IMG/VR virus record: IMGVR_UViG_3300038678_000209
Span: 1 to 53,649 of that record
Direction: 5' to 3' (one strand)
Length of the DNA stretch: 53,649 nt
DNA from: a virus
Lineage: Duplodnaviria > Caudoviricetes
Positions within the stretch are counted from its first letter, which is position 1, and the number at the start of each line of letters is the position of its first letter. The translations under genes were made by a program, and so were the position numbers. Of this stretch, positions 1 to 53,649 are shown one piece after another. Under the pieces are notes generated by a model. It saw only the letters and a list, made by a program, of their open reading frames with translations, was not told the DNA's origin and made no database searches.

Positions 1-127
1 TCCCGCCCGATAGCCGACGTGCGCAGGTTCCCACGACCTTTTCTCACCGCCAGTGGCTCGATGTTGCGGTAACGCATGAATCAACCGGTCCCCACCAATG
101 GCCGCTGTTATGGCAGTATCGGCCACA
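1..127. repeat. 127-bp exact terminal overlap (copy 1), marking a circular contig
   Basis: Bases 1-127 are identical to 53523-53649. 127 is a common assembler k-mer, and the 152-aa ORF start lies inside the overlap. Unit genome length is 53522 bp. Confidence 0.95.
82..102 (-). repeat. Dispersed 21-bp element GCCATTGGTGGGGACCGGTTG, copy 1 (also at 53604-53624 through the overlap)
   Basis: Plus strand CAACCGGTCCCCACCAATGGC, 21/21 match. Intergenic, between the stop at 108 and the ATG at 77 (=53599). Confidence 0.95.
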
Positions 128-3100
128 GGTCCGTATTGTCGTAGGTATCCACACCTGGTCCCTGTGTCCCGAATCGGTGAACTTTTTTGGCAAGCATCAT
201 TTTGAGCGCGCTCATTTTGCGCTGGAGTTGACGCTCGATTTCCGCACGCCGTTCGCTTTTGGCTTCGTTCGCGAGCACATCTAACGACGCGTAACAGGCG
301 ACTACGTGCTTGATGAGCCGCGAATACTGCGGCAGTACCTCGTATACCGTGGTGTCATCAGGGGCGGTGGTCCAATCGGGCCGCAGAGTCACCACCCGCG
401 TTGCGGTGTTGTACGCGGATGCGATGCGCTCTTGGCCGGCGCCTGTACCACTAAGCGTGCGGACCGTGTAGCCCGCGTAGGCGTGCGGGCGAATGTCGAG
501 TGTGCCGTCTGTTGGACTGGCCGGAAACGTAATCGAGTCGGCCGCTCCAGCAGCGGCAGTGGCGGTATGAATAGATACGTCACCTGCCGCGACATACAAC
601 ACCTCCAGTGTCTCAGCGGTGCGATTGAGGTGTTGAAACCGCAGTATGTTACCCTCGACCATAAATCCGTCGCCGCGAAATGTGTACGGGTTAGTGGGCC
701 AAACTTCGTGGGTTGGAATACCAGTATCCAAATCAATTTTTGCAATCCGCCAGATTTCAGCCATGTTGCATGGCAGCAAGTATTCTTGTGTGCCCTGTAC
801 AACTGGGACCTCGTACCGCACGAGGATTGGATGGTCCGTCTCGACGTTGATGGACGCGAGCACTTGATCGAACGCGCTGTGGATGTACTCGATCAAGTCG
901 GCGTCTGGGTACTTGGGTCCGGTGTCGGGTTCGTCAGTTGCCTTGCGGATGAGCGACACGCATTCGGACAAGAAGCCAACGCCGGATAGCGTACCGCTGG
1001 CAGAAACGACCAAGGGCGCGACCAAATCGGTGATTGCATCGCGGATAGCTTTAAGGGAATCGGTGCCGGTAGCGAACCCGGACCCCTGAATTGCTGTGGC
1101 TGCTTCGCCTAGAACCTCCAGCGAGTCAGTAGACGGCGTGTAAGTGCCAACGCCACTGGGAACCGTGGCTGCTTTGGACATCATGGCCCGAAGGTGACTA
1201 ATCAGGTTGTCGGGCGCAGAAGCTCCAAAGCCGGTAGACAACTTCAAAATCTCAACGAGGATAGCGGCACCCGGATCGGCCCAAACCTCAAACGTGTCTA
1301 CGCCTACTTCTGGGGTGAAGTCTAGAGCAGCATCCAAAGTGAAGGTGTTGGTGGACGCGGTGTAAACGCTTACGAGCCGGATATTAGGCTTGTTCCCAGA
1401 ATTCACGTCGCGGGCGAGGACCATCGCTCCGTTGTAGATGTCATCGGTGTCGTCTGCGCCCGCACCGGGAAGGTCGGCCGCCAACGCAATGAGTAGGCTG
1501 GCCGTTGAACCGGCTTGGATTGTAGTGTCGACAAGACGGGTAACCGGAACTGAATCGCTGCTCCATGCAGCGTCCCCACGATCCCGGATAGCTTCAAGGG
1601 AGTCAGTGGCAACCGCAAAGGTGCTGGTGTCGGAAGTCTTAGACATGATGTTGGAGAGTACTGTGCCATCGGCCACCTCAGGAGTCATATCGGGGTTGCT
1701 TGCGACCGGGGTCTTCATCAAGTGGTCAAGGTTGATGTCCAGCAGGGCCGTATCACATGCTGCATTGATCTGGTCTGGAGCAACCCGAGCAACCTCCGTA
1801 AGGGTAAGATTCGTAATCCCCGACGTTGAGATAATCCCTCGAATCGTCACCGTCCCACTGGTGCAGGTACCCTCGATGAGATTGGCCATTCCTTCGAAGT
1901 TCAGGGTATCGGTACCCGCATCCCCCATATTCTCAAGTTGGAGCCCACCGAAGTAATCGCGTACATGGACGTTTGAGCTGCCGAGGGCTCCCCCAAAGTC
2001 CAAAATCGGAGCCGTGGACCCAGTGACACCTGAGTGGCAAGAGTCCAACCAAATATCGCCTGCCTCAATGAGGGTCTGAGTTCCGGAAATCCGACAACTT
2101 TCCAGGTGGGTGTGGGCGATAAGGGAACAGGTCCCCATATCACAGTTTCGGAATGACTGGTTATCACCCGCGCCGGCCATCACTCCAGAAACATCGGCAC
2201 CCTCTACGTGGATACCAACCATTGTCTGACCCCCAAGGGCCAAGGTCCAGTTGTTACCAAAGAAAGAATAGGTAGATGCTGTAGCGGCAAGGGTAATGGA
2301 GGAACCGTTTATGACGTGGAAGTCCCGCATCCCCAAACTGGCTGCCAGAGTGAAGGCAGCCGTGATCGTGCTTACGGGATTGTCAGCGGTGCCGTCGACG
2401 AAGTCCTCCGTATTGGTATTGGACGCATTGGTATCTATGTAGATACGTCCATTTGAGTACCCGACTGAACGAGGCACAATAACGTAGTCGACTAGAATTT
2501 GATCGGTCTTGAGAGTAGTAGTGCCTACAAGGGCTACACTACCTGTCAGAAAGCGAATACGAACCAATCCCAGATTTGCCCCGGTCCCGGTATGAGCCGT
2601 TATTAGTTGATACTCAGCGTCCGCCAACGAAGTGTCGGAATCGAGGGTGCCAATTTGATCCCAGCCCGGAGTGCCCCAGTTGTATGCCCAAACCGTGAGG
2701 TTTTTTCCTGCCCCGGTCCCCTTGTCAAGTTGTATAGTGGCAGTAATCCCGCTGGCGAGTCCGTCCCCCCCGACAGAAAACTCGTAGTACACCTCAATCT
2801 TTTCGGTCCCATCCGTAACGGCTTCAATGTCATGTGTAACGCCGTCTTTGGCGAAGGTGCTATCCTCAGTATTGACTTCGTTCTCACCAGACGTTATGGT
2901 AAACCCGTTGGGGGATGCCTTGGGTGGAGTACTAACGGCAGACGAAGCCGGTACGAAGGGGTCTCCCAGTGTAATCTCCTCCACGGCGGGATGAAATCCA
3001 GTTTGAGTAACAACCAAAGTTACACCGGTGGCCCCCAAAGCAAAAGCTGCATCCGGCCAATCAACTCGGTATAAGCCGGGAGAAGACGTAGAATCCAGCT

Positions 3101-3302
3101 CAATCATCTTGTTGTCAGCGTGGGCAGAGTTTGTTGCGCCTAAAGCAGTGGCATCCACTTTGGCAGCAGGAGCCTCGCCGGTTCGTGTATACTGGAGATC
3201 AAAATTCGTTATGGTTGCGCCCGTCTCCGGCGCCCCAGTGGCAGAGTCCCCGACCATGACGGACCGAGTAACATTAGTCGTACCTTTGACAATGTTTGCC
3301 AT
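108..3302 (-). CDS. Virion protein: long fibre/beta-rich N-terminal region fused to a C-terminal head-tail adaptor-like domain
   Basis: 1064 aa, rich in G/T/A/D. The C-terminal ~280 aa (LIRKATDEP...YPDADLIEYIHSA...QGTQEYLLP) resemble podovirus adaptor proteins. Located between capsid and nozzle genes. Confidence 0.6.
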   Translation of the reverse strand: MANIVKGTTNVTRSVMVGDSATGAPETGATITNFDLQYTRTGEAPAAKVDATALGATNSAHADNKMIELDSTSSPGLYRVDWPDAAFALGATGVTLVVTQTGFHPAVEEITLGDPFVPASSAVSTPPKASPNGFTITSGENEVNTEDSTFAKDGVTHDIEAVTDGTEKIEVYYEFSVGGDGLASGITATIQLDKGTGAGKNLTVWAYNWGTPGWDQIGTLDSDTSLADAEYQLITAHTGTGANLGLVRIRFLTGSVALVGTTTLKTDQILVDYVIVPRSVGYSNGRIYIDTNASNTNTEDFVDGTADNPVSTITAAFTLAASLGMRDFHVINGSSITLAATASTYSFFGNNWTLALGGQTMVGIHVEGADVSGVMAGAGDNQSFRNCDMGTCSLIAHTHLESCRISGTQTLIEAGDIWLDSCHSGVTGSTAPILDFGGALGSSNVHVRDYFGGLQLENMGDAGTDTLNFEGMANLIEGTCTSGTVTIRGIISTSGITNLTLTEVARVAPDQINAACDTALLDINLDHLMKTPVASNPDMTPEVADGTVLSNIMSKTSDTSTFAVATDSLEAIRDRGDAAWSSDSVPVTRLVDTTIQAGSTASLLIALAADLPGAGADDTDDIYNGAMVLARDVNSGNKPNIRLVSVYTASTNTFTLDAALDFTPEVGVDTFEVWADPGAAILVEILKLSTGFGASAPDNLISHLRAMMSKAATVPSGVGTYTPSTDSLEVLGEAATAIQGSGFATGTDSLKAIRDAITDLVAPLVVSASGTLSGVGFLSECVSLIRKATDEPDTGPKYPDADLIEYIHSAFDQVLASINVETDHPILVRYEVPVVQGTQEYLLPCNMAEIWRIAKIDLDTGIPTHEVWPTNPYTFRGDGFMVEGNILRFQHLNRTAETLEVLYVAAGDVSIHTATAAAGAADSITFPASPTDGTLDIRPHAYAGYTVRTLSGTGAGQERIASAYNTATRVVTLRPDWTTAPDDTTVYEVLPQYSRLIKHVVACYASLDVLANEAKSERRAEIERQLQRKMSALKMMLAKKVHRFGTQGPGVDTYDNTDLWPILP

Positions 3303-4363
3303 TACTGCTTTCCCGCTCGCTTATTCGGCATGAGGAGCCCCCCGCCGCCTCCGGCAACCGTACTTTCGATCGCGCCGATGTCAGCGCGCTGCGTGCTGCC
3401 GTTTTGTAGGTACCCATCAAATCCAGCGTTCTTCGCAGGGGACGCACTGCCAAGTGAATAGTCGCCTCCGGCTTCGTCTTCAAACTGCGGTGTCGAGACA
3501 ACTTCCCCCTCGAACGTTTGGAACCTGGAACCAGGGTAGGCTGTAGTGTTGTTATTCAAGAGGTTGTTTCGAGAAACGAAAAAGGTGCCCTGGCTCGCGC
3601 AATCAACTCCCTCGACACAATCATAGACAATGTTGTTGATTACCATTGTCCGTTTCCAGAAAGAACTCCCGAGATCGATGCCTGTGTTGGTGGTCTTACC
3701 GTCTCCGTCGATGGTGCATCTTAAAACAAACACAAACGTTCCGTTCCCACCCAAACACTCTATGGCATCGGCACCGTTCCCAAAGAATGTGCAATCAAAT
3801 ATAAACGCACCAGCACTTATTTCGGCTCCCTCACCCGTATTGTTGTCGAATCTGCATCCGATAACGAACGTTTGCCCGCTCCCATCTATTCCGGCACCGC
3901 CGTTCGAGCCGAATAAGCAGTTTTCAAAAAACGTGCGGTCACCACCAGCGTATCCATCCCCAGTTGAGTTAAGAAACGCACAGTTCTTAAAAATCAAATC
4001 GGAGCCGTCCATATTGGCATTGTTAACAGTCGCCCTTTTGAAGATGAAATTCTTGAATACGTAGTGTAGCGAACCAGTAATGGTATCGGCAATGCAAAGA
4101 GTGCGCGTGCTTTCTCCGTCTACGGTGGCTTGACCACCGTCTCCTGGTGTGCTTGTGTACCCCTCAAATGTGATGGTCGCGGATGAAGAACCGGCTGTGT
4201 CTATGAAAGCTGACTCGGTGTAATCGCCATCGGCTTTGACGTAAACTATATCGCCGGCTGCGACAGTATTCATGGCCTTATCTACGGTGGCCCATGCATT
4301 ACCTTCGCTCAGGCCGTCATCAACATCGTTGCCTGTCGCGTCCGAGACGTAGTAAGTTGCCAT
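3302..4363 (-). CDS. Right-handed parallel beta-helix (pectate-lyase-like) protein, putative tailspike/adhesin
   Basis: N-terminal YYVSDATGNDVDDGLSEGNAWATVDKA, repeated NCxFxxNxGxG units, C-terminal DYSLGSASPAKNAG...DIGA. Confidence 0.75.
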   Translation of the reverse strand: MATYYVSDATGNDVDDGLSEGNAWATVDKAMNTVAAGDIVYVKADGDYTESAFIDTAGSSSATITFEGYTSTPGDGGQATVDGESTRTLCIADTITGSLHYVFKNFIFKRATVNNANMDGSDLIFKNCAFLNSTGDGYAGGDRTFFENCLFGSNGGAGIDGSGQTFVIGCRFDNNTGEGAEISAGAFIFDCTFFGNGADAIECLGGNGTFVFVLRCTIDGDGKTTNTGIDLGSSFWKRTMVINNIVYDCVEGVDCASQGTFFVSRNNLLNNNTTAYPGSRFQTFEGEVVSTPQFEDEAGGDYSLGSASPAKNAGFDGYLQNGSTQRADIGAIESTVAGGGGGLLMPNKRAGKQ

Positions 4364-4378
4364 TGCGTGTGCTTTCGG

Positions 4379-4747
4379 TTACGGGCGCTGTTCAGGTCGG
4401 ATGAGGTTGCCGTCTTCGTCGTAGTGACCATGCATAGTATTGCCTTCCTTAGTGGGCCGGGTCACTGTACGACCATCCACCACAATATCTTCGGTCTCGG
4501 TCGGCTGATTTCGTGATACAACCGCTGTATTGGACCCTCCGACAGTGCTGCCGGGGGGCACTTCACAGTTGGTCAAATTGCACTCAAGAAACGACCGCGG
4601 CGTGTCGTCTCCTGGAAACAGCCGAACCCCATGCGCGCTGCTATCCTGATGAAACACGGGTTGCGGCTGCAAAAAGTTACAGCGGTAGTACGTGTCGTCC
4701 ACAACAGACGGCGTACTCTGCCCGGAAAAGTTCTTGCCACTTGTCAT
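4379..4747 (-). CDS. Hypothetical virion-associated protein
   Basis: The ATG at 4747 overlaps the upstream TGA. 122 aa, sited between the two beta-helix genes. Confidence 0.6.
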   Translation of the reverse strand: MTSGKNFSGQSTPSVVDDTYYRCNFLQPQPVFHQDSSAHGVRLFPGDDTPRSFLECNLTNCEVPPGSTVGGSNTAVVSRNQPTETEDIVVDGRTVTRPTKEGNTMHGHYDEDGNLIRPEQRP

Positions 4748-6066
4748 CACGCACCTCCTACATGCCAAGGATACAGAGGTGGAGTCTCGCCGGCCTCTGC
4801 AAGTTGCTGTTCAAGAGTTTGCTGTCGGGCTCCGATATCCATTCCTAAGTCGGTTCCCTCCAAAGTGCTCTCGTCGAACCCGGCGTTCCTCGCGGGCGAC
4901 ACAATGTTGAGTCGGTAGTCTTGGCTCGCCTCGTCTACAAAACCCGGAACGTCTAAAACTTCTCCCGCATACGTCGCGGCTCCACCAGCGTAGTTGTCCG
5001 TGTTGGCATTCAGAAGATTGTTTCGAGAGATAAGCAGCTCTCCTTGCCCTGACGGACTCTCGATTCCCGTTACGCAGTCGTGAACGATGTTGTTGACAAG
5101 GACATCCAAACTGTCGACTATCGGCTCCACATAGATGCCAAGGTTGCTGTCCTTTGAGTCCCCGTCAATCGTATTGTTTATCGCAATGCGAAATCCCAAA
5201 TTGAGCCCAGTAAAGGTGATTCCAGCACCACCGTTGCTGTAACACACGCACCCAAAAACCAACCCCGATTTGATCTTGATCCCGTCTCCCGCGTTACGGT
5301 ACGACCTGCATCCGATAACGACGGCAGACGAGTCGACGTGACACCCGTTATCGATGTTGTCCGAAAACTCGCACTCCTCAAACCGCCACCAGTCGTCTAT
5401 CTGTACCCCTGAACCCCCGTTGTTGTCAAACTTGCAGTTTTTGCATACGCCGTTGTCCAGACTACCAGAAATGCCGGCGCCGGTGTGGTTCGTACTCCGC
5501 ATGTTCTTGAAAACATGGTACACACCACTGGTTATAATGGTAGAAACCCCGCTACCTCTGGTTCCGCCCCCATTAATCGTGAACCTACCATCGTCACCCG
5601 GTGTAGTGGTGTACCCTTCAATGACGCATGGATCATCGATGGCAGCGACAACGTCGATGGTTATGGTCTCGGTGTAATCAGTGCCCCCCTTAACCCAACA
5701 CTTGTCCCCGGCGCCGTCAAGCGTCGTGTCCATGAACCGATTGATGGTGACAAACGCGCCTCCAATTGCCCACGTCAGCCCCGAAGCGGTCCCTGGAGTG
5801 GGCGTCACGGTTACCGTATCAAGGCCATCATCGACAGCAGTGATTTCAAAAAGGTCGGTACTGCGCCGACCGTTGATTTCACTATTGATGCGGATGCAAT
5901 CTCCCACCACCACAGCGGACAAGTCAGGAGTGTCGCTAGAAAGATCGACTGTGGTAGTTCCGTTCGTAGCCCCCGCGGTCCCGCTGACCTTGGCAGAACC
6001 GGCAGAGGTGCCCCCGTTGTTGTCAGAGCCCGCCACGTTGTCGACGTAGAAATCGTTGGCTGCCAC
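4747..6066 (-). CDS. Right-handed parallel beta-helix protein, paralogue of 3302-4363
   Basis: FYVDNVAGSDNNGG start. Shares EGYTxTPGDxG, TIDGDxK, SRNNLLN and SPAxNAGFD..DIGA with the neighbouring paralogue. Confidence 0.75.
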   Translation of the reverse strand: MAANDFYVDNVAGSDNNGGTSAGSAKVSGTAGATNGTTTVDLSSDTPDLSAVVVGDCIRINSEINGRRSTDLFEITAVDDGLDTVTVTPTPGTASGLTWAIGGAFVTINRFMDTTLDGAGDKCWVKGGTDYTETITIDVVAAIDDPCVIEGYTTTPGDDGRFTINGGGTRGSGVSTIITSGVYHVFKNMRSTNHTGAGISGSLDNGVCKNCKFDNNGGSGVQIDDWWRFEECEFSDNIDNGCHVDSSAVVIGCRSYRNAGDGIKIKSGLVFGCVCYSNGGAGITFTGLNLGFRIAINNTIDGDSKDSNLGIYVEPIVDSLDVLVNNIVHDCVTGIESPSGQGELLISRNNLLNANTDNYAGGAATYAGEVLDVPGFVDEASQDYRLNIVSPARNAGFDESTLEGTDLGMDIGARQQTLEQQLAEAGETPPLYPWHVGGA

Positions 6067-6076
6067 GTGTCACCCC

Positions 6077-6406
6077 CTACGCGTTGCTACCGAAAAACCA
6101 CCCAACCACCTTCGCGCCAGCGTATACCCCTGTCACGAAGTACAAGCTCACCGTCTGTACATTCACGATGCCCAGCGAAGACAACTCAACGGCCTGGCCT
6201 GCTACCAGCTTCACGAGGAAATCTGTCGCACTGGCGTCGGCTGCGTTTACCTTCACAAACAGGTCATCGGTCGCGTCGCAGTTCGTCACGTACACAGGCC
6301 GCGCTGGGCTGGCAAAGGTCCGCACCTCTGTAACTGACCCAGGTGTTCCCGCTGTGGTGATAGCCGCTGCAATCGGCGCGCCCGTTCGGTTTGCATTCGC
6401 ACTCAT
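6077..6406 (-). CDS. Small beta-rich structural protein
   Basis: 109 aa, GGGGA RBS, within the virion module. Confidence 0.55.
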   Translation of the reverse strand: MSANANRTGAPIAAAITTAGTPGSVTEVRTFASPARPVYVTNCDATDDLFVKVNAADASATDFLVKLVAGQAVELSSLGIVNVQTVSLYFVTGVYAGAKVVGWFFGSNA

Positions 6407-6484
6407 GTCAATTCCCCAAAAACACGGCCCGGTGATACCACACCAGGCCAGCGTATTAGTCCTAAAAATTTGGTCCTCTAGCCA

Positions 6485-6874
6485 TCATGTCAAGATGGGA
6501 ATCGGGCTACCAGACTTCTTCTGCACCCAATCCTGTACTTCGTGGCGCTCTTTCGCCTCTTCCGTCTCGACTTCCCACCCGCTCCGCACGGCATTTTCAA
6601 ACCTCTTCTTGATGTCACTTGCCGTCACACCATCACGGGACCTTTCAAGCTGCTTGACCAGCCGCCCGGTTGCAAACTCCATGTTTGGTCCGAGGTCGTC
6701 CACATCGTTTGCCAGCCCCCGATCCTTATTGATCCAATAGGCCAAAAACCACTGCTGTGTCTCTGTGTTGTACGCGGTAAACAACGAATCATCGCGAAGC
6801 CGCCGGCGTAGATGGCGCACAAAATCCGTTTCGATGATTTGATGTTCCCTGCGATCTATCGTAAACGGACCCAT
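6485..6874 (-). CDS. Hypothetical protein downstream of the capsid gene
   Basis: Likely start is the ATG at 6874 (MGPFTIDRR), preceded by GGAG. Confidence 0.6.
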   Translation of the reverse strand: MGPFTIDRREHQIIETDFVRHLRRRLRDDSLFTAYNTETQQWFLAYWINKDRGLANDVDDLGPNMEFATGRLVKQLERSRDGVTASDIKKRFENAVRSGWEVETEEAKERHEVQDWVQKKSGSPIPILT

Positions 6875-6900
6875 CCCGCAATTCTCCAAACCACCCGACT

Positions 6901-6939
6901 GGCGAGCCGAGCCGCTTACAAGGCTGCACTCGGCCCGCC
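6901..6939 (-). terminator. GC-rich hairpin after the major capsid gene (stability element or weak terminator)
   Basis: Minus strand GGCGGGCCGAG...CTCGGCTCGCC forms an 11-bp stem with one G-U pair. No U-tract follows. Confidence 0.4.
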
Positions 6940-6960
6940 GACGCGGGAGGAACCTCAATT

Positions 6961-8499
6961 CTACGTTCCGTCAAAACCTGTGATTTCTGCGATATTGTGC
7001 AGAAGCAGGAAGTTCGGAGTCCGTGGCATCATCACACTCTTGCGCTCGGCCGGAGCCTGGAGCAAGTTGCTGAACTTACCGTTGTGGTCATAACGCGTGA
7101 AGATGCTATCAAACGCGCTCGCCCCACTGGACGCAAGGAACTGCATTTCATCACCAACCCGCTGGTCCATCCTTGTACCTGGAATCGGAGGCGGAACAAA
7201 CCGGTCGATGTCAAATACTCCGGCCTGGAATCGCCCCTTCTCCATGTACGTGCTGGTATGAATGTCCATCTTCCGGCCACCATACCGGTAGTTGAACACA
7301 TCCCAACCGGCCTCAACCTCGACTGCGCGCCCGTTCCGCTCGTACCGGAACCGACCTGGGTAGGTTCCCTTATTGTCGGTTGGGCCTTCAGTTCCACCCC
7401 GAACGAGGCTGTCGATGTTGTCGATAAACCCAAGCAGCACACCGTTCGTCGTGACGGCCTTCGGCAGATCGCTGTCGCGAAAGCTCTCTTTGAAGTACCC
7501 GACGTACCGGTTCAAGAGGCTCTCCGTGAGCGGAGCCGCCGATATGTCGCGCTTCATCGACTTGTACTCACCGTGGTCTCCAACGGTAATGCCGAAGAAG
7601 TCCGTAATGTCCGTTCCGTCGGCTACCCACGCCGCCATCGTGCCGGGCGTAAACCCGACGCTGTCCTTAAGCACGATGATGTCAAGGTCGCCGCCAGCAC
7701 CAGCATACGTGATCCCACCACCAAGCACAGTCGTAGTCTGCAACTCACCGCCGTCAATTCGCCGCAGCCGCACAACCTGCGCTTCGTAGTCAATGTTGTC
7801 CACATACACTAGGAAGTTGCTGTTGCGCTTCACGGTCCCAGCAGCGTTGAACAAATCAATCAGTTGACCCTTCTCCAGCCGGTGAATCCGACCAGTCGCA
7901 AGGGACGAACTCGCACCGGAAATGTCCACGTTGATCGCACCAGTGTCACCCGATACGTCCGTTACGGTCGCGCTCGTGTTTCCGATCGCGGCCAGCGCTA
8001 CAGTTGACGGCGCAGTCGAATAGAACGCACCAAGTTCTTGCTGCAACGTGAGCTTGGCCAGTCCCTTCACATAGAACGGCGTTACCGCCCCAATGCTGGA
8101 GTTCAGCCGATCAGTCTGGAGGATGTCACGTGGAATGAACAAGTTCAGCTTGTGCTTGACCAATTGTACCTGGGACGTGAGAAACGTCGGCGCACTTACC
8201 TCGTCGAAGCCCGGCCAAGTTTCTGGCGTACCAAACGCGGAAAAACTCCACGTCGGATCGTTGACCATATCGCTGCCCAGTGGGGACCCAAAACTTCCAC
8301 CGCCGGCCAGACCCAGACCCCAGACCTTCTTCACCTTGTAGTCGCGCCCAATGCCTTCATTGCGCACGACGTTTGACCACGTGCGCCGCGCCATAGCGTA
8401 CACCGGGTCCTTAATTACTCCTCTTTCGTAAATTGAAGGTAGAAGTTCCTCGCGAAGGGTCTGACTCAAAGTCGACTCGAGAATCGTGGTAGTAGCCAC
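6961..8499 (-). CDS. Major capsid protein (probable HK97 fold)
   Basis: 512 aa, positioned after portal and scaffold. N-terminal LSQTLREELLPSIYE resembles podovirus capsid proteins. Called mainly from synteny. Confidence 0.7.
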   Translation of the reverse strand: MATTTILESTLSQTLREELLPSIYERGVIKDPVYAMARRTWSNVVRNEGIGRDYKVKKVWGLGLAGGGSFGSPLGSDMVNDPTWSFSAFGTPETWPGFDEVSAPTFLTSQVQLVKHKLNLFIPRDILQTDRLNSSIGAVTPFYVKGLAKLTLQQELGAFYSTAPSTVALAAIGNTSATVTDVSGDTGAINVDISGASSSLATGRIHRLEKGQLIDLFNAAGTVKRNSNFLVYVDNIDYEAQVVRLRRIDGGELQTTTVLGGGITYAGAGGDLDIIVLKDSVGFTPGTMAAWVADGTDITDFFGITVGDHGEYKSMKRDISAAPLTESLLNRYVGYFKESFRDSDLPKAVTTNGVLLGFIDNIDSLVRGGTEGPTDNKGTYPGRFRYERNGRAVEVEAGWDVFNYRYGGRKMDIHTSTYMEKGRFQAGVFDIDRFVPPPIPGTRMDQRVGDEMQFLASSGASAFDSIFTRYDHNGKFSNLLQAPAERKSVMMPRTPNFLLLHNIAEITGFDGT

Positions 8500-8529
8500 T
8501 GTTTCATCCGACCACGGTTAGCCCGTGAG

Positions 8530-8919
8530 TCATTCACTTTCTGCACTAGTGTAGTGCAATGCTCTATGACAATTAGCGCACAACAAAGTGCACTTCTCAA
8601 TTTCTTCCAGCAACCGTTTCCGGTTTCGGCTCCATCCTTGGCCGACAGAAAAACTTTTTGTTTCTCTGTCCTTATGGTGAAAGTCTAGGCACACCGGGCG
8701 TGATTCTCCACACACGCTGCACCCCACAGAAGACTTCAACTCGTCGGCCCACTCCCGATATTCCTTGTAATACGCCTTCGCCCAAACAGCACGCGACTTG
8801 GCGTACTTCTTTCGCCGCGCGGCAAATTGCGTAACCGAACGGCGATAGTAGGCGCGTCGCTTGGCGCGCTTCTCCTCTGGCGTCAACTTTGTCCACTTGC
8901 TTCCATTCCGCTTCGCCAC
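8530..8919 (-). CDS. HNH endonuclease
   Basis: CSVCGE...LDFHH...EIEKCTLLCANCHR, with a basic N-terminus. Confidence 0.85.
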   Translation of the reverse strand: MAKRNGSKWTKLTPEEKRAKRRAYYRRSVTQFAARRKKYAKSRAVWAKAYYKEYREWADELKSSVGCSVCGESRPVCLDFHHKDRETKSFSVGQGWSRNRKRLLEEIEKCTLLCANCHRALHYTSAESE

Positions 8920-8922
8920 TGC

Positions 8923-9828
8923 TTATCCCCCCGGCAGTTGACTGCTCTCTCTTTCTATGAGCGCCTGATTGTACTTCATACGCTCCATCAAGTACTCATC
9001 GTGTGACTGCTCGTCCGCAAACGCAGGCACCCGCTCCGGCGCCTTCAACTCCTGATTCATTTGAAAGTCCGCCTGTGACCCCGGTCCCATTCCTGGTTGC
9101 GCGGGCCGCTCAAAAAACGGCGCTAGCCTCGCCTTCTCCGCGGCCACCGCTTGCTTAGCCGCTTGACCCCAGTTGTAGTCAAACCGATCACCGCGCTCGT
9201 CCACAAACCGTTGCAGCCGGTCCCGAATGATCGACTTCACCGAATCCTGCGCTTTCGGACTCGCCTGCTTCATATTATAGGACAACTCTTCGTCCAAGTC
9301 AAGCGCCTGCCCAATTGCCTGCTCAACCATGTGGCTATGGACAGCCCCAATCGCCTTTTGAGACCCCACATCCAACCGCGCGTACCCAATCGGCTCGTCA
9401 CCATCATCGGTACGCGCCCGCTTACCAGTCGACGTAGACGGCTCGTCAAGGTCCACGTCACCATCATCGTCGTCGTCTTTCAACTCCCCCTCAATTGCAG
9501 CGATAAGCGTGTCCAGCTCCCCCGCCGGCAAGTTCTTCACCTGCTCAAACAGCGCCGACGCGTCCACAGTAGCCTCCGCTGGTGCCGCCGCCACACTTGT
9601 CGATTGGACATTGGTGGGGACCGGTTGTGGCTCGCGATCCCCACCTGCAGCATCTGGCTGGGTGGACTTGTCGGGCGGTGCGGTGGCCTCCGTAGGAACG
9701 TCCACGTCAGCCGCGCGCCCAGTTGTCTGCGTGACCGCCGCGGGGGTCAAGTCGGGCGCGTTGCCCGGCGCTTGGTCCACGTTCGTGGTTCCGTCTGTTT
9801 GCGTTTGCGTATTGACTTCCGTGGGCAT
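8923..9828 (-). CDS. Putative scaffolding protein
   Basis: Acidic, low-complexity N-terminus and helical C-terminus, located between portal and capsid. Confidence 0.6.
   Translation of the reverse strand: MPTEVNTQTQTDGTTNVDQAPGNAPDLTPAAVTQTTGRAADVDVPTEATAPPDKSTQPDAAGGDREPQPVPTNVQSTSVAAAPAEATVDASALFEQVKNLPAGELDTLIAAIEGELKDDDDDGDVDLDEPSTSTGKRARTDDGDEPIGYARLDVGSQKAIGAVHSHMVEQAIGQALDLDEELSYNMKQASPKAQDSVKSIIRDRLQRFVDERGDRFDYNWGQAAKQAVAAEKARLAPFFERPAQPGMGPGSQADFQMNQELKAPERVPAFADEQSHDEYLMERMKYNQALIERESSQLPGG
9607..9627 (+). repeat. Dispersed 21-bp element, copy 2
   Basis: GACATTGGTGGGGACCGGTTG, 20/21. Inside the scaffold-like gene, encoding QPVPTN. Confidence 0.95.
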
Positions 9829-9831
9829 CTG

Positions 9832-10524
9832 CTAATTCCCTCCCTCAATTTTGATCTTTTCCACATTCACAATCGGCTGGACATTTTGTGACAGCGCAAG
9901 AAGCGCTGTGTCCACCGGCACATTCAACTCGGTTGCAGCGAATTTTGCCGCGCTAATTATACCTGCACATGACGCCTTCATAGCACATGACATTCGGCTA
10001 TGCGGGTCCTCGTGTTCAATCCTTTGGAACCTCGCGCAACGGATGCTCACGCCGCACCCTTCCAAGTCATCTACTACCGTACCGCGCAGCTCCTCTTCCA
10101 TAGCTCGGCTTTGCTCAGCGATAGTCTGGAATTCGTTGTCAGATAGTATCCGCCGCACGCACGCTTCCACAACTGCCAGTATGTGGACGGTAGGTTCATC
10201 GGATGACGCAAGGAACACTCCCAAGTCTACAATGTCGTAGATGATAATGGCGTCTGCGCTTAGCGCTACGCCGTCCCACGTCAGTCCAGTAACCTGTTCA
10301 GTTGACGCGACATTCCTAAGCGCGTGTTCCTTGACAATTGTTTGGCAAGATGTACAAATCCTCCACCCAGTTTCTAGTCCCGGTCCAGGATTCCCGAGTG
10401 TATACCTAACGGCGACTTCTCCTGGTCTTACGACGGCCCACTTCAACGGGAATAGCCAAACCACTGGGGTAACCAGCGCGTTCATCACCAATTCTAGGCA
10501 CCTTGCGAGGAACTCAAGCATCAA
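9832..10524 (-). CDS. SPFH/Band 7 domain membrane protein
   Basis: Hydrophobic N-terminus, VVRPGEVAVRYTLG, LTWDGVALSADAIIIYDIVD, VEACVRRILS. Confidence 0.75.
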   Translation of the reverse strand: MMLEFLARCLELVMNALVTPVVWLFPLKWAVVRPGEVAVRYTLGNPGPGLETGWRICTSCQTIVKEHALRNVASTEQVTGLTWDGVALSADAIIIYDIVDLGVFLASSDEPTVHILAVVEACVRRILSDNEFQTIAEQSRAMEEELRGTVVDDLEGCGVSIRCARFQRIEHEDPHSRMSCAMKASCAGIISAAKFAATELNVPVDTALLALSQNVQPIVNVEKIKIEGGN

Positions 10525-12698
10525 ACGAACCCTTCCACGGGTACTTGCACACCGCCTGGCGGCTGGGTCGGAGGCGCTATGGCGCTGGCAGCAAGTGACT
10601 GGCCTTGTTGCTGTTGCTCAGCCGCAAGCCGCTGCTCAATCTCCGGCAACGCTTCCGCAGCCGCATCCTCTGGCAGCGGCAACCCCGCGGGATAGTCGCC
10701 CTTCATCCGTTCAAGGGCTTCTTTCCAAAGGACGAATTCCTGTTGCACTTCTTCGGTTGCCAGGCCGAACTCGATCTTGGACATGAACCGCTTCAACGCT
10801 CGCAGGTGTATGCTCGGGTCCTGCACGTGCTCGTCAAACTCAACCGGCCCCGGTTCCTTACCGTCGTTGAACAGCAAGATAATTTGCCAGATAGCCTTGC
10901 GCCATGTTTCGTACAAGTCTTTCGGTCCGCCCGGCACGTCCAGGTTTTCCTCGAACACTGCAAGCCAGTAGTTAATGTAGGACTCTTCCGGCGTCGCGCC
11001 AAGCAGCCCCGCCGCGTGATGCTCTGCCAATTCGCGCTTGCGAACGTCGGGGTCAGCGGGCACGCGGTCTTTCACATCCGTCTTGACTTCCCACGGTTGT
11101 GGTATCGGATTCTGCGCTAGTTCAAGCGATCCGGTTTCCGGGTTGAACACAACACCGGCCAGGTTCTCGTCGATGGTTGCTAGCTTAATCGTCTCGCCGC
11201 CCTGCAAGTTTTCGCGCGCCGACTGTAGAATGCGAGAGTAGATCGCAGCCATGCTGTCCGCCAAGTTCGCAGACGGCAGTCCCAATCCGATATTGCCCGT
11301 GTTGAACAGAAACCCGTGTCCTGCGGCGCCAATGTCCCGCCCGGCGGCTTGCCCCTCGTAGAACGGCCCCTGCCCAGCAAGGCTGTCGGATACGTCTTTC
11401 AAAAACACGCCAAAGTTTACGGGCAACAGCCCGATGTTCTTTGGTTGTATACTGATCGGCTGTGCGTTCGACGCTAGCGGATCAATTGTGTACTTATCCA
11501 TGCGCGGGCGGGGGCCGGGCTGGTTGTGCTTCTTCACATCGATGTTCATGCCGCTACTGACATACGTAGTGCCGAACATGTCCATTTCGCGGATGTTCCG
11601 CGCGACAGACGCGATGACCTTCTCGAACTGGTCATTGGCCGGAATCAGTGGTGCCACAAACCCACGTGAGAAGGCTGCTCCAGTATCCGTGTATCGCACT
11701 GCCTGTAACGGGCACACGATTCTGCGGCCTACAGCTTCGTAGTCGTCTTGGTAAATGATCTTGCGGCCGATCTTCAAGATGTACCGCGCCGTATAAGTCG
11801 CGTCATCCATGTACGGGTAGACTTCTTCCATCGGCACGTAGTAGCGGCCTGCCACATCAATGTCACGGTGCTCGTCCGCCTTGCCACTGCCAAGCGGCAC
11901 TCCCACAAATGCGCGCCCGCCGCCAATCTTTGGATCAGCCGGCGTCAGTACGTTGCCGTCTTGCAAGTACCGACCGTGTGTACCTCCCGTTGTTTCAGTA
12001 AGTAGCGAGTGGCCCGGCGGTTGGTTTCCCCACCCCACACGCACTCCAAGCAGATCAGATTCAACGTCGTACAGCGTATCCAAGTTGATGTCCCACCGGG
12101 TCTGTACGTAACTGCGGACCCACTCGTAGGGCATCCACCGCTTCCGCGCAATGCCCTGTATCGACTCGCAGCCCTCCGCAAACGCTGGCAAGAATCGAAG
12201 TTGCCTCGGCGGCACAACTTCGATGTGGTCTGGGTGTTGGGGGTCCGGCATTTCGTGGTGCGCAATGCCAACGATCCCGTACTTTACGAACGGCACTATG
12301 ATCGCGGTCTTAAGCCGATCAAGGTTAAGACCCGCCACACGTGCGTTCAATACCGCATTCGCGATCGCAGCGTTGCGCATGTCACCAAGCGATTCACCGC
12401 GCCGTCCTACTTTCGGCGATATGTCTGCGCGTAGCCACCGCCCCACTTCTACGAGGTAGCGGCGGACGATGTCTTCATAACGAAAGAGCACGTCCCCGCG
12501 CAAATGCTCAAAGCCGACCGCTACACGGCCAGCATACCGGTCGAGTGTCGTGAATTTTCTAGCGCCGCGGAGGTAGCCGTCGATGACTCTCCAGCCGGAC
12601 AAGTTGAGTCCCATTTCAGACTCGGCGGCAGTGAGTTCCATATCTAGGGATTCGGCCAGATGATCTTCGTCAGACGGTAGGTGATACCTTGCCATCAA
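10521..12698 (-). CDS. Portal protein
   Basis: 725 aa, downstream of the terminase. Helical, with a Q/P-rich C-terminus as in podovirus portals. Confidence 0.7.
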   Translation of the reverse strand: MMARYHLPSDEDHLAESLDMELTAAESEMGLNLSGWRVIDGYLRGARKFTTLDRYAGRVAVGFEHLRGDVLFRYEDIVRRYLVEVGRWLRADISPKVGRRGESLGDMRNAAIANAVLNARVAGLNLDRLKTAIIVPFVKYGIVGIAHHEMPDPQHPDHIEVVPPRQLRFLPAFAEGCESIQGIARKRWMPYEWVRSYVQTRWDINLDTLYDVESDLLGVRVGWGNQPPGHSLLTETTGGTHGRYLQDGNVLTPADPKIGGGRAFVGVPLGSGKADEHRDIDVAGRYYVPMEEVYPYMDDATYTARYILKIGRKIIYQDDYEAVGRRIVCPLQAVRYTDTGAAFSRGFVAPLIPANDQFEKVIASVARNIREMDMFGTTYVSSGMNIDVKKHNQPGPRPRMDKYTIDPLASNAQPISIQPKNIGLLPVNFGVFLKDVSDSLAGQGPFYEGQAAGRDIGAAGHGFLFNTGNIGLGLPSANLADSMAAIYSRILQSARENLQGGETIKLATIDENLAGVVFNPETGSLELAQNPIPQPWEVKTDVKDRVPADPDVRKRELAEHHAAGLLGATPEESYINYWLAVFEENLDVPGGPKDLYETWRKAIWQIILLFNDGKEPGPVEFDEHVQDPSIHLRALKRFMSKIEFGLATEEVQQEFVLWKEALERMKGDYPAGLPLPEDAAAEALPEIEQRLAAEQQQQGQSLAASAIAPPTQPPGGVQVPVEGFV

Positions 12699-13054
12699 AT
12701 GTTCTCGTAAGAAGACTCGCCAGGCTCAGTCCAAGTCGTATCTGGTTGCTCCTCGGACGCACGCAACTCCCGCTGCCGCGCATACGTCCCAAACGCCTGG
12801 GCCAAATCGGAATTGCCCATTTGTACGAGCAAGAGTTCTTGAAGCCGATCAACGACAGGTAGCCAGTCCTGTACGGCGCTGCCAGCATGAGGTTGGCCAT
12901 TGGTGGGGACCGGTTGATTTACACGCACTTGCAACTCAGACACCTCGCGGTGCAGGCGTCCAACATCCGCGTGTAAGGATTGAAGAACCTGCGTGAGCTG
13001 GTCTACTGCCACGCGCTTCTGCTTGTTGGGTTTGTCACGATTCCAGAATGCCAT
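12695..13054 (-). CDS. Hypothetical coiled-coil protein
   Basis: GGGGAGG RBS, ATGA overlap with the portal gene, contains element copy 3. Confidence 0.65.
   Translation of the reverse strand: MAFWNRDKPNKQKRVAVDQLTQVLQSLHADVGRLHREVSELQVRVNQPVPTNGQPHAGSAVQDWLPVVDRLQELLLVQMGNSDLAQAFGTYARQRELRASEEQPDTTWTEPGESSYENI
12896..12916 (+). repeat. Dispersed 21-bp element, copy 3
   Basis: 21/21. Inside the 119-aa gene upstream of the portal, encoding QPVPTNG. Confidence 0.95.
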
Positions 13055-13098
13055 GTTGTCCTCCCCCCGCGCTGAGGCGGGTAATTTGGTTCCGCTTT

Positions 13099-13127
13099 AT
13101 TATAGGCCCCGCGCGCCGGGATTTCCA
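13099..13127 (-). promoter_or_regulatory. Sigma70-type promoter for the head operon
   Basis: TGGAAA-N17-TATAAT in the intergenic gap after the terminase. Confidence 0.55.
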
Positions 13128-13151
13128 CTGCGAAGCGAGGCTGTATTTTGT

Positions 13152-15062
13152 TCAGGCATAACCGATTATATCCCAGTCCACGCCGGTCGTATCGTCGCGC
13201 TGGGCCTGCTCCTCCTGCGCGCGGTAGTGGGCTTCCGCGACTTCGTCGGTCAGGCGCCCGGTTGCGATCGCGTGCTCAAAGTTGTCGAAGCCAAGATCGT
13301 CGTGGAGCTTGCCGTCTTTGAGCTGCTGGACCGCGTCAAGCGGGTCGGACGCGACTGAGATCGCAATGGGTGCCGCGCCCTTAGCGATGCCCTGGGTCAT
13401 GGCTACCGTGTCCAGAATGTCGTCGTGCTCCAGCAGGCCCATGTCGCTCGTGAACAGCTTGGTTTGATCCCACAGCGCCTTGTACGCAACTTCGTCCATG
13501 CGGTCTACAGGGTACTTGATGCGGAACTGCTCAAAGCGCCATGCGATACCTTTGATTTTCTCTGCTTTGGAAAACGTAGTGGGGAACTTGATGGGGATAA
13601 TTGCGGGGACCATTGAAGCGGCGCCGTCGGACACGCGCGCTTGTAGCTGCGGGAGCATGTCTTGGTAGAACCGCTCGTAGGTTTCCAGTTGTAGACCATA
13701 CGCCTCGATGCCAATGATATGAACTTGCCACTTAATCGCCATGTCAGTAAGGATTTTGACGAGTGTAGAGCGCTCTACTTTGCCCATCCAAGCGTCCAGG
13801 GAGAACAGCGTGTTGGGGTGGGCCTCAGTAGATTCCAAGCCAAATGCCTGGCACGCGGAGAAATCGGACATGTCGCTGATCGTGGGTGCGTAGTCGGCGG
13901 TGAGTATACGGTACATGCCCTGAACTGCGGGGCCAAAGGGGCGCACGAGCTTGCGCGGCACAGGGACAATGCGCAAGATTTCGGGGTCGTCCGCGTCTCG
14001 CACTTGGTCTAAGCGTGCGACTTGGTGAGTGACCAGCTTGGTTGCGGCTGACTGCAACGGGGACGTTGTATAGACTTGGTCGCGATCCTCCAGGTGGTAG
14101 GTCGTGAGTTCTGGGTGAATCTTGAGAAGCGCCTCTTCGTCTGTGGCCGGCGCGTTGAGACACTGCGCAGAAAATGCGGCCAGGCCAAGCTGCTTCTTTT
14201 CGTTCTCGATCCACTCTTCGTTCATAAACACGTCCGTAGACATATCGTGAACGGTCATCAGCGTGCGGTGGAAGAAGTCCGTAATCTTTGAGTCCTTGGA
14301 CTTGTACAGATTGTAGATGTACATCGCGCGCGAGTAGAGCGTGCCAACAATGCGCATGGGGATGGTTTTGCCCGGCGAACGGGCCATAGGGAGAAGGCCG
14401 TTGAAGAAGAAATCGTGGAAGCCGTGGCGCACGTCACCGGGATTGAGCACCTGCTCTTTGGACTTTTCCACGTCATCCACAACGATCAAGCCGGAGGGGC
14501 GTGTTCCTATGCTGGCGCCCATGAAGGGCTTGGCTTCGATCTTGCAGCGGCTCGTAGTCTCCAAGACGGACCCGCGGTTCCAAGTGCCGCTACCGCGCTT
14601 GGGTTTTTGTTTGCCGAAGTCGTCAATGATCCGAGAGTTGCTTTCCAATTGCGTGGCTAGACGGCCCAAGCGGGACGTGCAAAACTCGCGGGTGGCAAAG
14701 AACGCGGTGCATTCCCAGAACCGGCGCGTGACGAGGTTCCGCAGAATGTCTTCAAGCAGTTTGGTAGTTTTGCAGCCGCCACGCGGTGCGATGTGGATTA
14801 AACGTTTGTGCGTGTACCAGTCGCGTACCCACTCGGCGTGGGCCGGTGGAGACTCCACAAACGTGTCGGAGTACCAACCAGATTCCCAAGGGCGTAAATA
14901 CGTGTCGCAGAAGAATCGATCCGCAGCTACTTCAAGATCGGGTGGGCCATTGAGTGACGCGGCATTGACACGCGCCAGGCGTTTTCCGTCAAACGTTAGG
15001 TCTTCGTAGTCAGGAGGAAGCGGCCAGCGCTCGTTGCCTTCCTTGGGAAAAACAACAGGCAT
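13152..15062 (-). CDS. terL: Terminase large subunit
   Basis: Walker A IAPRGGCKTT, Walker B LIVVDDVE, RNase H-like nuclease residues (ADYA, SDFSA, HDDILD). Confidence 0.88.
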   Translation of the reverse strand: MPVVFPKEGNERWPLPPDYEDLTFDGKRLARVNAASLNGPPDLEVAADRFFCDTYLRPWESGWYSDTFVESPPAHAEWVRDWYTHKRLIHIAPRGGCKTTKLLEDILRNLVTRRFWECTAFFATREFCTSRLGRLATQLESNSRIIDDFGKQKPKRGSGTWNRGSVLETTSRCKIEAKPFMGASIGTRPSGLIVVDDVEKSKEQVLNPGDVRHGFHDFFFNGLLPMARSPGKTIPMRIVGTLYSRAMYIYNLYKSKDSKITDFFHRTLMTVHDMSTDVFMNEEWIENEKKQLGLAAFSAQCLNAPATDEEALLKIHPELTTYHLEDRDQVYTTSPLQSAATKLVTHQVARLDQVRDADDPEILRIVPVPRKLVRPFGPAVQGMYRILTADYAPTISDMSDFSACQAFGLESTEAHPNTLFSLDAWMGKVERSTLVKILTDMAIKWQVHIIGIEAYGLQLETYERFYQDMLPQLQARVSDGAASMVPAIIPIKFPTTFSKAEKIKGIAWRFEQFRIKYPVDRMDEVAYKALWDQTKLFTSDMGLLEHDDILDTVAMTQGIAKGAAPIAISVASDPLDAVQQLKDGKLHDDLGFDNFEHAIATGRLTDEVAEAHYRAQEEQAQRDDTTGVDWDIIGYA

Positions 15063-15253
15063 TATTCCCGCCAGTCAACAGCGTCCCACTTGCCCGTGAA
15101 CACTCCCCATGCCAGTTTGATTCGAGAGCGTATAGAGAACAACCCCAATGGCCTAGCAGGAAGCCACTTCTCTCCCGGCTTACACGCTTGAGGGCCAGTG
15201 GCGACGTGCTTGAACAAATTTACAATATCCCACAAGTTCGGTGCGCGTTTCAT
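15062..15253 (-). CDS. Small hypothetical phage protein
   Basis: GGAGG RBS and TAATG coupling to terL. Motif WLPARPLG...RIKLAWGVFTGK. Confidence 0.7.
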   Translation of the reverse strand: MKRAPNLWDIVNLFKHVATGPQACKPGEKWLPARPLGLFSIRSRIKLAWGVFTGKWDAVDWRE

Positions 15254-15255
15254 TG

Positions 15256-16410
15256 TTACCTCCCTGCCGCGGCGAGCTGGTAGACTGTTAGAAAGCCGGC
15301 GACCATGCCGCAGACGCGCGCGATCTGCTCGTTGCCAATGCAGTTACCGCTGCGCGAGCCACGGAGGAACTTGGACATCTGGTGAACAAACTTGGGGTGC
15401 GCGACCATCGAGTTGAACACCTCGTTGAACGCTTCCCGGCGCTCAGGAGGCCACTCGTTGTACTGGGCCGCGCGGGATAGCTGGCACCAATACTGGCGAA
15501 AGACCTTTTGCGGGTTGCGCTTCAAGATCATTCGCTGCAACTCTTGCAGGCCCTTGTCCAAATCAGGATCGTCTTCGACTTGTGTAGCCACGCATGGAGG
15601 AGGCTCGTCATAAGACGTACCCAGCGTGGGCTCATCGTCAACGTCAGGATCAAGTTCGTCGAGGTCGTCCTGAAGCTCCTCGTCAAGCTCGGCAAGGGCT
15701 TCAGTGGCGTCTTGGGAACGGTCGTCGTTGAAGTTGGGATCCAGAGGTAGGCCCGCGAGTCGACAGTCTTCTTCGCTTGGCGTAAATCGAGTTGTTGGGG
15801 GGGCTTCAGCGCGTTCGTCGCGTTCGGCGAGGGCTCGGACGATCATGTCCACGCCGCGCTCCAAGCGGGACATGCGCTCTTCTAGCATGGCGTTAGTTGA
15901 AATCGGAATCGGTGGAGTCGGGGCCGCAGTCGTTGAGGGAGCCGGACAGCGTGGTCCAACCGGTGGACCCCTCGGGACGGCGGGCTTTGGTGTGTTTCTT
16001 GAGCCCTTTGGACGACCGCGCTTCCGTGGGAGCGGATGCAACGGGTCCAGCTTCGGCGGCTCGGCGTTGCTCAACTGCTGCACGTTCTTCGCGGCCGACG
16101 AGGGATTGGTCCCCAACGGGGGACCCGTCCGGATGTATGGTTGTACTGGAGGCTCGGCGCGGTTCGTCTGCGGCTGAGGTGTGTCGGTGCTCACGTCCGT
16201 CTGGGCGTCGATTTCCTTCTGCCTCGCGCTCCGAGCGCGGAACTCCTCTTTCGACAGTTGAAGGTGGCAGTTGTCCGCTTGGCCGATCTTGACCCGGATT
16301 GGCGTGTCCGAACCGACAGGGGTGGCCAAGGTTTCGGCAGTGCCAGGAAAGTGGCCTCCCGGTCCCGCCAACTGGTTCTCCAAGTCTGGTGGAGTTTGCG
16401 ACTGCGTCAT
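15256..16410 (-). CDS. Pro-rich/acidic protein with an AT-hook motif (possible small terminase or other DNA-binding protein)
   Basis: PRKRGRPKGSRN AT-hook, GGAGG RBS, upstream of terL. Confidence 0.55.
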   Translation of the reverse strand: MTQSQTPPDLENQLAGPGGHFPGTAETLATPVGSDTPIRVKIGQADNCHLQLSKEEFRARSARQKEIDAQTDVSTDTPQPQTNRAEPPVQPYIRTGPPLGTNPSSAAKNVQQLSNAEPPKLDPLHPLPRKRGRPKGSRNTPKPAVPRGPPVGPRCPAPSTTAAPTPPIPISTNAMLEERMSRLERGVDMIVRALAERDERAEAPPTTRFTPSEEDCRLAGLPLDPNFNDDRSQDATEALAELDEELQDDLDELDPDVDDEPTLGTSYDEPPPCVATQVEDDPDLDKGLQELQRMILKRNPQKVFRQYWCQLSRAAQYNEWPPERREAFNEVFNSMVAHPKFVHQMSKFLRGSRSGNCIGNEQIARVCGMVAGFLTVYQLAAAGR

Positions 16411-16497
16411 TGGTTTCCTCCCTTAACTCGTGTTGTGGTTCTACCTCAACCAGTTCGGCCAAGGCCCCATGATACCGTTCAAGTAGCTCAACCGTGG

Positions 16498-16803
16498 TCA
16501 CTTTGTCTTCTCGGGAATCCGTTCAAGCTCTTCAGAACCGCCGCGGAGGCGCTCGGCGAAGCTCTTTAGGGTGCGCAAGCCCCGTAGCAAGTCGCTACCT
16601 GCTTTTCCACGTGGCTTGGGAACCGGACCGAGCAGCTTGTCTGCACGCGCAACAACGCGTTGATACGCAGCGCGTTCTCGTGGGGCGAGTGATCGGGCCT
16701 TGCGGCCAACGGTTACGCGGTTTTTATCAAGTGCAGCTTGCGCAGCTCGCCGTTGAGCCTCAACGTCTTTTCGGGTTCCCGCAGTGGATTTATTCTTTGC
16801 CAT
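16498..16803 (-). CDS. Small highly basic protein
   Basis: 101 aa, K/R/A-rich. Confidence 0.55.
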   Translation of the reverse strand: MAKNKSTAGTRKDVEAQRRAAQAALDKNRVTVGRKARSLAPRERAAYQRVVARADKLLGPVPKPRGKAGSDLLRGLRTLKSFAERLRGGSEELERIPEKTK

Positions 16804-16806
16804 GAG

Positions 16807-17058
16807 TCAACTTTCTTTCGGTACGGCGCGGTGTCTGAACCTGCGCCAGTACGAGTCAGCGTAGTTGCGGCACTTCGGGCAGTGGTTTTCTTCCAACTCG
16901 CTGCCCAGCAAGTCCGCCAGCGCAAACAGTGCGCTGCACGCTATACATTTGACGGTGTTACTATCCGGTCCGTCCAGTTTGAACATCGTAGCATAAGGGA
17001 CAAATGGGTCATCTGGACACACGGTAGCGCCTGCTTCCTTCCCGCGTCTGTGGATCAT
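16807..17058 (-). CDS. Zinc-ribbon protein
   Basis: CIAC...CPKC. ATGA overlap with the upstream gene. Confidence 0.55.
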   Translation of the reverse strand: MIHRRGKEAGATVCPDDPFVPYATMFKLDGPDSNTVKCIACSALFALADLLGSELEENHCPKCRNYADSYWRRFRHRAVPKES

Positions 17059-17678
17059 ACAACCCCCGGCAACGAGTGGCGGTAGTCAGGAGAACGGCCG
17101 TAGTTGGAACGCATCGGTGGCCGTGCAATGGCGCCAGGTGCTCGTTTCTCGGCGCGGGTAGATTCGGCATCAGTGCGCTTGCGGTCTCGGTACCGCTGCA
17201 TGGCCGTGTCGATTTCCATACCAATACCCAACCCAGAGAGCAACCCTTGAAGCGTACCAGATACGCTAGACGGCTGAACGAACGCGGCGCCTTTGAGGAG
17301 CGCGGAGGAAATAGCCTGTTTGCGCTCAGATTCGGCGGACGCGGATGGACTAAGCTTGGTCAAATCTACGGAAACGTCGGGCGGTGTCGGACCAGGAATC
17401 TCCTTCCGAGCGCGGACGCGGCCACGGGGGGCTTGGCTGGATGGCCTTCCTGTAACGCCCAATGGCGAGACGGTACCCCTCCGCGGCTTCCGCTTGCTAC
17501 CTGTCAGTTTTGGTCTAGGTGCCCGCGGTGGTCGTGGTGCTTTCTTGGGCTGTAGTTGCGGGTCGAGTATCTCGCGCGCTGTCGCTCTCCGAGACGGTCT
17601 CGCGAACTCAAACTCAAAGTCCGCACCTCGACCAGAACTTCGCGCTGGAAACGTTTTGTCTAACGGAACGAGCGGCAT
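17055..17678 (-). CDS. Basic R/P-rich protein (possible internal virion protein)
   Basis: 207 aa, very basic, with one Gly-rich hydrophobic segment (GLLSGLGIG). Confidence 0.55.
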   Translation of the reverse strand: MPLVPLDKTFPARSSGRGADFEFEFARPSRRATAREILDPQLQPKKAPRPPRAPRPKLTGSKRKPRRGTVSPLGVTGRPSSQAPRGRVRARKEIPGPTPPDVSVDLTKLSPSASAESERKQAISSALLKGAAFVQPSSVSGTLQGLLSGLGIGMEIDTAMQRYRDRKRTDAESTRAEKRAPGAIARPPMRSNYGRSPDYRHSLPGVV

Positions 17679-17679
17679 C

Positions 17680-17961
17680 TTAGAACCTCAACTGTTGCGC
17701 GAAGTCAAATCCAGCGGCAGCCGCCGACGTTTTCGCGGCCAACTGCTGCTGCTTGAACCGGTTGAGCGTGTCCATTATGGCGGTCATACGCCGGCGCTTT
17801 GGGCGAGACGCAGCCTCTTCCTTCTTGCGCTGCTTCCGGCGCTCCACGTCGGAAAGGATGCCCGTGCCCAAACCAACTGCGCCACCAATTGCACCCGCAG
17901 GACCGAGCAGCGCTCCGGCCGCGCCCGCTCCAGGTCCGCCATAGCCTACACCTGCTGGCAT
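17680..17961 (-). CDS. Gly-zipper plus basic small protein (ejection/pilot-like)
   Basis: GAGAAGALLGPAGAIGGAVGLG followed by RRKQRKKEE. AGGAG RBS. Confidence 0.6.
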   Translation of the reverse strand: MPAGVGYGGPGAGAAGALLGPAGAIGGAVGLGTGILSDVERRKQRKKEEAASRPKRRRMTAIMDTLNRFKQQQLAAKTSAAAAGFDFAQQLRF

Positions 17962-17973
17962 CGTATCGTTCTC

Positions 17974-18132
17974 CTACTTCTGCGCGGCCACAACCAGCGC
18001 GTCGTTGATAGTCTGTTCCCACGCTGCTACGCGGTCCGAAAGTACGTCAAACCCACGTGATAACGGCTCCAGGTTGCAACTGCAACACACCGCGACGCCG
18101 CACACAAAGAGTAAACACGCTAGCTTTTTCAT
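17974..18132 (-). CDS. Small putative lipoprotein
   Basis: MKKLACLLFVCGVAVCCSC signal peptide with a lipobox-like Cys. GAGG RBS, directly after a promoter. Confidence 0.6.
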   Translation of the reverse strand: MKKLACLLFVCGVAVCCSCNLEPLSRGFDVLSDRVAAWEQTINDALVVAAQK

Positions 18133-18180
18133 CTGTTCAAACCTCTCTAGTTTCCCAATGTGCTTCTTCCTCTGCTCTGT

Positions 18181-18209
18181 ATTATAGCCGCAAGCGCGCT
18201 TCCGGTCAA
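18181..18209 (-). promoter_or_regulatory. Sigma70-type promoter
   Basis: TTGACC-N17-TATAAT. Confidence 0.75.
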
Positions 18210-19111
18210 GTTGACCACGCATTGGCCAAGCCATTCAGGCGGTCTTCGGGGGTGCCCTCATAGCAGGCGCGTTCTAGATCGGTCATCGGTCGGGACTCAG
18301 CCTCTTCCTGCGCGGCCCGCAGATTGTCGCCGGTCGGATCAGGCTGGCATGGAACCATGGGAGCGTCCGGCTTCGAGGCATTGGCGTACCGTCTTCGGCG
18401 ACGGCGCTTCTTGGACACGCGAGACGTGTAGCTGCCTGGTGGCTCGGTGTCCCAACCAACCTCCCGTTGGCCGGCAGCGTGGGACTCGACCTTGTCTTCA
18501 TGCGACCACGTGCGGCGCTTGGACTTCTTGTGGGAACGGGCTTCCTCCATGCGCACGTGAGACTGCTCCCGCAGGACATTATCAGCTCGCGCGACGGCTT
18601 CGTGTGAGGGAATGCCCTGCGCGAGCAGCTTGTCGTATTCGCGGACGTGGGCAGGACCGCGGGTGGGGATGCCAGCGCCGACCTTGCGGAACTTCACGCG
18701 GCACCGCTTGTGCCACAAATAGTGACCTTTCAAGCCTTCGCCGTACTCCTCCAGGATTTCGTCCGGCGAGCGCGGGATAGCGTCGAATTCGTCGGTGGCT
18801 TCATTGAAAACTAGATCGCGGCCCACTGCCCACTTGGAGAGGCCAGTGCCGTCAAGCCACTTGGCAGCGATCCAGACGGCATGTTTGGGGTCCATGGGCT
18901 CATTGCACACCCCGCATTGGCCTTCTTGCTGTTTCCACTGGGCGTATTTGCACTGGTAGAGGGCCATGCGCACGTCTGCTGTCGTGAAGCCAACGCGATC
19001 GCACTTGCGGACAGACCCAACACCGGGCTTCCACGTGTTCGTCTTCCGCTTGTTGAACCGACGACCACACGTCTCGCACCTGCCCGTTCGATTCTGACCC
19101 GCGTTTTTCAT
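18206..19111 (-). CDS. Basic Zn-finger-containing protein (possible nuclease or regulator)
   Basis: CETC, CGVC...HKRC motifs. GGAGG RBS. Confidence 0.6.
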   Translation of the reverse strand: MKNAGQNRTGRCETCGRRFNKRKTNTWKPGVGSVRKCDRVGFTTADVRMALYQCKYAQWKQQEGQCGVCNEPMDPKHAVWIAAKWLDGTGLSKWAVGRDLVFNEATDEFDAIPRSPDEILEEYGEGLKGHYLWHKRCRVKFRKVGAGIPTRGPAHVREYDKLLAQGIPSHEAVARADNVLREQSHVRMEEARSHKKSKRRTWSHEDKVESHAAGQREVGWDTEPPGSYTSRVSKKRRRRRRYANASKPDAPMVPCQPDPTGDNLRAAQEEAESRPMTDLERACYEGTPEDRLNGLANAWST

Positions 19112-19239
19112 GCCGAAAACCTCCTTTTCAAGTGAGAGTTAAAAAAACCACCGCGCAAAACGGCATATTGTGATAAGAGAGAAATAGTAATAGCAAGACT
19201 GTCGTTTTGCGCCCCCTCTTTTTCCAGTGACACCGTACC

Positions 19240-19269
19240 ATTATAGCTGCGGGCCGGGCAGCGGGTCAA
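19240..19269 (-). promoter_or_regulatory. Sigma70-type promoter
   Basis: TTGACC-N18-TATAAT. Confidence 0.65.
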
Positions 19270-19388
19270 GTGGGTCATGGGGTTCCTCCGCGGAACAGCA
19301 GGATGAGCCAATAGACCGCGGCTGCCACGAAGGCGAGCGCGACGGCGCCGGCACACGCGAGGATGACCCAACCGATCAGATGCACGGG

Positions 19389-20186
19389 TCACTCCACAGG
19401 GGTGCTGCAAAGAGACTCACTGGATGTATGCCCCCAGAGAGGGTCACCAGGCGTAATGCTTGCCATCCGAGCGCAGGCACCACCGGCATACAGCTTGGAC
19501 AGCTCGATGCCCAGCCAGCGGCGGTTCAGCTTCTTGGCGACGGCGGGGGTGGTGCCGCTGCCTACGAAGGGGTCAAGCACGAGATCGCCCTCGTTGGAAC
19601 AGGCTCGAATAATGCGGCCGAGGACCTGCTCAGGCATCTGGCAACCGTGAAAGCCTTGGCGTTCGTTGTGGGTGCCGCAGACTCGCGGGAACTCCCACGT
19701 GTCGTCGGGGATGCGGCCACGAGGATCAGCTCGTTTGTCGCCCGCGAGCTGGCGGGCAGACGGCACGCGGATTGCGTCCGCGTTGAACGTGAAGTGCTTG
19801 GGGTCCTTGACAAAGTAGAGCAAGTGCGTGTGGCTGCGCGTAAACTTGCGCTTGCAATTGACGCCAAACGTGTAGTGCCAAATGACCCAATTTCGGCAAT
19901 GCAGGCCAAGATTACTCGTGCAGATGACCTTCAACTCAGCCGCGTAGTCATCGCCGATGGCAAGCCAAAAGGTGCCGTTGGGCTTGAGCATACGTACAAC
20001 TGCGCTGATCCACTCACGTGACCAACGGAGGTAGTCGATGTGAGGTTGCTTGTCGTTGTAGTCGTCGTACTCGTAGCCGATGTTGAACGGCGGGTCGGCG
20101 AAGACGAGGTCGACTGAGCCCGCGTCGAGCTTGGCGAGTTCCTGAATGCAATCGCCGTGGATGATTTGATCTAAGTCAGTTGTCAT
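19389..20186 (-). CDS. Beta-class N4/N6 DNA methyltransferase (orphan)
   Basis: Catalytic DPPF precedes the SAM-binding [10 protein letters not shown]. The ATG at 20186 has a GGAGGA RBS. Confidence 0.93.
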
Positions 20187-20211
20187 GTTAGTTCCTCCTG
20201 GTTGCTGGATA

Positions 20212-20240
20212 GTAATACCGTCAAATCGTGGGCAAGTCAA
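20212..20240 (-). promoter_or_regulatory. Possible promoter for the methyltransferase
   Basis: TTGACT-N17-TATTAC, with an imperfect -10 box. Confidence 0.4.
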
Positions 20241-20343
20241 GCACGAAGTTGGGGGTGGAGACGAGGTGGATCGCGTACACAAACGCCCCGACTAGGAGCG
20301 TCGCGATTGCGGCCACGTACAGAATGGTCAGAGCAGAGCGCAT
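20221..20343 (-). CDS. 40-aa single-TM membrane peptide (below the ORF-track cutoff)
   Basis: [28 protein letters not shown]..., GGGAGGA RBS, own upstream promoter. Confidence 0.5.
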
Positions 20344-20367
20344 TGCGGGGGTCCTCCCTTCTGCTCG

Positions 20368-20396
20368 ATCATACCCCCGGCACGCAGGCGGGTCAA
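20368..20396 (-). promoter_or_regulatory. Sigma70-type promoter
   Basis: TTGACC-N17-TATGAT. Confidence 0.65.
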
Positions 20397-20665
20397 GTTG
20401 TCAGAAAAGTAGGTGCGTTTTTCTGACAAAGCGCCAGCCGGGCGCGCGGTTGATTGCTGTTTTCTGGGTGCCGGGATAACAGCAGGGCTAGAATTGCGAC
20501 AGTGTGAGCTGGTAAAGTGGAAACGCGAGAAGTGTGAGTCTCAGTGGAATGTGGGTCCGACCGCGGGACCACGGGCGGCCGCGTGTGACCCGGGCGCGGG
20601 ACAGGAGGGCGACAAACTGCGGTTGCTGGCCGTGCCCCACATCTTCCATAGCCAAGCAGGCGTAC

Positions 20666-20884
20666 CTACTCGTTGCGGACGATGGCTGCGTTGGCAAACA
20701 TCACAACTTCATCCAACTTCGTGAGCGCAACTGACTGCTCTCGGCTGGATGGTGTGCTTTCCGCGATGCACTCTGCCAGAACCTTAGCGTGCGCGCGGAT
20801 GCTGGTGTAGCGTGCAAGCTGGTCATCCTTTGGAGGATGGTGCGTGAAGTCTCGGTCTATGCGCTCTCTCATCTTGTCGTCCAT
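20666..20884 (-). CDS. Acb2/Tad1-like helical-hairpin protein (putative cyclic-nucleotide sponge)
   Basis: FTHHPP..QLARY..IRAHAKVLA...SREQSVALTKLDEVVMFANAAIVRNE matches the pattern I recall for the Acb2/Tad1 hairpin family. AAGGA RBS. Confidence 0.7.
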   Translation of the reverse strand: MDDKMRERIDRDFTHHPPKDDQLARYTSIRAHAKVLAECIAESTPSSREQSVALTKLDEVVMFANAAIVRNE

Positions 20885-20904
20885 TGGTTTTTCCTTTCTA
20901 GTGG

Positions 20905-20933
20905 ATTATACCGCCAACGCGAGGGCGGATCAA
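20905..20933 (-). promoter_or_regulatory. Sigma70-type promoter for the Acb2/Tad1-like gene
   Basis: TTGATC-N17-TATAAT. Confidence 0.65.
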
Positions 20934-21240
20934 CCGCAAAAAGCAGCGTGCCCCACATTTTTCGTAGACAACGTGGGGTGCCAATCGTCTCTATTCCCCG
21001 TCGCTCTGGGGGTCCATCGGGGTCCGCTCGCGCCCCGCGTTATCGGTCCCCACCTACCACGCGCCGCGCTCGCGCCCCTGGTTATAGGGCCTGTGCTGAT
21101 CACGCAGTCTGTGCTGGATTATCGGTCGCGTGGCCCGCACGCCACATGTATGATGCTTAAACGCAACACGTGTGTCCAGCGTGCGAGCGCGCGAGCACCC
21201 CCGGGTGGTGGGCAATAGTACTCATGTGCTAGTGGCTAAT

Positions 21241-21255
21241 TGAGACTGAGTCTCA
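21241..21255. promoter_or_regulatory. 7-1-7 palindrome, Fur-box-like
   Basis: TGAGACT-G-AGTCTCA followed by TTATC. Confidence 0.45.
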
Positions 21256-21310
21256 TTATCAATTAGGTTGTCTTGACTCAATCCACCCTTAGCGGCCCCA
21301 CCCCCCCAAC

Positions 21311-21324
21311 TTAGGCTAGCCTAA
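21311..21324. promoter_or_regulatory. 14-bp perfect palindrome, DtxR/IdeR-box-like
   Basis: TTAGGCTAGCCTAA, 24 bp upstream of the early -35 box. Confidence 0.5.
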
Positions 21325-21348
21325 ATTGTAACATCTTGGTTTCACGCC

Positions 21349-21377
21349 TTGACATCACGCGCTAGGCATCATACACT
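21349..21377 (+). promoter_or_regulatory. Early sigma70-type promoter
   Basis: TTGACA-N17-TACACT upstream of the first plus-strand gene. Confidence 0.75.
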
Positions 21378-21409
21378 TAGACTGAATCGCCGAAACGGAG
21401 GCACACGCA

Positions 21410-21817
21410 ATGGAGCCTAAAACATTCTTTTGTGTTGACTGCCAACAGACCCTACCCGCGCAAGACAACAGCCGAACTGGGTCTGGCGGTACGGGCTACG
21501 CCACGAGCGGTGACGCCGACACCCGTGGACCATCAGGCAAGGTCTGTTACGCTTGCTGTGGCGTCCGCGATCGACGCTACATGATCCGCAACGGCCGGAT
21601 AGACTTATACTGGAACAGCCTCCGGGTTTCTAACTGGCCCGGCTCTCTATCATTTAAGGCAGACTGTTACCGAATTAGCTTCCACAACATGGCTGGCAAA
21701 AACGGACGCACCGACGTTTGGTTTACCGGCCCGGATGGTTTCACTTGGCACGGTGTCAACATCGGAGACCACCAAATCATTCGGTGTAAGCGCACGAAAA
21801 CTAAGGCTGCCGCTTAA
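21410..21817 (+). CDS. Early hypothetical protein with Cys motifs
   Basis: GGAGG RBS. CVDC, CYAC, and DVWFTGPDG..WHG..IGD..IIRCKR. Confidence 0.75.
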   Translation: MEPKTFFCVDCQQTLPAQDNSRTGSGGTGYATSGDADTRGPSGKVCYACCGVRDRRYMIRNGRIDLYWNSLRVSNWPGSLSFKADCYRISFHNMAGKNGRTDVWFTGPDGFTWHGVNIGDHQIIRCKRTKTKAAA

Positions 21818-21892
21818 CGCTCGCGCACGTGGATTGTAGACTTGAGCAATCACGTGATGGTCACGCGGTTCTAACAAACGGAGGTTTTTGGA

Positions 21893-22207
21893 ATGTCAAA
21901 ATGCAAGAACACGAACGGATCGGCCTTTATGACCGGTACAGCAGTTGAAGAAACCATGTACGTTGTCGAAGATGTCGGCCCGGTGCCGCGCGACGCATTT
22001 TCGCTGGCTGACTACTTGTCCGAGGATGGCGACGTAGTGTCAATCGAGCGCACGTCCGGATGGTGGTCTCGCTTGTCCGCGCCCGGGTACCTGGACTGTA
22101 CAGACTGGCAAGGTCCGTACAAAACCGAACGCGAAGCGCTGATAGATTTGGCCGAAACGCACGATGTCTGCCCGCAATGCTGGCAGCAATGCTGGGAGCA
22201 AGAGTGA
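21893..22207 (+). CDS. Early hypothetical protein
   Basis: GGAGG RBS. Motif RLSAPGYLDCTDW.GPY.TE.EA. Confidence 0.7.
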   Translation: MSKCKNTNGSAFMTGTAVEETMYVVEDVGPVPRDAFSLADYLSEDGDVVSIERTSGWWSRLSAPGYLDCTDWQGPYKTEREALIDLAETHDVCPQCWQQCWEQE

Positions 22208-22755
22208 TGAAAAGCTACATACCAAAATATCTGGACCGATGGACTAGACCCGACCACTACGTGGGCGCCGAATGGTATGACTACTTTGGCTCCGGTGTGG
22301 GCCAGCACCGCGATTCCGATTGCCTAGAGCGCGCCAATTTCCGGGCAATGCTCAGCGCGCTTGGGTTTGATGACGACGAACTTCCTTCGGACGATTGCCC
22401 AACGGTAGACGATGACCCCACTCGGGTGATCGTCCAAGAAAATCACTGGGCTGTCGGTTGGGTGGAATGGATTGCCATACACCATACGGACGCTGACGGG
22501 CTTCGGATCGCTGACGAGCAAAAGTCCAGATTACAGGACTATCCTGTATTGGACGAAGAACTCCGGTCCGAGTATGAAGACGATGAGTGTTGCAAAGTAT
22601 GGACAAATTGCTACGACCCGCGCGAGCGCGCTGCATACTTGCGGGACCATATTTCCAAACCGGCCGGTTTGTTCAGAGAACTCCGGTCCGCTATTCGTGG
22701 CGATTGGTACGAAGCGGCAAACCTCTTACCTTGCCCATCCGACCTATTATGTTAG
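22204..22755 (+). CDS. Early hypothetical protein
   Basis: GTGA overlap. Motifs RDSDCLERANF, HWAVGWVEWI, L.DYPVLDEE. Confidence 0.7.
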   Translation: MMKSYIPKYLDRWTRPDHYVGAEWYDYFGSGVGQHRDSDCLERANFRAMLSALGFDDDELPSDDCPTVDDDPTRVIVQENHWAVGWVEWIAIHHTDADGLRIADEQKSRLQDYPVLDEELRSEYEDDECCKVWTNCYDPRERAAYLRDHISKPAGLFRELRSAIRGDWYEAANLLPCPSDLLC

Positions 22756-23002
22756 AAAGCCGAACATAATGGAGCTACTCTACTGTGCCGCGTTCCTGGT
22801 GTGCCAGCTTGCGGGCTTGGTCATTCTGGGTTTGATCTTCAGCGTCGATCGCAAACAGAAAAGCAAGACTTGACATTTTGTGTGTGCGAACAACAGTCTT
22901 GGTACTACCCATTCTCTTATACCATAGACTGCCGTTCCACCACACAATTTTCCAGCTTGTACTTTACATGTGCTCGCATTGCGGCGGATTCGTTGATGCC
23001 GC

Positions 23003-23031
23003 TTGACTTTCCGCGTGCGGCATTCTACCAT
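23003..23031 (+). promoter_or_regulatory. Sigma70-type promoter
   Basis: TTGACT-N17-TACCAT upstream of 23055. Confidence 0.6.
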
Positions 23032-23054
23032 CGAACGGAAGGGAGCCGATTACC

Positions 23055-23252
23055 ATGATTACAGCAGAAGAACGACTTGCGATAGCTGCGGACCGTCGGT
23101 TGTGGATCATAGGGGCGAGCTTCGATGCTAACCAAGCACAAAGCAAACCTCGCGAGACGTGTGGCTGCGGTTTCAAGATTCGCGGACCTAACCACGGATC
23201 GGGGACTCATCACAAGATGAGACACCCCAAATTGCGAAAGGGCGGTAAGTAA
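23055..23252 (+). CDS. Small basic hypothetical protein
   Basis: GGGAG RBS. Motif CGCGFKIRGPNH..G.HH. Confidence 0.6.
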   Translation: MITAEERLAIAADRRLWIIGASFDANQAQSKPRETCGCGFKIRGPNHGSGTHHKMRHPKLRKGGK

Positions 23253-23409
23253 CATGATCGGAACAGCAATTGCTATCGGTGTAGGAGTAGTCGTGATTGC
23301 GTTCGCGGGCTGGACGGTTCATTCAGACTTGCACGGCGTTCCGTACTACCGACCGCGTCACCGCCGACGTTTCTAGTCTTGCTCCGTGCAAGAGAAAGGA
23401 CCAATAACC

Positions 23410-23823
23410 ATGATGACCAAAAAGGACTTCATTGCCCTCGCCGACGCCATCCGCCAACACAATGAGTCTCCAGCAGTCGGACCAATATTTACGCCGGATC
23501 ACCTTAACACTCTTGCGCATACCTGCCGCAAGAGCAACCCGCGATTTGACCGTGGGCGCTGGCTAGGCTACATCCGCGGCGAGTGTGGCCCCAATGGCGG
23601 CGCGGTCCGCAAACCAAAAGAGGCGCCTAAGGAAGACGCGCCGAAGCAAGTGGATAGGTCTGCAATTCACCATTTGTGCGAAGTGCTAGAGTGGGGTAAA
23701 GGAAACCGCGGCCGTAGGGACTGCAACCCATACGGCGTGCCGGAAATCGAGGCTGCGCTGCGGTTCCTCGGAGAACTCCAGGGCGTCGACTGGCTGAACG
23801 CCGAAACGGAGACCAATACGTGA
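23410..23823 (+). CDS. Early hypothetical protein
   Basis: AAGGA RBS. Motif MTKKDFIALADAIR...NPRFDRGRWL. Confidence 0.7.
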   Translation: MMTKKDFIALADAIRQHNESPAVGPIFTPDHLNTLAHTCRKSNPRFDRGRWLGYIRGECGPNGGAVRKPKEAPKEDAPKQVDRSAIHHLCEVLEWGKGNRGRRDCNPYGVPEIEAALRFLGELQGVDWLNAETETNT

Positions 23824-24002
23824 CAGACCTACAAGCATTGAAGTACGCAGTGGACGCGCTCCGGCACAATGCTGATTGCGACTTTTTCGCGTGTCCAGGC
23901 CACAAGAAACCACCAGTGGACATGGCAACGTGTAGGCGTTGCCGATCGCTTTGGGAGCTCAACAAACACATGCGGAAGAGAAAGAAAAGTGGTGCTACAT
24001 GA
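23820..24002 (+). CDS. Small Cys-containing hypothetical protein
   Basis: GTGA and ATGA overlaps at both ends. Confidence 0.55.
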   Translation: MTDLQALKYAVDALRHNADCDFFACPGHKKPPVDMATCRRCRSLWELNKHMRKRKKSGAT

Positions 24003-24199
24003 AGAAACACGAGCAAATTGTCTACCTTGCGTCGGCAGGAGCAGTAAAAACGTTTGTAATCTTCTGTTGCGACAAGTGCGAAACCGAGTACGTAGAGCGA
24101 ACCACACACGTATACCTTGCCGCACGCAAAGCAGCAGCCTTGGGGTGGTGTGTAAAGGACTTAGGCAACATTCTCTGTCCCAAGTGCGCGGGAGAGTAG
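23999..24199 (+). CDS. Zinc-ribbon protein
   Basis: CDKC...GW...LCPKC. ATGA overlap. Confidence 0.6.
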   Translation: MKKHEQIVYLASAGAVKTFVIFCCDKCETEYVERTTHVYLAARKAAALGWCVKDLGNILCPKCAGE

Positions 24200-24201
24200 C
24201 C

Positions 24202-24390
24202 ATGAAACCGCAATCTACCATTGGTGGGGACCGGTTAACGGACCCGCGATCGTGCGCAAACTGCGGTCGCCGCCCGCGCCTGCCCACTCTCCAGCACTGT
24301 GGACGCTGCTACGAATACCTAAAGCCCCTTGTACGCGCGTGGGCACGCAAGCAGAACCCCATCCCTGGAGAGGACATACCAGAATGTTGA
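24202..24390 (+). CDS. Small Zn-finger protein
   Basis: GGAG RBS, CANC...CGRC, contains element copy 4. Confidence 0.55.
   Translation: MKPQSTIGGDRLTDPRSCANCGRRPRLPTLQHCGRCYEYLKPLVRAWARKQNPIPGEDIPEC
24217..24237 (+). repeat. Dispersed 21-bp element, copy 4
   Basis: ACCATTGGTGGGGACCGGTTA, 19/21. Near the 5' end of a small early gene, encoding TIGGDRL. Confidence 0.9.
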
Positions 24391-24506
24391 CAACGCGAGC
24401 AACGCGCGAGGCTATACGCATCGTGGCGTATACAGTCTTACTCACACTCGCGCTGTGGTAACACAGCAGCGACAGATTGACAGATTTTCATTCGGAGAAA
24501 CAATCA

Positions 24507-24905
24507 ATGTGTGCGACCAATGATTTAACAGAACTGCGAAAGTTGCGGCGGAAGATGAAATCCATCCGCGCGTGGAAAGTCCTTCGGAAATCCGGCTTGA
24601 ACGTATGGACCAGGTACGCTCTGGCAGAGTACGGCCCCGGACAGGTAAGGGCTAAAGGTGTGTCCCGCGCGACTTGCTACGGGAAGCGCGGGCTGCACGT
24701 CTACCGCACGAAACGGGACGCTAGTAGCACAGCGTGTGGGGCTCGGGTTGCCGTGCCGATCTACATTAACCCCAGGGATTTGATCGCCGCCGAACCCCCC
24801 AAGGGGGACCTCCCAGAGCTGGTAGTGTGTAGGCTTACGATTCGGCCCGAAGACTGGGCCGCGGCCGGCCTGCCCAAACGCGCAACCCGCCGCCGTTACG
24901 TCTAG
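24507..24905 (+). CDS. Basic hypothetical protein
   Basis: GGAG RBS before the ATG at 24507. Motifs RAWKVL, GLHVY. Confidence 0.6.
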   Translation: MCATNDLTELRKLRRKMKSIRAWKVLRKSGLNVWTRYALAEYGPGQVRAKGVSRATCYGKRGLHVYRTKRDASSTACGARVAVPIYINPRDLIAAEPPKGDLPELVVCRLTIRPEDWAAAGLPKRATRRRYV

Positions 24906-24919
24906 CGAAAGGAAAGACG

Positions 24920-25090
24920 ATGGCTGTATTGACAGATGAAGGCATGATGCGCGCGGCGTGCGTCATGCGTGAAGCTGCCGATCGAATGGAACGATCGATG
25001 ATGCGGCTGGACCAAATAGACAGGCAGCTCGAACGATTTGAACTGGCCACTGAGCGACTTATCCAGGTTGTGTCGTCAAACGAAGGATGA
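24920..25090 (+). CDS. Small coiled-coil protein (below the ORF-track cutoff)
   Basis: AAGGA RBS. MAVLTDEGMMRAACVMREAADRMER... Confidence 0.5.
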   Translation: MAVLTDEGMMRAACVMREAADRMERSMMRLDQIDRQLERFELATERLIQVVSSNEG

Positions 25091-25126
25091 GAAATTGACC
25101 AGGGCAGCGCCCTAGGAGTTAAAACG

Positions 25127-25387
25127 ATGGATCAGACATTGCCAGACGAGTGTCTCGCGAGAATTCCCGGTACAAGCGAAGTTATTGTGATCCGGCGTGG
25201 GGAATCCGGGTACCACGAAACCGATTGGGGCGAGCAAACAGGCGAGTGGATCGACCAAGAGAACAAGCGACGTGGCGTAGTCCCCGCCCAGTGTAAGGCC
25301 ATGATTATCGGGTCGATATTTGGCTGGGATGTGCCCGGGGCATTCGCGACTTCGGACATTGCCCAAGGTCTCGGCTTGACAACATGA
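25127..25387 (+). CDS. Hypothetical protein of a type common in phages and mobile elements
   Basis: AGGAG RBS. Motif IRRGESGY...N..RGV.PAQ..AM..GSIFGWDVPGA. Confidence 0.7.
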   Translation: MDQTLPDECLARIPGTSEVIVIRRGESGYHETDWGEQTGEWIDQENKRRGVVPAQCKAMIIGSIFGWDVPGAFATSDIAQGLGLTT

Positions 25388-25421
25388 ACATAACTTTCGT
25401 GCTCGCGTTGCAGCAGGAAAG

Positions 25422-25468
25422 CGGCCCGGCCCACTCCGGTTGTGGAGTGAGCGCGGGCCGTTGTTGGT
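25422..25468. terminator. Hairpin between convergent genes
   Basis: CGGCCCG..CACTCC / GGAGTG..CGGGCCG followed by TTGTTGGTT. Confidence 0.5.
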
Positions 25469-25499
25469 TGCTTCAATCTGCCGTTGCCTCGCGCTCGCG

Positions 25500-26054
25500 C
25501 TAGGCGATTGCTTCGTTTGTCGGCACCAGCGTGATGACGAAGTCCACTTCGGCCGTGGCGCCGGTAGTCGTGCCGGATACCGCAAGCTGGCATCGGAGCG
25601 TCCGACCGGTAGACCAAACGGTGGCTGCCGAGTTGACCAGGATGCGCTCGGTAGGCAAGCCCACAGTGTCACTGTCGATATCCACGTCTGCTACAACATC
25701 GGTAAACGACTCGCTCGCGGCACCATCGCCCACTTGCACCTTGACATCGTGGTCCGGTGCCCCACCAGTTCGCAAGACACGCACAATCGTTTTCACGTCG
25801 ACGATGCGGTACTTTTTCGCCAGCGTGGGCTTGGACAGCACGTTGTGGATCGCACCCGCAGCATCGTAGGCCACGTCCGCAGCTACGATTCCCTTAACTA
25901 CGACGGTAACCGGCGCGCCAAACATCACGGCGTCGTTCGCCGCGAACGCCAAGCTTGACCGCGTGCCGGCTGCGTCTTGAGTGAAAACGCCAGTAGCCTC
26001 TTCTTGGCTAAAATCTGACTCTACGTGCGGTGTCCAGTTTTTTACTACTGGCAT
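25500..26054 (-). CDS. Beta-rich structural-type protein (possible decoration/cement protein)
   Basis: 184 aa, V/T/A/G-rich, AAGGA RBS. Function inferred from composition only. Confidence 0.55.
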   Translation of the reverse strand: MPVVKNWTPHVESDFSQEEATGVFTQDAAGTRSSLAFAANDAVMFGAPVTVVVKGIVAADVAYDAAGAIHNVLSKPTLAKKYRIVDVKTIVRVLRTGGAPDHDVKVQVGDGAASESFTDVVADVDIDSDTVGLPTERILVNSAATVWSTGRTLRCQLAVSGTTTGATAEVDFVITLVPTNEAIA

Positions 26055-26057
26055 GGT

Positions 26058-26357
26058 TCAACTTCCTTTCGTTTCGTTTTTACCCGTTGAGTGCTCGCGA
26101 TCACGCGCCCGCTCCACTCCCAACAGGATCCCTAGCCTTATCACTTCGCCCGTTAGCGCGACCAGCTCGCCGCGCATGGCGTCAATCGACTTCTCCTGCC
26201 GCGCTTGCGCTGTCGCCAACGTCTCCACCCGATCTCGTACCATCCGTTCCACTTCCGCGCGCGTGACCAACGAGCGCGCCAGAGTGAACCACGTGCCCGC
26301 GCTACCAATCACGCCCGCCAAGATCGCAGGTATCAGTTGTGCCAGCGAAATTTCCAT
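26058..26357 (-). CDS. Single-TM plus coiled-coil protein (holin-like)
   Basis: N-terminal hydrophobic helix LIPAILAGVIGSAGTWFTL followed by a heptad-like region. Confidence 0.55.
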   Translation of the reverse strand: MEISLAQLIPAILAGVIGSAGTWFTLARSLVTRAEVERMVRDRVETLATAQARQEKSIDAMRGELVALTGEVIRLGILLGVERARDREHSTGKNETKGS

Positions 26358-26369
26358 TCTCGCTCTATC

Positions 26370-26537
26370 CAGGTCCCCGTGATTACTTGGCTCACGGGGT
26401 CAGAGGCCAAGTCCCAAGCCATAAGGCTGGGACCCACTCTCGCGTGTGTCAAAAGTGGGCGGGGGTCCAGGATTGCGTGCTGCACTCAACCGGTCCCCAC
26501 CAATGGCGCAGTCCTGCGTTCCTGGAGCCTGCCCGTC
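26370..26537 (-). ncRNA. Candidate structured leader RNA with a predicted pseudoknot
   Basis: At least four stems plus a 7-nt loop-to-flank complementarity (see findings). Confidence 0.45.
26487..26507 (-). repeat. Dispersed 21-bp element, copy 5
   Basis: 21/21 as reverse complement. Lies in the structured leader downstream of the leftward promoter. Confidence 0.95.
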
Positions 26538-26543
26538 CGGTCT

Positions 26544-26572
26544 ATTATAGGCCGCAATTTTGTCCAGGTCAA
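26544..26572 (-). promoter_or_regulatory. Leftward sigma70-type promoter
   Basis: TTGACC-N17-TATAAT. Confidence 0.75.
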
Positions 26573-26577
26573 CCCTC

Positions 26578-26606
26578 TTGACATGGCCCTTCGAGGGCGC
26601 TATCGT
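26578..26606 (+). promoter_or_regulatory. Rightward sigma70-type promoter for the replication operon
   Basis: TTGACA-N17-TATCGT, back-to-back with the leftward promoter. Confidence 0.65.
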
Positions 26607-26649
26607 CGAGTGGAAGGCAAAAGTGTTTCCTGTTAAATGGAGAAGAACC

Positions 26650-26886
26650 ATGAAGGTTGAAAATGCAGAAACCGCAAGTAAAGGACAGTTGTTGAGTTCG
26701 TTTGGGCTGGGGGATTGCGTCCGCCTTGTTGGTCCGGAAAACGGTTTCGGTCACCCGTTTATCGGTCACGTATACATTGTCAGCAGTTTTAACGGGCATT
26801 CGGTGGCGGTCAATCTTTTCGATGGGTGCCACCGAGAAAGCGGTGGGTTCGTGCTCGAACCGAACGCGAAAGTCGTCATCGAATGA
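26650..26886 (+). CDS. Small beta-barrel-like hypothetical protein
   Basis: GGAG RBS, ATG at 26650, ATGA overlap with the polymerase gene. Confidence 0.65.
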   Translation: MKVENAETASKGQLLSSFGLGDCVRLVGPENGFGHPFIGHVYIVSSFNGHSVAVNLFDGCHRESGGFVLEPNAKVVIE

Positions 26887-29564
26887 ACTTCGCTCCAGGT
26901 AGTCACGTCTTGGAGGAGCCGCTTGCGGAGGGCTACTCGCGCCGCGTGGTGCCGACGTTTCCGCTGCACGTCAACGGACGGCAAACTGCCCTGCTAGTTC
27001 TTGGGGAGGCGCCTGGCCGGCAAGAAGACGAGACTGGCGAGCCGTTTGTTGGGTGGTCGGGCCAATTGCTCCGTACTGCGTACATCGACTACTGGAAGCT
27101 GCAGGACCACGCGGATGTGTTCTTGTCCAATGCGGTGCGGTCTCGCCCGCCTGGCAATCGCACGCCTAAGCCGAAAGAGATTAAGGCGCACGCGGACATG
27201 CTCGTCCACGACGTGACCGAATTGCAGTCGGCGTACTCAGAGGTGTTCGTGTTGTGCGCTGGTGCGGTGGCGTGCCAAGCGCTGGGCATGGCCAAGACGC
27301 TCACCGCAGCATTCAAGAGCCAAGGCGGCACTCTGCCATTCGCGTCGGGGCACGTGCGCGCGTATGCCACGTTTCACCCAGCGTCCCTTGCAGACCGTAG
27401 CAAAAACAAACGGCGCCGGGGACCACGCCGTGCCCGCACCGACAAAGGACCAGCGCTGGAGTCGCACTTGTCACTCCTGAAGCGGGCGCTATCAGGCCAG
27501 GACCCACCCGTCAGGTCTGTGCATTGTGATGGTGGCCAGTACTGGCTTACTGCACCAGGCTCTCACTACTCAGCACCTAACATTCCGAAGGTGCTATGCT
27601 GTGACATTGAAACGTGGGGCTGTTTAGCCGGACACGAGCAATCGCAGTTTCATCCCCAGAAGATTCTACATTGGGATGACGTGCCACAGTCGGAAGTGCT
27701 AGTAAGTGCTGCTGTATCTTGGGAAGGCAGCGCAGGATTCTACGACTTATCGGACCCTCATCACCGGCAGAATCTTGTAAACATGTTCTATTGGGCTCAA
27801 GTAGACGGTTGTACGCTGCTGTTTCATAACCTTGCGTTTGATGTGCCGTTTCTGCGTTGGTTTTTGCCGGCGTGTGCTCGGTACTTAGAGCCGCCGACCA
27901 AGTTTGCCGACTTGATGATTGAATCGCACATGGTGGATGATTTGCGGCCCGAGCGTTCACTCAAAGCGTTGTCGCCGCTCATGCTTGGCCAGCGCGGACT
28001 GTACACTGATGAGCAGCGCGCGCTTGAATACATAGGACCAGACGACCCTGAGCTGGCGCGCTACAATGTGGCTGATGTAGAGCGCACTCTGGCGTGTTAC
28101 CATCGATGCCGCGAAGCGTTCCCGCGCATTTACGGTACAGGTACGAACAAAGGCTCGCCATACGCAGACGATTGGTCCTCCAAGGTGTTGCATCTTGTTA
28201 CGCACATGACCGAAGTCGGCATCCCGATTGACGAGTCTGGCCTGCGCGCTTTGGACGTGCGGCTGCGTGTCCGCTTGGAGCGCATCGAACGGCTAGCACA
28301 GAGCGTCTTGGGCTTTGTACTTTCGGGGAAGGGCTCCGACATTTCCAAGCGCTCGGCGGTATCGGATGCCGCAGCGCTGTGCCCAGACGATGTCGCTGCG
28401 CAAGTTGCGTTGACCAAAACCGGCAAGTTTCCCTACGATGAAGTTACACGCGCGTTGCTCATGCCTGAAATCCAAGGACGCACTGGCAATTCACCGCGGC
28501 AGGGGGCATGGCGCAAGCTGCACGTGTTGGGGCTGCACCAAGGCGTTGCTAAGCTCATCAACACGTACACGGCGCCGATGCTCAGGGGCCGCGTCAAGAA
28601 GAAAGCGACTAAGGAAACCAAGACAAAGCCAGCGCGCGAAGCAGTTATCAACCACGCACCGCGTGTCATTCACGGGCGCATCTACCCGACGTGGTACCCG
28701 GTGCCCCGCGAGTTTGGGGACACGGGCCAGTCGGGTGGTACGCGGCAGATACGGTTTGCAGCCAAGGACCCGTCCGTTCCGACGTTTCCGCCCTGCATTA
28801 AAGACCTGCTGCAAATTGACATCTGGGCCGACTACTCAGGTATCGAACTGCGCACGGCTGCGCTGATGTCCGGTGACCCGGTGATGATGGCCGAGCTGTC
28901 CGGCGACGACGGCGACTTGCATACCCGCACGGCGCGCGTTATCCTTGGGAACAAGTTTGTAGATGACAGGATCAAGATGTACGGCCCGAAGGCGTGGAAA
29001 GGTGGCAAACACCGCTATGCTGGTAAGCGCACCAATTTTCTCATGCTCTACCTGGGAGGTGCAGACAAGCTGCAAGCTACACTCTTAGACGCGCTTGGGG
29101 AGAACTACCCGGTGTCCCGGTGCCAGCAGATCATTACCGACTTTTGGGCCGTGTACCTTGGACTGCGTGCTTTTCTTGACGGTGTGATTGACTTCGTTCG
29201 TCGCAAGGGCTATTATGAATTACCGCTGACGGGTCACTCGCGCTTGTTCGATCGGCACAACCCGCCGATCAACGAGTGTGCAAACTTCCCGTTTCAAGCG
29301 ACGGCGGCTGCCATCACAATTTGTGCTCAGTACGAGCTGTGGCAACTGGCGCGGTCAGAAGGTGTGGGGATGAACTGTGGCTGTAACATCTATGATGCTG
29401 TCGGAATCGAGCTGCACGCCCGCGAGCGCCGGCTGCACGGAACGCAGCGTGCTCGTGCTCTCATCGATCGCGCGCTCCCCAAGCCGTCGTACTACAGAGA
29501 CTTGTGTTCCCACTTGGGACGAACCTTACCCCTAGCCTACGAAGTAAAGGAACCAAAACGATGA
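26883..29564 (+). CDS. polA: Family A DNA polymerase with N-terminal family-4 uracil-DNA glycosylase-like domain and 3'-5' exonuclease
   Basis: UDG: GEAPGRQED..GEPFVGWSG, NAVRSRPPGNRTP, TFHPA. Exonuclease: CDIET, FHNLAFD, YNVADV. Polymerase: ADYSGIELR (A), RYAGKRTNFLMLY (B), NIYDAV (C). Confidence 0.92.
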   Translation: MNFAPGSHVLEEPLAEGYSRRVVPTFPLHVNGRQTALLVLGEAPGRQEDETGEPFVGWSGQLLRTAYIDYWKLQDHADVFLSNAVRSRPPGNRTPKPKEIKAHADMLVHDVTELQSAYSEVFVLCAGAVACQALGMAKTLTAAFKSQGGTLPFASGHVRAYATFHPASLADRSKNKRRRGPRRARTDKGPALESHLSLLKRALSGQDPPVRSVHCDGGQYWLTAPGSHYSAPNIPKVLCCDIETWGCLAGHEQSQFHPQKILHWDDVPQSEVLVSAAVSWEGSAGFYDLSDPHHRQNLVNMFYWAQVDGCTLLFHNLAFDVPFLRWFLPACARYLEPPTKFADLMIESHMVDDLRPERSLKALSPLMLGQRGLYTDEQRALEYIGPDDPELARYNVADVERTLACYHRCREAFPRIYGTGTNKGSPYADDWSSKVLHLVTHMTEVGIPIDESGLRALDVRLRVRLERIERLAQSVLGFVLSGKGSDISKRSAVSDAAALCPDDVAAQVALTKTGKFPYDEVTRALLMPEIQGRTGNSPRQGAWRKLHVLGLHQGVAKLINTYTAPMLRGRVKKKATKETKTKPAREAVINHAPRVIHGRIYPTWYPVPREFGDTGQSGGTRQIRFAAKDPSVPTFPPCIKDLLQIDIWADYSGIELRTAALMSGDPVMMAELSGDDGDLHTRTARVILGNKFVDDRIKMYGPKAWKGGKHRYAGKRTNFLMLYLGGADKLQATLLDALGENYPVSRCQQIITDFWAVYLGLRAFLDGVIDFVRRKGYYELPLTGHSRLFDRHNPPINECANFPFQATAAAITICAQYELWQLARSEGVGMNCGCNIYDAVGIELHARERRLHGTQRARALIDRALPKPSYYRDLCSHLGRTLPLAYEVKEPKR

Positions 29565-30409
29565 AAGATAAGCTCGTAATCTACCATGCCAACTGCCCCG
29601 ACGGATTCACCGGGGCGTGGCTCCTGTGGCGTGCATTCGGCGACGATGGCGTTCAATACTGCCCAGCCAATTACGGGGATGATCCGCCTGACGTTGCGGG
29701 AAAGGACGTGTACATTGTAGATTTTTCGTACCCGCGAAACGTGTTGCAAGATATGTACTCCAAGGCGGCATCCCTCCAGGTGTGGGACCACCACAAGACC
29801 GCTGAAAAAAACTGCCGTGGACTTAACTTCTGTACCTTCGATATGAACCGCTGTGGATCGCGTCTTCTGTTCGAGACCTTCATCTGCGACAACTACCCGC
29901 TTATCTATGCGCATGACAAAGCGCAAGAGTTTGTGCGGTACATCGACGATAATGACCGCGGGGTTAGAAACGCGTACAAGACGGACAATGTCCGAGCGGC
30001 GTACCTCGCAACGCCGTTTGAGTTTCCTCAGTGGGGCGCCCTTGTCGCACGGGGCGTGGGCGAATGGGTTAGTCGCGGCAGGCAGATTCTTGATTACCAA
30101 CAATTGCTCATTGACCAGCACGCGTGTACAGTTACGCGTAGGTTGTTTCTGGCCCGTGAGTTCTTCATCAAGATTCCAATTGTCAATTTGACTTGCAAGC
30201 ACATCATTTCTCCGCTGCTTGGGGAGCTAGCAGAGCACGCACCGTTTGCTGCTGCGTTCTGGTTCGATGGCAAGCAATGGACCTTTTCGTTGCGTTCTCG
30301 CAAAGGGGGTACTGACGTATCTGAAGTCGCACGGGGGTTTGGCGGCGGTGGGCACAAAAACGCAGCCGGCTTCCGCGTAGAGAACCTTTCCGACGCGGTA
30401 CAACTATGA
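29561..30409 (+). CDS. DHH/DHHA1 phosphoesterase
   Basis: YHANCPDG, IVDFSY, WDHHKT, FSLRS, GGGGHKNAAGF. Confidence 0.9.
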   Translation: MKDKLVIYHANCPDGFTGAWLLWRAFGDDGVQYCPANYGDDPPDVAGKDVYIVDFSYPRNVLQDMYSKAASLQVWDHHKTAEKNCRGLNFCTFDMNRCGSRLLFETFICDNYPLIYAHDKAQEFVRYIDDNDRGVRNAYKTDNVRAAYLATPFEFPQWGALVARGVGEWVSRGRQILDYQQLLIDQHACTVTRRLFLAREFFIKIPIVNLTCKHIISPLLGELAEHAPFAAAFWFDGKQWTFSLRSRKGGTDVSEVARGFGGGGHKNAAGFRVENLSDAVQL

Positions 30410-30567
30410 GCCACGTAGTGACAGTATTGTTGATAGTCGCCTATGTCGCGTTGACGGCTATCTGCGCGGTTGAAAAGCGGTGGCCTGTGTGCCTATACTG
30501 GGTTGGGGCCGCAATCGTGACAGGCGGCGTATTGTGGATGAGCACCCGTATGGAGATTTCAAAGTGA
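30406..30567 (+). CDS. 53-aa two-TM membrane protein (below the ORF-track cutoff)
   Basis: ATGA and GTGA overlaps with both neighbours. Two hydrophobic helices. Confidence 0.55.
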   Translation: MSHVVTVLLIVAYVALTAICAVEKRWPVCLYWVGAAIVTGGVLWMSTRMEISK

Positions 30568-31796
30568 GTAAGACAATCGAAGACCGTGTTATCGACTGGA
30601 TTAGCCGCCACGGCAACAAGGGCACTGCGCCCCGCGATTTGGTCGCTTCCCGCATTGTGCCCAGCGCCATTAATGCAAATTTGATACTCAAGCGGCTATC
30701 CGCAACGGAGCGTGGAACGTGGAAAGGTAAGAAGTTCTATCTGCTCAGCTCACAGGTACGCGACGGGACCGACTTAGACACCCGCGACCCGCGGTTCCGC
30801 TCCGACTTGCTGCGGCTTCTGCGCAGGCCCACCACGATCAAGCAACTAGGTTCTAAGCTGTGCATTCATGCTACCGACGTGGAACAGGCTTTAACTGATT
30901 TGGAGGGGTCAGGTTACATCGTCGAGCGCATCGGCCAGCGCGTTACGTTGGGAACTGCGGTGCCTGAAAGTGCCCGTCGCATTGTACGCGCCAACCATTT
31001 CATCGACAAGCCAGTGAAGTTTGGTATAGTTGCCGATATGCACTTGTGCTCTAAATCCCAGCGGCTTGACGTTCTCGAAGCTGCTTACGATGAGTTTGCT
31101 GCACAAGGTATTGACACGGTATTGTGTCCCGGTAACTATGTCGACGGTGAAGCGCGATTCAACCGCCACGAATTGTACGCTCATGGAATTGCAGACCAGT
31201 GCCAGTATTGCATCGACCATTGGCCGCAGCGCAAGGGTATCAAGACGTTCTATATCGATGGGGACTGCCATGAAGGATGGTATCTTACGCGTGAGGGAAT
31301 TGAATTTGGCCGGTACCTCATGTTGGAGGCGCAGCGACAAGGTCGGGAAGACCTTATATACCTCGGGTCAATGGAAGCGGACATTGAGCTGAAAGCGCCG
31401 AAAGGCTCTGCGGTTATCAAGATCATGCACCCTGGCGGCGGTACAGCTTACGCTATTTCATACGCAGTCCAGAAGCTCGCTGAGAGCTACCAGGGGGGAG
31501 AGAAACCCGCAGTCGCAATTGTAGGCCACTACCACAAATTCGAGTATTCGTTTCCGCGTTCAATCCACATGCTGCAACCGGGTTGCTGCCAAGACCAAAC
31601 GCGATTCATGCGTAAGCTCAAGCTCGCAGCGCACGTCGGCTTCTCCACTATAGAGTTGCAGCAGGACGTTGGCGGTTCAATCACGCGCTTTACCCCAACC
31701 TTCTTCCCGTTTTGGGACCGCGGCTACTACCTGTCCCGTGACGGGCAAGCTGCCGCGGCGCGGCTCCAACGCAAAACCAAGGCACGTCGCAAATGA
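30564..31796 (+). CDS. wHTH plus calcineurin-like metallophosphoesterase
   Basis: ADMH, GNYVDG, GDCHE, MHPGGG, GHYHK motifs and an N-terminal HTH-like segment. The GTG start at 30564 has a GGAG RBS. Confidence 0.85.
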   Translation: MSKTIEDRVIDWISRHGNKGTAPRDLVASRIVPSAINANLILKRLSATERGTWKGKKFYLLSSQVRDGTDLDTRDPRFRSDLLRLLRRPTTIKQLGSKLCIHATDVEQALTDLEGSGYIVERIGQRVTLGTAVPESARRIVRANHFIDKPVKFGIVADMHLCSKSQRLDVLEAAYDEFAAQGIDTVLCPGNYVDGEARFNRHELYAHGIADQCQYCIDHWPQRKGIKTFYIDGDCHEGWYLTREGIEFGRYLMLEAQRQGREDLIYLGSMEADIELKAPKGSAVIKIMHPGGGTAYAISYAVQKLAESYQGGEKPAVAIVGHYHKFEYSFPRSIHMLQPGCCQDQTRFMRKLKLAAHVGFSTIELQQDVGGSITRFTPTFFPFWDRGYYLSRDGQAAAARLQRKTKARRK

Positions 31797-31984
31797 TAAG
31801 GGTGTTTGTAGACGAGTTGGACGACGCGAATGGGGACCAACCCTACGAGGAGTCTCCCAATGTGTGGATTTGCCGCCGGTGCTCTGCGGAAATCTACCAC
31901 CGCGATTCGCTATGCCGCTTTTGCAAATGCGCCGACACGGCGGCCCGCAAATTCGGGCTCCTGGAGGAACCAGACGATGAGTAA
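31793..31984 (+). CDS. Small Zn-ribbon protein
   Basis: WICRRC...CRFC. ATGA overlap. Confidence 0.55.
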   Translation: MIRVFVDELDDANGDQPYEESPNVWICRRCSAEIYHRDSLCRFCKCADTAARKFGLLEEPDDE

Positions 31985-32483
31985 GGGTTCACATGTCCGG
32001 CCGTACAACAGAAAGAAGTTTGGCAAAGAATACGATCGTATTTTCGGCGTTAAGGAACTTAACGTATGGGAGGATGCGCCGCCAAAAGGGGAGGATGAAG
32101 AATCTTGCCCAGGATGTGGGGGATCGGGTTGTCTAGAAGGACCCAACCACTGCCCCTGCCGAGAAGAGGACGCAAATGGAATTCAAGGGGACACCGGAGA
32201 CGGAACGCGCGATTGGTCAGACGGTGGACGCATTGCTTACGTGCCCCAAGAGCCGGGAGGAGCACCTGATTCGCAAGCTGCGGAGCCTGTGGAATCGCCG
32301 CCTCGCGGAAATCGCCAAGCACCGCTCGACCTGCACCCTCTCGACACCGCCTATTGGATTTACTCCGGCTACCGCGGCGAGTTCAACTGTCCCCACGGAG
32401 TTGGACACGGCAACCACATCCACGGCTGCTGCCACAAGCACTGCTGCACGCGAGACGACTTCCCCCTGCGAAAGGATAAGTAA
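31977..32483 (+). CDS. Cys/His-rich hypothetical protein
   Basis: GGAGG RBS. CPGCGGSGC and C-terminal CPHGVGH..HGCC...CC. Confidence 0.55.
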   Translation: MSKGSHVRPYNRKKFGKEYDRIFGVKELNVWEDAPPKGEDEESCPGCGGSGCLEGPNHCPCREEDANGIQGDTGDGTRDWSDGGRIAYVPQEPGGAPDSQAAEPVESPPRGNRQAPLDLHPLDTAYWIYSGYRGEFNCPHGVGHGNHIHGCCHKHCCTRDDFPLRKDK

Positions 32484-32710
32484 TGCAGAAGAAACGCCAA
32501 CGCAAGATGTCCGGTAGGCGCCGCGCCGTTGTTGCCACGCGCAAGGCCGAAGTTGCCGAGCTGAAAGACGCGCGGTTCGCCGAAATCGCCGACATGATTG
32601 CTGGGCGCCTTGAACCCTGCATCGAGTTGCTAGTCAAAGCTGAAGTCGCCAAGGCGATAGCTGGTCTATACAAGTGCCAGCTCCCGTTGGAGGAGGCTTC
32701 TGGTGAGTAG
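32483..32710 (+). CDS. Small hypothetical protein
   Basis: AAGGA RBS, TAATG coupling. Confidence 0.55.
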   Translation: MQKKRQRKMSGRRRAVVATRKAEVAELKDARFAEIADMIAGRLEPCIELLVKAEVAKAIAGLYKCQLPLEEASGE

Positions 32711-32921
32711 CTGCGAAAAATGTTGGCGGGATGCGCACCGCAGCTCTGACCTAGATGTCGCCGACGAGTACCGTCGTCTCATGGAAGAACGGCACTCTAA
32801 TCCTTGCACACCCGAAGAGCAAGCCGGCCTAGACGCTACGGAGTGCCCGTGCTGCGGTCGCAAAACTATCCACCAACACACACAGGAGCCCATGTGCGGA
32901 TGCAAACTGCTACAGTTATAA
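32703..32921 (+). CDS. Small Cys-rich protein
   Basis: GGAGG RBS. CEKCW...CTPEEQAG...CPCC. Confidence 0.6.
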   Translation: MSSCEKCWRDAHRSSDLDVADEYRRLMEERHSNPCTPEEQAGLDATECPCCGRKTIHQHTQEPMCGCKLLQL

Positions 32922-33502
32922 TTGACTCGCGGGAGGACCCGCACTGGCGCTTGCCGTTTCCAGACCACGTTAAGGTCCACCCGCAGCGGTCCCGTAACCC
33001 GGTCATCATAAAAATCAAAAAGCGAGTTGACAAACTCGATGCCGGAGACTATTGTTTAGACGGGCACGCAAGTCGGTGTTTGGTCGAGACCAAGCGGTCG
33101 GCCCGTGAGCTGGCGGGCAACTTGCTCACTGACGACTTCCGCCGGGCCAACGCAGCTTTTGAGAAGCTTTCTTGTGCGACCGCGTTTCCGCTGCTGGTCT
33201 GCGAGTTTAGCCAAGCTGACTTACTCACCGAAGCAGAAGACGGCCGCGTGATGGACGCACTCGCCTGGTGCATCGCACGCCACCGCTTGAACGTGTGGTT
33301 TGCTGGCCCGCGGGGTGCCAAAGACGCACGCCGCAAAACCGCTGAATGTGCCTTACGTTTGATGCTTGAACTGTCTAATTGGGAGGAACCGCCGTGCAAA
33401 AACTCACCGAACAACAAGTCCGACACTGGATCAACTCTATCGTTAGCCACGAAGGTCCCGAAGACGGCGAGCACGCAATCTCGCCAGTTGCCCGATTTGT
33501 AA
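32900..33502 (+). CDS. ERCC4-type nuclease (putative resolvase)
   Basis: IIDSRE...LDAGDY...VETKRS..EL. The ATG at 32900 has an AGGAG RBS. Confidence 0.8.
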   Translation: MQTATVIIDSREDPHWRLPFPDHVKVHPQRSRNPVIIKIKKRVDKLDAGDYCLDGHASRCLVETKRSARELAGNLLTDDFRRANAAFEKLSCATAFPLLVCEFSQADLLTEAEDGRVMDALAWCIARHRLNVWFAGPRGAKDARRKTAECALRLMLELSNWEEPPCKNSPNNKSDTGSTLSLATKVPKTASTQSRQLPDL

Positions 33503-33675
33503 CCTGCGCGCTCGCGGATGTACCTTACGTGGAGACATACAATGCGCTGGAACTCATCCGCAACAGCAACAGCCTGCGTAAGTTCCGCGCGTTTCTGGAT
33601 GAAGTTGTGCGGGTCATGGACGACTGCGACATACAGCCTTGGCCCGCCGCCAACGAACAGGAGAAGTCCACATGA
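33394..33675 (+). CDS. Hypothetical protein
   Basis: GGAGGA RBS before the GTG at 33394. Overlaps the 3' end of the ERCC4 gene. Confidence 0.5.
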   Translation: MQKLTEQQVRHWINSIVSHEGPEDGEHAISPVARFVTCALADVPYVETYNALELIRNSNSLRKFRAFLDEVVRVMDDCDIQPWPAANEQEKST

Positions 33676-34226
33676 TACCGTCTTGTGGTCACGGAACACT
33701 CGTCGCGGACGGCACATGTCCAGAGTGCAACGCGGAATTCGCGCGAATCCAACAGTGCGATTTGGATTCGATGGTTACGGGCTCCAGCGACACCAAGCCG
33801 ACAAACCCCAAAGATCGCGCAGCCACGTCGCGACTGGACTTGAGCCTGTTCCCGGCGACGGCCCGCGCCTACGGGGCGCTTGCCATGACAGAGGGGCATT
33901 TGAAGTATGGCGGCTACAACTACCGAGAAGCAGGCGTACTGGCGTCGATCTATTACGCCGCTGCGGGCCGCCACTTGGACAAGTGGTTCAATGGTCAAAC
34001 GTGCGATCCCAAAACGGGTATTCCCCACCTCGCCAACGCTCTTGCCTGCATTGCGGTCCTCATCGATGCAGTGGAGTGCGCCAAATTGAATGATGATCGG
34101 CCCCCGCGCTGCAATATGGACAACATACTCCAATGGGCCGAACAGCGCGTAATCGGGTTACAAGAGCTGTTTCCTAGCGGCCCCGCGCGCTACACTCACG
34201 CGGCCAACTCAGGAGACCCAACGTGA
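33672..34226 (+). CDS. dATP/dGTP diphosphohydrolase-domain protein (DUF5664-like)
   Basis: TKPTNPKD...RLDLSL.P...AMTEG..KYG.YNYR...SIYY.A..RHL..WFNG...DP.TG.PHLA.ALAC. Confidence 0.82.
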   Translation: MIPSCGHGTLVADGTCPECNAEFARIQQCDLDSMVTGSSDTKPTNPKDRAATSRLDLSLFPATARAYGALAMTEGHLKYGGYNYREAGVLASIYYAAAGRHLDKWFNGQTCDPKTGIPHLANALACIAVLIDAVECAKLNDDRPPRCNMDNILQWAEQRVIGLQELFPSGPARYTHAANSGDPT

Positions 34227-35284
34227 TCTCTGACCTTTCCAAGATGACGGAAGTGCGGGAGGTTCCGCTGCGGTCCACGTTCATGTCGGACTCTGAGCGC
34301 TGCCCCCGCTACGCCTTGCTGCGCCACCGCGCCGGGCTGGTCCCGCGTGGTCACACGTCCGACGCGCGCTTCCGCGGGGACATCATGCACAAGATCGTTG
34401 CCGAGGTCCTCCGTGGCAAGACGCAGGAGCAAGCAGAGAGTGCTGCCCATACTCGCCTGACCGAAACATCACAGAGCATCGTCGATTCGCTCACAGACTC
34501 CGGCTACACGCCCGCGGGCAAGACCCCCGAGGAAGCGATCAAAAGCCTAGAGACCGAGACCAAGGTCGCCATTGCCATGTCCCGCGCCTACTGTAAGTTC
34601 TTCGGCATCCGCGCTGGCTCAGCCAACGTTCTTGTAGATCACGACGGCAAAATCGTCCACAACTCGCTACCTGTTTATGTAACTTGTATAGAACGCTTCG
34701 TCGGACATCACTTGTCTGAATGTAGTGAAGCGGGGGCTCTAGACGCGGTCTTGATAGACGAACCCAAGCGGAACCTGTATGTACTCGACCATAAAACCAG
34801 CGGACGAGACGGGGTACAGTATATACGGACCCTCCCGCTTGCTGCCCAGACGTTGTTATATCCGCGCCTAGCTGCCACCTTGTGCGCAGAGACAGACTTA
34901 CAGATTGCCGGAATCATCTACAACGTAATCCGCACGCCGACCATCCGTTGCTGCAAAACGGACGACAACGACCTTGACAAGTACGCTGCGCGCGTAGAGC
35001 AATGGTACGAAGACAACCTTGACACTACTATGGCACAAACAATCATTTGTCCCTCGCCGGAGTTGAAGATACTCTCGGTACAGCGGCACGAACGCGCTGC
35101 GGGGTACTGCACAGCGCCCCCACTGCTGGAGAACTTCCCGGCTTGTGGAGGAGCTGCTTGCCATGCCTACAACAGCTTATGTGCCTACATAGGGTTATGT
35201 ACTTTGGACACTAGTCTCTGGCCAGAACAATTGGCGCGCTTCGATAAGGACTTCCGCGATGACGAGCCTACAGTGGGCAACTAG
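34223..35284 (+). CDS. PD-(D/E)XK (RecB/Cas4-like) exonuclease
   Basis: N-terminal CPRY, RG..MH, GALDAV, VLDHKT, QTLLY, C-terminal Cys cluster. Confidence 0.82.
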   Translation: MISDLSKMTEVREVPLRSTFMSDSERCPRYALLRHRAGLVPRGHTSDARFRGDIMHKIVAEVLRGKTQEQAESAAHTRLTETSQSIVDSLTDSGYTPAGKTPEEAIKSLETETKVAIAMSRAYCKFFGIRAGSANVLVDHDGKIVHNSLPVYVTCIERFVGHHLSECSEAGALDAVLIDEPKRNLYVLDHKTSGRDGVQYIRTLPLAAQTLLYPRLAATLCAETDLQIAGIIYNVIRTPTIRCCKTDDNDLDKYAARVEQWYEDNLDTTMAQTIICPSPELKILSVQRHERAAGYCTAPPLLENFPACGGAACHAYNSLCAYIGLCTLDTSLWPEQLARFDKDFRDDEPTVGN

Positions 35285-35798
35285 TAAGCCTATACCAACT
35301 TTGCCGGGATACCGTGCTACAAGTGACGGCACCGTGTGGTCTAGTCGATGTTGCGGCGTTGGACCTGGGAATTGGCGTGCAGCCTTGTGCCCTGAAGAGT
35401 GGAAACAAATCTGCGGCAGCATCAACAAGGGATACCTACGCGCTGAGTTTCAATTGAACGGTCAGCCAACGCGCCGTCATCTGCACCAAGTGATCTGCGA
35501 AGCATTCCACGGACTGCGACCTGGTCTGAATCCTTTTTGGCAGGCAGCGCATAAAAACGGCGACCATTTCGATAACCGCCCCGTAAATCTGTATTGGGCC
35601 ACTGCCAAAGAGAACATGGCAGATCAGTACCGTCATGGCACCCGTGTTTCCAAGTTGACTGAAGAACATGTGCGTGAAATCTTACAATCGACGGATGGAC
35701 CTACCAAATTGGCTGTGCGGTTTGGCGTATCCGTTCCTACCGTTTGCAACATCCGAGCAGGACGCAAATGGAAACGTTTGAAAGGAATCCAACAATGA
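35259..35798 (+). CDS. NUMOD4-like/HNH homing endonuclease
   Basis: PGYRATSDGTVWS, HLHQVICEAFHG, HKNGD..DNR..NLYWAT.KEN, C-terminal HTH. Confidence 0.88.
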   Translation: MTSLQWATSKPIPTLPGYRATSDGTVWSSRCCGVGPGNWRAALCPEEWKQICGSINKGYLRAEFQLNGQPTRRHLHQVICEAFHGLRPGLNPFWQAAHKNGDHFDNRPVNLYWATAKENMADQYRHGTRVSKLTEEHVREILQSTDGPTKLAVRFGVSVPTVCNIRAGRKWKRLKGIQQ

Positions 35799-36757
35799 CG
35801 ACGACCCAAAGCGTTACGAACGTAATGACCAAGCGCGCGGTGAAGTTGCCCGCTGCGCTTACCGGCAAGATGAGGGTGTGCGCGCCGTTTGAGGCACCGG
35901 ACCTGGACTCGTTGTTCCTCGTGATCCAGGGGCGCCCTGGCTGCGGCAAGTCCTCATTGGTCGCATCCAACCCGCGCTGCCTCTTCTTCGATCTGGAGAA
36001 GAACGCAGGTACAGTAATCGACCCTGCCGCCGAGCGCGTCCAGGTGCGGCCCACATCGACTACCGCAGCCAAGGATATTCGCGCCGGTGTGGATGGCTTC
36101 TTGTCCGCTTACCGCACTGACACTGCGCTTCGCGGGGCCATTTCCACAATCGCGTTCGACTCATACGATCGCCTTGTGGAGATTTTCCTCCGAGACCTGT
36201 GCCGCGAACACAACCTGGAAGACGCCGGCGAGTACAAGACCGGCCACGGCAAAGGCTACTTCAAGGTCCGCGATGAGCTATTTGATATGTTCGAGCGCAT
36301 CCTGCAAGCCGGGTTGGGTGTCGTGCTTACGGCCCACTTGGGGCCACAAGACATTCGTATCCCCGGCAAGAGCGAACCAGAAACACACATCACGCTTTCA
36401 GTGTCTAAGACATTCCGCAACACACTCGTGCGCACCCGGCATATGATGTTTCGTATAGAGTGCCAGCCCGTTATGGTTACCAAGACGACTGCCGCTGGCG
36501 TCAAGATCAAGTTGCCGTCCAACGATCCGTCAGCATGTGAGTACGTGCTTATTACTAACACGTCCACCCATGCCAACGACTTCGACTCGCCCAAGTCGTC
36601 AGTTCCAATTGATTCCAAGTTAGTCATCCCAGCAGCGGGTTGCTGGCAGGCGCTTCGGGATGCCTACACGGGCGCCGTAGAAAAACGAAGAAACCAGAGC
36701 CGTGCCCTTGACACCACAGCTCCCAAAGGCAATAATCAAACAGGAGCGCGCGAGTAG
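35795..36757 (+). CDS. AAA_24/Sak4-like ATPase (single-strand annealing)
   Basis: GRPGCGKS, FDLE, TIAFDS, VVLTAH. Lies between the exonuclease and SSB genes. Confidence 0.8.
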   Translation: MTTTQSVTNVMTKRAVKLPAALTGKMRVCAPFEAPDLDSLFLVIQGRPGCGKSSLVASNPRCLFFDLEKNAGTVIDPAAERVQVRPTSTTAAKDIRAGVDGFLSAYRTDTALRGAISTIAFDSYDRLVEIFLRDLCREHNLEDAGEYKTGHGKGYFKVRDELFDMFERILQAGLGVVLTAHLGPQDIRIPGKSEPETHITLSVSKTFRNTLVRTRHMMFRIECQPVMVTKTTAAGVKIKLPSNDPSACEYVLITNTSTHANDFDSPKSSVPIDSKLVIPAAGCWQALRDAYTGAVEKRRNQSRALDTTAPKGNNQTGARE

Positions 36758-36799
36758 CCGCTCCGTCCGTCAGTCAGTTACAGCAAGAGGAGAGTTTCA

Positions 36800-37297
36800 A
36801 TGTCGGAAGAGCAAGGATTCATGGACGTTTTGGCTGGGTTCATTCCCGTAGCCAGAGACACCGAAGTTGGGGACGGTGGTTACTTCATCCCCAAGGGCGA
36901 GAAGCATCTGTCTCTCAACACCGCCGAGTTCGAGCCGGGCACGAACGACTACGGCCCGTTCGTCAAGGCCACTCTCACATGGGGCATCTGCGACCCCGGT
37001 GAGGACCAGGACCGCGAGTTCTCGACGGTCTACTTCGTGAACACAATGAAGCCGGATAAAGGTACCGGCGTTGCTAAGCTGTCCTTTGGCGGTCAAGACC
37101 TGCTGCGCCTCGCCGCTGTATTTGCAGGTGAGCCGATTGCAGACAACAACCCTGTCAACGCCGCAGCGGTCATCCAGGGCTCCATTGGCGCCGTTATCAA
37201 AGCCAAGTGCTCCGCGCGCAAGAACCCAAAGACGGGCGACGAGTATCCACGCGTCCGCCCGCTCTCCCTGGAAGCTATCCCGGCAACCACTCAGTAA
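36800..37297 (+). CDS. Putative single-stranded DNA-binding protein (OB-fold)
   Basis: Position after the Sak4-like ATPase. Pattern IPKGE...YPRV. GAGGAG RBS. Confidence 0.55.
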   Translation: MSEEQGFMDVLAGFIPVARDTEVGDGGYFIPKGEKHLSLNTAEFEPGTNDYGPFVKATLTWGICDPGEDQDREFSTVYFVNTMKPDKGTGVAKLSFGGQDLLRLAAVFAGEPIADNNPVNAAAVIQGSIGAVIKAKCSARKNPKTGDEYPRVRPLSLEAIPATTQ

Positions 37298-37520
37298 GGC
37301 GGGAAGTACCGGGCGTGGCAGCTCGGAGAGACGAGCCGTTCGGCGCCAGCTAACGGTGGGGGCTGACAGGCGAGTTCAAGGCTCGCCCGCCGAAGTGGAG
37401 ACTGAATGGGGCGACACCTGCCCGAATGACAAATACGCATGGGCCATTGGTGGGGACCGGTTGGGGTCATGCGTTCCAGTCGTCCAAAGTGGCGTGACCG
37501 GGGAGAGAGTTCCCCCTTTC
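37298..37520 (+). ncRNA. Candidate structured ncRNA containing an anticodon-less tRNA-like domain
   Basis: Nearly fully base-pairable 220-nt intergenic region with a T-arm GGCGAG-TTCAAGG-CTCGCC (see findings). Confidence 0.55.
37443..37463 (+). repeat. Dispersed 21-bp element, copy 6
   Basis: 21/21. Lies in the structured intergenic region after the SSB-like gene. Confidence 0.95.
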
Positions 37521-37539
37521 TACTAAAGGAAAACTACCA

Positions 37540-37758
37540 GTGAAGTTCACAGTGAATAATTCTCCGCAGACCGACGTAACCTTCCGCGCGGAAATTGATG
37601 AAGACGGCGATCTAATGCTGTACGCCAACGACTGCAAGCTACTCTTCATTACACACAAGGGAGGCCACTTAGCTCGGATGAGCGTGCCGAACGACCGGCG
37701 CGCGGCGTTGGCAGGGCTCTCATTCGATGAAGAAGACCACATTGAACTATCTGTATGA
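37540..37758 (+). CDS. Small hypothetical protein
   Basis: AAGGA RBS, GTG start. Confidence 0.65.
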   Translation: MKFTVNNSPQTDVTFRAEIDEDGDLMLYANDCKLLFITHKGGHLARMSVPNDRRAALAGLSFDEEDHIELSV

Positions 37759-37919
37759 GCAGAACGCACAAAGGACAAAAAGGCGCCGGGTACGAATACT
37801 GGCAAACGCGAATCTCCAAGTGGTTGCGCTCGCCGGGTTCGTGGACCAAGCGCACGACTAACCGCATCCTGCGCCGCACGCGCAAACAGAAAGACAAGAG
37901 TCAATGCCACCAACCGTAG
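37755..37919 (+). CDS. 54-aa basic protein (below the ORF-track cutoff)
   Basis: ATGA overlap. MSRTHKGQKGAGYEYW...WTKRTTNRILRR. Confidence 0.6.
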   Translation: MSRTHKGQKGAGYEYWQTRISKWLRSPGSWTKRTTNRILRRTRKQKDKSQCHQP

Positions 37920-38401
37920 TCCTTCATGGGTTCACCGTGGACCCCCGTCGCGATTGTGTAACGTGCCGGGAATGCGGCGCTTCTTTCGCTGCGATTGGGT
38001 TGCGCACTCAGGCGTTGCGTGTAGCGCGGTTGATGGGGCGCCCTTCGATCAACGTGCATCACTGCGCCGAACCACCGGCACCAGCAGTCCACATCGCTTG
38101 CGTGGCGCAACTCGTGTCTCTGGATCAACCTGCGCACGAGCCCAAGCATCTGCCTGGCGAGCCGGGGTTTGAACACGAGGTTGAGTGCGAACCGGCTGTG
38201 TGCCGATGGTGCAAGGACAAGCGCGAGATAACCATCAACTTCAAGACCAGGCCGTGCGATTGCGTGAAGCAGGAGAACACCGGTTGCGTGGGACAGGAGG
38301 ACATCGGCAGCGGGTGGGAAGTGCTCCTCGACGCCGCGCAGACGCAGGAGAAAATCGGTAGGGGGTGGAAAGTCAAGCATGAGTACCGCGGGCTTTGGTA
38401 A
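37904..38401 (+). CDS. Cys-rich hypothetical protein
   Basis: CREC and CRWC...PCDC motifs. Confidence 0.5.
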   Translation: MPPTVVLHGFTVDPRRDCVTCRECGASFAAIGLRTQALRVARLMGRPSINVHHCAEPPAPAVHIACVAQLVSLDQPAHEPKHLPGEPGFEHEVECEPAVCRWCKDKREITINFKTRPCDCVKQENTGCVGQEDIGSGWEVLLDAAQTQEKIGRGWKVKHEYRGLW

Positions 38402-38404
38402 CGA

Positions 38405-38425
38405 CAACCGGTCCCCACCAATGGC
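38405..38425 (-). repeat. Dispersed 21-bp element, copy 7
   Basis: 21/21 as reverse complement. Intergenic, 3 nt after the stop at 38401. Confidence 0.95.
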
Positions 38426-38452
38426 AGAATTTGTATTTAACGGAGAAAACTA

Positions 38453-38674
38453 ATGAAGATTGTGGACACAGTTGAAGCTCCTAAAATGTGTACGGTGTGT
38501 GATATTGAGGACGGGGGAACGTTCGAGTGGGATGGAAGCTACTACATCCGTCCGGGGTACGGCGTGCGACGTACAGGAGACATCGGCGGGGTGGGTCTAG
38601 CGACTGGCGACTTTGTTTCTAATTCTGTTACGTTGATGGTGCGCCGTGTGACAATGGAAGCGCGCGTGTTGTGA
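38453..38674 (+). CDS. Small beta-barrel-like hypothetical protein
   Basis: GGAG RBS. Weak resemblance to 26650-26886. Confidence 0.65.
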   Translation: MKIVDTVEAPKMCTVCDIEDGGTFEWDGSYYIRPGYGVRRTGDIGGVGLATGDFVSNSVTLMVRRVTMEARVL

Positions 38675-39168
38675 GGCAAACGCAGGTACAACTAGACTTG
38701 CACACGCACTGGCGGGCGCCGGGGCAGGCGAGCGGGGTCAAGGTGCGGTTGGCTGCGGCCAAGATGCCGATGGCTGTGAAGATTGCCATGCGCAGTTTGC
38801 CCGCGCAAACACGGATTGCGTGGGGTGGGCCGTATTCGCAAGAGCCGCCGGCCATGCGTGTGGTGTGGGGGTGGCCACTAGCGGATGACTGGCACAAGAT
38901 CGGCGTGTACTCGGGCTTGGCCGACAGCGACCCACGCACGCGAATGCGTTGGACCGTCTCCAAGCGCGCGCTGCGGTTGCAGATGGGACACGAAACACTT
39001 CCCTGTAGCAAATGGAATGGCGTGTTGTCCTGCGATCCCGACGAGAAAACCCCAATGCGCATAGTTCTACATGCGCGCCCGCAATTGTACGTACTCCGCA
39101 CGCCCCCGCGGGAGCGCCCCGTCGCCCCGAAACTTGGGACCCCCTTCCCAGAGATTGTGCTGCCATGA
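38671..39168 (+). CDS. Hypothetical protein upstream of the helicase-like gene
   Basis: GTGA and ATGA overlaps with both neighbours. Confidence 0.55.
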   Translation: MRQTQVQLDLHTHWRAPGQASGVKVRLAAAKMPMAVKIAMRSLPAQTRIAWGGPYSQEPPAMRVVWGWPLADDWHKIGVYSGLADSDPRTRMRWTVSKRALRLQMGHETLPCSKWNGVLSCDPDEKTPMRIVLHARPQLYVLRTPPRERPVAPKLGTPFPEIVLP

Positions 39169-39362
39169 GTGGTTGTATTGGTAGGCACAGACCCCGCTCT
39201 CCCGTCGAGGAGAACGCAGAACGCCAACAACCGGAAAACTGGGTTGTCTGTAGCCATTGCAATTGCCGCATGATTGGCTGCGGTGGTGTACCTTGGACGC
39301 ATACGTGCGGGACTTGTGGGAAGCCTGTGTGCGATGACTGCGAGCGGCAATGCAACGGTTAG
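39165..39362 (+). CDS. Small Zn-ribbon protein
   Basis: CSHC...CGTCGKPVCDDC. Confidence 0.5.
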   Translation: MSGCIGRHRPRSPVEENAERQQPENWVVCSHCNCRMIGCGGVPWTHTCGTCGKPVCDDCERQCNG

Positions 39363-40519
39363 ACGAGCTGTACCAAGAAGCGTTTGGGTGGGGGCCTGCG
39401 CAACTGGCGTGTGTGCATCTGGCGCTGGGGTGCTATCTGGCGCCGCGGTGGCCGATGCACCAGAGCCCCGCGTGGGCCGTTATGGTTGGTCCGCAATCGT
39501 GTGGCAAGAGCACGATACTGAGCATGTTTGACGGCATCCCATACAGCGTGTGCGTGGACCATCTAACACGCAATGCGCTTACGTCGTGCTACTCGGACGA
39601 AGATGACCCGGAGGCGGACCACTCACTGTTCCACAAGCTGTCGGTGAACACGCATCCGGTAGGAGAGAAAGTGTGGATTGTGCAAGAGCTGTCGTCTATA
39701 CTCGCGATGGAGCCTGTGGTTCTGGAGAAGCACTTTGCCGATCTACGCGCGGCGCACGTGGGTAAGCACGTATCACATGGTGGGATGAGTGGTACACGCG
39801 TCCGCAACATCGGGTCGTTTGGTATGCTGATCGGGACTACGGAGGCGTTCGAGCCGATACGCGCCAAGATGACTACCTTTGGGGACCGCTTCCTGGCGAT
39901 CCGCATGGCCCGGCACGCGGACGCATTCGAGGACCTGCGCGCTGAGTCTGATCGCGCTTGGGCTTGCGACGCGAGCAAGCAGGCTCGGATGAAGCTCCTA
40001 ATCCGGGAGGAGACGCACAAGATCATCAATCGCGGCATCGCCAACTTGTCAAGTCCGGTAGCCGGGAACGACCCGCCTGCAATTTCTATTCCGCCTGCGC
40101 TAGCGGATCGGTTGTCGGCGTGGACCACGATCCACAGCACATTCGCGACGGCGCCGCTGCATAACGGCGTACTAGCAACAGCGGTGGGCAAGCCGTACCG
40201 TATAGTGGAGCAAGTGCGGTCGTGGGGAGATACCCACGCGCTGCTGGATGAACGGACTGAATGGAACGAGTCCGAAATATCTGTGGCCCGGCGCGTGTTT
40301 CAGGATTCCATGCCGCGAGGCCATTGGGATTTGTTATCGGCGCTCGCGCAGCCCAACGGTGCGCCTACCACGAACATGAACCTGATTCGGCAGTGGGCTT
40401 ATTTGGGTGCAGTGGAAACCACAGATGGTTCGGACATAGAATGGCGTAGGGACCAGTCGTACCGTCTTACGGAGAAGTATCGCCAAATGGCGGAAAGGAC
40501 AAGGTATTTCGATGAATAA
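39350..40519 (+). CDS. AAA+ ATPase, putative replicative helicase (MCM/SF3-like)
   Basis: Walker A VGPQSCGKST, Walker B-like WIVQEL, arginine-finger-like GDRFL. Confidence 0.6.
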   Translation: MQRLDELYQEAFGWGPAQLACVHLALGCYLAPRWPMHQSPAWAVMVGPQSCGKSTILSMFDGIPYSVCVDHLTRNALTSCYSDEDDPEADHSLFHKLSVNTHPVGEKVWIVQELSSILAMEPVVLEKHFADLRAAHVGKHVSHGGMSGTRVRNIGSFGMLIGTTEAFEPIRAKMTTFGDRFLAIRMARHADAFEDLRAESDRAWACDASKQARMKLLIREETHKIINRGIANLSSPVAGNDPPAISIPPALADRLSAWTTIHSTFATAPLHNGVLATAVGKPYRIVEQVRSWGDTHALLDERTEWNESEISVARRVFQDSMPRGHWDLLSALAQPNGAPTTNMNLIRQWAYLGAVETTDGSDIEWRRDQSYRLTEKYRQMAERTRYFDE

Positions 40520-40862
40520 CACGCGACAAACTAGGGTATACGTTGCAGGTCCATACTCTGGTGGGGACACTGCTGTGAACGTGAGGACAGCGATAATCGC
40601 TGCAAACCAATTGCGAGACCGCAGATTTGCGCCGTTTGTTCCACATCTTACACACTTTTGGCACCTGGTTTGCCCGCGGGATTACGAAGACTGGCTAGAC
40701 CTGGACAATCAGTTCTTGCCGTGTTGCGATTGCGTGCTGCGGCTGCCTGGAGAGTCCAGCGGCGCGGACAAAGAAGTGGAACTGGCACGGTCTCTCGGTC
40801 TCCCGGTGTACAAATCGATTTGCGACCTACTGCACGAGGAAGAGGTGTCCCGTGAACAATAA
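40512..40862 (+). CDS. DUF4406/nucleoside 2-deoxyribosyltransferase-like protein
   Basis: VYVAGPYS...PFVPHL...CD.VLRLPGESSGADKE.ELA..LGLPV. Confidence 0.8.
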   Translation: MNNTRQTRVYVAGPYSGGDTAVNVRTAIIAANQLRDRRFAPFVPHLTHFWHLVCPRDYEDWLDLDNQFLPCCDCVLRLPGESSGADKEVELARSLGLPVYKSICDLLHEEEVSREQ

Positions 40863-41448
40863 ATGGTGCAAAACAGTTGACGGCAAGGAAATCAACCTGT
40901 TTGATCCGGACCCATCACTATTTACGGTGGACCGCATCGCGAACGCGTTAGCGCGGATCAACCGGTTTGCGGGCGCCTGGGAACGCGCCGTCAGTGTAGC
41001 CCGCCATTCCATGCGCGTGGCCGAACGGTTGCGCTCCGATGGCTGTGACATCGAAACCCAGTTGCAGGGCCTCTTCCACGATGCCGCCGAAGCCTTCACC
41101 ACTGACATTCCTTCCCCGCTAAAGCGGCTCTTATCTATCAAAGTTCCATCGACGCGCGAGCAGGGGCGCTTGAGCTTTGGGGTATTCGAGGACGAAATGC
41201 TGCGCCAAATCTTCAATCGCTTAGAGATTGTGTGGCCCCTGCGGCTGGAAACAGAAAAGGCCGACGAGATGCTCACGGAACACGAAAAGCCTTGGGTTGC
41301 TGGCAAAGAGTGTGACTTGTACTGCTTCCTGTCGACGGACCCAGACGTTGTTGCGGCGGCGTTCAAGTACCGTGCGGAGAAGCTATTCTATGAACGCGCG
41401 CATACCAGCGACATACCAACGGAGGAGCTTCCAAGTGGCACGACATAA
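40852..41448 (+). CDS. HD-domain phosphohydrolase (YfbR-like 5'-deoxynucleotidase)
   Basis: IANALARINRFAG, SVARHS, LFHDAAEAF..DIPSPLK, AD..L..E. Confidence 0.88.
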   Translation: MNNKWCKTVDGKEINLFDPDPSLFTVDRIANALARINRFAGAWERAVSVARHSMRVAERLRSDGCDIETQLQGLFHDAAEAFTTDIPSPLKRLLSIKVPSTREQGRLSFGVFEDEMLRQIFNRLEIVWPLRLETEKADEMLTEHEKPWVAGKECDLYCFLSTDPDVVAAAFKYRAEKLFYERAHTSDIPTEELPSGTT

Positions 41449-41722
41449 TCTAATCCAATGTGACCTATGCGGGGAGGTCATTCCAAAGCCCGCCGTCGTC
41501 AGGTTCTCAGCAGTTTTACGGTGGTCCAATATATCTCCAAATGGAACAGCAATCCCGGAAAAGGACGTGCCCGTTACTTTGGGGGACCTGTGTTTGAGTT
41601 GCCTTATACTCCTCAAGAGTGGGTTGCACTTTCAGGTGGTAAAATGGGTGGAAGAACACACTAAAGCAGCGGTCGGAAAGTTGCCGTACCGAGTTGTTGA
41701 CCAACCACCTACGGAAAGATAG
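41435..41722 (+). CDS. Small Zn-binding protein, last gene of the plus arm
   Basis: GGAGGAG RBS before the GTG at 41435. CDLC...DLCLSC. Confidence 0.55.
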   Translation: MARHNLIQCDLCGEVIPKPAVVRFSAVLRWSNISPNGTAIPEKDVPVTLGDLCLSCLILLKSGLHFQVVKWVEEHTKAAVGKLPYRVVDQPPTER

Positions 41723-44700
41723 TCGGGACGCGGGTGCGCTGGCGTCCTATGCTGTAAATGTCAACTTCAGACATAGGATCGAGTTCGTTGGTGTAGGTGG
41801 GCAGCTCAGCCGCGACTGGCTTGTACAGGCCACTGCGAACGGCGCGGCCGACTGGCCCTTGGAACGCGGCTGCTTCGTAGAACGGGCGCACGTCGCGCGG
41901 TAGGGCGGATAACTGCTTCTCGATACGGGTCATCTTGCGGCGCCGCTGCATCTGCTTCAACTGGTCCGTTGTGAGCGCGATCGGGTGGCCAAACCGACGC
42001 TCATGCTCGGCCTCGATGTTGGACGCTTTGGTAGCATCGTTGGCGAACAGAGCGTCCAAGTAGAGCCGGCGCGTTTCCTTGATCGCGTTCGAGTCCAGCC
42101 GCAACCGGTTTGCCAGTTCAGCTTCCTGGTCAATTGCGCCGCCCTTGATTCCCAGCGAGTGACGGACAAGTTCCCACGGCTTGTAGTACCCGACCAGGCT
42201 GCCCTTCCCGGTATACACGGGAATGCGGCCGGTGTGCGGGTCTCGGCCTGCGTAATTGGCGTGCTTGCGGTTGAGCCACCGAGCGGCCGGCTTGCCCACG
42301 CCCTCATTGATTCCTGGCACCAACCCCAGAGCGCGAGCGGCTGCCACGCCGCCAGGTACCAGCAACGGCATCTGCCGCGTGAACTGGTCCCAGTCTCCGG
42401 ACCCCGCCGCAGATAGAAACCCCCCCACTACGGTCGCGGCTGGGGGCACGATAGGAAGCGGCGCCAAAATGCTTCCGCGGTCATCGACGTTTGTAAAAGA
42501 CGGCAGCGCACCTCCAATCAGGGCATCCTTCATGCTCACGCCGAACGTCTGGCCGACTTCCATAGTCGCCCACGAGAACATGATCTGGCGAGAGATTTGC
42601 GAGAAGTCCCGATCTTCAATCGCGCGCCGGAATCCCTCCAGCGTAAACTCAGTGAATTTCGTGGGGAACATGGCCAATTGCCGAATGACCGGCTGCCCAA
42701 ACGCCCCAGCAGGAAGGAACGCCATCGGGGTATCAGTCAATCCTGGCACGAACTGGGTCCGCACAGCCACTTGGTGTGCGTGCTTGATCGCTTCCGCCCC
42801 GCGCATGCCACCTGCTTTAGCGTGTGTCAGGCCAGCGTAAAACCCCGTCATACGCACGTTGGTTTCCGACAGCTTGAACATTGACATGGCTGCACGCTTG
42901 GCTTTCTCTACCGTACTTACACCGATAGGCGCCGTCTTTTGCAACCGGTAAGCAGATTCCATAGCGCGTCCAAGCACCTCGTCCGTGAGTGGGCTACCGT
43001 GCAATCCAGATTCTACAAACTCAGGGAACGCGCGCTTGATTGCGTCTGTGTGTCCAAGTTTTTGCGCTAGCCGCGCCTCGAAATACCGCGGCATCCGCTT
43101 CAGCACTTCCAATTGACCCGCAAGTGCGTTCCCCCCGCCTACCAGCGTTGAAGTTGTAAGAACTGTCTGGAACGTGTTCTTGAACGCAGCAGACGGGTTG
43201 AGCCCTAGCGTGCTCAGGTAGAAGTAGCTAGCAACCGAGTGGGAGAACCCACGCAGGCTGAAGGCGCCCATGCTGCTACTATACATGTCCCGCATGTGGT
43301 TGGCAAAGTCGTCGCCCACTGCCGCCCGGACTCGCGGTGATTCCATTAGGCCGATGACTTGCCCCCACCGCTGGTCCCATAACTGTGCATTGAGAGCCTG
43401 ACGGGGTGTCGGCCTACCCAGCGCAGACGGGATGACGGTGTTCTCCAGCATACGCGCGCGCCAGCCGGACCGTGCGTCTACCTTACCAAGCAGCTTTGCG
43501 CGCTGTAACTCTCCGAGAATCTTTGGCCCGTTCCCGCGGATCGACCACGCATACGTATTCCCGATTGAGTGATAGTAGTTCTGGAGGACTGGTTCCAGGC
43601 GCAGTGAATACTGCTTGGGCATGTGCTCTGCGATGCCAGTCACGAACAGGTCCCGCTCGCCGTCCGCCACAAGGTTTTTGCCCTGCGCGGTAATCTCATC
43701 CAGCGTCTTACGGCGGAACGTTCGGAGCGTGCGGTCGGACAGTCCTGCTTTTCCAAATCCCTTGAGCAGCTTGTCCTTTACGCCGTTCTGCAATCGGGTC
43801 AGGGCCGCAGGGTCCACCAAGTCCCCGAGGAGCCCGAGTTCCTGGAGCGCCGGCATCATAGCGCCCTCGCGGCGGTAAAACTCTCGACCCAAAAACGTAA
43901 CGGTTTGCAGTTGCGCCTTGCGGGAAAACTCTTGCCCATTTGCTGTAGCGGTGATCGCATCGTGTAGCCGTTTGGCGTCGGCCTGCGTTCGGATCGTCCG
44001 GTGCGGCATGTAGTCCGGGACGCCTTTCCACTTGCCCTGCTTGAGCCACGTTTGCATGGCCTTCATGTCGGACACGTCGTAGCCCAGCCCCTCCAAGCGC
44101 TTCGCTGTGTCCCGCAGTCCAGTGATAAACTCCGGCCGGTTGAACACATGATCGCGTGTATGGTCTAACGCCACCCGCACATCTGCGCTCAGTTGGCGCA
44201 GGGCAGGGGTCATGGCTTCTTCAAGGCGCGGCACCAGCGGCCCAACATCCTTCCACCCGTGTGGTGCTTTCAGGTGCAGCTTTTCCCCGTGCAGGAACGC
44301 CATCACTTGCTCACGCGCATTAGGCATTCGCCCTGCAGCGCGTGTGTACTTATCAAATGCAGGTGCGAGCATCCCGTCCACGTATGTGCTATTGATCTCG
44401 TTTTTGGCAAGAACAATGTCGTCTAGAAGGTCAGGCACCGGCGTCCCGCGAAACGCCCCACGTGCCCCCGCAAAACCGCGCAACACGGGTATACGCGCCA
44501 ACATGCCGTCAATTTGGCTCTTGACTTTGAACAACGCTTTGGCTGACGGGATCGGAGAAACGAATGTGAGTGCGATGGACATCATGACCGCGGGGTTGGT
44601 CAGGGTCTCCATGATGCGGCCCTGTAACGAGTCGCGGCGGATTCCCCACTTGCGCAGGAGTTGATCCCGTTCCCCAATGGTCAGGGATTCGGGGGAGAGC

Positions 44701-44804
44701 ATAGACCGCCAGCCGGCATCTAGGTCCCCCATTGAAATGGCCTGGAACGCTTGCCCCGGCCTGTCGAGAATCCCGATTGGCGCTATGCCTGGTCCGTCCG
44801 GCAC
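41709..44804 (-). CDS. Large internal virion/DNA ejection-like protein
   Basis: 1031 aa, helical and polyvalent-like (LGLNPSAAFKN.FQ), last gene of the virion arm. Confidence 0.55.
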   Translation of the reverse strand: MPDGPGIAPIGILDRPGQAFQAISMGDLDAGWRSMLSPESLTIGERDQLLRKWGIRRDSLQGRIMETLTNPAVMMSIALTFVSPIPSAKALFKVKSQIDGMLARIPVLRGFAGARGAFRGTPVPDLLDDIVLAKNEINSTYVDGMLAPAFDKYTRAAGRMPNAREQVMAFLHGEKLHLKAPHGWKDVGPLVPRLEEAMTPALRQLSADVRVALDHTRDHVFNRPEFITGLRDTAKRLEGLGYDVSDMKAMQTWLKQGKWKGVPDYMPHRTIRTQADAKRLHDAITATANGQEFSRKAQLQTVTFLGREFYRREGAMMPALQELGLLGDLVDPAALTRLQNGVKDKLLKGFGKAGLSDRTLRTFRRKTLDEITAQGKNLVADGERDLFVTGIAEHMPKQYSLRLEPVLQNYYHSIGNTYAWSIRGNGPKILGELQRAKLLGKVDARSGWRARMLENTVIPSALGRPTPRQALNAQLWDQRWGQVIGLMESPRVRAAVGDDFANHMRDMYSSSMGAFSLRGFSHSVASYFYLSTLGLNPSAAFKNTFQTVLTTSTLVGGGNALAGQLEVLKRMPRYFEARLAQKLGHTDAIKRAFPEFVESGLHGSPLTDEVLGRAMESAYRLQKTAPIGVSTVEKAKRAAMSMFKLSETNVRMTGFYAGLTHAKAGGMRGAEAIKHAHQVAVRTQFVPGLTDTPMAFLPAGAFGQPVIRQLAMFPTKFTEFTLEGFRRAIEDRDFSQISRQIMFSWATMEVGQTFGVSMKDALIGGALPSFTNVDDRGSILAPLPIVPPAATVVGGFLSAAGSGDWDQFTRQMPLLVPGGVAAARALGLVPGINEGVGKPAARWLNRKHANYAGRDPHTGRIPVYTGKGSLVGYYKPWELVRHSLGIKGGAIDQEAELANRLRLDSNAIKETRRLYLDALFANDATKASNIEAEHERRFGHPIALTTDQLKQMQRRRKMTRIEKQLSALPRDVRPFYEAAAFQGPVGRAVRSGLYKPVAAELPTYTNELDPMSEVDIYSIGRQRTRVPTIFP

Positions 44805-44807
44805 AAG

Positions 44808-46082
44808 TTAGACTCCTCCCGCCGCCTCGCGTAGAATCGCGTCAAATTGCTTCATCACGTCGTCTGTTTGCCGCGGCTGTGGCGCTACCGGCAGTCTCGC
44901 GCTGCCCAATCGGATGCGGCCCGGCGTCTGCGCCCGCTGGCCACCTTGCTGCGCCCGCAACTGCTCAATCTCTGGGTTGGGTGCCGTGATCGTACTCAGT
45001 ACGTCGCGGGTCAGGTCCATCTCTTGCGTAACCGCGTTGAATCGTCCGATCTTGGCCTGCCGCTCTCGCTCCTTCATGGCCGCAAGAAACTGCCCCGCGC
45101 TGATAGCGCCACCCTCCGGCGTTGGGACCCTGTGGCCCCCACCAAGCTCCGGCGGCACCTCTCCGGTGATCCGCATTGTAGCTTCAAATTCTTTCCGCCT
45201 GCGCGCCCCTTTCGCCGCCGCACCAATTTGCCACACCGCCAGACCCGCACCGATTACCGGGATTACTTTTCCTTTTAGTGCGCGACCTAAGAACCCTGCA
45301 ATTCCTTTTCGCCCAGCGGCAGCGCCGGCACCCGCCGCGGCCTCACCACCTGCTGCGGCTACTGGAGCACCTGCGCCAGGCCTACGCGGAGCAGCAGGCA
45401 CAATCGGCCCACCACGTCCCGCAGGTACAATCGCTGTAGTTGGCGCTGCGCGGCCGGCAAACGACACCGGTTCTGCCAGTCCCGGAGGCGGCGGCAGCGC
45501 GGGGAACCGCATTCCAATCGGGAGCTTGCGCGGGGAGAGTTGTGCTGCCATCAATACAGTCTGCTTGATACCCGCGTCTCGGCTTACTCGGCCCAGCAGC
45601 GCCCCCGCGGTTACGGTCGCTAGCGGTCCAGCCGTCGCCATTACACGACTCGACGGCATCTTTCGCAGGGACTCCAACGCCTCGGGCGGCACACCAGCCT
45701 CCTCCGCAGCGTCCAGCGCAGCCTCAACCACCTGGCGGGCGTCTTGCTTGCTCATTTTTGGCACGAGCATTGCGTAGCCAACTTGCAGGTCGTTCACGAA
45801 CTCGCGCTGCGCATCTGCGTTCCCGATCATGTCCCGCAGCGGCTTGGGGAGATCGCTGGTCTTTCCCGACTTTCCTACCGTTGTAATCAGGCGTTCGGTC
45901 AGGTATTTCTTCGCTGCGCTCGGTGTGCTCTGCGCGCGAAGGCTCTCCCGCAACCGGCTCCGAATTGCAGCAAAGCGCTCCCTACCCGGTGCTTTCAACA
46001 GAACATCGCCCCAGCCGGACGCGTGTTCCAGCAGGGCTTCCATGTCAATCTCACCAGTCTCAGTTCGGTAGTGGTCTGGCAT
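44808..46082 (-). CDS. Putative internal virion/ejection protein
   Basis: A/G/P-rich with a TM-like segment VIPVIGAGLAVWQIG. Confidence 0.5.
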   Translation of the reverse strand: MPDHYRTETGEIDMEALLEHASGWGDVLLKAPGRERFAAIRSRLRESLRAQSTPSAAKKYLTERLITTVGKSGKTSDLPKPLRDMIGNADAQREFVNDLQVGYAMLVPKMSKQDARQVVEAALDAAEEAGVPPEALESLRKMPSSRVMATAGPLATVTAGALLGRVSRDAGIKQTVLMAAQLSPRKLPIGMRFPALPPPPGLAEPVSFAGRAAPTTAIVPAGRGGPIVPAAPRRPGAGAPVAAAGGEAAAGAGAAAGRKGIAGFLGRALKGKVIPVIGAGLAVWQIGAAAKGARRRKEFEATMRITGEVPPELGGGHRVPTPEGGAISAGQFLAAMKERERQAKIGRFNAVTQEMDLTRDVLSTITAPNPEIEQLRAQQGGQRAQTPGRIRLGSARLPVAPQPRQTDDVMKQFDAILREAAGGV

Positions 46083-46248
46083 CGTTAAAGTTCCCAGGTT
46101 GTTCCATGATGAATGCTGTTGTTTCTTTTCCTATGACCGTTTTGATCCTAGCTAGAAACGCCGCCGACTCTGACTCCGTTTTTACATACTTAGTCGGCAA
46201 CCAAACAACAAATTTCGCCTTTGAACACAGTTTCTCATTGCCGTTCAT
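46060..46248 (-). CDS. Small hypothetical protein
   Basis: GGAGG RBS and ATGA overlap. Fills the gap between neighbours. Confidence 0.5.
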   Translation of the reverse strand: MNGNEKLCSKAKFVVWLPTKYVKTESESAAFLARIKTVIGKETTAFIMEQPGNFNDARPLPN

Positions 46249-46721
46249 CGTTCTTCCTCCCTAGACGTTAATGGCGGCAGAGCCGCCGTGCGCTTGCTAG
46301 GCGGTGTATACGGTCCAGCACGAGTCGGATCAAACCTTGCAGCTAGGTCTTCCGGGTCCATGCCGACCTGCGCGGCTACCTGCCGGATCAACGGGACATC
46401 GCGTGTGGCGAACCCACCGCCACGTATGCCCTTCTCCACGGGACTGACAAAGCCCCTCTCTAGCCCTGTCTTCGTACTCAAAAGCCGCTGGTTCCTACGA
46501 GCACGCGCCATGCTAAACTCAGTTTCCACGTCCTCGCGGGCTGCCATTCGCCTCGCAGCAGCCTGCACTTGTTTCTTCTGCGCAGCGCGTATGGTCTCTG
46601 CCAGATTGACATTGGGGTCATTTGCGCCCTGGTACATTTCGTAGACGAATGAAGCTAACGCGGTAGCGTACAAGCCACCTTGCAAAAGCTTCCATCCAGC
46701 GAGTAACAGCGGTGCGGCCAT
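46245..46721 (-). CDS. Putative ejection protein with N-terminal hydrophobic helix
   Basis: GGAG RBS. MAAPLLLAGW... Confidence 0.55.
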   Translation of the reverse strand: MAAPLLLAGWKLLQGGLYATALASFVYEMYQGANDPNVNLAETIRAAQKKQVQAAARRMAAREDVETEFSMARARRNQRLLSTKTGLERGFVSPVEKGIRGGGFATRDVPLIRQVAAQVGMDPEDLAARFDPTRAGPYTPPSKRTAALPPLTSREEER

Positions 46722-46735
46722 CTTATTCTCCCTAC

Positions 46736-49096
46736 CTACTGCGGAAACGGACTCGGCTGCGCTTGTGGACGCTGCGGCTGCTGCGGTTGTTGTGGCTGCT
46801 GTGGACCACCGCCCCCAACTTGCGCCGGACTTAGTTGCGCTGCACCGCCGGGTTGCGCCTGTACAGGCGATTGCGCTGGTTGTACCGGTTGCTGCTCCGG
46901 AACGTTAGCAGGCCCAACCTTGGGCGGCTGCGGTGCCGCCTGCACTGCTTGAGAACGCGCCCGCGACTCCAGCACGCGATCCGTAAAGCTCTGAATCGGC
47001 TGCTTCCGTTCCTTGCGCGCCGGCAGAGCAGTTGTAGTCCCGATAGGCGACTCGTACAATTGTGACCGTTCGTTGAACTCCGGTATTGCAGTAAACGGAT
47101 TCGTAATCCCATGTTTGGCCGCGTCTTGGTGGTGCGCGCGTACCGTATTGAACTCGGAGTCTCGTTCCGGATCGGTATGCAATGGATCGTCGCCGCTCCC
47201 TGCGTTGTAGTATTCGCGCAGCCCTCGTCGCGATCCTGGCCGGTTGTGCAACTCTGCGATGCTCTGCAATACCCCCCGTGGAGCCCGAAACAACTTGTTC
47301 TCCCGTGTGCGCACCGCTTGTGCTGTTTCCGCCGAGATTTTGCCTTCGTCCACCAACCCCTCAAGTTCATGCGGCTCCAACACACTCAACACCGCAGTCG
47401 CGTGCCCATCTTTAAGCACTGCCATAGCGTGGTTGTTTTCTTGCCATGTCCGCATGATCGTGTTATTCTTGATCGGAAGCAGCATCCGCTCTCGGTGCCA
47501 CCTGTTCCACTTGCTAATTACCTGGCTCACCGCTGCCTCGGCCAGCTCAGGCGGAATCGCCATTTGCTCTTCCGCAGTCGGCGCAGTATCCAGTACAGTA
47601 AGTGGCTGACGCTGGGACACGCGGTGCCTAGCTCGGGTTATGTCCGTTGCAGTCTCCGGGTCAACTCCCGATTCGATCAACTGCGCACGTCTAAGTGACC
47701 CCAACCACGCTCCTACATTCCCGCGAAACGTCGGGTCCGTCGTTGCGCCGGTCAGGATTTCCTGCATCTGCGTTGCGAGCGCAGACATCGGAATCGTATC
47801 GTACATATCCTCAGCCATGCGTACTTGGAAGTCCGCATCCGACTCGCCGTCCTTACGGATACCCGGAGCCCAACGGTTCGGGTCATCGTCAGAAAGTCCC
47901 AAGCGAAGCGCACGATCGGTAGCTTCTGAAGAAGCACGAGTGCCCTCCAACACAGTCGAATAAATCTGCCGTACAACCTGTTCAGGCGTCGCGCCTGTCT
48001 GCTCCCACTTTCTTGGATTTGGCACCAGCGCATTTGCAACTGCATCCGGCAGCGCCGTCGCAACTGCGTCTCCGTATTCCTTGTACATCCGCTCAAGTGG
48101 CTCGCCCATTTCCTCCGCTTCCAGTACATCTGCCGCCACACGCAAATGGTACTGCCGCCGCGCCTCTTCCGACTGCATCACAGCCAGTACGAGGTCGTCC
48201 TGCTTTGCCTTTGTGATCGCCTTGAAAGACACCGGATTGACCATGACGAACTTCGGGTCGTCCATACTCATAGCCCACACGCCACCCTTGGGGTACCCAT
48301 TGTACAGTTCCCACTCGCGGGCCTCCTCCGGCGTCAGCATAGGCAAGTCCAGCTTCAGCGCTTCCAGCATCGCTGCCGGAATTGGCATCATAGGCTGCTC
48401 AAACGCTCCAGCTGGCCCCGTAGTCGTTGCCTCCCCGCGTATAAGCGCTTGGTTCGCCTGCGCCACCATCGCGTGTAGCTTGTCTGCGTAGGGGCTGTCA
48501 AGCATGTCTTCCCGTACCACCTGCGCCATGCGAGCCAAGTCAAGCATTTGCTGCCGAGTTTCCAGTCCCTTTGGCCCAAGCCGATCCCACGCATTCGCGG
48601 CGTCCATATCGTAGACCCAGTCAACAGCAGACCCTACCGACTCGGCAATCGTCGCGGCCCCCCGCTCCTGCTCGTCCAACAACCGCCCTTTTTTCGCTTC
48701 ATTCTCCTGAATGATACTTGCCAGTTCCGCCCCTTCACGCTGTACCTTGCTCGTAAGCTCACGCTGGTAGTCTATCGTCTCCAACTGGAACCTACGTCCT
48801 TCCTCAGTCAGAGCCTCTTGACGTTCCTCCTGCCGTCGAGTTTCCACTCGCTGCTCGGCCTGATTTACTGCGCGCTGTGCCGCGTCCGCCACCTGTGACA
48901 CCGCCGCTTGCGTCTGCTCAGCCTGCTGCGCCTGTGCTTGCGTAGCCCCGCGCACAAACTGGTTCATGGATTTGCCCATCGCGTCTATAAACGCCTGCAC
49001 GGACTGTACCAAGTTTGCACCACCAGCGCCGCTACCGCCACGGGACAGTGCCGCCTGCACCAGTTGTTGTCTATCGAATCGCGGTTGCGGTGGCAT
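46736..49096 (-). CDS. Putative internal virion protein (coiled-coil, Q/P-rich tail)
   Basis: Likely start is the ATG at 49096 (MPPQPRF), directly after the upstream stop. Confidence 0.55.
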   Translation of the reverse strand: MPPQPRFDRQQLVQAALSRGGSGAGGANLVQSVQAFIDAMGKSMNQFVRGATQAQAQQAEQTQAAVSQVADAAQRAVNQAEQRVETRRQEERQEALTEEGRRFQLETIDYQRELTSKVQREGAELASIIQENEAKKGRLLDEQERGAATIAESVGSAVDWVYDMDAANAWDRLGPKGLETRQQMLDLARMAQVVREDMLDSPYADKLHAMVAQANQALIRGEATTTGPAGAFEQPMMPIPAAMLEALKLDLPMLTPEEAREWELYNGYPKGGVWAMSMDDPKFVMVNPVSFKAITKAKQDDLVLAVMQSEEARRQYHLRVAADVLEAEEMGEPLERMYKEYGDAVATALPDAVANALVPNPRKWEQTGATPEQVVRQIYSTVLEGTRASSEATDRALRLGLSDDDPNRWAPGIRKDGESDADFQVRMAEDMYDTIPMSALATQMQEILTGATTDPTFRGNVGAWLGSLRRAQLIESGVDPETATDITRARHRVSQRQPLTVLDTAPTAEEQMAIPPELAEAAVSQVISKWNRWHRERMLLPIKNNTIMRTWQENNHAMAVLKDGHATAVLSVLEPHELEGLVDEGKISAETAQAVRTRENKLFRAPRGVLQSIAELHNRPGSRRGLREYYNAGSGDDPLHTDPERDSEFNTVRAHHQDAAKHGITNPFTAIPEFNERSQLYESPIGTTTALPARKERKQPIQSFTDRVLESRARSQAVQAAPQPPKVGPANVPEQQPVQPAQSPVQAQPGGAAQLSPAQVGGGGPQQPQQPQQPQRPQAQPSPFPQ

Positions 49097-49097
49097 C

Positions 49098-50564
49098 TTA
49101 CTCAAACCCTCCCCCAAGAAGCATACTGCCAAAGCCTAGTATGGCACCCGCAGGACCGGGAATCATTTGCATAAACAACTGAGACATCGTAGCCGCCTTC
49201 GCCCACTCTTCCCCCGCAGCCAACGCGTCTAGCATGTTATTGTAGCCGCCCGCCTGGAGCTTCGTCGCAAAGTCGGTCCCCAAGATGTTCTGCCCAATCG
49301 CAAAGTGATTCGTCATAAAGTCGTAGGGCAACTGGCTTACGTAGTTTTCCGAATCCAACAGCGCCAAGCTCGTACCGTCCTTAGCATCGCGATAATTCGC
49401 CGTCAGGTTGTCATAGTTGAACCGAATCGAATCCGCGTTGTTCCGTGCATTGATCCGCAGCTCATCAAATCCAGCCGAAATATCCGCGGCCTTCGTGTAC
49501 GCACCCGCGACCGCTTGTATCTCCGCACCGCCCAATACCGCAAGCGACTGGTTCCTTGCAGTAGACGCGGCAGCAACAGACTGCATTGTACTTACCATCG
49601 CACCCGTTTGCAATGCTGTAAAGTCTTTGATGTTCGCGCCGATGGTAGTCGCGATCTGCATCGACCCGGTTACACGCAGTTGTGCAATCAGCGCCGACTT
49701 GCGGCCCGGCGGAATGTTCGGGTCTGCATTGATTTTCGCTTCTGCATTGCGCATGGCTTGCTGCTGCGCGCTCACCGCAGCCTGCGCCGCCGCATTCTTT
49801 CCCTCCAGCGCTATGCCAACCGCTTCGCGCCCCAACCCCTCGATACGGTCAATGTCAACGTCAGTTGTCTCTTTGTACTTGTCCGCAATCCCACTTAGCG
49901 CATCCTGCACCTGCCCCGGCAACTGGGACGCATCCTGCTTGGCTTGGTCGGCAATATCGTCTGCCGCCTGTACCGTCGCATCCAGCCGCTCCCGCCCCTC
50001 AGCCAGTTGCGTCTCCGTATCTGCCTCACGCCCTGAAATGGCAGTTTCAGCTTTTTGCAGCGACTCCTCCGCAGCCGCCGTCTCGGTTTCAGCCAGGCCC
50101 TCCAGCGACTTCAAAGACTTCGCTCCAAACTCTCCAATTGCGGGCGCCTCAATTTGCCCAGTCTCAGGGTCCACGCTTCCCGTGAACCCGCTCACGTCTT
50201 GCGCAGGATACGTATGCAACCGCCCACTTTCATCCCGGTACACCTCCTCTCCCCCGCCGCTGCTAACGAGTGTCAAACCCGCTCGATCTCGCCCGGTACC
50301 CCCAGGCTTCCCCTGGTCGGCGCCCGTATCCGACCCAGTAGCTCCCTCCCTTAGCTTCGCCCCAGCACGAGCCTTGCCAATGGTGGGGACCGGTTGTGTC
50401 CCCGCGATTGTGCTGGTACCCGTACCCGTACCCGCACCCGCACCCGACTGCTCGCCAGCCCGCGCCTTGCGCCGCTTGGCGGTCCTGCTCACAGCGCTCC
50501 CGAGGCGCCTCAGAGACGTGGTCCGCGTTTGAGTCTCGTTTGGTGATGTAGGTGCCGTTGCCAT
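49098..50564 (-). CDS. Putative ejection/pilot protein
   Basis: A/G/Q-rich helical body and hydrophobic C-terminus GPAGAILGFGSMLLGG. Likely ATG at 50564. Confidence 0.55.
   Translation of the reverse strand: MATAPTSPNETQTRTTSLRRLGSAVSRTAKRRKARAGEQSGAGAGTGTGTSTIAGTQPVPTIGKARAGAKLREGATGSDTGADQGKPGGTGRDRAGLTLVSSGGGEEVYRDESGRLHTYPAQDVSGFTGSVDPETGQIEAPAIGEFGAKSLKSLEGLAETETAAAEESLQKAETAISGREADTETQLAEGRERLDATVQAADDIADQAKQDASQLPGQVQDALSGIADKYKETTDVDIDRIEGLGREAVGIALEGKNAAAQAAVSAQQQAMRNAEAKINADPNIPPGRKSALIAQLRVTGSMQIATTIGANIKDFTALQTGAMVSTMQSVAAASTARNQSLAVLGGAEIQAVAGAYTKAADISAGFDELRINARNNADSIRFNYDNLTANYRDAKDGTSLALLDSENYVSQLPYDFMTNHFAIGQNILGTDFATKLQAGGYNNMLDALAAGEEWAKAATMSQLFMQMIPGPAGAILGFGSMLLGGGFE
50376..50396 (+). 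repeat. Dispersed 21-bp element, copy 8
   Basis: GCCAATGGTGGGGACCGGTTG, 20/21. Inside an ejection-like gene, encoding QPVPTIG. Confidence 0.93.
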
Positions 50565-50581
50565 GCTACTCTGTCCCACTG

Positions 50582-50610
50582 ATTATAGGCCGGTAGACCC
50601 GCGTTTTCAA
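50582..50610 (-). promoter_or_regulatory. Sigma70-type promoter for the ejection-gene operon
   Basis: TTGAAA-N17-TATAAT filling the short intergenic gap. Confidence 0.7.
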
Positions 50611-50612
50611 CC

Positions 50613-53141
50613 CTACCCGGGCCGCGTGGATGCTTCAGATGCGGACAATTGGCCCCGCACCAACAGCGCGTCAATCTCGAAATCCATGTTGGACCCGTAT
50701 GCCTCCAGGAATGGGTACAGCTTGGTGCCACCGCGATTCGCGCGCACGTTCACTTGGTCGGGCACGCGGTTTACACGCACCGCACTGGTTGTGAGCACTG
50801 TATCCCGCGTTCGCAGCCCCATGTCAACAAATGCGTTGGGATCGGACGCGGTGGTCTCGCCGCTCAGTTCCTCGATACTTGCGCTCATAGAATGTCCCAC
50901 CTTCCGCGGAAATGGATCATCAGACCCCATTCCAGACAACCTGGCAAACCGCGCACGGAATACCACGGGCGCGATCGAGTAGCGGTCGTCCACGGACAGC
51001 GCGCCGGGCAAGCCGCTTACAGTCAACTCGGTGTCGGACACGCGGGCTGTAATCTCCACCTCCGAGGCAGCGTGATCGCCGGACAGAATATACGCGCTGT
51101 GGCCTACAACGTTTTGCGGAAACGTAGCGCCGCTGTCGATGATCGCTGTGGCTGAGGCTGACGTAACCTGCCCGTTTACAGTGTCGGACGCACCGGCGCC
51201 AACCATAGTGATTTTGCCGGACTCGCGGAAAGCGTCAATTACGCTGACCGAGCCGTTGGATGCAACCAAGTAACTGCGCTGTCCCGCGCCGTTGGATAGA
51301 ACATCCTGGCCGTCAGTTACGAAAGCCCACGGGCAATTCACCACACGTGTGACGGCTCCAGTGGCCTCCCACAAGATGACCATTTCCTTCTTGTTCGTGT
51401 TCAGAAGAATGAGTGCGCCGGCAAACGAATCATACCCAAGTTTCACCTCGGAAATTGTTTTGCCCCACTGGCGGTCGTCAGTGATGAGCCGGTTAACGAG
51501 TTTGACGTTGCGCACCTCGTTGGTCAAGCCATCAATTTCCTTTACGCCGGTGGCCGTCAATACATAGAGCGTGTCCCCGGCCGCCACTGCGCCGTCTTGG
51601 CTCAGGGCCGAGATTTTGTTGACAATGCGGGTTACCGTAACGCCAGTGCCTGCTCGCGCTATACGGTACACAGACTTGTTCGTGAGAGCAAAGGCAACTG
51701 ACGACCCCGCGTACAGATTAAGTACGTGTTCAGAAGGATCGTTTAGCGGCTCGTAGTTGAGCACAGGAAAGTTTTCCGGCTCATCAAGATTAATAGCACT
51801 CCAGACAATGCTCTCAGGCAAGCGGTCCTGCTTGGTCCACGATTCATCCAAACCGGCATCGTCCGGCGACGCCTGATCTGTAACCCCAATGAGCATGTTA
51901 TCAAAGCCGAGCACGCGCTTCATGCGCGGTGCAGCCCCGAAGTCGTGATGTTCCGGGCTGTACTCCTCGCTGGTGAACAGCCCCTCATCTGCAATGTGCT
52001 CGATGTCACGCACGAAATCGGTAGTTTTGCCATCCACGTCTGCCACAGTAAGCTGCCAAGACGCAGACCCCACTCCACTTGGCTGTGTAAACAGTGGTTC
52101 GTATGGTCGGTACTCGTAGAGCCGCTGAACCGGTCGGTATTTACCCGCAGTCACCCCGGTCTCGTTGCGGGGTGTTCTCCAAAGACGGAATCCATCTACA
52201 TGTCCAACCCCCCAATGCAACGGCGCTGTATCGGTATCGCTGATTTGGCGCCGCAACTGGTGATAACCAGGCGTAGGATTGTCTTGCGGAAGCCATAGTT
52301 TGTTGAACACGTAGCGTGCGCTCTCAGTTGCTCCCGCCCCAACAGAGTGTGTCTTGAGCCGCAAGAAGGACCGCAAGTTGTGTTTTTGTGATACAAGTTC
52401 GGCGCCGAATGTATACTGTCCCTCTGCCAGTGTGCGGCCGGAGGTGGTTACTTCCACGTTAAAAATGTTGGTGGGAGTGCCAATGCGGTCTGTGTTTACC
52501 GAGGTAACCAAACAGCGCTCCGGCAGGATTCCCGCAATGCGGCCTTGCCACCCACCAGCGTACCGGTCCCAATCGTTGACCTTGAAATCCCAAAAGTACG
52601 CTTTGTTGTAAGGTGGTGCCCTGAGATTTACAATGCTCACGGTACTAGTAGAGGCTCCCGAATTAACGAAGTACAAGTACCGCCCCAAGTAACCGATGTC
52701 GTACCGATCAAATGACGTGGGCTTCCAGTCAGTCCACAAATTGAAGTCTTCAAGTTGCACAACGTCGGCACTACCGTCTTCTGAATCGCGGTACGCAAAG
52801 TAGAGGGCTTTTCCGTCCGCAGTTTGGTTGTCCGCCAAGATGACCAGACCAGAAAGTGTGTAGGGTGATACACCCTTTTGCACACTTGCGTACCTGACCA
52901 GTTGGATGTTGTCAATTTGCTCAATTGTAGTTACGCCGGTCTCCGGCGCGGGGATGCCGTGAATGGACTCGCCGCCAAAGCCGGGAAACACGCGCAATCC
53001 ACCCTCGTTCCGACCATCAACTCCAGTGGCTTCCACCAGCATCCGCGGATCAACAGCGTTGGGGGACATGCGCAAGTCCATGCCGGGAAACCACGGCCGG
53101 TAGAACCACTTTCCATGGTTGTCGTGTTTCCGTTCAGGCAT
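50613..53141 (-). CDS. Tail nozzle/stabilisation-like protein (beta-propeller)
   Basis: 842 aa, beta-rich, with IVWSAINLDEPENFP typical of P22 gp10/T7 gp12-like nozzles. Supported by synteny. Confidence 0.6.
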   Translation of the reverse strand: MPERKHDNHGKWFYRPWFPGMDLRMSPNAVDPRMLVEATGVDGRNEGGLRVFPGFGGESIHGIPAPETGVTTIEQIDNIQLVRYASVQKGVSPYTLSGLVILADNQTADGKALYFAYRDSEDGSADVVQLEDFNLWTDWKPTSFDRYDIGYLGRYLYFVNSGASTSTVSIVNLRAPPYNKAYFWDFKVNDWDRYAGGWQGRIAGILPERCLVTSVNTDRIGTPTNIFNVEVTTSGRTLAEGQYTFGAELVSQKHNLRSFLRLKTHSVGAGATESARYVFNKLWLPQDNPTPGYHQLRRQISDTDTAPLHWGVGHVDGFRLWRTPRNETGVTAGKYRPVQRLYEYRPYEPLFTQPSGVGSASWQLTVADVDGKTTDFVRDIEHIADEGLFTSEEYSPEHHDFGAAPRMKRVLGFDNMLIGVTDQASPDDAGLDESWTKQDRLPESIVWSAINLDEPENFPVLNYEPLNDPSEHVLNLYAGSSVAFALTNKSVYRIARAGTGVTVTRIVNKISALSQDGAVAAGDTLYVLTATGVKEIDGLTNEVRNVKLVNRLITDDRQWGKTISEVKLGYDSFAGALILLNTNKKEMVILWEATGAVTRVVNCPWAFVTDGQDVLSNGAGQRSYLVASNGSVSVIDAFRESGKITMVGAGASDTVNGQVTSASATAIIDSGATFPQNVVGHSAYILSGDHAASEVEITARVSDTELTVSGLPGALSVDDRYSIAPVVFRARFARLSGMGSDDPFPRKVGHSMSASIEELSGETTASDPNAFVDMGLRTRDTVLTTSAVRVNRVPDQVNVRANRGGTKLYPFLEAYGSNMDFEIDALLVRGQLSASEASTRPG

Positions 53142-53599
53142 TATTTCCGCACCACTACAAATTCGCGGGACATATCCCCCAGCAGCGCATTGAGTACCTG
53201 CGCAACATTCGCCACTGTAGGACTGGCCACATCCAGCTCTCTTGATACAGTACTGTCGTCGGACGCGTATAGCCGCCGTATGGGAGACGGCCCCTCTGCG
53301 GCAAACTCATCGCGCCCACCCCGCCTGCGATCCTGCGCCAGCTCATTCACTGGTACCATATCCGGCATTTGGCGGGTTGGCTTGTCTTGTTCCCACTCTG
53401 ACTGCACAGACTCGTGCTGAAACGTCTCCTCTCCAACGATCAACGTAGGCGCCGCCGAGCGGCGCATGTCTGGCTCAAATGGCGATGCCAGTTCACTTGG
53501 GCTGAACAACCGAACGCGCGTTTCCCGCCCGATAGCCGACGTGCGCAGGTTCCCACGACCTTTTCTCACCGCCAGTGGCTCGATGTTGCGGTAACGCAT
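53141..53599 (-). CDS. Hypothetical virion-associated protein
   Basis: TAATG coupling to the nozzle-like gene. C-terminal VANVAQVLNALLGDM helix. Confidence 0.55.
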   Translation of the reverse strand: MRYRNIEPLAVRKGRGNLRTSAIGRETRVRLFSPSELASPFEPDMRRSAAPTLIVGEETFQHESVQSEWEQDKPTRQMPDMVPVNELAQDRRRGGRDEFAAEGPSPIRRLYASDDSTVSRELDVASPTVANVAQVLNALLGDMSREFVVVRK

Positions 53600-53649
53600 G
53601 AATCAACCGGTCCCCACCAATGGCCGCTGTTATGGCAGTATCGGCCACA
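53523..53649. repeat. 127-bp exact terminal overlap (copy 2)
   Basis: Identical to 1-127. Confidence 0.95.

Follow-up and report, generated by a model that had tools for sequence, protein, structure and literature searches.

An eight-copy 21-nucleotide element in an uncultured marine-sediment phage: evidence pointing to gene regulation

Results

Distribution of the element

The source phage is uncultured, was found in marine sediment and is lytic-looking, and no lysogeny genes were found in it. The window, meaning the whole stretch of 53,649 nucleotides that was analysed, begins with 127 positions that are repeated exactly at its end, an overlap that marks the record as an assembly closed into a circle of 53,522 bp with eight unique copies of the motif. 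The overlap is no real terminus, since the window and the contig of a relative (G003) end at different points.

The element, GCCATTGGTGGGGACCGGTTG, is an asymmetric 21-mer that folds as an imperfect hairpin. With up to 3 mismatches allowed, 9 matches were present in the window against an expectation of 0, and none of 100 dinucleotide-preserving shuffles contained any match. The ninth, at 53604–53624 on the minus strand, is copy 1 encountered again through the overlap, leaving the eight positions that a sequence-only reading of this DNA had listed. The copies and the features around them are as follows.

1–127, no strand: terminal overlap, matching 53523–53649 exactly; point at which the assembly of a circular or concatemeric genome closes; contains copy 1
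82–102, minus: copy 1, exact, sense; after the stop of ORF 108–3302 (minus), with the ATG of ORF 53141–53599 (minus) following 4 nt later
9274–9302, minus: promoter P2, TTGACT-17-TATAAT with CCTATAAT, inside ORF 8923–9828 (minus)
9607–9627, plus: copy 2, one mismatch, antisense in ORF 8923–9828 (minus), read QPVPTNV, 201 nt past the start codon
12896–12916, plus: copy 3 (locus T), exact, antisense in small ORF 12695–13054 (minus), read QPVPTNG, ~190 nt downstream of P1
13099–13127, minus: promoter P1, TGGAAA-17-TATAAT with CCTATAAT
21044–21054, minus: degenerate partial copy, core GGTGGGGACCG only, in a divergent early region
24217–24237, plus: copy 4, two mismatches, sense, codons 8–14 of the zinc-ribbon-like small ORF 24196–24390 (plus)
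26450–26572, minus: locus L as a whole, with promoter TTGACC-17-(C)CTATAAT (26572–26544), followed by a leader hairpin with copy 5 in it and by CUUUU
26487–26507, minus: copy 5 (locus L), exact, sense; tops the long hairpin predicted for the 5′ leader of a leftward transcript
37400–37520, plus: locus S as a whole, with the 5′ hairpin GGCGACACCTGCC, a long hairpin carrying copy 6, a terminator hairpin (37500–37515), then a T run
37443–37463, plus: copy 6 (locus S), exact, sense; tops a long hairpin predicted to lie downstream of ORF 36800–37297 (plus)
38405–38425, minus: copy 7, exact, intergenic, antisense to rightward transcription; 27 nt separate it from the downstream ATG of ORF 38453–38674 (plus)
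50376–50396, plus: copy 8, one mismatch, antisense in ORF 49098–50579 (minus), read QPVPTIG, ~190 nt downstream of P3
50582–50610, minus: promoter P3, TTGAAA-17-TATAAT with CCTATAAT, upstream of ORF 49098–50579 (minus)

Five copies are thus exact (82, 12896, 26487, 37443 and 38405), and the remaining three differ at one position (9607 and 50376) or two (24217), as had been read previously; the variants are of a non-wobble type and disrupt the internal hairpin. Five copies lie on the plus strand and three on the minus strand. Our own gene calls give the same even division between genes and non-coding DNA that was first proposed, with 9607, 12896 and 50376 in clear ORFs, 24217 in a small ORF, and 82, 26487, 37443 and 38405 non-coding. 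Orientation relative to local ORFs is likewise split 4/4, the copies at 82, 24217, 26487 and 37443 being sense and those at 9607, 12896, 38405 and 50376 antisense. The degenerate 11-bp core noted earlier at 21044–21054 is present. The copies within ORFs fall in low-complexity, poorly conserved protein stretches, and in one relative (L033) the counterpart of copy 4 lies outside the zinc-ribbon-like ORF. A second box, CNYGCGWT, occurs on the same side of all eight copies regardless of the direction of transcription, at a spacing of 1–12 nt, and subsets of the copies (families D3 and D4) have additional flanking similarity in common.

ORF 12695–13054, which contains copy 3, sits between the large terminase gene and a gene taken as that of the portal. 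The portal call rests on position and conservation, without a family match, and the product of ORF 8923–9828 is called scaffold-like from gene order only.

Conservation and selection

The motif is kept at orthologous sites in relatives with ~66–87% nucleotide identity to the window. In the comparison with relative G001, which retains all eight copies, 7 of 168 motif positions differ, whereas the flanks (±100) differ at 388 of 1,486 aligned positions and have 114 more that could not be aligned (Fisher p = 2.5e-17). Seven of the eight paralogues, like the orthologues of three lineages, have every one of the 18 core positions intact. The element has sharp edges, and in the third lineage (66–80% identity) all seven of the site types covered are still in place. 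These comparisons support selection acting on the nucleic acid, in agreement with the original proposal. The 21-mer is a real control element, selected and cis-acting as first suggested, and is neither an artefact, nor a repeat of any host genome sampled, nor a coding motif.

Promoters near the copies

Four promoters carrying CCTATAAT, among them P1, P2 and P3, have been kept by G001 and G003 at the orthologous positions, and each has a copy of the element at 51, 197, 200 or 339 bp. Random placements came equally close to all four with a frequency of 5.5e-5, for a distance threshold that was chosen post hoc. In the window, the −35 and −10 hexamers are free of copies; in relative G004, three copies begin 4 nt past −10-like hexamers.

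Predicted RNA structures at loci L and S

Locus L lies upstream of a 99-aa membrane-type ORF (26058–26357, minus), and its promoter, a conserved one of consensus type, adjoins the DNA polymerase gene. The predicted fold in the window has an energy of −53.8 kcal/mol (z = −2.7), and the structure common to four sequences has 97% of its cells paired, with four pairs changed on both sides. Locus S follows ORF 36800–37297, the gene after Sak4, and its non-coding block is conserved in G001, L032, L042 and G003. Its small 5′ hairpin GGCGACACCTGCC is unique in the genome and shows a G-C to C-G swap in G003, and its terminator hairpin covaries. The covariation gives weak support at both loci: it comes from 4–5 sequences, from which the structures themselves were derived, and its score was reached by 21 or 22 of 500 shuffles, a level that, according to the tool, unconstrained alignments can attain. 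Rfam covariance models gave no match at E ≤ 1 over the whole window on both strands, the search of RNA runs with the locus sequence found no match, and no complementarity of the L and S RNAs to the targets beyond the motif was seen in the window.

Different words at the same loci in distant relatives

More distant relatives carry other words at loci among L, S and T, of 26 nt in G003, 17 nt in G004 and 16 nt in G005. The 26-mer of G003 has two exact copies, one at S (sense) and one at T (antisense); another 14 nt of its locus S, without the conserved core, are found again in antisense orientation at nucleotides +4 to +17 of the transcript from P1, where ~0.003 chance 14-mer matches would be expected by hand arithmetic from the two region lengths. 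In G004 the 17-mer is found at L and S in the sense and at T in the antisense orientation. The 16-mer of G005 lies sense at L and antisense at T, with two further copies at S, and several of its antisense copies adjoin ribosome-binding sites. The words proper to G005 (20 copies), G007 (54) and L061 (15) occur in both polarities, including sense inside ORFs. The polarity kept between lineages could reflect plain descent, with motif and reader drifting together. Motif variants reportedly differ between related Cluster A phages.

Searches for a reader protein, a recombinase and a host source

A Pfam scan of 40 ORFs, many of which match no family, detected no DNA-binding family, whether HTH, repressor, ParB or other, and a PHROGs scan of 30 ORFs gave neither an HTH nor a repressor-like protein; most scanned ORFs have no family match at all. 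The same scans (40 ORFs by Pfam, 30 by PHROGs) returned no recombinase or integrase family. No rearrangements were seen at the copies, and no inversion joints were present in contigs from two public runs. The single record linking 38319 to 26487 came from a low-depth relative in which a motif copy had been aligned to a paralogous copy.

Among 185,579 species, each sampled by one genome, the 18-mer core gave only nine matches, all single. Five of the nine matching genomes were checked and contained 1–2 copies each in unrelated coding contexts. The motif was not found as a bacterial genome repeat among the species sampled, and the true host may lie outside this sample.

Discussion

The evidence points to gene regulation rather than the organisation, segregation, packaging or recombination of the genome that had been proposed at first. 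What speaks for regulation is the copy near each of the four CCTATAAT promoters, the two sense copies within predicted hairpins bounded by a promoter or a terminator, and the antisense copies towards the 5′ ends of mRNAs. Gene order and orientation are fixed across the window, G001, G003 and G004 (n = 4), and the contigs and ORFs searched gave no inversion joint and no recombinase or ParB-like gene. The blocks of 9.5–12 kb between opposite-facing pairs of copies are arithmetically correct, but nothing found supports a meaning for them. The reader of the 21-mer is probably either RNA–RNA pairing or a DNA-binding protein.

A proposed base-pairing tag in an antisense-RNA circuit

Our tentative preference, which we would stop just short of calling an even chance, is that the phage controls genes through a circuit of antisense RNA in which the 21-mer is the tag for base pairing. 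Sense tags would be displayed at the tips of structured non-coding RNAs, namely the L leader hairpin (26487) and the terminator-bounded element S (37443). The L and S RNAs, if made, would pair over 19–21 nt with reverse-complement copies in other transcripts: locus T (12896), the scaffold-like ORF (9607), the 493-aa ORF behind P3 (50376) and the 5′ UTR of ORF 38453. Complementarity to the L/S tag is 21/21 at 12896 and 38405 and 20/21 at 9607 and 50376, and each antisense copy is found either in a 5′ UTR or no more than ~70 codons past a start codon. Pairing might alter translation of the target, its stability (for example through cleavage of the duplex) or elongation of the transcript, and its outcome would be the timing of late-gene expression. 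A duplex reader is favoured because 18 fixed core positions with sharp edges exceed the information usual for a protein site. The layout of loci L and S, the polarity kept where the words differ, and the lack of a DNA-binding regulator in the 40 ORFs scanned with Pfam speak for the model as well. It leaves two sense copies, those at 82 and 24217, unexplained. The non-wobble variants that break the internal hairpin and the lack of complementarity beyond the motif count against it, as do the high-copy words of two polarities (15–54 copies) in G005, G007 and L061, since a reader at the DNA level is simpler there.

Extended to the family of uncultured phages of ~50–57 kb, the model becomes a conjecture about which we are rather more doubtful than hopeful: that swappable, lineage-specific address tags of 16–26 nt allow early or middle RNAs to gate head-gene expression by pairing. 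The tags would be shown by non-coding RNA at fixed loci, one of them a leader adjoining the polymerase gene and the other an element that is bounded by a terminator and follows the post-Sak4 gene, and their exact complement would be embedded in late mRNAs, always including that of the small ORF between terminase and presumed portal. Such a system would be recodable wholesale and may have grown to eight sites here, or to more in some lineages.

A close parallel is the antisense CI RNA of satellite phage P4; this small RNA, which processing releases from a leader that is not translated, pairs with complementary phage-transcript sequences and stops expression (PMC4825925). The leader hairpin L and the 3′ element S would similarly carry a tag complementary to other phage mRNAs. 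The P4 targets seqA and seqC closely flank CI on either side within one transcript and act in lysogenic immunity, whereas the present element has eight copies over 53 kb, with candidate targets on other transcripts, mostly of late structural genes, and a match of 19–21 nt. P4-type premature termination by flanking targets on the same transcript does not fit, as the targets are 1–25 kb away in other transcription units.

Possible operator sites for a DNA-binding protein

The copies could instead be double-stranded operator or roadblock sites for a sequence-specific phage or host protein, one that would control the four strong CCTATAAT promoters and other units and whose specificity would have co-evolved with the sites in each lineage. 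This reading comes close behind the antisense-RNA model, although we lean against it. Dispersed, asymmetric 13–17-bp sites for monomeric repressors are established in phages (PMC9283540, PMC8546580), and such a protein would suit the copy within 51–339 bp of each CCTATAAT promoter, the G004 copies just past −10-like hexamers, the orientation-blind words of G005, G007 and L061, and the constant side of the box CNYGCGWT. The variable spacing of that box (1–12 nt) fits it less well, as do invariance over 18–26 nt, which is unusual for protein sites, and the S-matching 14-mer at P1 of G003 without the conserved core; the flanking stems at L and S would be useless to a DNA site. The absence of a DNA-binding family from the 40 ORFs weighs little, given how many of them have no family.

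The stoperators of mycobacteriophage L5 (Cluster A) are asymmetric short sites in many copies, in promoters and transcription units (PMC9283540). They are 13-mers in more than 20 copies, located in short intergenic spaces and strictly oriented with transcription, reversal abolishing function, and L5 encodes a two-domain HTH repressor. The present element is similar in its asymmetry and its many dispersed copies, but it is a 21-mer in eight copies, half of them in ORFs, of mixed orientation (4/4), with no repressor in the ORFs scanned, and the contrast in orientation drawn with L5 in the sequence-only reading stands. The 22 operators of P1 C1, which have an asymmetric 17-bp consensus and are dispersed over the genome, resemble it in copy number, asymmetry and dispersion (PMC8546580). 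Those operators vary around the consensus and are placed at promoters, whereas the 21-mer is near-identical over 18–21 nt and half inside ORFs, with no C1-like protein in the ORFs scanned. Cluster O mycobacteriophages have a 17-bp repeat, TGTTCGGNNNCCGAACA, with 34 copies in Corndog; it is near-invariant, genome-wide, between and inside genes and in all cluster members, with no function assigned to it (PMC4351075). The near-invariance and the placement between and inside genes are alike, but that repeat is a true palindrome in more than 30 copies, unlike an asymmetric motif with eight copies in polarity-specific contexts.

Less probable explanations

Three further explanations seem to us highly improbable. 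One takes the motif for a small palindrome of mobile or host origin (a REP, MITE, uptake-signal or Chi-like repeat) that spread through the genome without regulatory function. Some in-frame palindromic elements sit in disordered protein regions; the motif forms an imperfect hairpin, three of the copies inside ORFs have one reading frame in common within such regions, and families D3 and D4 extend into the flanks. A core held while its flanks decay is nonetheless the opposite of a decaying mobile element, and both the single core matches in other species and the intact sites of the third lineage disagree with such an origin.

As little can be said for crossover sites, used by a site-specific invertase or by annealing through the phage Sak4 and exonuclease and giving rise to inversions or module exchange, or for packaging or genome-folding sites. 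Copies do form inverted and direct pairs, and the gene content of the 24217–26487 and 37443–38405 segments differs among relatives, but the breakpoints of these segments do not coincide with copies; the shared synteny, the lack of inversion joints and recombinase or integrase families in the data searched, and the differing contig ends also stand against it.

Equally remote is a site-specific nicking enzyme leaving virion DNA with localized single-strand interruptions: the nicks of T5, phiKMV-like phages and tf, with a 9–19-bp consensus at a handful to 14 sites in similar places in relatives, are comparable in site number and conserved positions, but in every case described they all lie on one strand (PMC3517423), against five plus and three minus here. 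The sole HNH nuclease gene (35259–35798) is missing from G001 with its full set of copies, and nicking leaves the promoter, hairpin and terminator contexts unexplained.

Implications

To our knowledge, dispersed near-invariant short repeats occur in several phage groups, most of them without proven function. The comparison available here is unusually sharp, as the same three loci have a word in common in at least four lineages, and the word differs while its polarity does not. With RNA as the reader, this lytic-looking phage would possess a multi-target, re-codable antisense circuit that times late genes, and the address tags, if true, would be an RNA counterpart of operator–repressor specificity. 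With a protein as the reader, the copies would outline the regulon of a new regulator, together with its binding site, across a large clade of phages from sediment. In both cases, the tags would help to annotate promoters, small RNAs and operon boundaries in a dark-matter family.

Results

Eight unique copies of the 21-mer

Scanning the window with the 21-base element GCCATTGGTGGGGACCGGTTG at three or fewer mismatches returned nine matches, and none was found in any of 100 dinucleotide-preserving shuffles. All eight copies listed by the sequence-only reading, five exact and three with one or two mismatches, were recovered, and the degenerate partial core at 21044–21054 (−) is present. The ninth match, at 53604–53624 (−), is a duplicate because window positions 1–127 are identical to 53523–53649. 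The IMG/VR record carries flags for direct terminal repeats and 100% completeness. Since the contig of a relative is broken elsewhere on the same gene map, we interpret the 127-bp overlap as the point where a circular or concatemeric assembly closes, which gives a genome of 53,522 bp with eight unique copies.

Unique copies of the 21-mer and their direction relative to local transcription
82–102 (−), sense
9607–9627 (+), antisense
12896–12916 (+), antisense
24217–24237 (+), sense
26487–26507 (−), sense
37443–37463 (+), sense
38405–38425 (−), antisense
50376–50396 (+), antisense

Five copies thus lie on the + strand and three on the − strand, and the even split relative to transcription agrees with the earlier count. 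A CNYGCGWT-like box, noticed post hoc, lies 1–12 nt downstream (in motif orientation) of 8/8 copies.

Genome layout

Main transcription units
20282 to 108, continuing 53599 to 41709 (−), long leftward block
13152–15062, large terminase (TerL; PHROG 38), within the leftward block
21410 to 41664 (+), rightward block
26572 to 25500 (−), short leftward unit embedded beside the DNA polymerase gene

From position and conservation, we take the leftward block to include portal, scaffold-like, capsid and tail genes as well. The rightward block carries genes for a family-A DNA polymerase, a DHH phosphoesterase, a metallophosphoesterase, an exonuclease and a Sak4-like annealing protein. Most ORFs of the window have no family match, and the window contains no tRNA. 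None of 50,697 deposited phage genomes is near-identical to it; the public runs whose contigs contain its sequence are marine-sediment metagenomes only, with no RNA run listed among them, and one of two public DNA runs is probably the source of the record.

Several further genes were observed in passing. The 72-aa ORF 20666–20884 (−) matches PF24729, the Acb2/Tad1 hairpin domain, with E = 2.1e-17, which passes the curated cut-off, and probably encodes an anti-CBASS or anti-Thoeris signal sponge; no homologue occurs in the relatives' genomes G001 or G003–G007. ORF 35259–35798 (+), between the exonuclease and Sak4 genes, matches an HNH_3 endonuclease (PF13392, E = 5e-9); G001 lacks it, its alignment jumping from 35265 to 35796, and the ORF looks like a free-standing homing endonuclease insertion. 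ORF 25500–26054 (−) of the short leftward unit (184 aa) is 31% identical in G001, 55% in G003 and 80% in fragment L033, and has apparently been exchanged between lineages. ORF 9832–10524 (−) (230 aa), between the presumed portal and scaffold-like genes, is 91% identical in G001, absent from G003–G007 and without a family match; to our eye its product looks SPFH/band-7-like. The slot between the facing copies 37443 and 38405 is a variable cargo site, holding two small ORFs in the window and being shorter in G001; in fragment L032 a DNA methyltransferase (2106–2825), 51% identical to window 19389–20282, sits between the corresponding copies.

The 21-mer is conserved in place in close relatives

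G001, a 55.6-kb IMG/VR contig, is collinear with the window, with aligned segments 70–95% identical and 15.9% mismatches over 41,883 aligned bases. It carries eight copies in orthologous places with the same strand pattern (five exact, two with one mismatch and one with three), and no mismatch is common to the two genomes. Between them 7/168 motif positions differ, compared with 388/1,486 aligned positions in the ±100 flanks, where another 114 are unalignable (Fisher p = 2.5e-17). At copies 9607, 24217, 38405 and 50376 the flanks show heavy divergence or indels around an unchanged 21-mer. Six metagenome fragments from further relatives (66–94% identity) keep the motif at 7/7 site types covered, that is, all but the 50376 site, with 8/9 copies exact. 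The motif, which the sequence-only reading proposed to seek at non-orthologous positions in relatives, is therefore kept, but at orthologous ones.

Within ORFs the copies fall in N-terminal stretches of low complexity, where they encode QPVPTNV, QPVPTNG and QPVPTIG. Because synonymous positions there are fixed and four copies are non-coding, the constraint acts on the nucleic acid, as had been proposed from the sequence. A coding motif was rejected as the cause for these reasons; the one frame common to the three in-ORF copies (QPVPT-) has a 1-in-9 chance.

Copies lie near conserved promoters and in two structured loci

Four promoters share the extended −10 element CCTATAAT.

Leftward promoters with the extended −10 element
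9274
13099–13127, promoter P1
26544, promoter of locus L (26572–26544, TTGACC-17-TATAAT, 11/12 consensus matches)
50582–50610, promoter P3

G001 and the more distantly related G003 have all four at the orthologous positions; the G003 counterparts lie at 9051, 12818, 25584 and 45449 (+). In both the window and G003 these promoters are of the sigma-70 type with the extended −10 (G)GCCTATAAT, and they are kept although neighbouring proteins are only 35–66% identical. On the strength of this conservation, host-type promoters close to consensus appear to drive the structural genes. A motif copy lies 51–339 bp from each of the four, a proximity matched in 5.5e-5 of trials placing eight sites at random, with a distance threshold chosen post hoc.

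At locus L (26450–26572, −), the promoter is followed by a long imperfect predicted hairpin, CUUUU and a 99-aa ORF, and copy 26487 forms the hairpin tip, CCAUUGGU-GGGG-ACCGGUUG. The window fold has a predicted energy of −53.8 kcal/mol (z = −2.7); the structure is compatible with all four sequences available (97% of cells paired, four pairs changed on both sides), and 21/500 column shuffles perform equally well. Locus S (37400–37520, +) is a three-part non-coding block downstream of ORF 36800–37297. It consists of a small hairpin, GGCGACACCTGCC, unique in each genome, of which one G-C pair is C-G in G003; a long predicted hairpin with copy 37443 at its tip; and a covarying terminator hairpin (GGGGA/UCCCC vs GCUG/CAGC) followed by a U run. 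Here 22/500 shuffles reach the observed covariation score. With four to five sequences these statistics are weak; the predicted folds are consistent and their context is suggestive. At the level of 11-mers, the L and S RNAs show no complementarity to other window transcripts beyond the motif. There was no sign of compensation preserving an internal motif hairpin, whose pairs are broken by the variants at positions 5, 7 and 9, and a long outer hairpin predicted at copy 82 in the window is, by eye, not kept in G001 and fragment L031.

A tRNA-like 3′ fragment directly precedes locus S, at window 37360–37392 (+) and at ~32567–32592 in G001 (L016 ~12567–12592), where it comprises the T-arm GGTTCGAGTCC and an acceptor strand. 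G005 has a tRNA-like sequence after locus S at the contig end; ARAGORN called no tRNA at either.

Distant relatives carry other words at the same loci

Homologues of TerL (92 proteins at E ≤ 1e-10), many on contigs of 50–57 kb, define a large uncultured family. At three or fewer mismatches the window 21-mer is absent from five complete IMG/VR genomes (TerL 61–28% identical). Direct comparison of orthologous loci, including locus T (copy 12896 within the small ORF 12695–13054 (−), between the large terminase and presumed portal genes), gave the lineage words below.

Words at orthologous loci in distant relatives
G003, TerL 61% identical: GGATTGGTGGGGACCTCCTCCGCGCG, 26 nt, with ATTGGTGGGGACC in common with the window
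G004, TerL 49% identical: TGTAGAGGAGTAGAGTC, 17 nt, at L, S and T
G005, TerL 45% identical: AGCGTGGGAACGAGTT, 16 nt, at L and T

The G003 word has two exact occurrences: one sense, at S, with a terminator after it, and one antisense, at T. Positions +4 to +17 of the P1 transcript are antisense to another 14 nt of S, CTCCGCGCGGCGTA, a match expected ~0.003 times by chance, as estimated from the two region lengths. The G004 word is sense at L, 4 nt after TATAAT, sense at S, where a GC hairpin and T run follow, and antisense at T, and two more copies face each other between divergently oriented genes. In G005 the word is sense at L, 5 nt after CCTATAAT, and antisense to the late genes at T; two tandem copies of its core stand at S, and the 10-nt core GGGAACGAGT occurs 20 times on both strands (loci L075–L077; chance estimate ~0.1). 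Two other sequences have words of their own on both strands: CGTCACTGGGG in G007 (L081–L083), with 54 occurrences at one or fewer mismatches where ~1 is expected, and TTGTGGGTGAGAT in the 22-kb L061, with 15 at two or fewer, many of them immediately 5′ to a ribosome-binding site; one inverted pair of these copies forms a hairpin. No word could be found in G006. Clustering of G003 and G006 at 14/16 matches returned noise only, and the G003 tag surfaced only through orthologous loci. From lineage to lineage, then, the word changes but its loci and relative polarity persist.

Searches for a host origin, a binder and rearrangement

A host repeat was rejected: the 18-nt core has nine single matches among the genomes of 185,579 bacterial and archaeal species (one genome each), and five species genomes checked have 1–2 copies each in unrelated coding contexts. 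None of 24 loci lacking nucleotide similarity to the window (22/28 scan matches and two halves of G002) shares a protein with it. In Chitinophagaceae-type contigs (L022, L039, L043, L045, L046 and L048) the core lies in the conserved context CGGAACATATC..GCATTGGTGGGGACCGGTTGG, evidently a conserved stretch of a gene with no relation to the phage; in membrane-type ORFs of two further genomes the core codes for (Q/H)WWGPV. A known RNA family was rejected because the window has no Rfam match.

A phage-polymerase promoter was rejected because the six largest unassigned ORFs (798–1064 aa) contain no RNA polymerase family, the second-box distance varies from 1 to 12 nt and polarity is mixed. By eye, spacings do not fit sigma-54 or another host-factor consensus.

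Searches of 40 ORFs against Pfam and 30 against PHROGs revealed no recombinase, ParB, RNA polymerase or HTH family, in keeping with the earlier remark that no repressor is evident. The ORFs common to all motif-bearing lineages and missing from G003 (9832–10524, 16498–16803, 24196–24390, 26058–26357, 29504–30409 and the methyltransferase) include none resembling a DNA-binding regulator. The window, G001, G003 and G004 have one and the same gene order and orientation, no variable-segment breakpoint lies at a copy, and contigs of the two marine-sediment DNA runs, with patchy cover, contain no inversion joint. The 21-mer is thus not the genome-organising or recombination system that had been suggested.

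Discussion

The pattern of the 21-mer is real, selected and part of a family-wide pattern, and its role is most likely regulatory. We tentatively favour, as a plausible reading, that it works by RNA–RNA pairing. The c4 RNA of phages P1 and P7 is similar to the P4 CI RNA. The nearest precedent is the pairing of P4 CI RNA with seqA and seqC (PMC4825925). Pairing would account for the sharply bounded invariance over 16–26 nt, the occurrence of the L and S sense copies in hairpin, promoter and terminator settings, the kept rule that S and L are sense and T antisense, the core-less 14-mer of G003 that matches the 5′ end of the P1 transcript, and the antisense copies in 5′ UTRs or early coding regions. 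The kept polarity could also reflect plain descent.

Alternatively, and nearly as likely, the copies may be sites for a putative DNA-binding protein acting as an operator or roadblock system, for which L5 stoperators, P1 C1 operators and Cluster O repeats are precedents (PMC9283540, PMC8546580, PMC4351075). The association with the four consensus promoters, the constant side on which the second box flanks each copy regardless of transcription direction, the sense copies 82 and 24217, which RNA pairing leaves unexplained, and the high-copy, orientation-blind words of G005, G007 and L061 argue for such a protein.

Nicking is very improbable: known phage nick consensus sites all lie on one strand (PMC3517423), whereas the copies here occupy both. 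A role in recombination or packaging is highly unlikely, and a selfish repeat is just as hard to credit; the remaining probability belongs to some explanation outside those considered.

By either the RNA-pairing or the protein reading, the 21-mer belongs to known kinds, dispersed phage control sites or phage antisense RNAs. What is unusual against these kinds is a re-codable word that stays at fixed loci.

Follow-up and report, generated by a model that had tools for sequence, protein, structure and literature searches.

The small RNAs by which phages are known to control their own late genes are either cis-antisense RNAs or RNAs of the C4/CI type. The C4 RNAs of P1 and P7 and the CI RNA of P4 are described as phage-encoded, processed small RNAs that carry complementary sequences in loops and act on more than one site of their own mRNA, including the ribosome-binding region (PMC12197685, PMC3632133), and P1 C4 and P4 CI are reported to be substrates of RNase P (PMC5499578). 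The early antisense RNAs of PAK_P3, STnc6030 of BTP1, OOP of lambda and sar of P22 are described as cis-antisense RNAs that lie over the phage's own genes (PMC4933390, PMC12197685), and few small RNAs are described from non-prophage phages (PMC4933390). A trans-acting small RNA derived from an attenuator leader is described in the case of rnTrpL (PMC6614838).

The window analysed here is the whole of the complete viral record IMGVR_UViG_3300038678_000209, with a length of 53,649 nt, and is named G000 for comparison with its relatives. A 127-nt stretch is duplicated at both ends of the window, and this duplication probably reflects overlapping ends of a circular assembly and not a physical repeat. 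Minus-strand gene blocks occupy positions 41709-53599 and 108-20282 and include the gene for the large terminase (13152-15062), and a plus-strand block (about 20413-41722) carries the genes for a DNA polymerase, an exonuclease, an HNH endonuclease (35259-35798) and a Sak4-like protein, with a small minus-strand cassette (26357-25500) inside it. The names obtained with PHROGs and Pfam were confined to these four proteins and the terminase; most proteins of the window had no family match in either collection, and PHROGs, Pfam and Atlas gave no name for any target or neighbour protein discussed below. The genome was also searched for PF00589 and PF00239, and neither was present, that is, no integrase, no tyrosine or serine recombinase and no resolvase is encoded. 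A temperate-phage immunity system is therefore improbable, and the phage is probably lytic.

Two putative RNAs of this phage, RNA-A (about 37395-37522, plus strand) and sRNA-B (26538-26455, minus strand), carry a repeated element of 20-21 nt at the tip of a hairpin, and we give roughly even odds (about 0.5) to the reading that they are antisense RNAs which present their seed in a loop and act on mRNAs of the phage itself. As in C4 and CI, the complement is displayed in a loop of RNA-A, and a tRNA-like element lies directly upstream of it in the relative G001 (in G000 this element is degenerate). Unlike C4 and CI, which use two short loop seeds, there is here a single seed, 16-22 nt long (26 nt in G003, a distant relative), which is presented by two separate RNAs, with sites inside the ORFs of three virion genes and with no integrase in the genome. 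Rfam at gathering score gave 0 hits in the whole window, the C4 family included, so that RNA-A is not a member of that family; with E values up to 10, region 37200-37650 matched only an unrelated thermometer at 12.4 bits. The perfect complementarity to the phage's own structural and regulatory genes is a feature in common with the cis-antisense phage RNAs, but these are transcribed opposite their targets, whereas the putative RNAs described here are encoded 1-25 kb away and a short module is planted repeatedly in several genes. sRNA-B resembles rnTrpL in having a promoter-proximal hairpin and a U-tract before a gene, so that a terminated leader could act in trans; unlike in rnTrpL, no sensing ORF or ligand logic is evident. 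A narrow literature search found no such system, although one may already be in print.

Fold and conservation of RNA-A

Exact scans with a 17-mer led to the relative G001, a viral contig of 55.6 kb that carries eight copies of the element in the same order and orientation as G000 and is 79-86% identical to it around the locus. The scan of metagenomes gave 77 loci, and blast of 133 loci (132 bacterial-genome and metagenome loci, plus L006) led to six relatives (L103, L105, L107, L114, L120 and L129) with 66-82% identity over the longer aligned stretches; the relatives are collinear. In bacterial genomes (596 Gb) there were 55 single hits, in unrelated phyla, compared with about 69 expected by arithmetic, so that these matches are at chance level and show no enrichment. 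A protein scan gave a distant complete relative, G003, with 43% identity in the 165-aa protein encoded upstream of RNA-A. Searches for related loci with this 165-aa protein, alone and as an alignment, recovered G001 and G003 only, pattern scans of viral contigs gave only G001, G003 and unrelated coding matches, and blastn of positions 36000-40000 against the phage collection gave no match. The comparisons below cover a small sample of homologues, five for RNA-A and four for sRNA-B, from a few lineages.

RNA-A is located in a gap of 242 nt between the gene of the 165-aa protein (36800-37297) and a 72-aa gene (37540-37758). The first-pass annotation had described positions 37395-37490 as a three-way-junction RNA, and all of its helices can be found in the sequence: the closing stem P1, GGA-GACTG/CAGTC-G-TCC (37397-37404/37477-37485), the hairpin P2, GGGC(G)/(T)GCCC (37409-37423), and the long hairpin P3 (37435-37474), with ACGCATG at 37435-37441 and CATGCGT at 37468-37474. 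The tip of P3 is, as also annotated, the element itself (37444-37464), which folds as AUUGGU-GGGG-ACCGGU with two G-U pairs in the minimum free energy (MFE) fold. With RNAfold, both the MFE and the centroid structure of 37395-37490 are the P1/P2/P3 fold (-38.9 kcal/mol, z -2.10, equalled by 5 of 200 shuffles). The fold is kept in the 248-nt intergenic context (z -1.30, 20/200 shuffles), and in a 131-nt context it appears in the centroid only (z -0.91, 39/200). On energy alone the fold thus lies at best barely beyond chance, and the z-scores of RNA-A are weak, from -0.6 to -2.2, in four of the five homologues.

The conservation of the region is more informative. Between G000 and G001 positions 37389-37503 form a near-invariant island with 3 substitutions in about 115 nt, whereas no alignment is possible for the intergenic DNA just before it, and the adjacent genes are 14-21% different. 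A covariance model built from four close homologues and the P1/P2/P3 structure matched the distant G003 copy over its full length (21.1 bits, E 2.6e-4 in 16 kb). In the alignment of five homologues 91.4% of the cells are paired, compared with 84.8% in shuffles (0/500), six pairs are changed on both sides (2/500 shuffles) and the covariation score is 0.255 versus 0.138 (0/500; n=5), and slid controls on the same alignment gave 34-42% of paired cells. The changes on both sides include pairs 42-81, 46-77 and 47-76 of P3, and pair 16-30 of P2 appears as GC, CG or GU around the invariant loop GACACCU. Because this alignment was fitted to the model structure, the pair counts are biased towards the model, and together with the sample of five this makes the covariation moderate support and not proof. 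The strand is suggested by G-U pairs, which give the sense strand more pairs than the antisense strand in all nine rows tested, including all five of RNA-A. In G003 the MFE fold of the sequence itself differs from the model fold. Taken together, these data support the presence of a conserved structured RNA on the plus strand, in agreement with the annotated RNA role of the element, and its predicted features that are firm are P2 with the invariant loop and P3 with the element at its tip.

The closing of the junction is less clear. The 3' strand GUCGUCC can pair either with GGAGAC, giving P1 and a closed junction, or with G(A/G)AUGAC at 37424-37430, in which case 37424-37430 and 37479-37485 form a helix that prolongs P3 into a single long hairpin. 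This second helix, named P1', excludes P1. In the five homologues 89.2% of the cells of P1 and 93.8% of those of P1' are paired, the three one-sided changes in P1' all keep the pairing, and P1' is the MFE choice in G001, L105 and L129. The annotated junction thus agrees with the MFE fold of 37395-37490, but its closing stem has an equally conserved and mutually exclusive rival, so that the junction is one of two candidate folds.

Both ends of the island carry signals that may define the RNA. Upstream, positions 37298-37394 form a degenerate tRNA-like leader with a closing helix GGCGG...CCGCC and a T-arm-like hairpin (37369-37387), for which Rfam and ARAGORN gave no match. The homologous stretch of G001 matches the Rfam tRNA family (RF00005) with 30.0 bits, compared with a gathering score of 29, and ends exactly at the RNA-A start; its T-arm is canonical, its anticodon arm contains an insert of 33 nt, and there is no ARAGORN call. 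ARAGORN found no tRNA or tmRNA in the window, nor in L015 (from G001) or L016 (from the unrelated G002). Downstream, a weak terminator-like hairpin (37500-37515) is followed by CUUUCU (to 37522), and G000, G001, L129 and G003 all have in this position a hairpin with an AGAG-type loop and a U-rich run, with stems of differing sequence; its energies are no better than those of shuffles. No sigma-70-like promoter for RNA-A was found within 37150-38550. RNA-A may therefore be cut from a longer transcript at the tRNA-like element, which by analogy to P1 C4 and P4 CI offers a possible processing signal, and would be the core of a conserved non-coding RNA that follows it. A small ORF starting with the ATG at 37469 was rejected as coding, because it is not conserved among G000, G001 and L129: it is out of frame in G000, it is joined to the next gene in G001, and L129 has no ATG.

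Eight copies of the element and a putative second presenting RNA

The element CCATTGGTGGGGACCGGTTG has nine matches with up to three mismatches in the window, compared with 0.00 expected from 100 shuffles. These represent eight distinct copies, because 81-101 and 53603-53623 both fall within the 127-nt terminal duplication. The copies start at 81 (minus strand; the same as 53603), 9608 (plus), 12897 (plus), 24218 (plus), 26486 (minus), 37444 (plus), 38404 (minus) and 50377 (plus). Relative to their own transcripts four of them are sense (37444, 26486, 81 and 24218) and four are complements. All eight are 95-100% identical to their homologues, whereas the 60-nt flanks are 51-92% identical. Pairs of copies are roughly evenly spread round the genome. 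A strict downstream motif, YGCGWT, accompanies five of the eight copies, and the sequence TCATGCGTT that follows the RNA-A copy is, as had been annotated, also present downstream of copy 1.

The complements lie where the first-pass annotation had placed them, in the mRNAs of three minus-strand genes and at the plus-strand site 38404. In the 119-aa gene (12695-13054, minus strand) the copy at 12897-12917 puts the complement into codons 46-53 of the mRNA (NQPVPTNG); its match to RNA-A extends over 22 nt and is, jointly with that of the copy at 81-101, the longest. In the 301-aa scaffold-like gene (8923-9828, minus strand) the copy at 9608-9628 corresponds to codons 67-74 (PQPVPTNV), and in the 488/493-aa gene (49098-50564, minus strand) the copy at 50377-50397 encodes TQPVPTIG. 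The fourth complement (38404-38424) is found on the plus-strand mRNA of a 73-aa gene, 28 nt before its ATG (38453). Each of the 119-aa and 488-aa genes is preceded by a strong promoter-like site of its own on the minus strand (13127-13099 and 50610-50582, respectively), and no promoter-like site was found on the plus strand upstream of the three coding copies, so that these have the appearance of targets and not of RNA genes. All three are read in a single common frame as QPVPT(N/I), about 140-200 nt past the start codon, which would occur by chance in one of nine cases and hints at a constraint at the peptide level or from the history of copying. The peptide QPVPTN was also considered as a cleavage or targeting signal, a proposal that is weakened by its absence from the G003 homologues of the 301-aa and 488-aa proteins.

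Two of the sense copies are found outside the presenting hairpins. The copy at 81-101 (53603-53623) is located on the minus strand in a late transcript and ends 3 nt before the ATG of a 152-aa gene. The copy at 24218-24238, on the plus strand, lies about 240 nt upstream of a 142-aa gene (24477) and covers codons 6-12 of a possible 62-aa ORF with a CxxC...CxxC pattern (24202-24390), whose differences from G001 by codon position are 10/12/17; its coding nature is only weakly supported by these counts and is doubtful.

The remaining sense copy (26486-26506) occupies the tip of a second hairpin, of about 30 bp, on the minus strand (26455-26538). The z-score of this sRNA-B hairpin is -3.39 in G000, -5.58 in G001, -5.33 in L107 and -2.99 in L120. 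In the four close sequences 96.9% of the cells are paired, a value for which the shuffle control is not significant (175/500). The two strands of the G000 sequence fold equally well (-42.4 versus -42.1); one-sided changes are kept as G-U pairs on the minus strand, and a strand preference is seen in three relatives. The RNA-A covariance model aligns the upper part of sRNA-B to P3, and the apical fold AUUGGU-GGGG-ACCGGU is the same with other letters in the stem. The hairpin begins about 6 nt past a promoter-like site on the same strand (26544-26572; TTGACC-17-TATAAT, 11/12), whose TTGAC and TATAAT letters are invariant in four of four homologues, and is directly followed by the U-tract UUUUGAC (26448-26454). 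A 99-aa ORF (26058-26357, minus strand) starts 98 nt downstream, inside the plus-strand block; with codon-position differences of 7/3/25 from G001 it has the pattern of a real minus-strand gene. sRNA-B, whose predicted promoter is this near-consensus sigma-70 site, may accordingly exist as a free small RNA or as a terminated (attenuated) leader of the 99-aa gene. G003 has no sRNA-B, and the homologous promoter there drives a protein gene.

Predicted pairing with the phage's own mRNAs

The strongest argument for a base-pairing link comes from G003, one independent lineage. This genome contains only two copies of the 13-nt core of the element, one at the RNA-A tip and one in the homologue of the 119-aa gene, in antisense orientation to that gene. 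The two are about 27 kb apart on opposite transcripts and are identical over 26 nt, although their 3' half is unlike the G000 element; the sequence at the tip of the RNA thus appears to have changed in step with the site in the 119-aa gene. A second site in G003 is a 14-nt complement to RNA-A that covers the Shine-Dalgarno sequence GGAG and 5' UTR of the 119-aa homologue, just downstream of the CTATAAT promoter of the gene. Its partner stretch in RNA-A lies partly beyond the element, and the site lacks the element core. A 14-nt complement was obtained in only 2 of 20,000 dinucleotide-shuffled transcripts. These observations support an antisense link between RNA-A and the 119-aa gene. The motif VPTN is absent from the G003 homologues of the 301-aa and 488-aa proteins, which indicates that those proteins can do without the peptide and that their copies of the element were gained in the G000/G001 lineage.

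The reading that we favour, that of loop-presented antisense RNAs, is built on observed sequence, folds, conservation, co-variation and promoter- and terminator-like signals, and it predicts that the RNAs are transcribed, that processing takes place at the tRNA-like element and that pairing occurs in vivo, with an effect whose direction is likewise predicted. No RNA run was among those listed as containing the sequence. The displayed sequence would pair with the phage's own mRNAs over 16-22 perfect bp, within codons 46-74 of the 119-aa, 301-aa scaffold-like and 488-aa genes and in the 5' UTR of the 73-aa gene. Pairing could block translation at the ribosome-binding site, most directly in G003, or the duplex of about 20 bp could create a site for double-stranded cleavage. 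The oldest pair would be RNA-A and the 119-aa gene, and the G000/G001 lineage would later have acquired the element in further genes and the second RNA.

Among the features expected of trans-acting small RNAs, a structure with compensatory changes was found in RNA-A, the structure of sRNA-B is conserved with a covariation that is not significant, and complementarity kept through sequence change was found in G003, in one lineage. Some observations do not fit this reading well. A perfect pairing of 20 bp is unusual for trans-acting bacterial small RNAs, and a DNA site for a protein would account for the length equally well. The RNA-A element copy is 100% identical in G001 and L129, and in L105 it has a single U-to-C change that counts against the antisense reading, as the other copy on L105 keeps the U; copies on L103 and L107, contigs from the same sample whose shared origin with L105 is not established, keep it too. 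The self-targeting circuit that had been annotated gains from the co-variation and the Shine-Dalgarno site in G003, but four of the eight copies are sense, a fact that it does not address, and those at 81 and 24218 are not explained by simple antisense action in trans.

If the antisense reading is correct, an uncultured and probably lytic phage operates a small regulon in which two structured RNAs carry a 20-nt address whose copies lie in frame within three virion genes and also in one 5' UTR. The comparison of G003 (one RNA, one gene, two sites) with G000 and G001 (two RNAs, at least four targets) would then show the growth of such a regulon, and an intergenic hairpin tip that recurs as its reverse complement inside ORFs would provide a handle to search for similar circuits.

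Other readings of the repeated element

Alternatively, a phage or host protein could recognise the element as double-stranded DNA, for example as a repressor or roadblock, as a site-specific nickase or as a factor in replication or packaging, and the folds at two copies would be incidental. We regard this as unlikely, although a reader of DNA is blind to the sense of the transcript and the proposal therefore explains all eight copies at once, that is, near-identical 20-bp sequences in both orientations, in coding and non-coding DNA, syntenic in G001 and present in pairs spread roughly evenly round a genome that also encodes an HNH endonuclease (35259-35798). It does not account for the precise placement of two copies at the apex of conserved hairpins, with stem sequences that vary between loci and phages and with G-U pairs on one strand only, or for the 14-nt site of G003, which lacks the element core yet is complementary to RNA-A on the Shine-Dalgarno sequence. 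Mycobacteriophage L5-type stoperators are DNA sites for a repressor and have one orientation relative to transcription. The element resembles them in that many copies of an asymmetric site are distributed across transcribed regions, including ORFs; unlike them, it occurs in a 4 + 4 orientation with two copies built into RNA hairpins, and repressor sites of the stoperator type were rejected because of the four sense and four antisense copies. The lack of a tyrosine or serine recombinase, and the number of 17-mer hits in bacterial genomes (55 versus about 69 expected), also argue against a DNA site.

A protein could also bind the hairpin tip as RNA. The boxB/nut sites of lambda are the model for an RNA operator of an antitermination factor, and here the tip would serve a translational repressor or an antitermination factor in four gene leaders, with the complements as by-products. 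The four sense copies are indeed found 3 to about 260 nt upstream of the 72-aa, 99-aa, 152-aa and 142-aa genes, two of them directly before terminator-like features, and the same apical fold, AUUGGU-GGGG-ACCGGU, is present at both structured loci. Nevertheless, this leaves unexplained the four complement copies and their perfect conservation at synonymous sites, and in G003 the tip has no other partner than a complement within a gene and the site in the ribosome-binding region, while the apical stem lacks its outer part (UU...UCC). We consider an RNA operator quite improbable.

Somewhat more doubtful still is pairing in cis, in which sense and complement copies on one transcript would anneal over 16-21 bp, closing loops of about 1-3.3 kb, and would mark the polycistronic RNA for cleavage. 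In rRNA operons the flanks of 16S and 23S rRNA form duplexes for cleavage by a double-strand-specific activity. Three sense-then-complement pairs can be formed on one strand (37444 with 38404, 53603 with 50377, and 26486 with the minus-strand reading of 24218), 0.96, 3.2 and 2.3 kb apart, respectively, and they have the same order and orientation in G001; moreover, the stretch between 37444 and 38404 differs in content (960 nt in G000 versus 542 nt in G001), as expected for cassettes between processing sites. However, the copies at 9608 and 12897 have no nearby sense partner on their strand, the two G003 copies are about 27 kb apart on opposite transcripts, and read-through from 26486 to 24218 would have to cross convergent genes.

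Finally, the hairpin RNAs might guide a process at the DNA level, in which the displayed 20 nt would address all the other copies through an R-loop for nicking, priming or marking, but this is barely credible: although it explains both orientations, the near-perfect 20-nt identity and the co-variation of seed and sites in G003, the guide lies inside a hairpin and not at an RNA end, no candidate effector was recognised with PHROGs or Pfam (no recognisable Cas, TnpB or IS110-type protein), and the Shine-Dalgarno site of G003 points to mRNA. If it were true, the phage chromosome would contain RNA-addressed landmarks without any of these recognisable proteins.

Crossover sites of invertible segments (Gin/Hin type) were rejected, as PF00239 is absent, the relatives are collinear, and no inversion joint was listed for the contigs of two DNA runs that were compared with the window, which also gave no usable ends; a role in integration was rejected as well, as PF00589 is absent.

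Two minor observations were made in the same comparison. Parts of 37626-38826 are without cover in the two DNA contig runs. One low-depth DNA contig (2.1) joins a position at about 38319, plus 35 letters, to 26487, and this joint probably reflects a variant strain whose sequence was mapped to the identical element.

Promoter-like sites and a motif beside the element

The window has six CTATAAT sites preceded by a good -35 hexamer, all of them minus-strand (50588, 26550, 19246, 18187, 13105 and 9280), and three of the six head transcripts carrying the element, the 20-21-nt sequence present in eight distinct copies. Seven such sites were found in G001, a related viral contig of 55.6 kb, and four in G003, a distant complete relative. 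A promoter-like site, TTGACT-17-(C)TATAAT at 9270-9316 (-), is internal to the 301-aa scaffold-like ORF (8923-9828, -), is kept in both G001 and G003, and has an in-frame ATG (…SYNMKQ…) immediately 3' of it. This site could give rise to a shorter C-terminal scaffold protein or to transcription of the downstream capsid genes.

The promoter (26544-26572, -) of sRNA-B, a candidate hairpin RNA with the element at its tip, stands back to back with a TTGACA-17-TATCGT site at 26578-26606 (+), which points towards the genes for the 78-aa protein and the DNA polymerase. The arrangement resembles a divergent control region.

At five of the eight copies (those starting at 81, 9608, 24218, 37444 and 50377), the element is followed 6-8 nt further 3' by another short motif, YGCGWT (TGCGTT or CGCGAT); two further copies have CACGCA. 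The motif might extend imperfect pairing.

Genes embedded in or added to the gene order

Within the plus-strand block lie two minus-strand genes (25500-26357), encoding 99-aa and 184-aa proteins. The N-terminus of the 99-aa protein is hydrophobic. The 184-aa protein has an identity of 31% in G001 versus 55% in the more distant G003, where the gene preceding its homologue differs. An HNH endonuclease gene at 35259-35798 (+; PHROG 59, E 2e-30) runs into the beginning of the Sak4-like gene and is possibly a mobile insertion. G003 possesses an additional small gene (3498-3718 of its locus L160) between the 165-aa homologue and RNA-A, the putative folded RNA bearing the element at a hairpin tip; this gene occupies the place of the tRNA-like element of the window and G001, and a DNA-binding fold for its product is a guess from the sequence.

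Ends of the record and strain variation

The terminal repeat of the window is exactly 127 nt (1-127 and 53523-53649). Since 127 nt is a k-mer length common in assemblers, the genome in this record was probably assembled as a circle, and no physical ends should be deduced from the repeat. In the probable source run, a contig of lower depth (10.9 versus ~240-310) lacks 510 nt within 24907-25418 of the window, a skip that removes the 86-aa gene (25127-25387); this contig is a strain variant.
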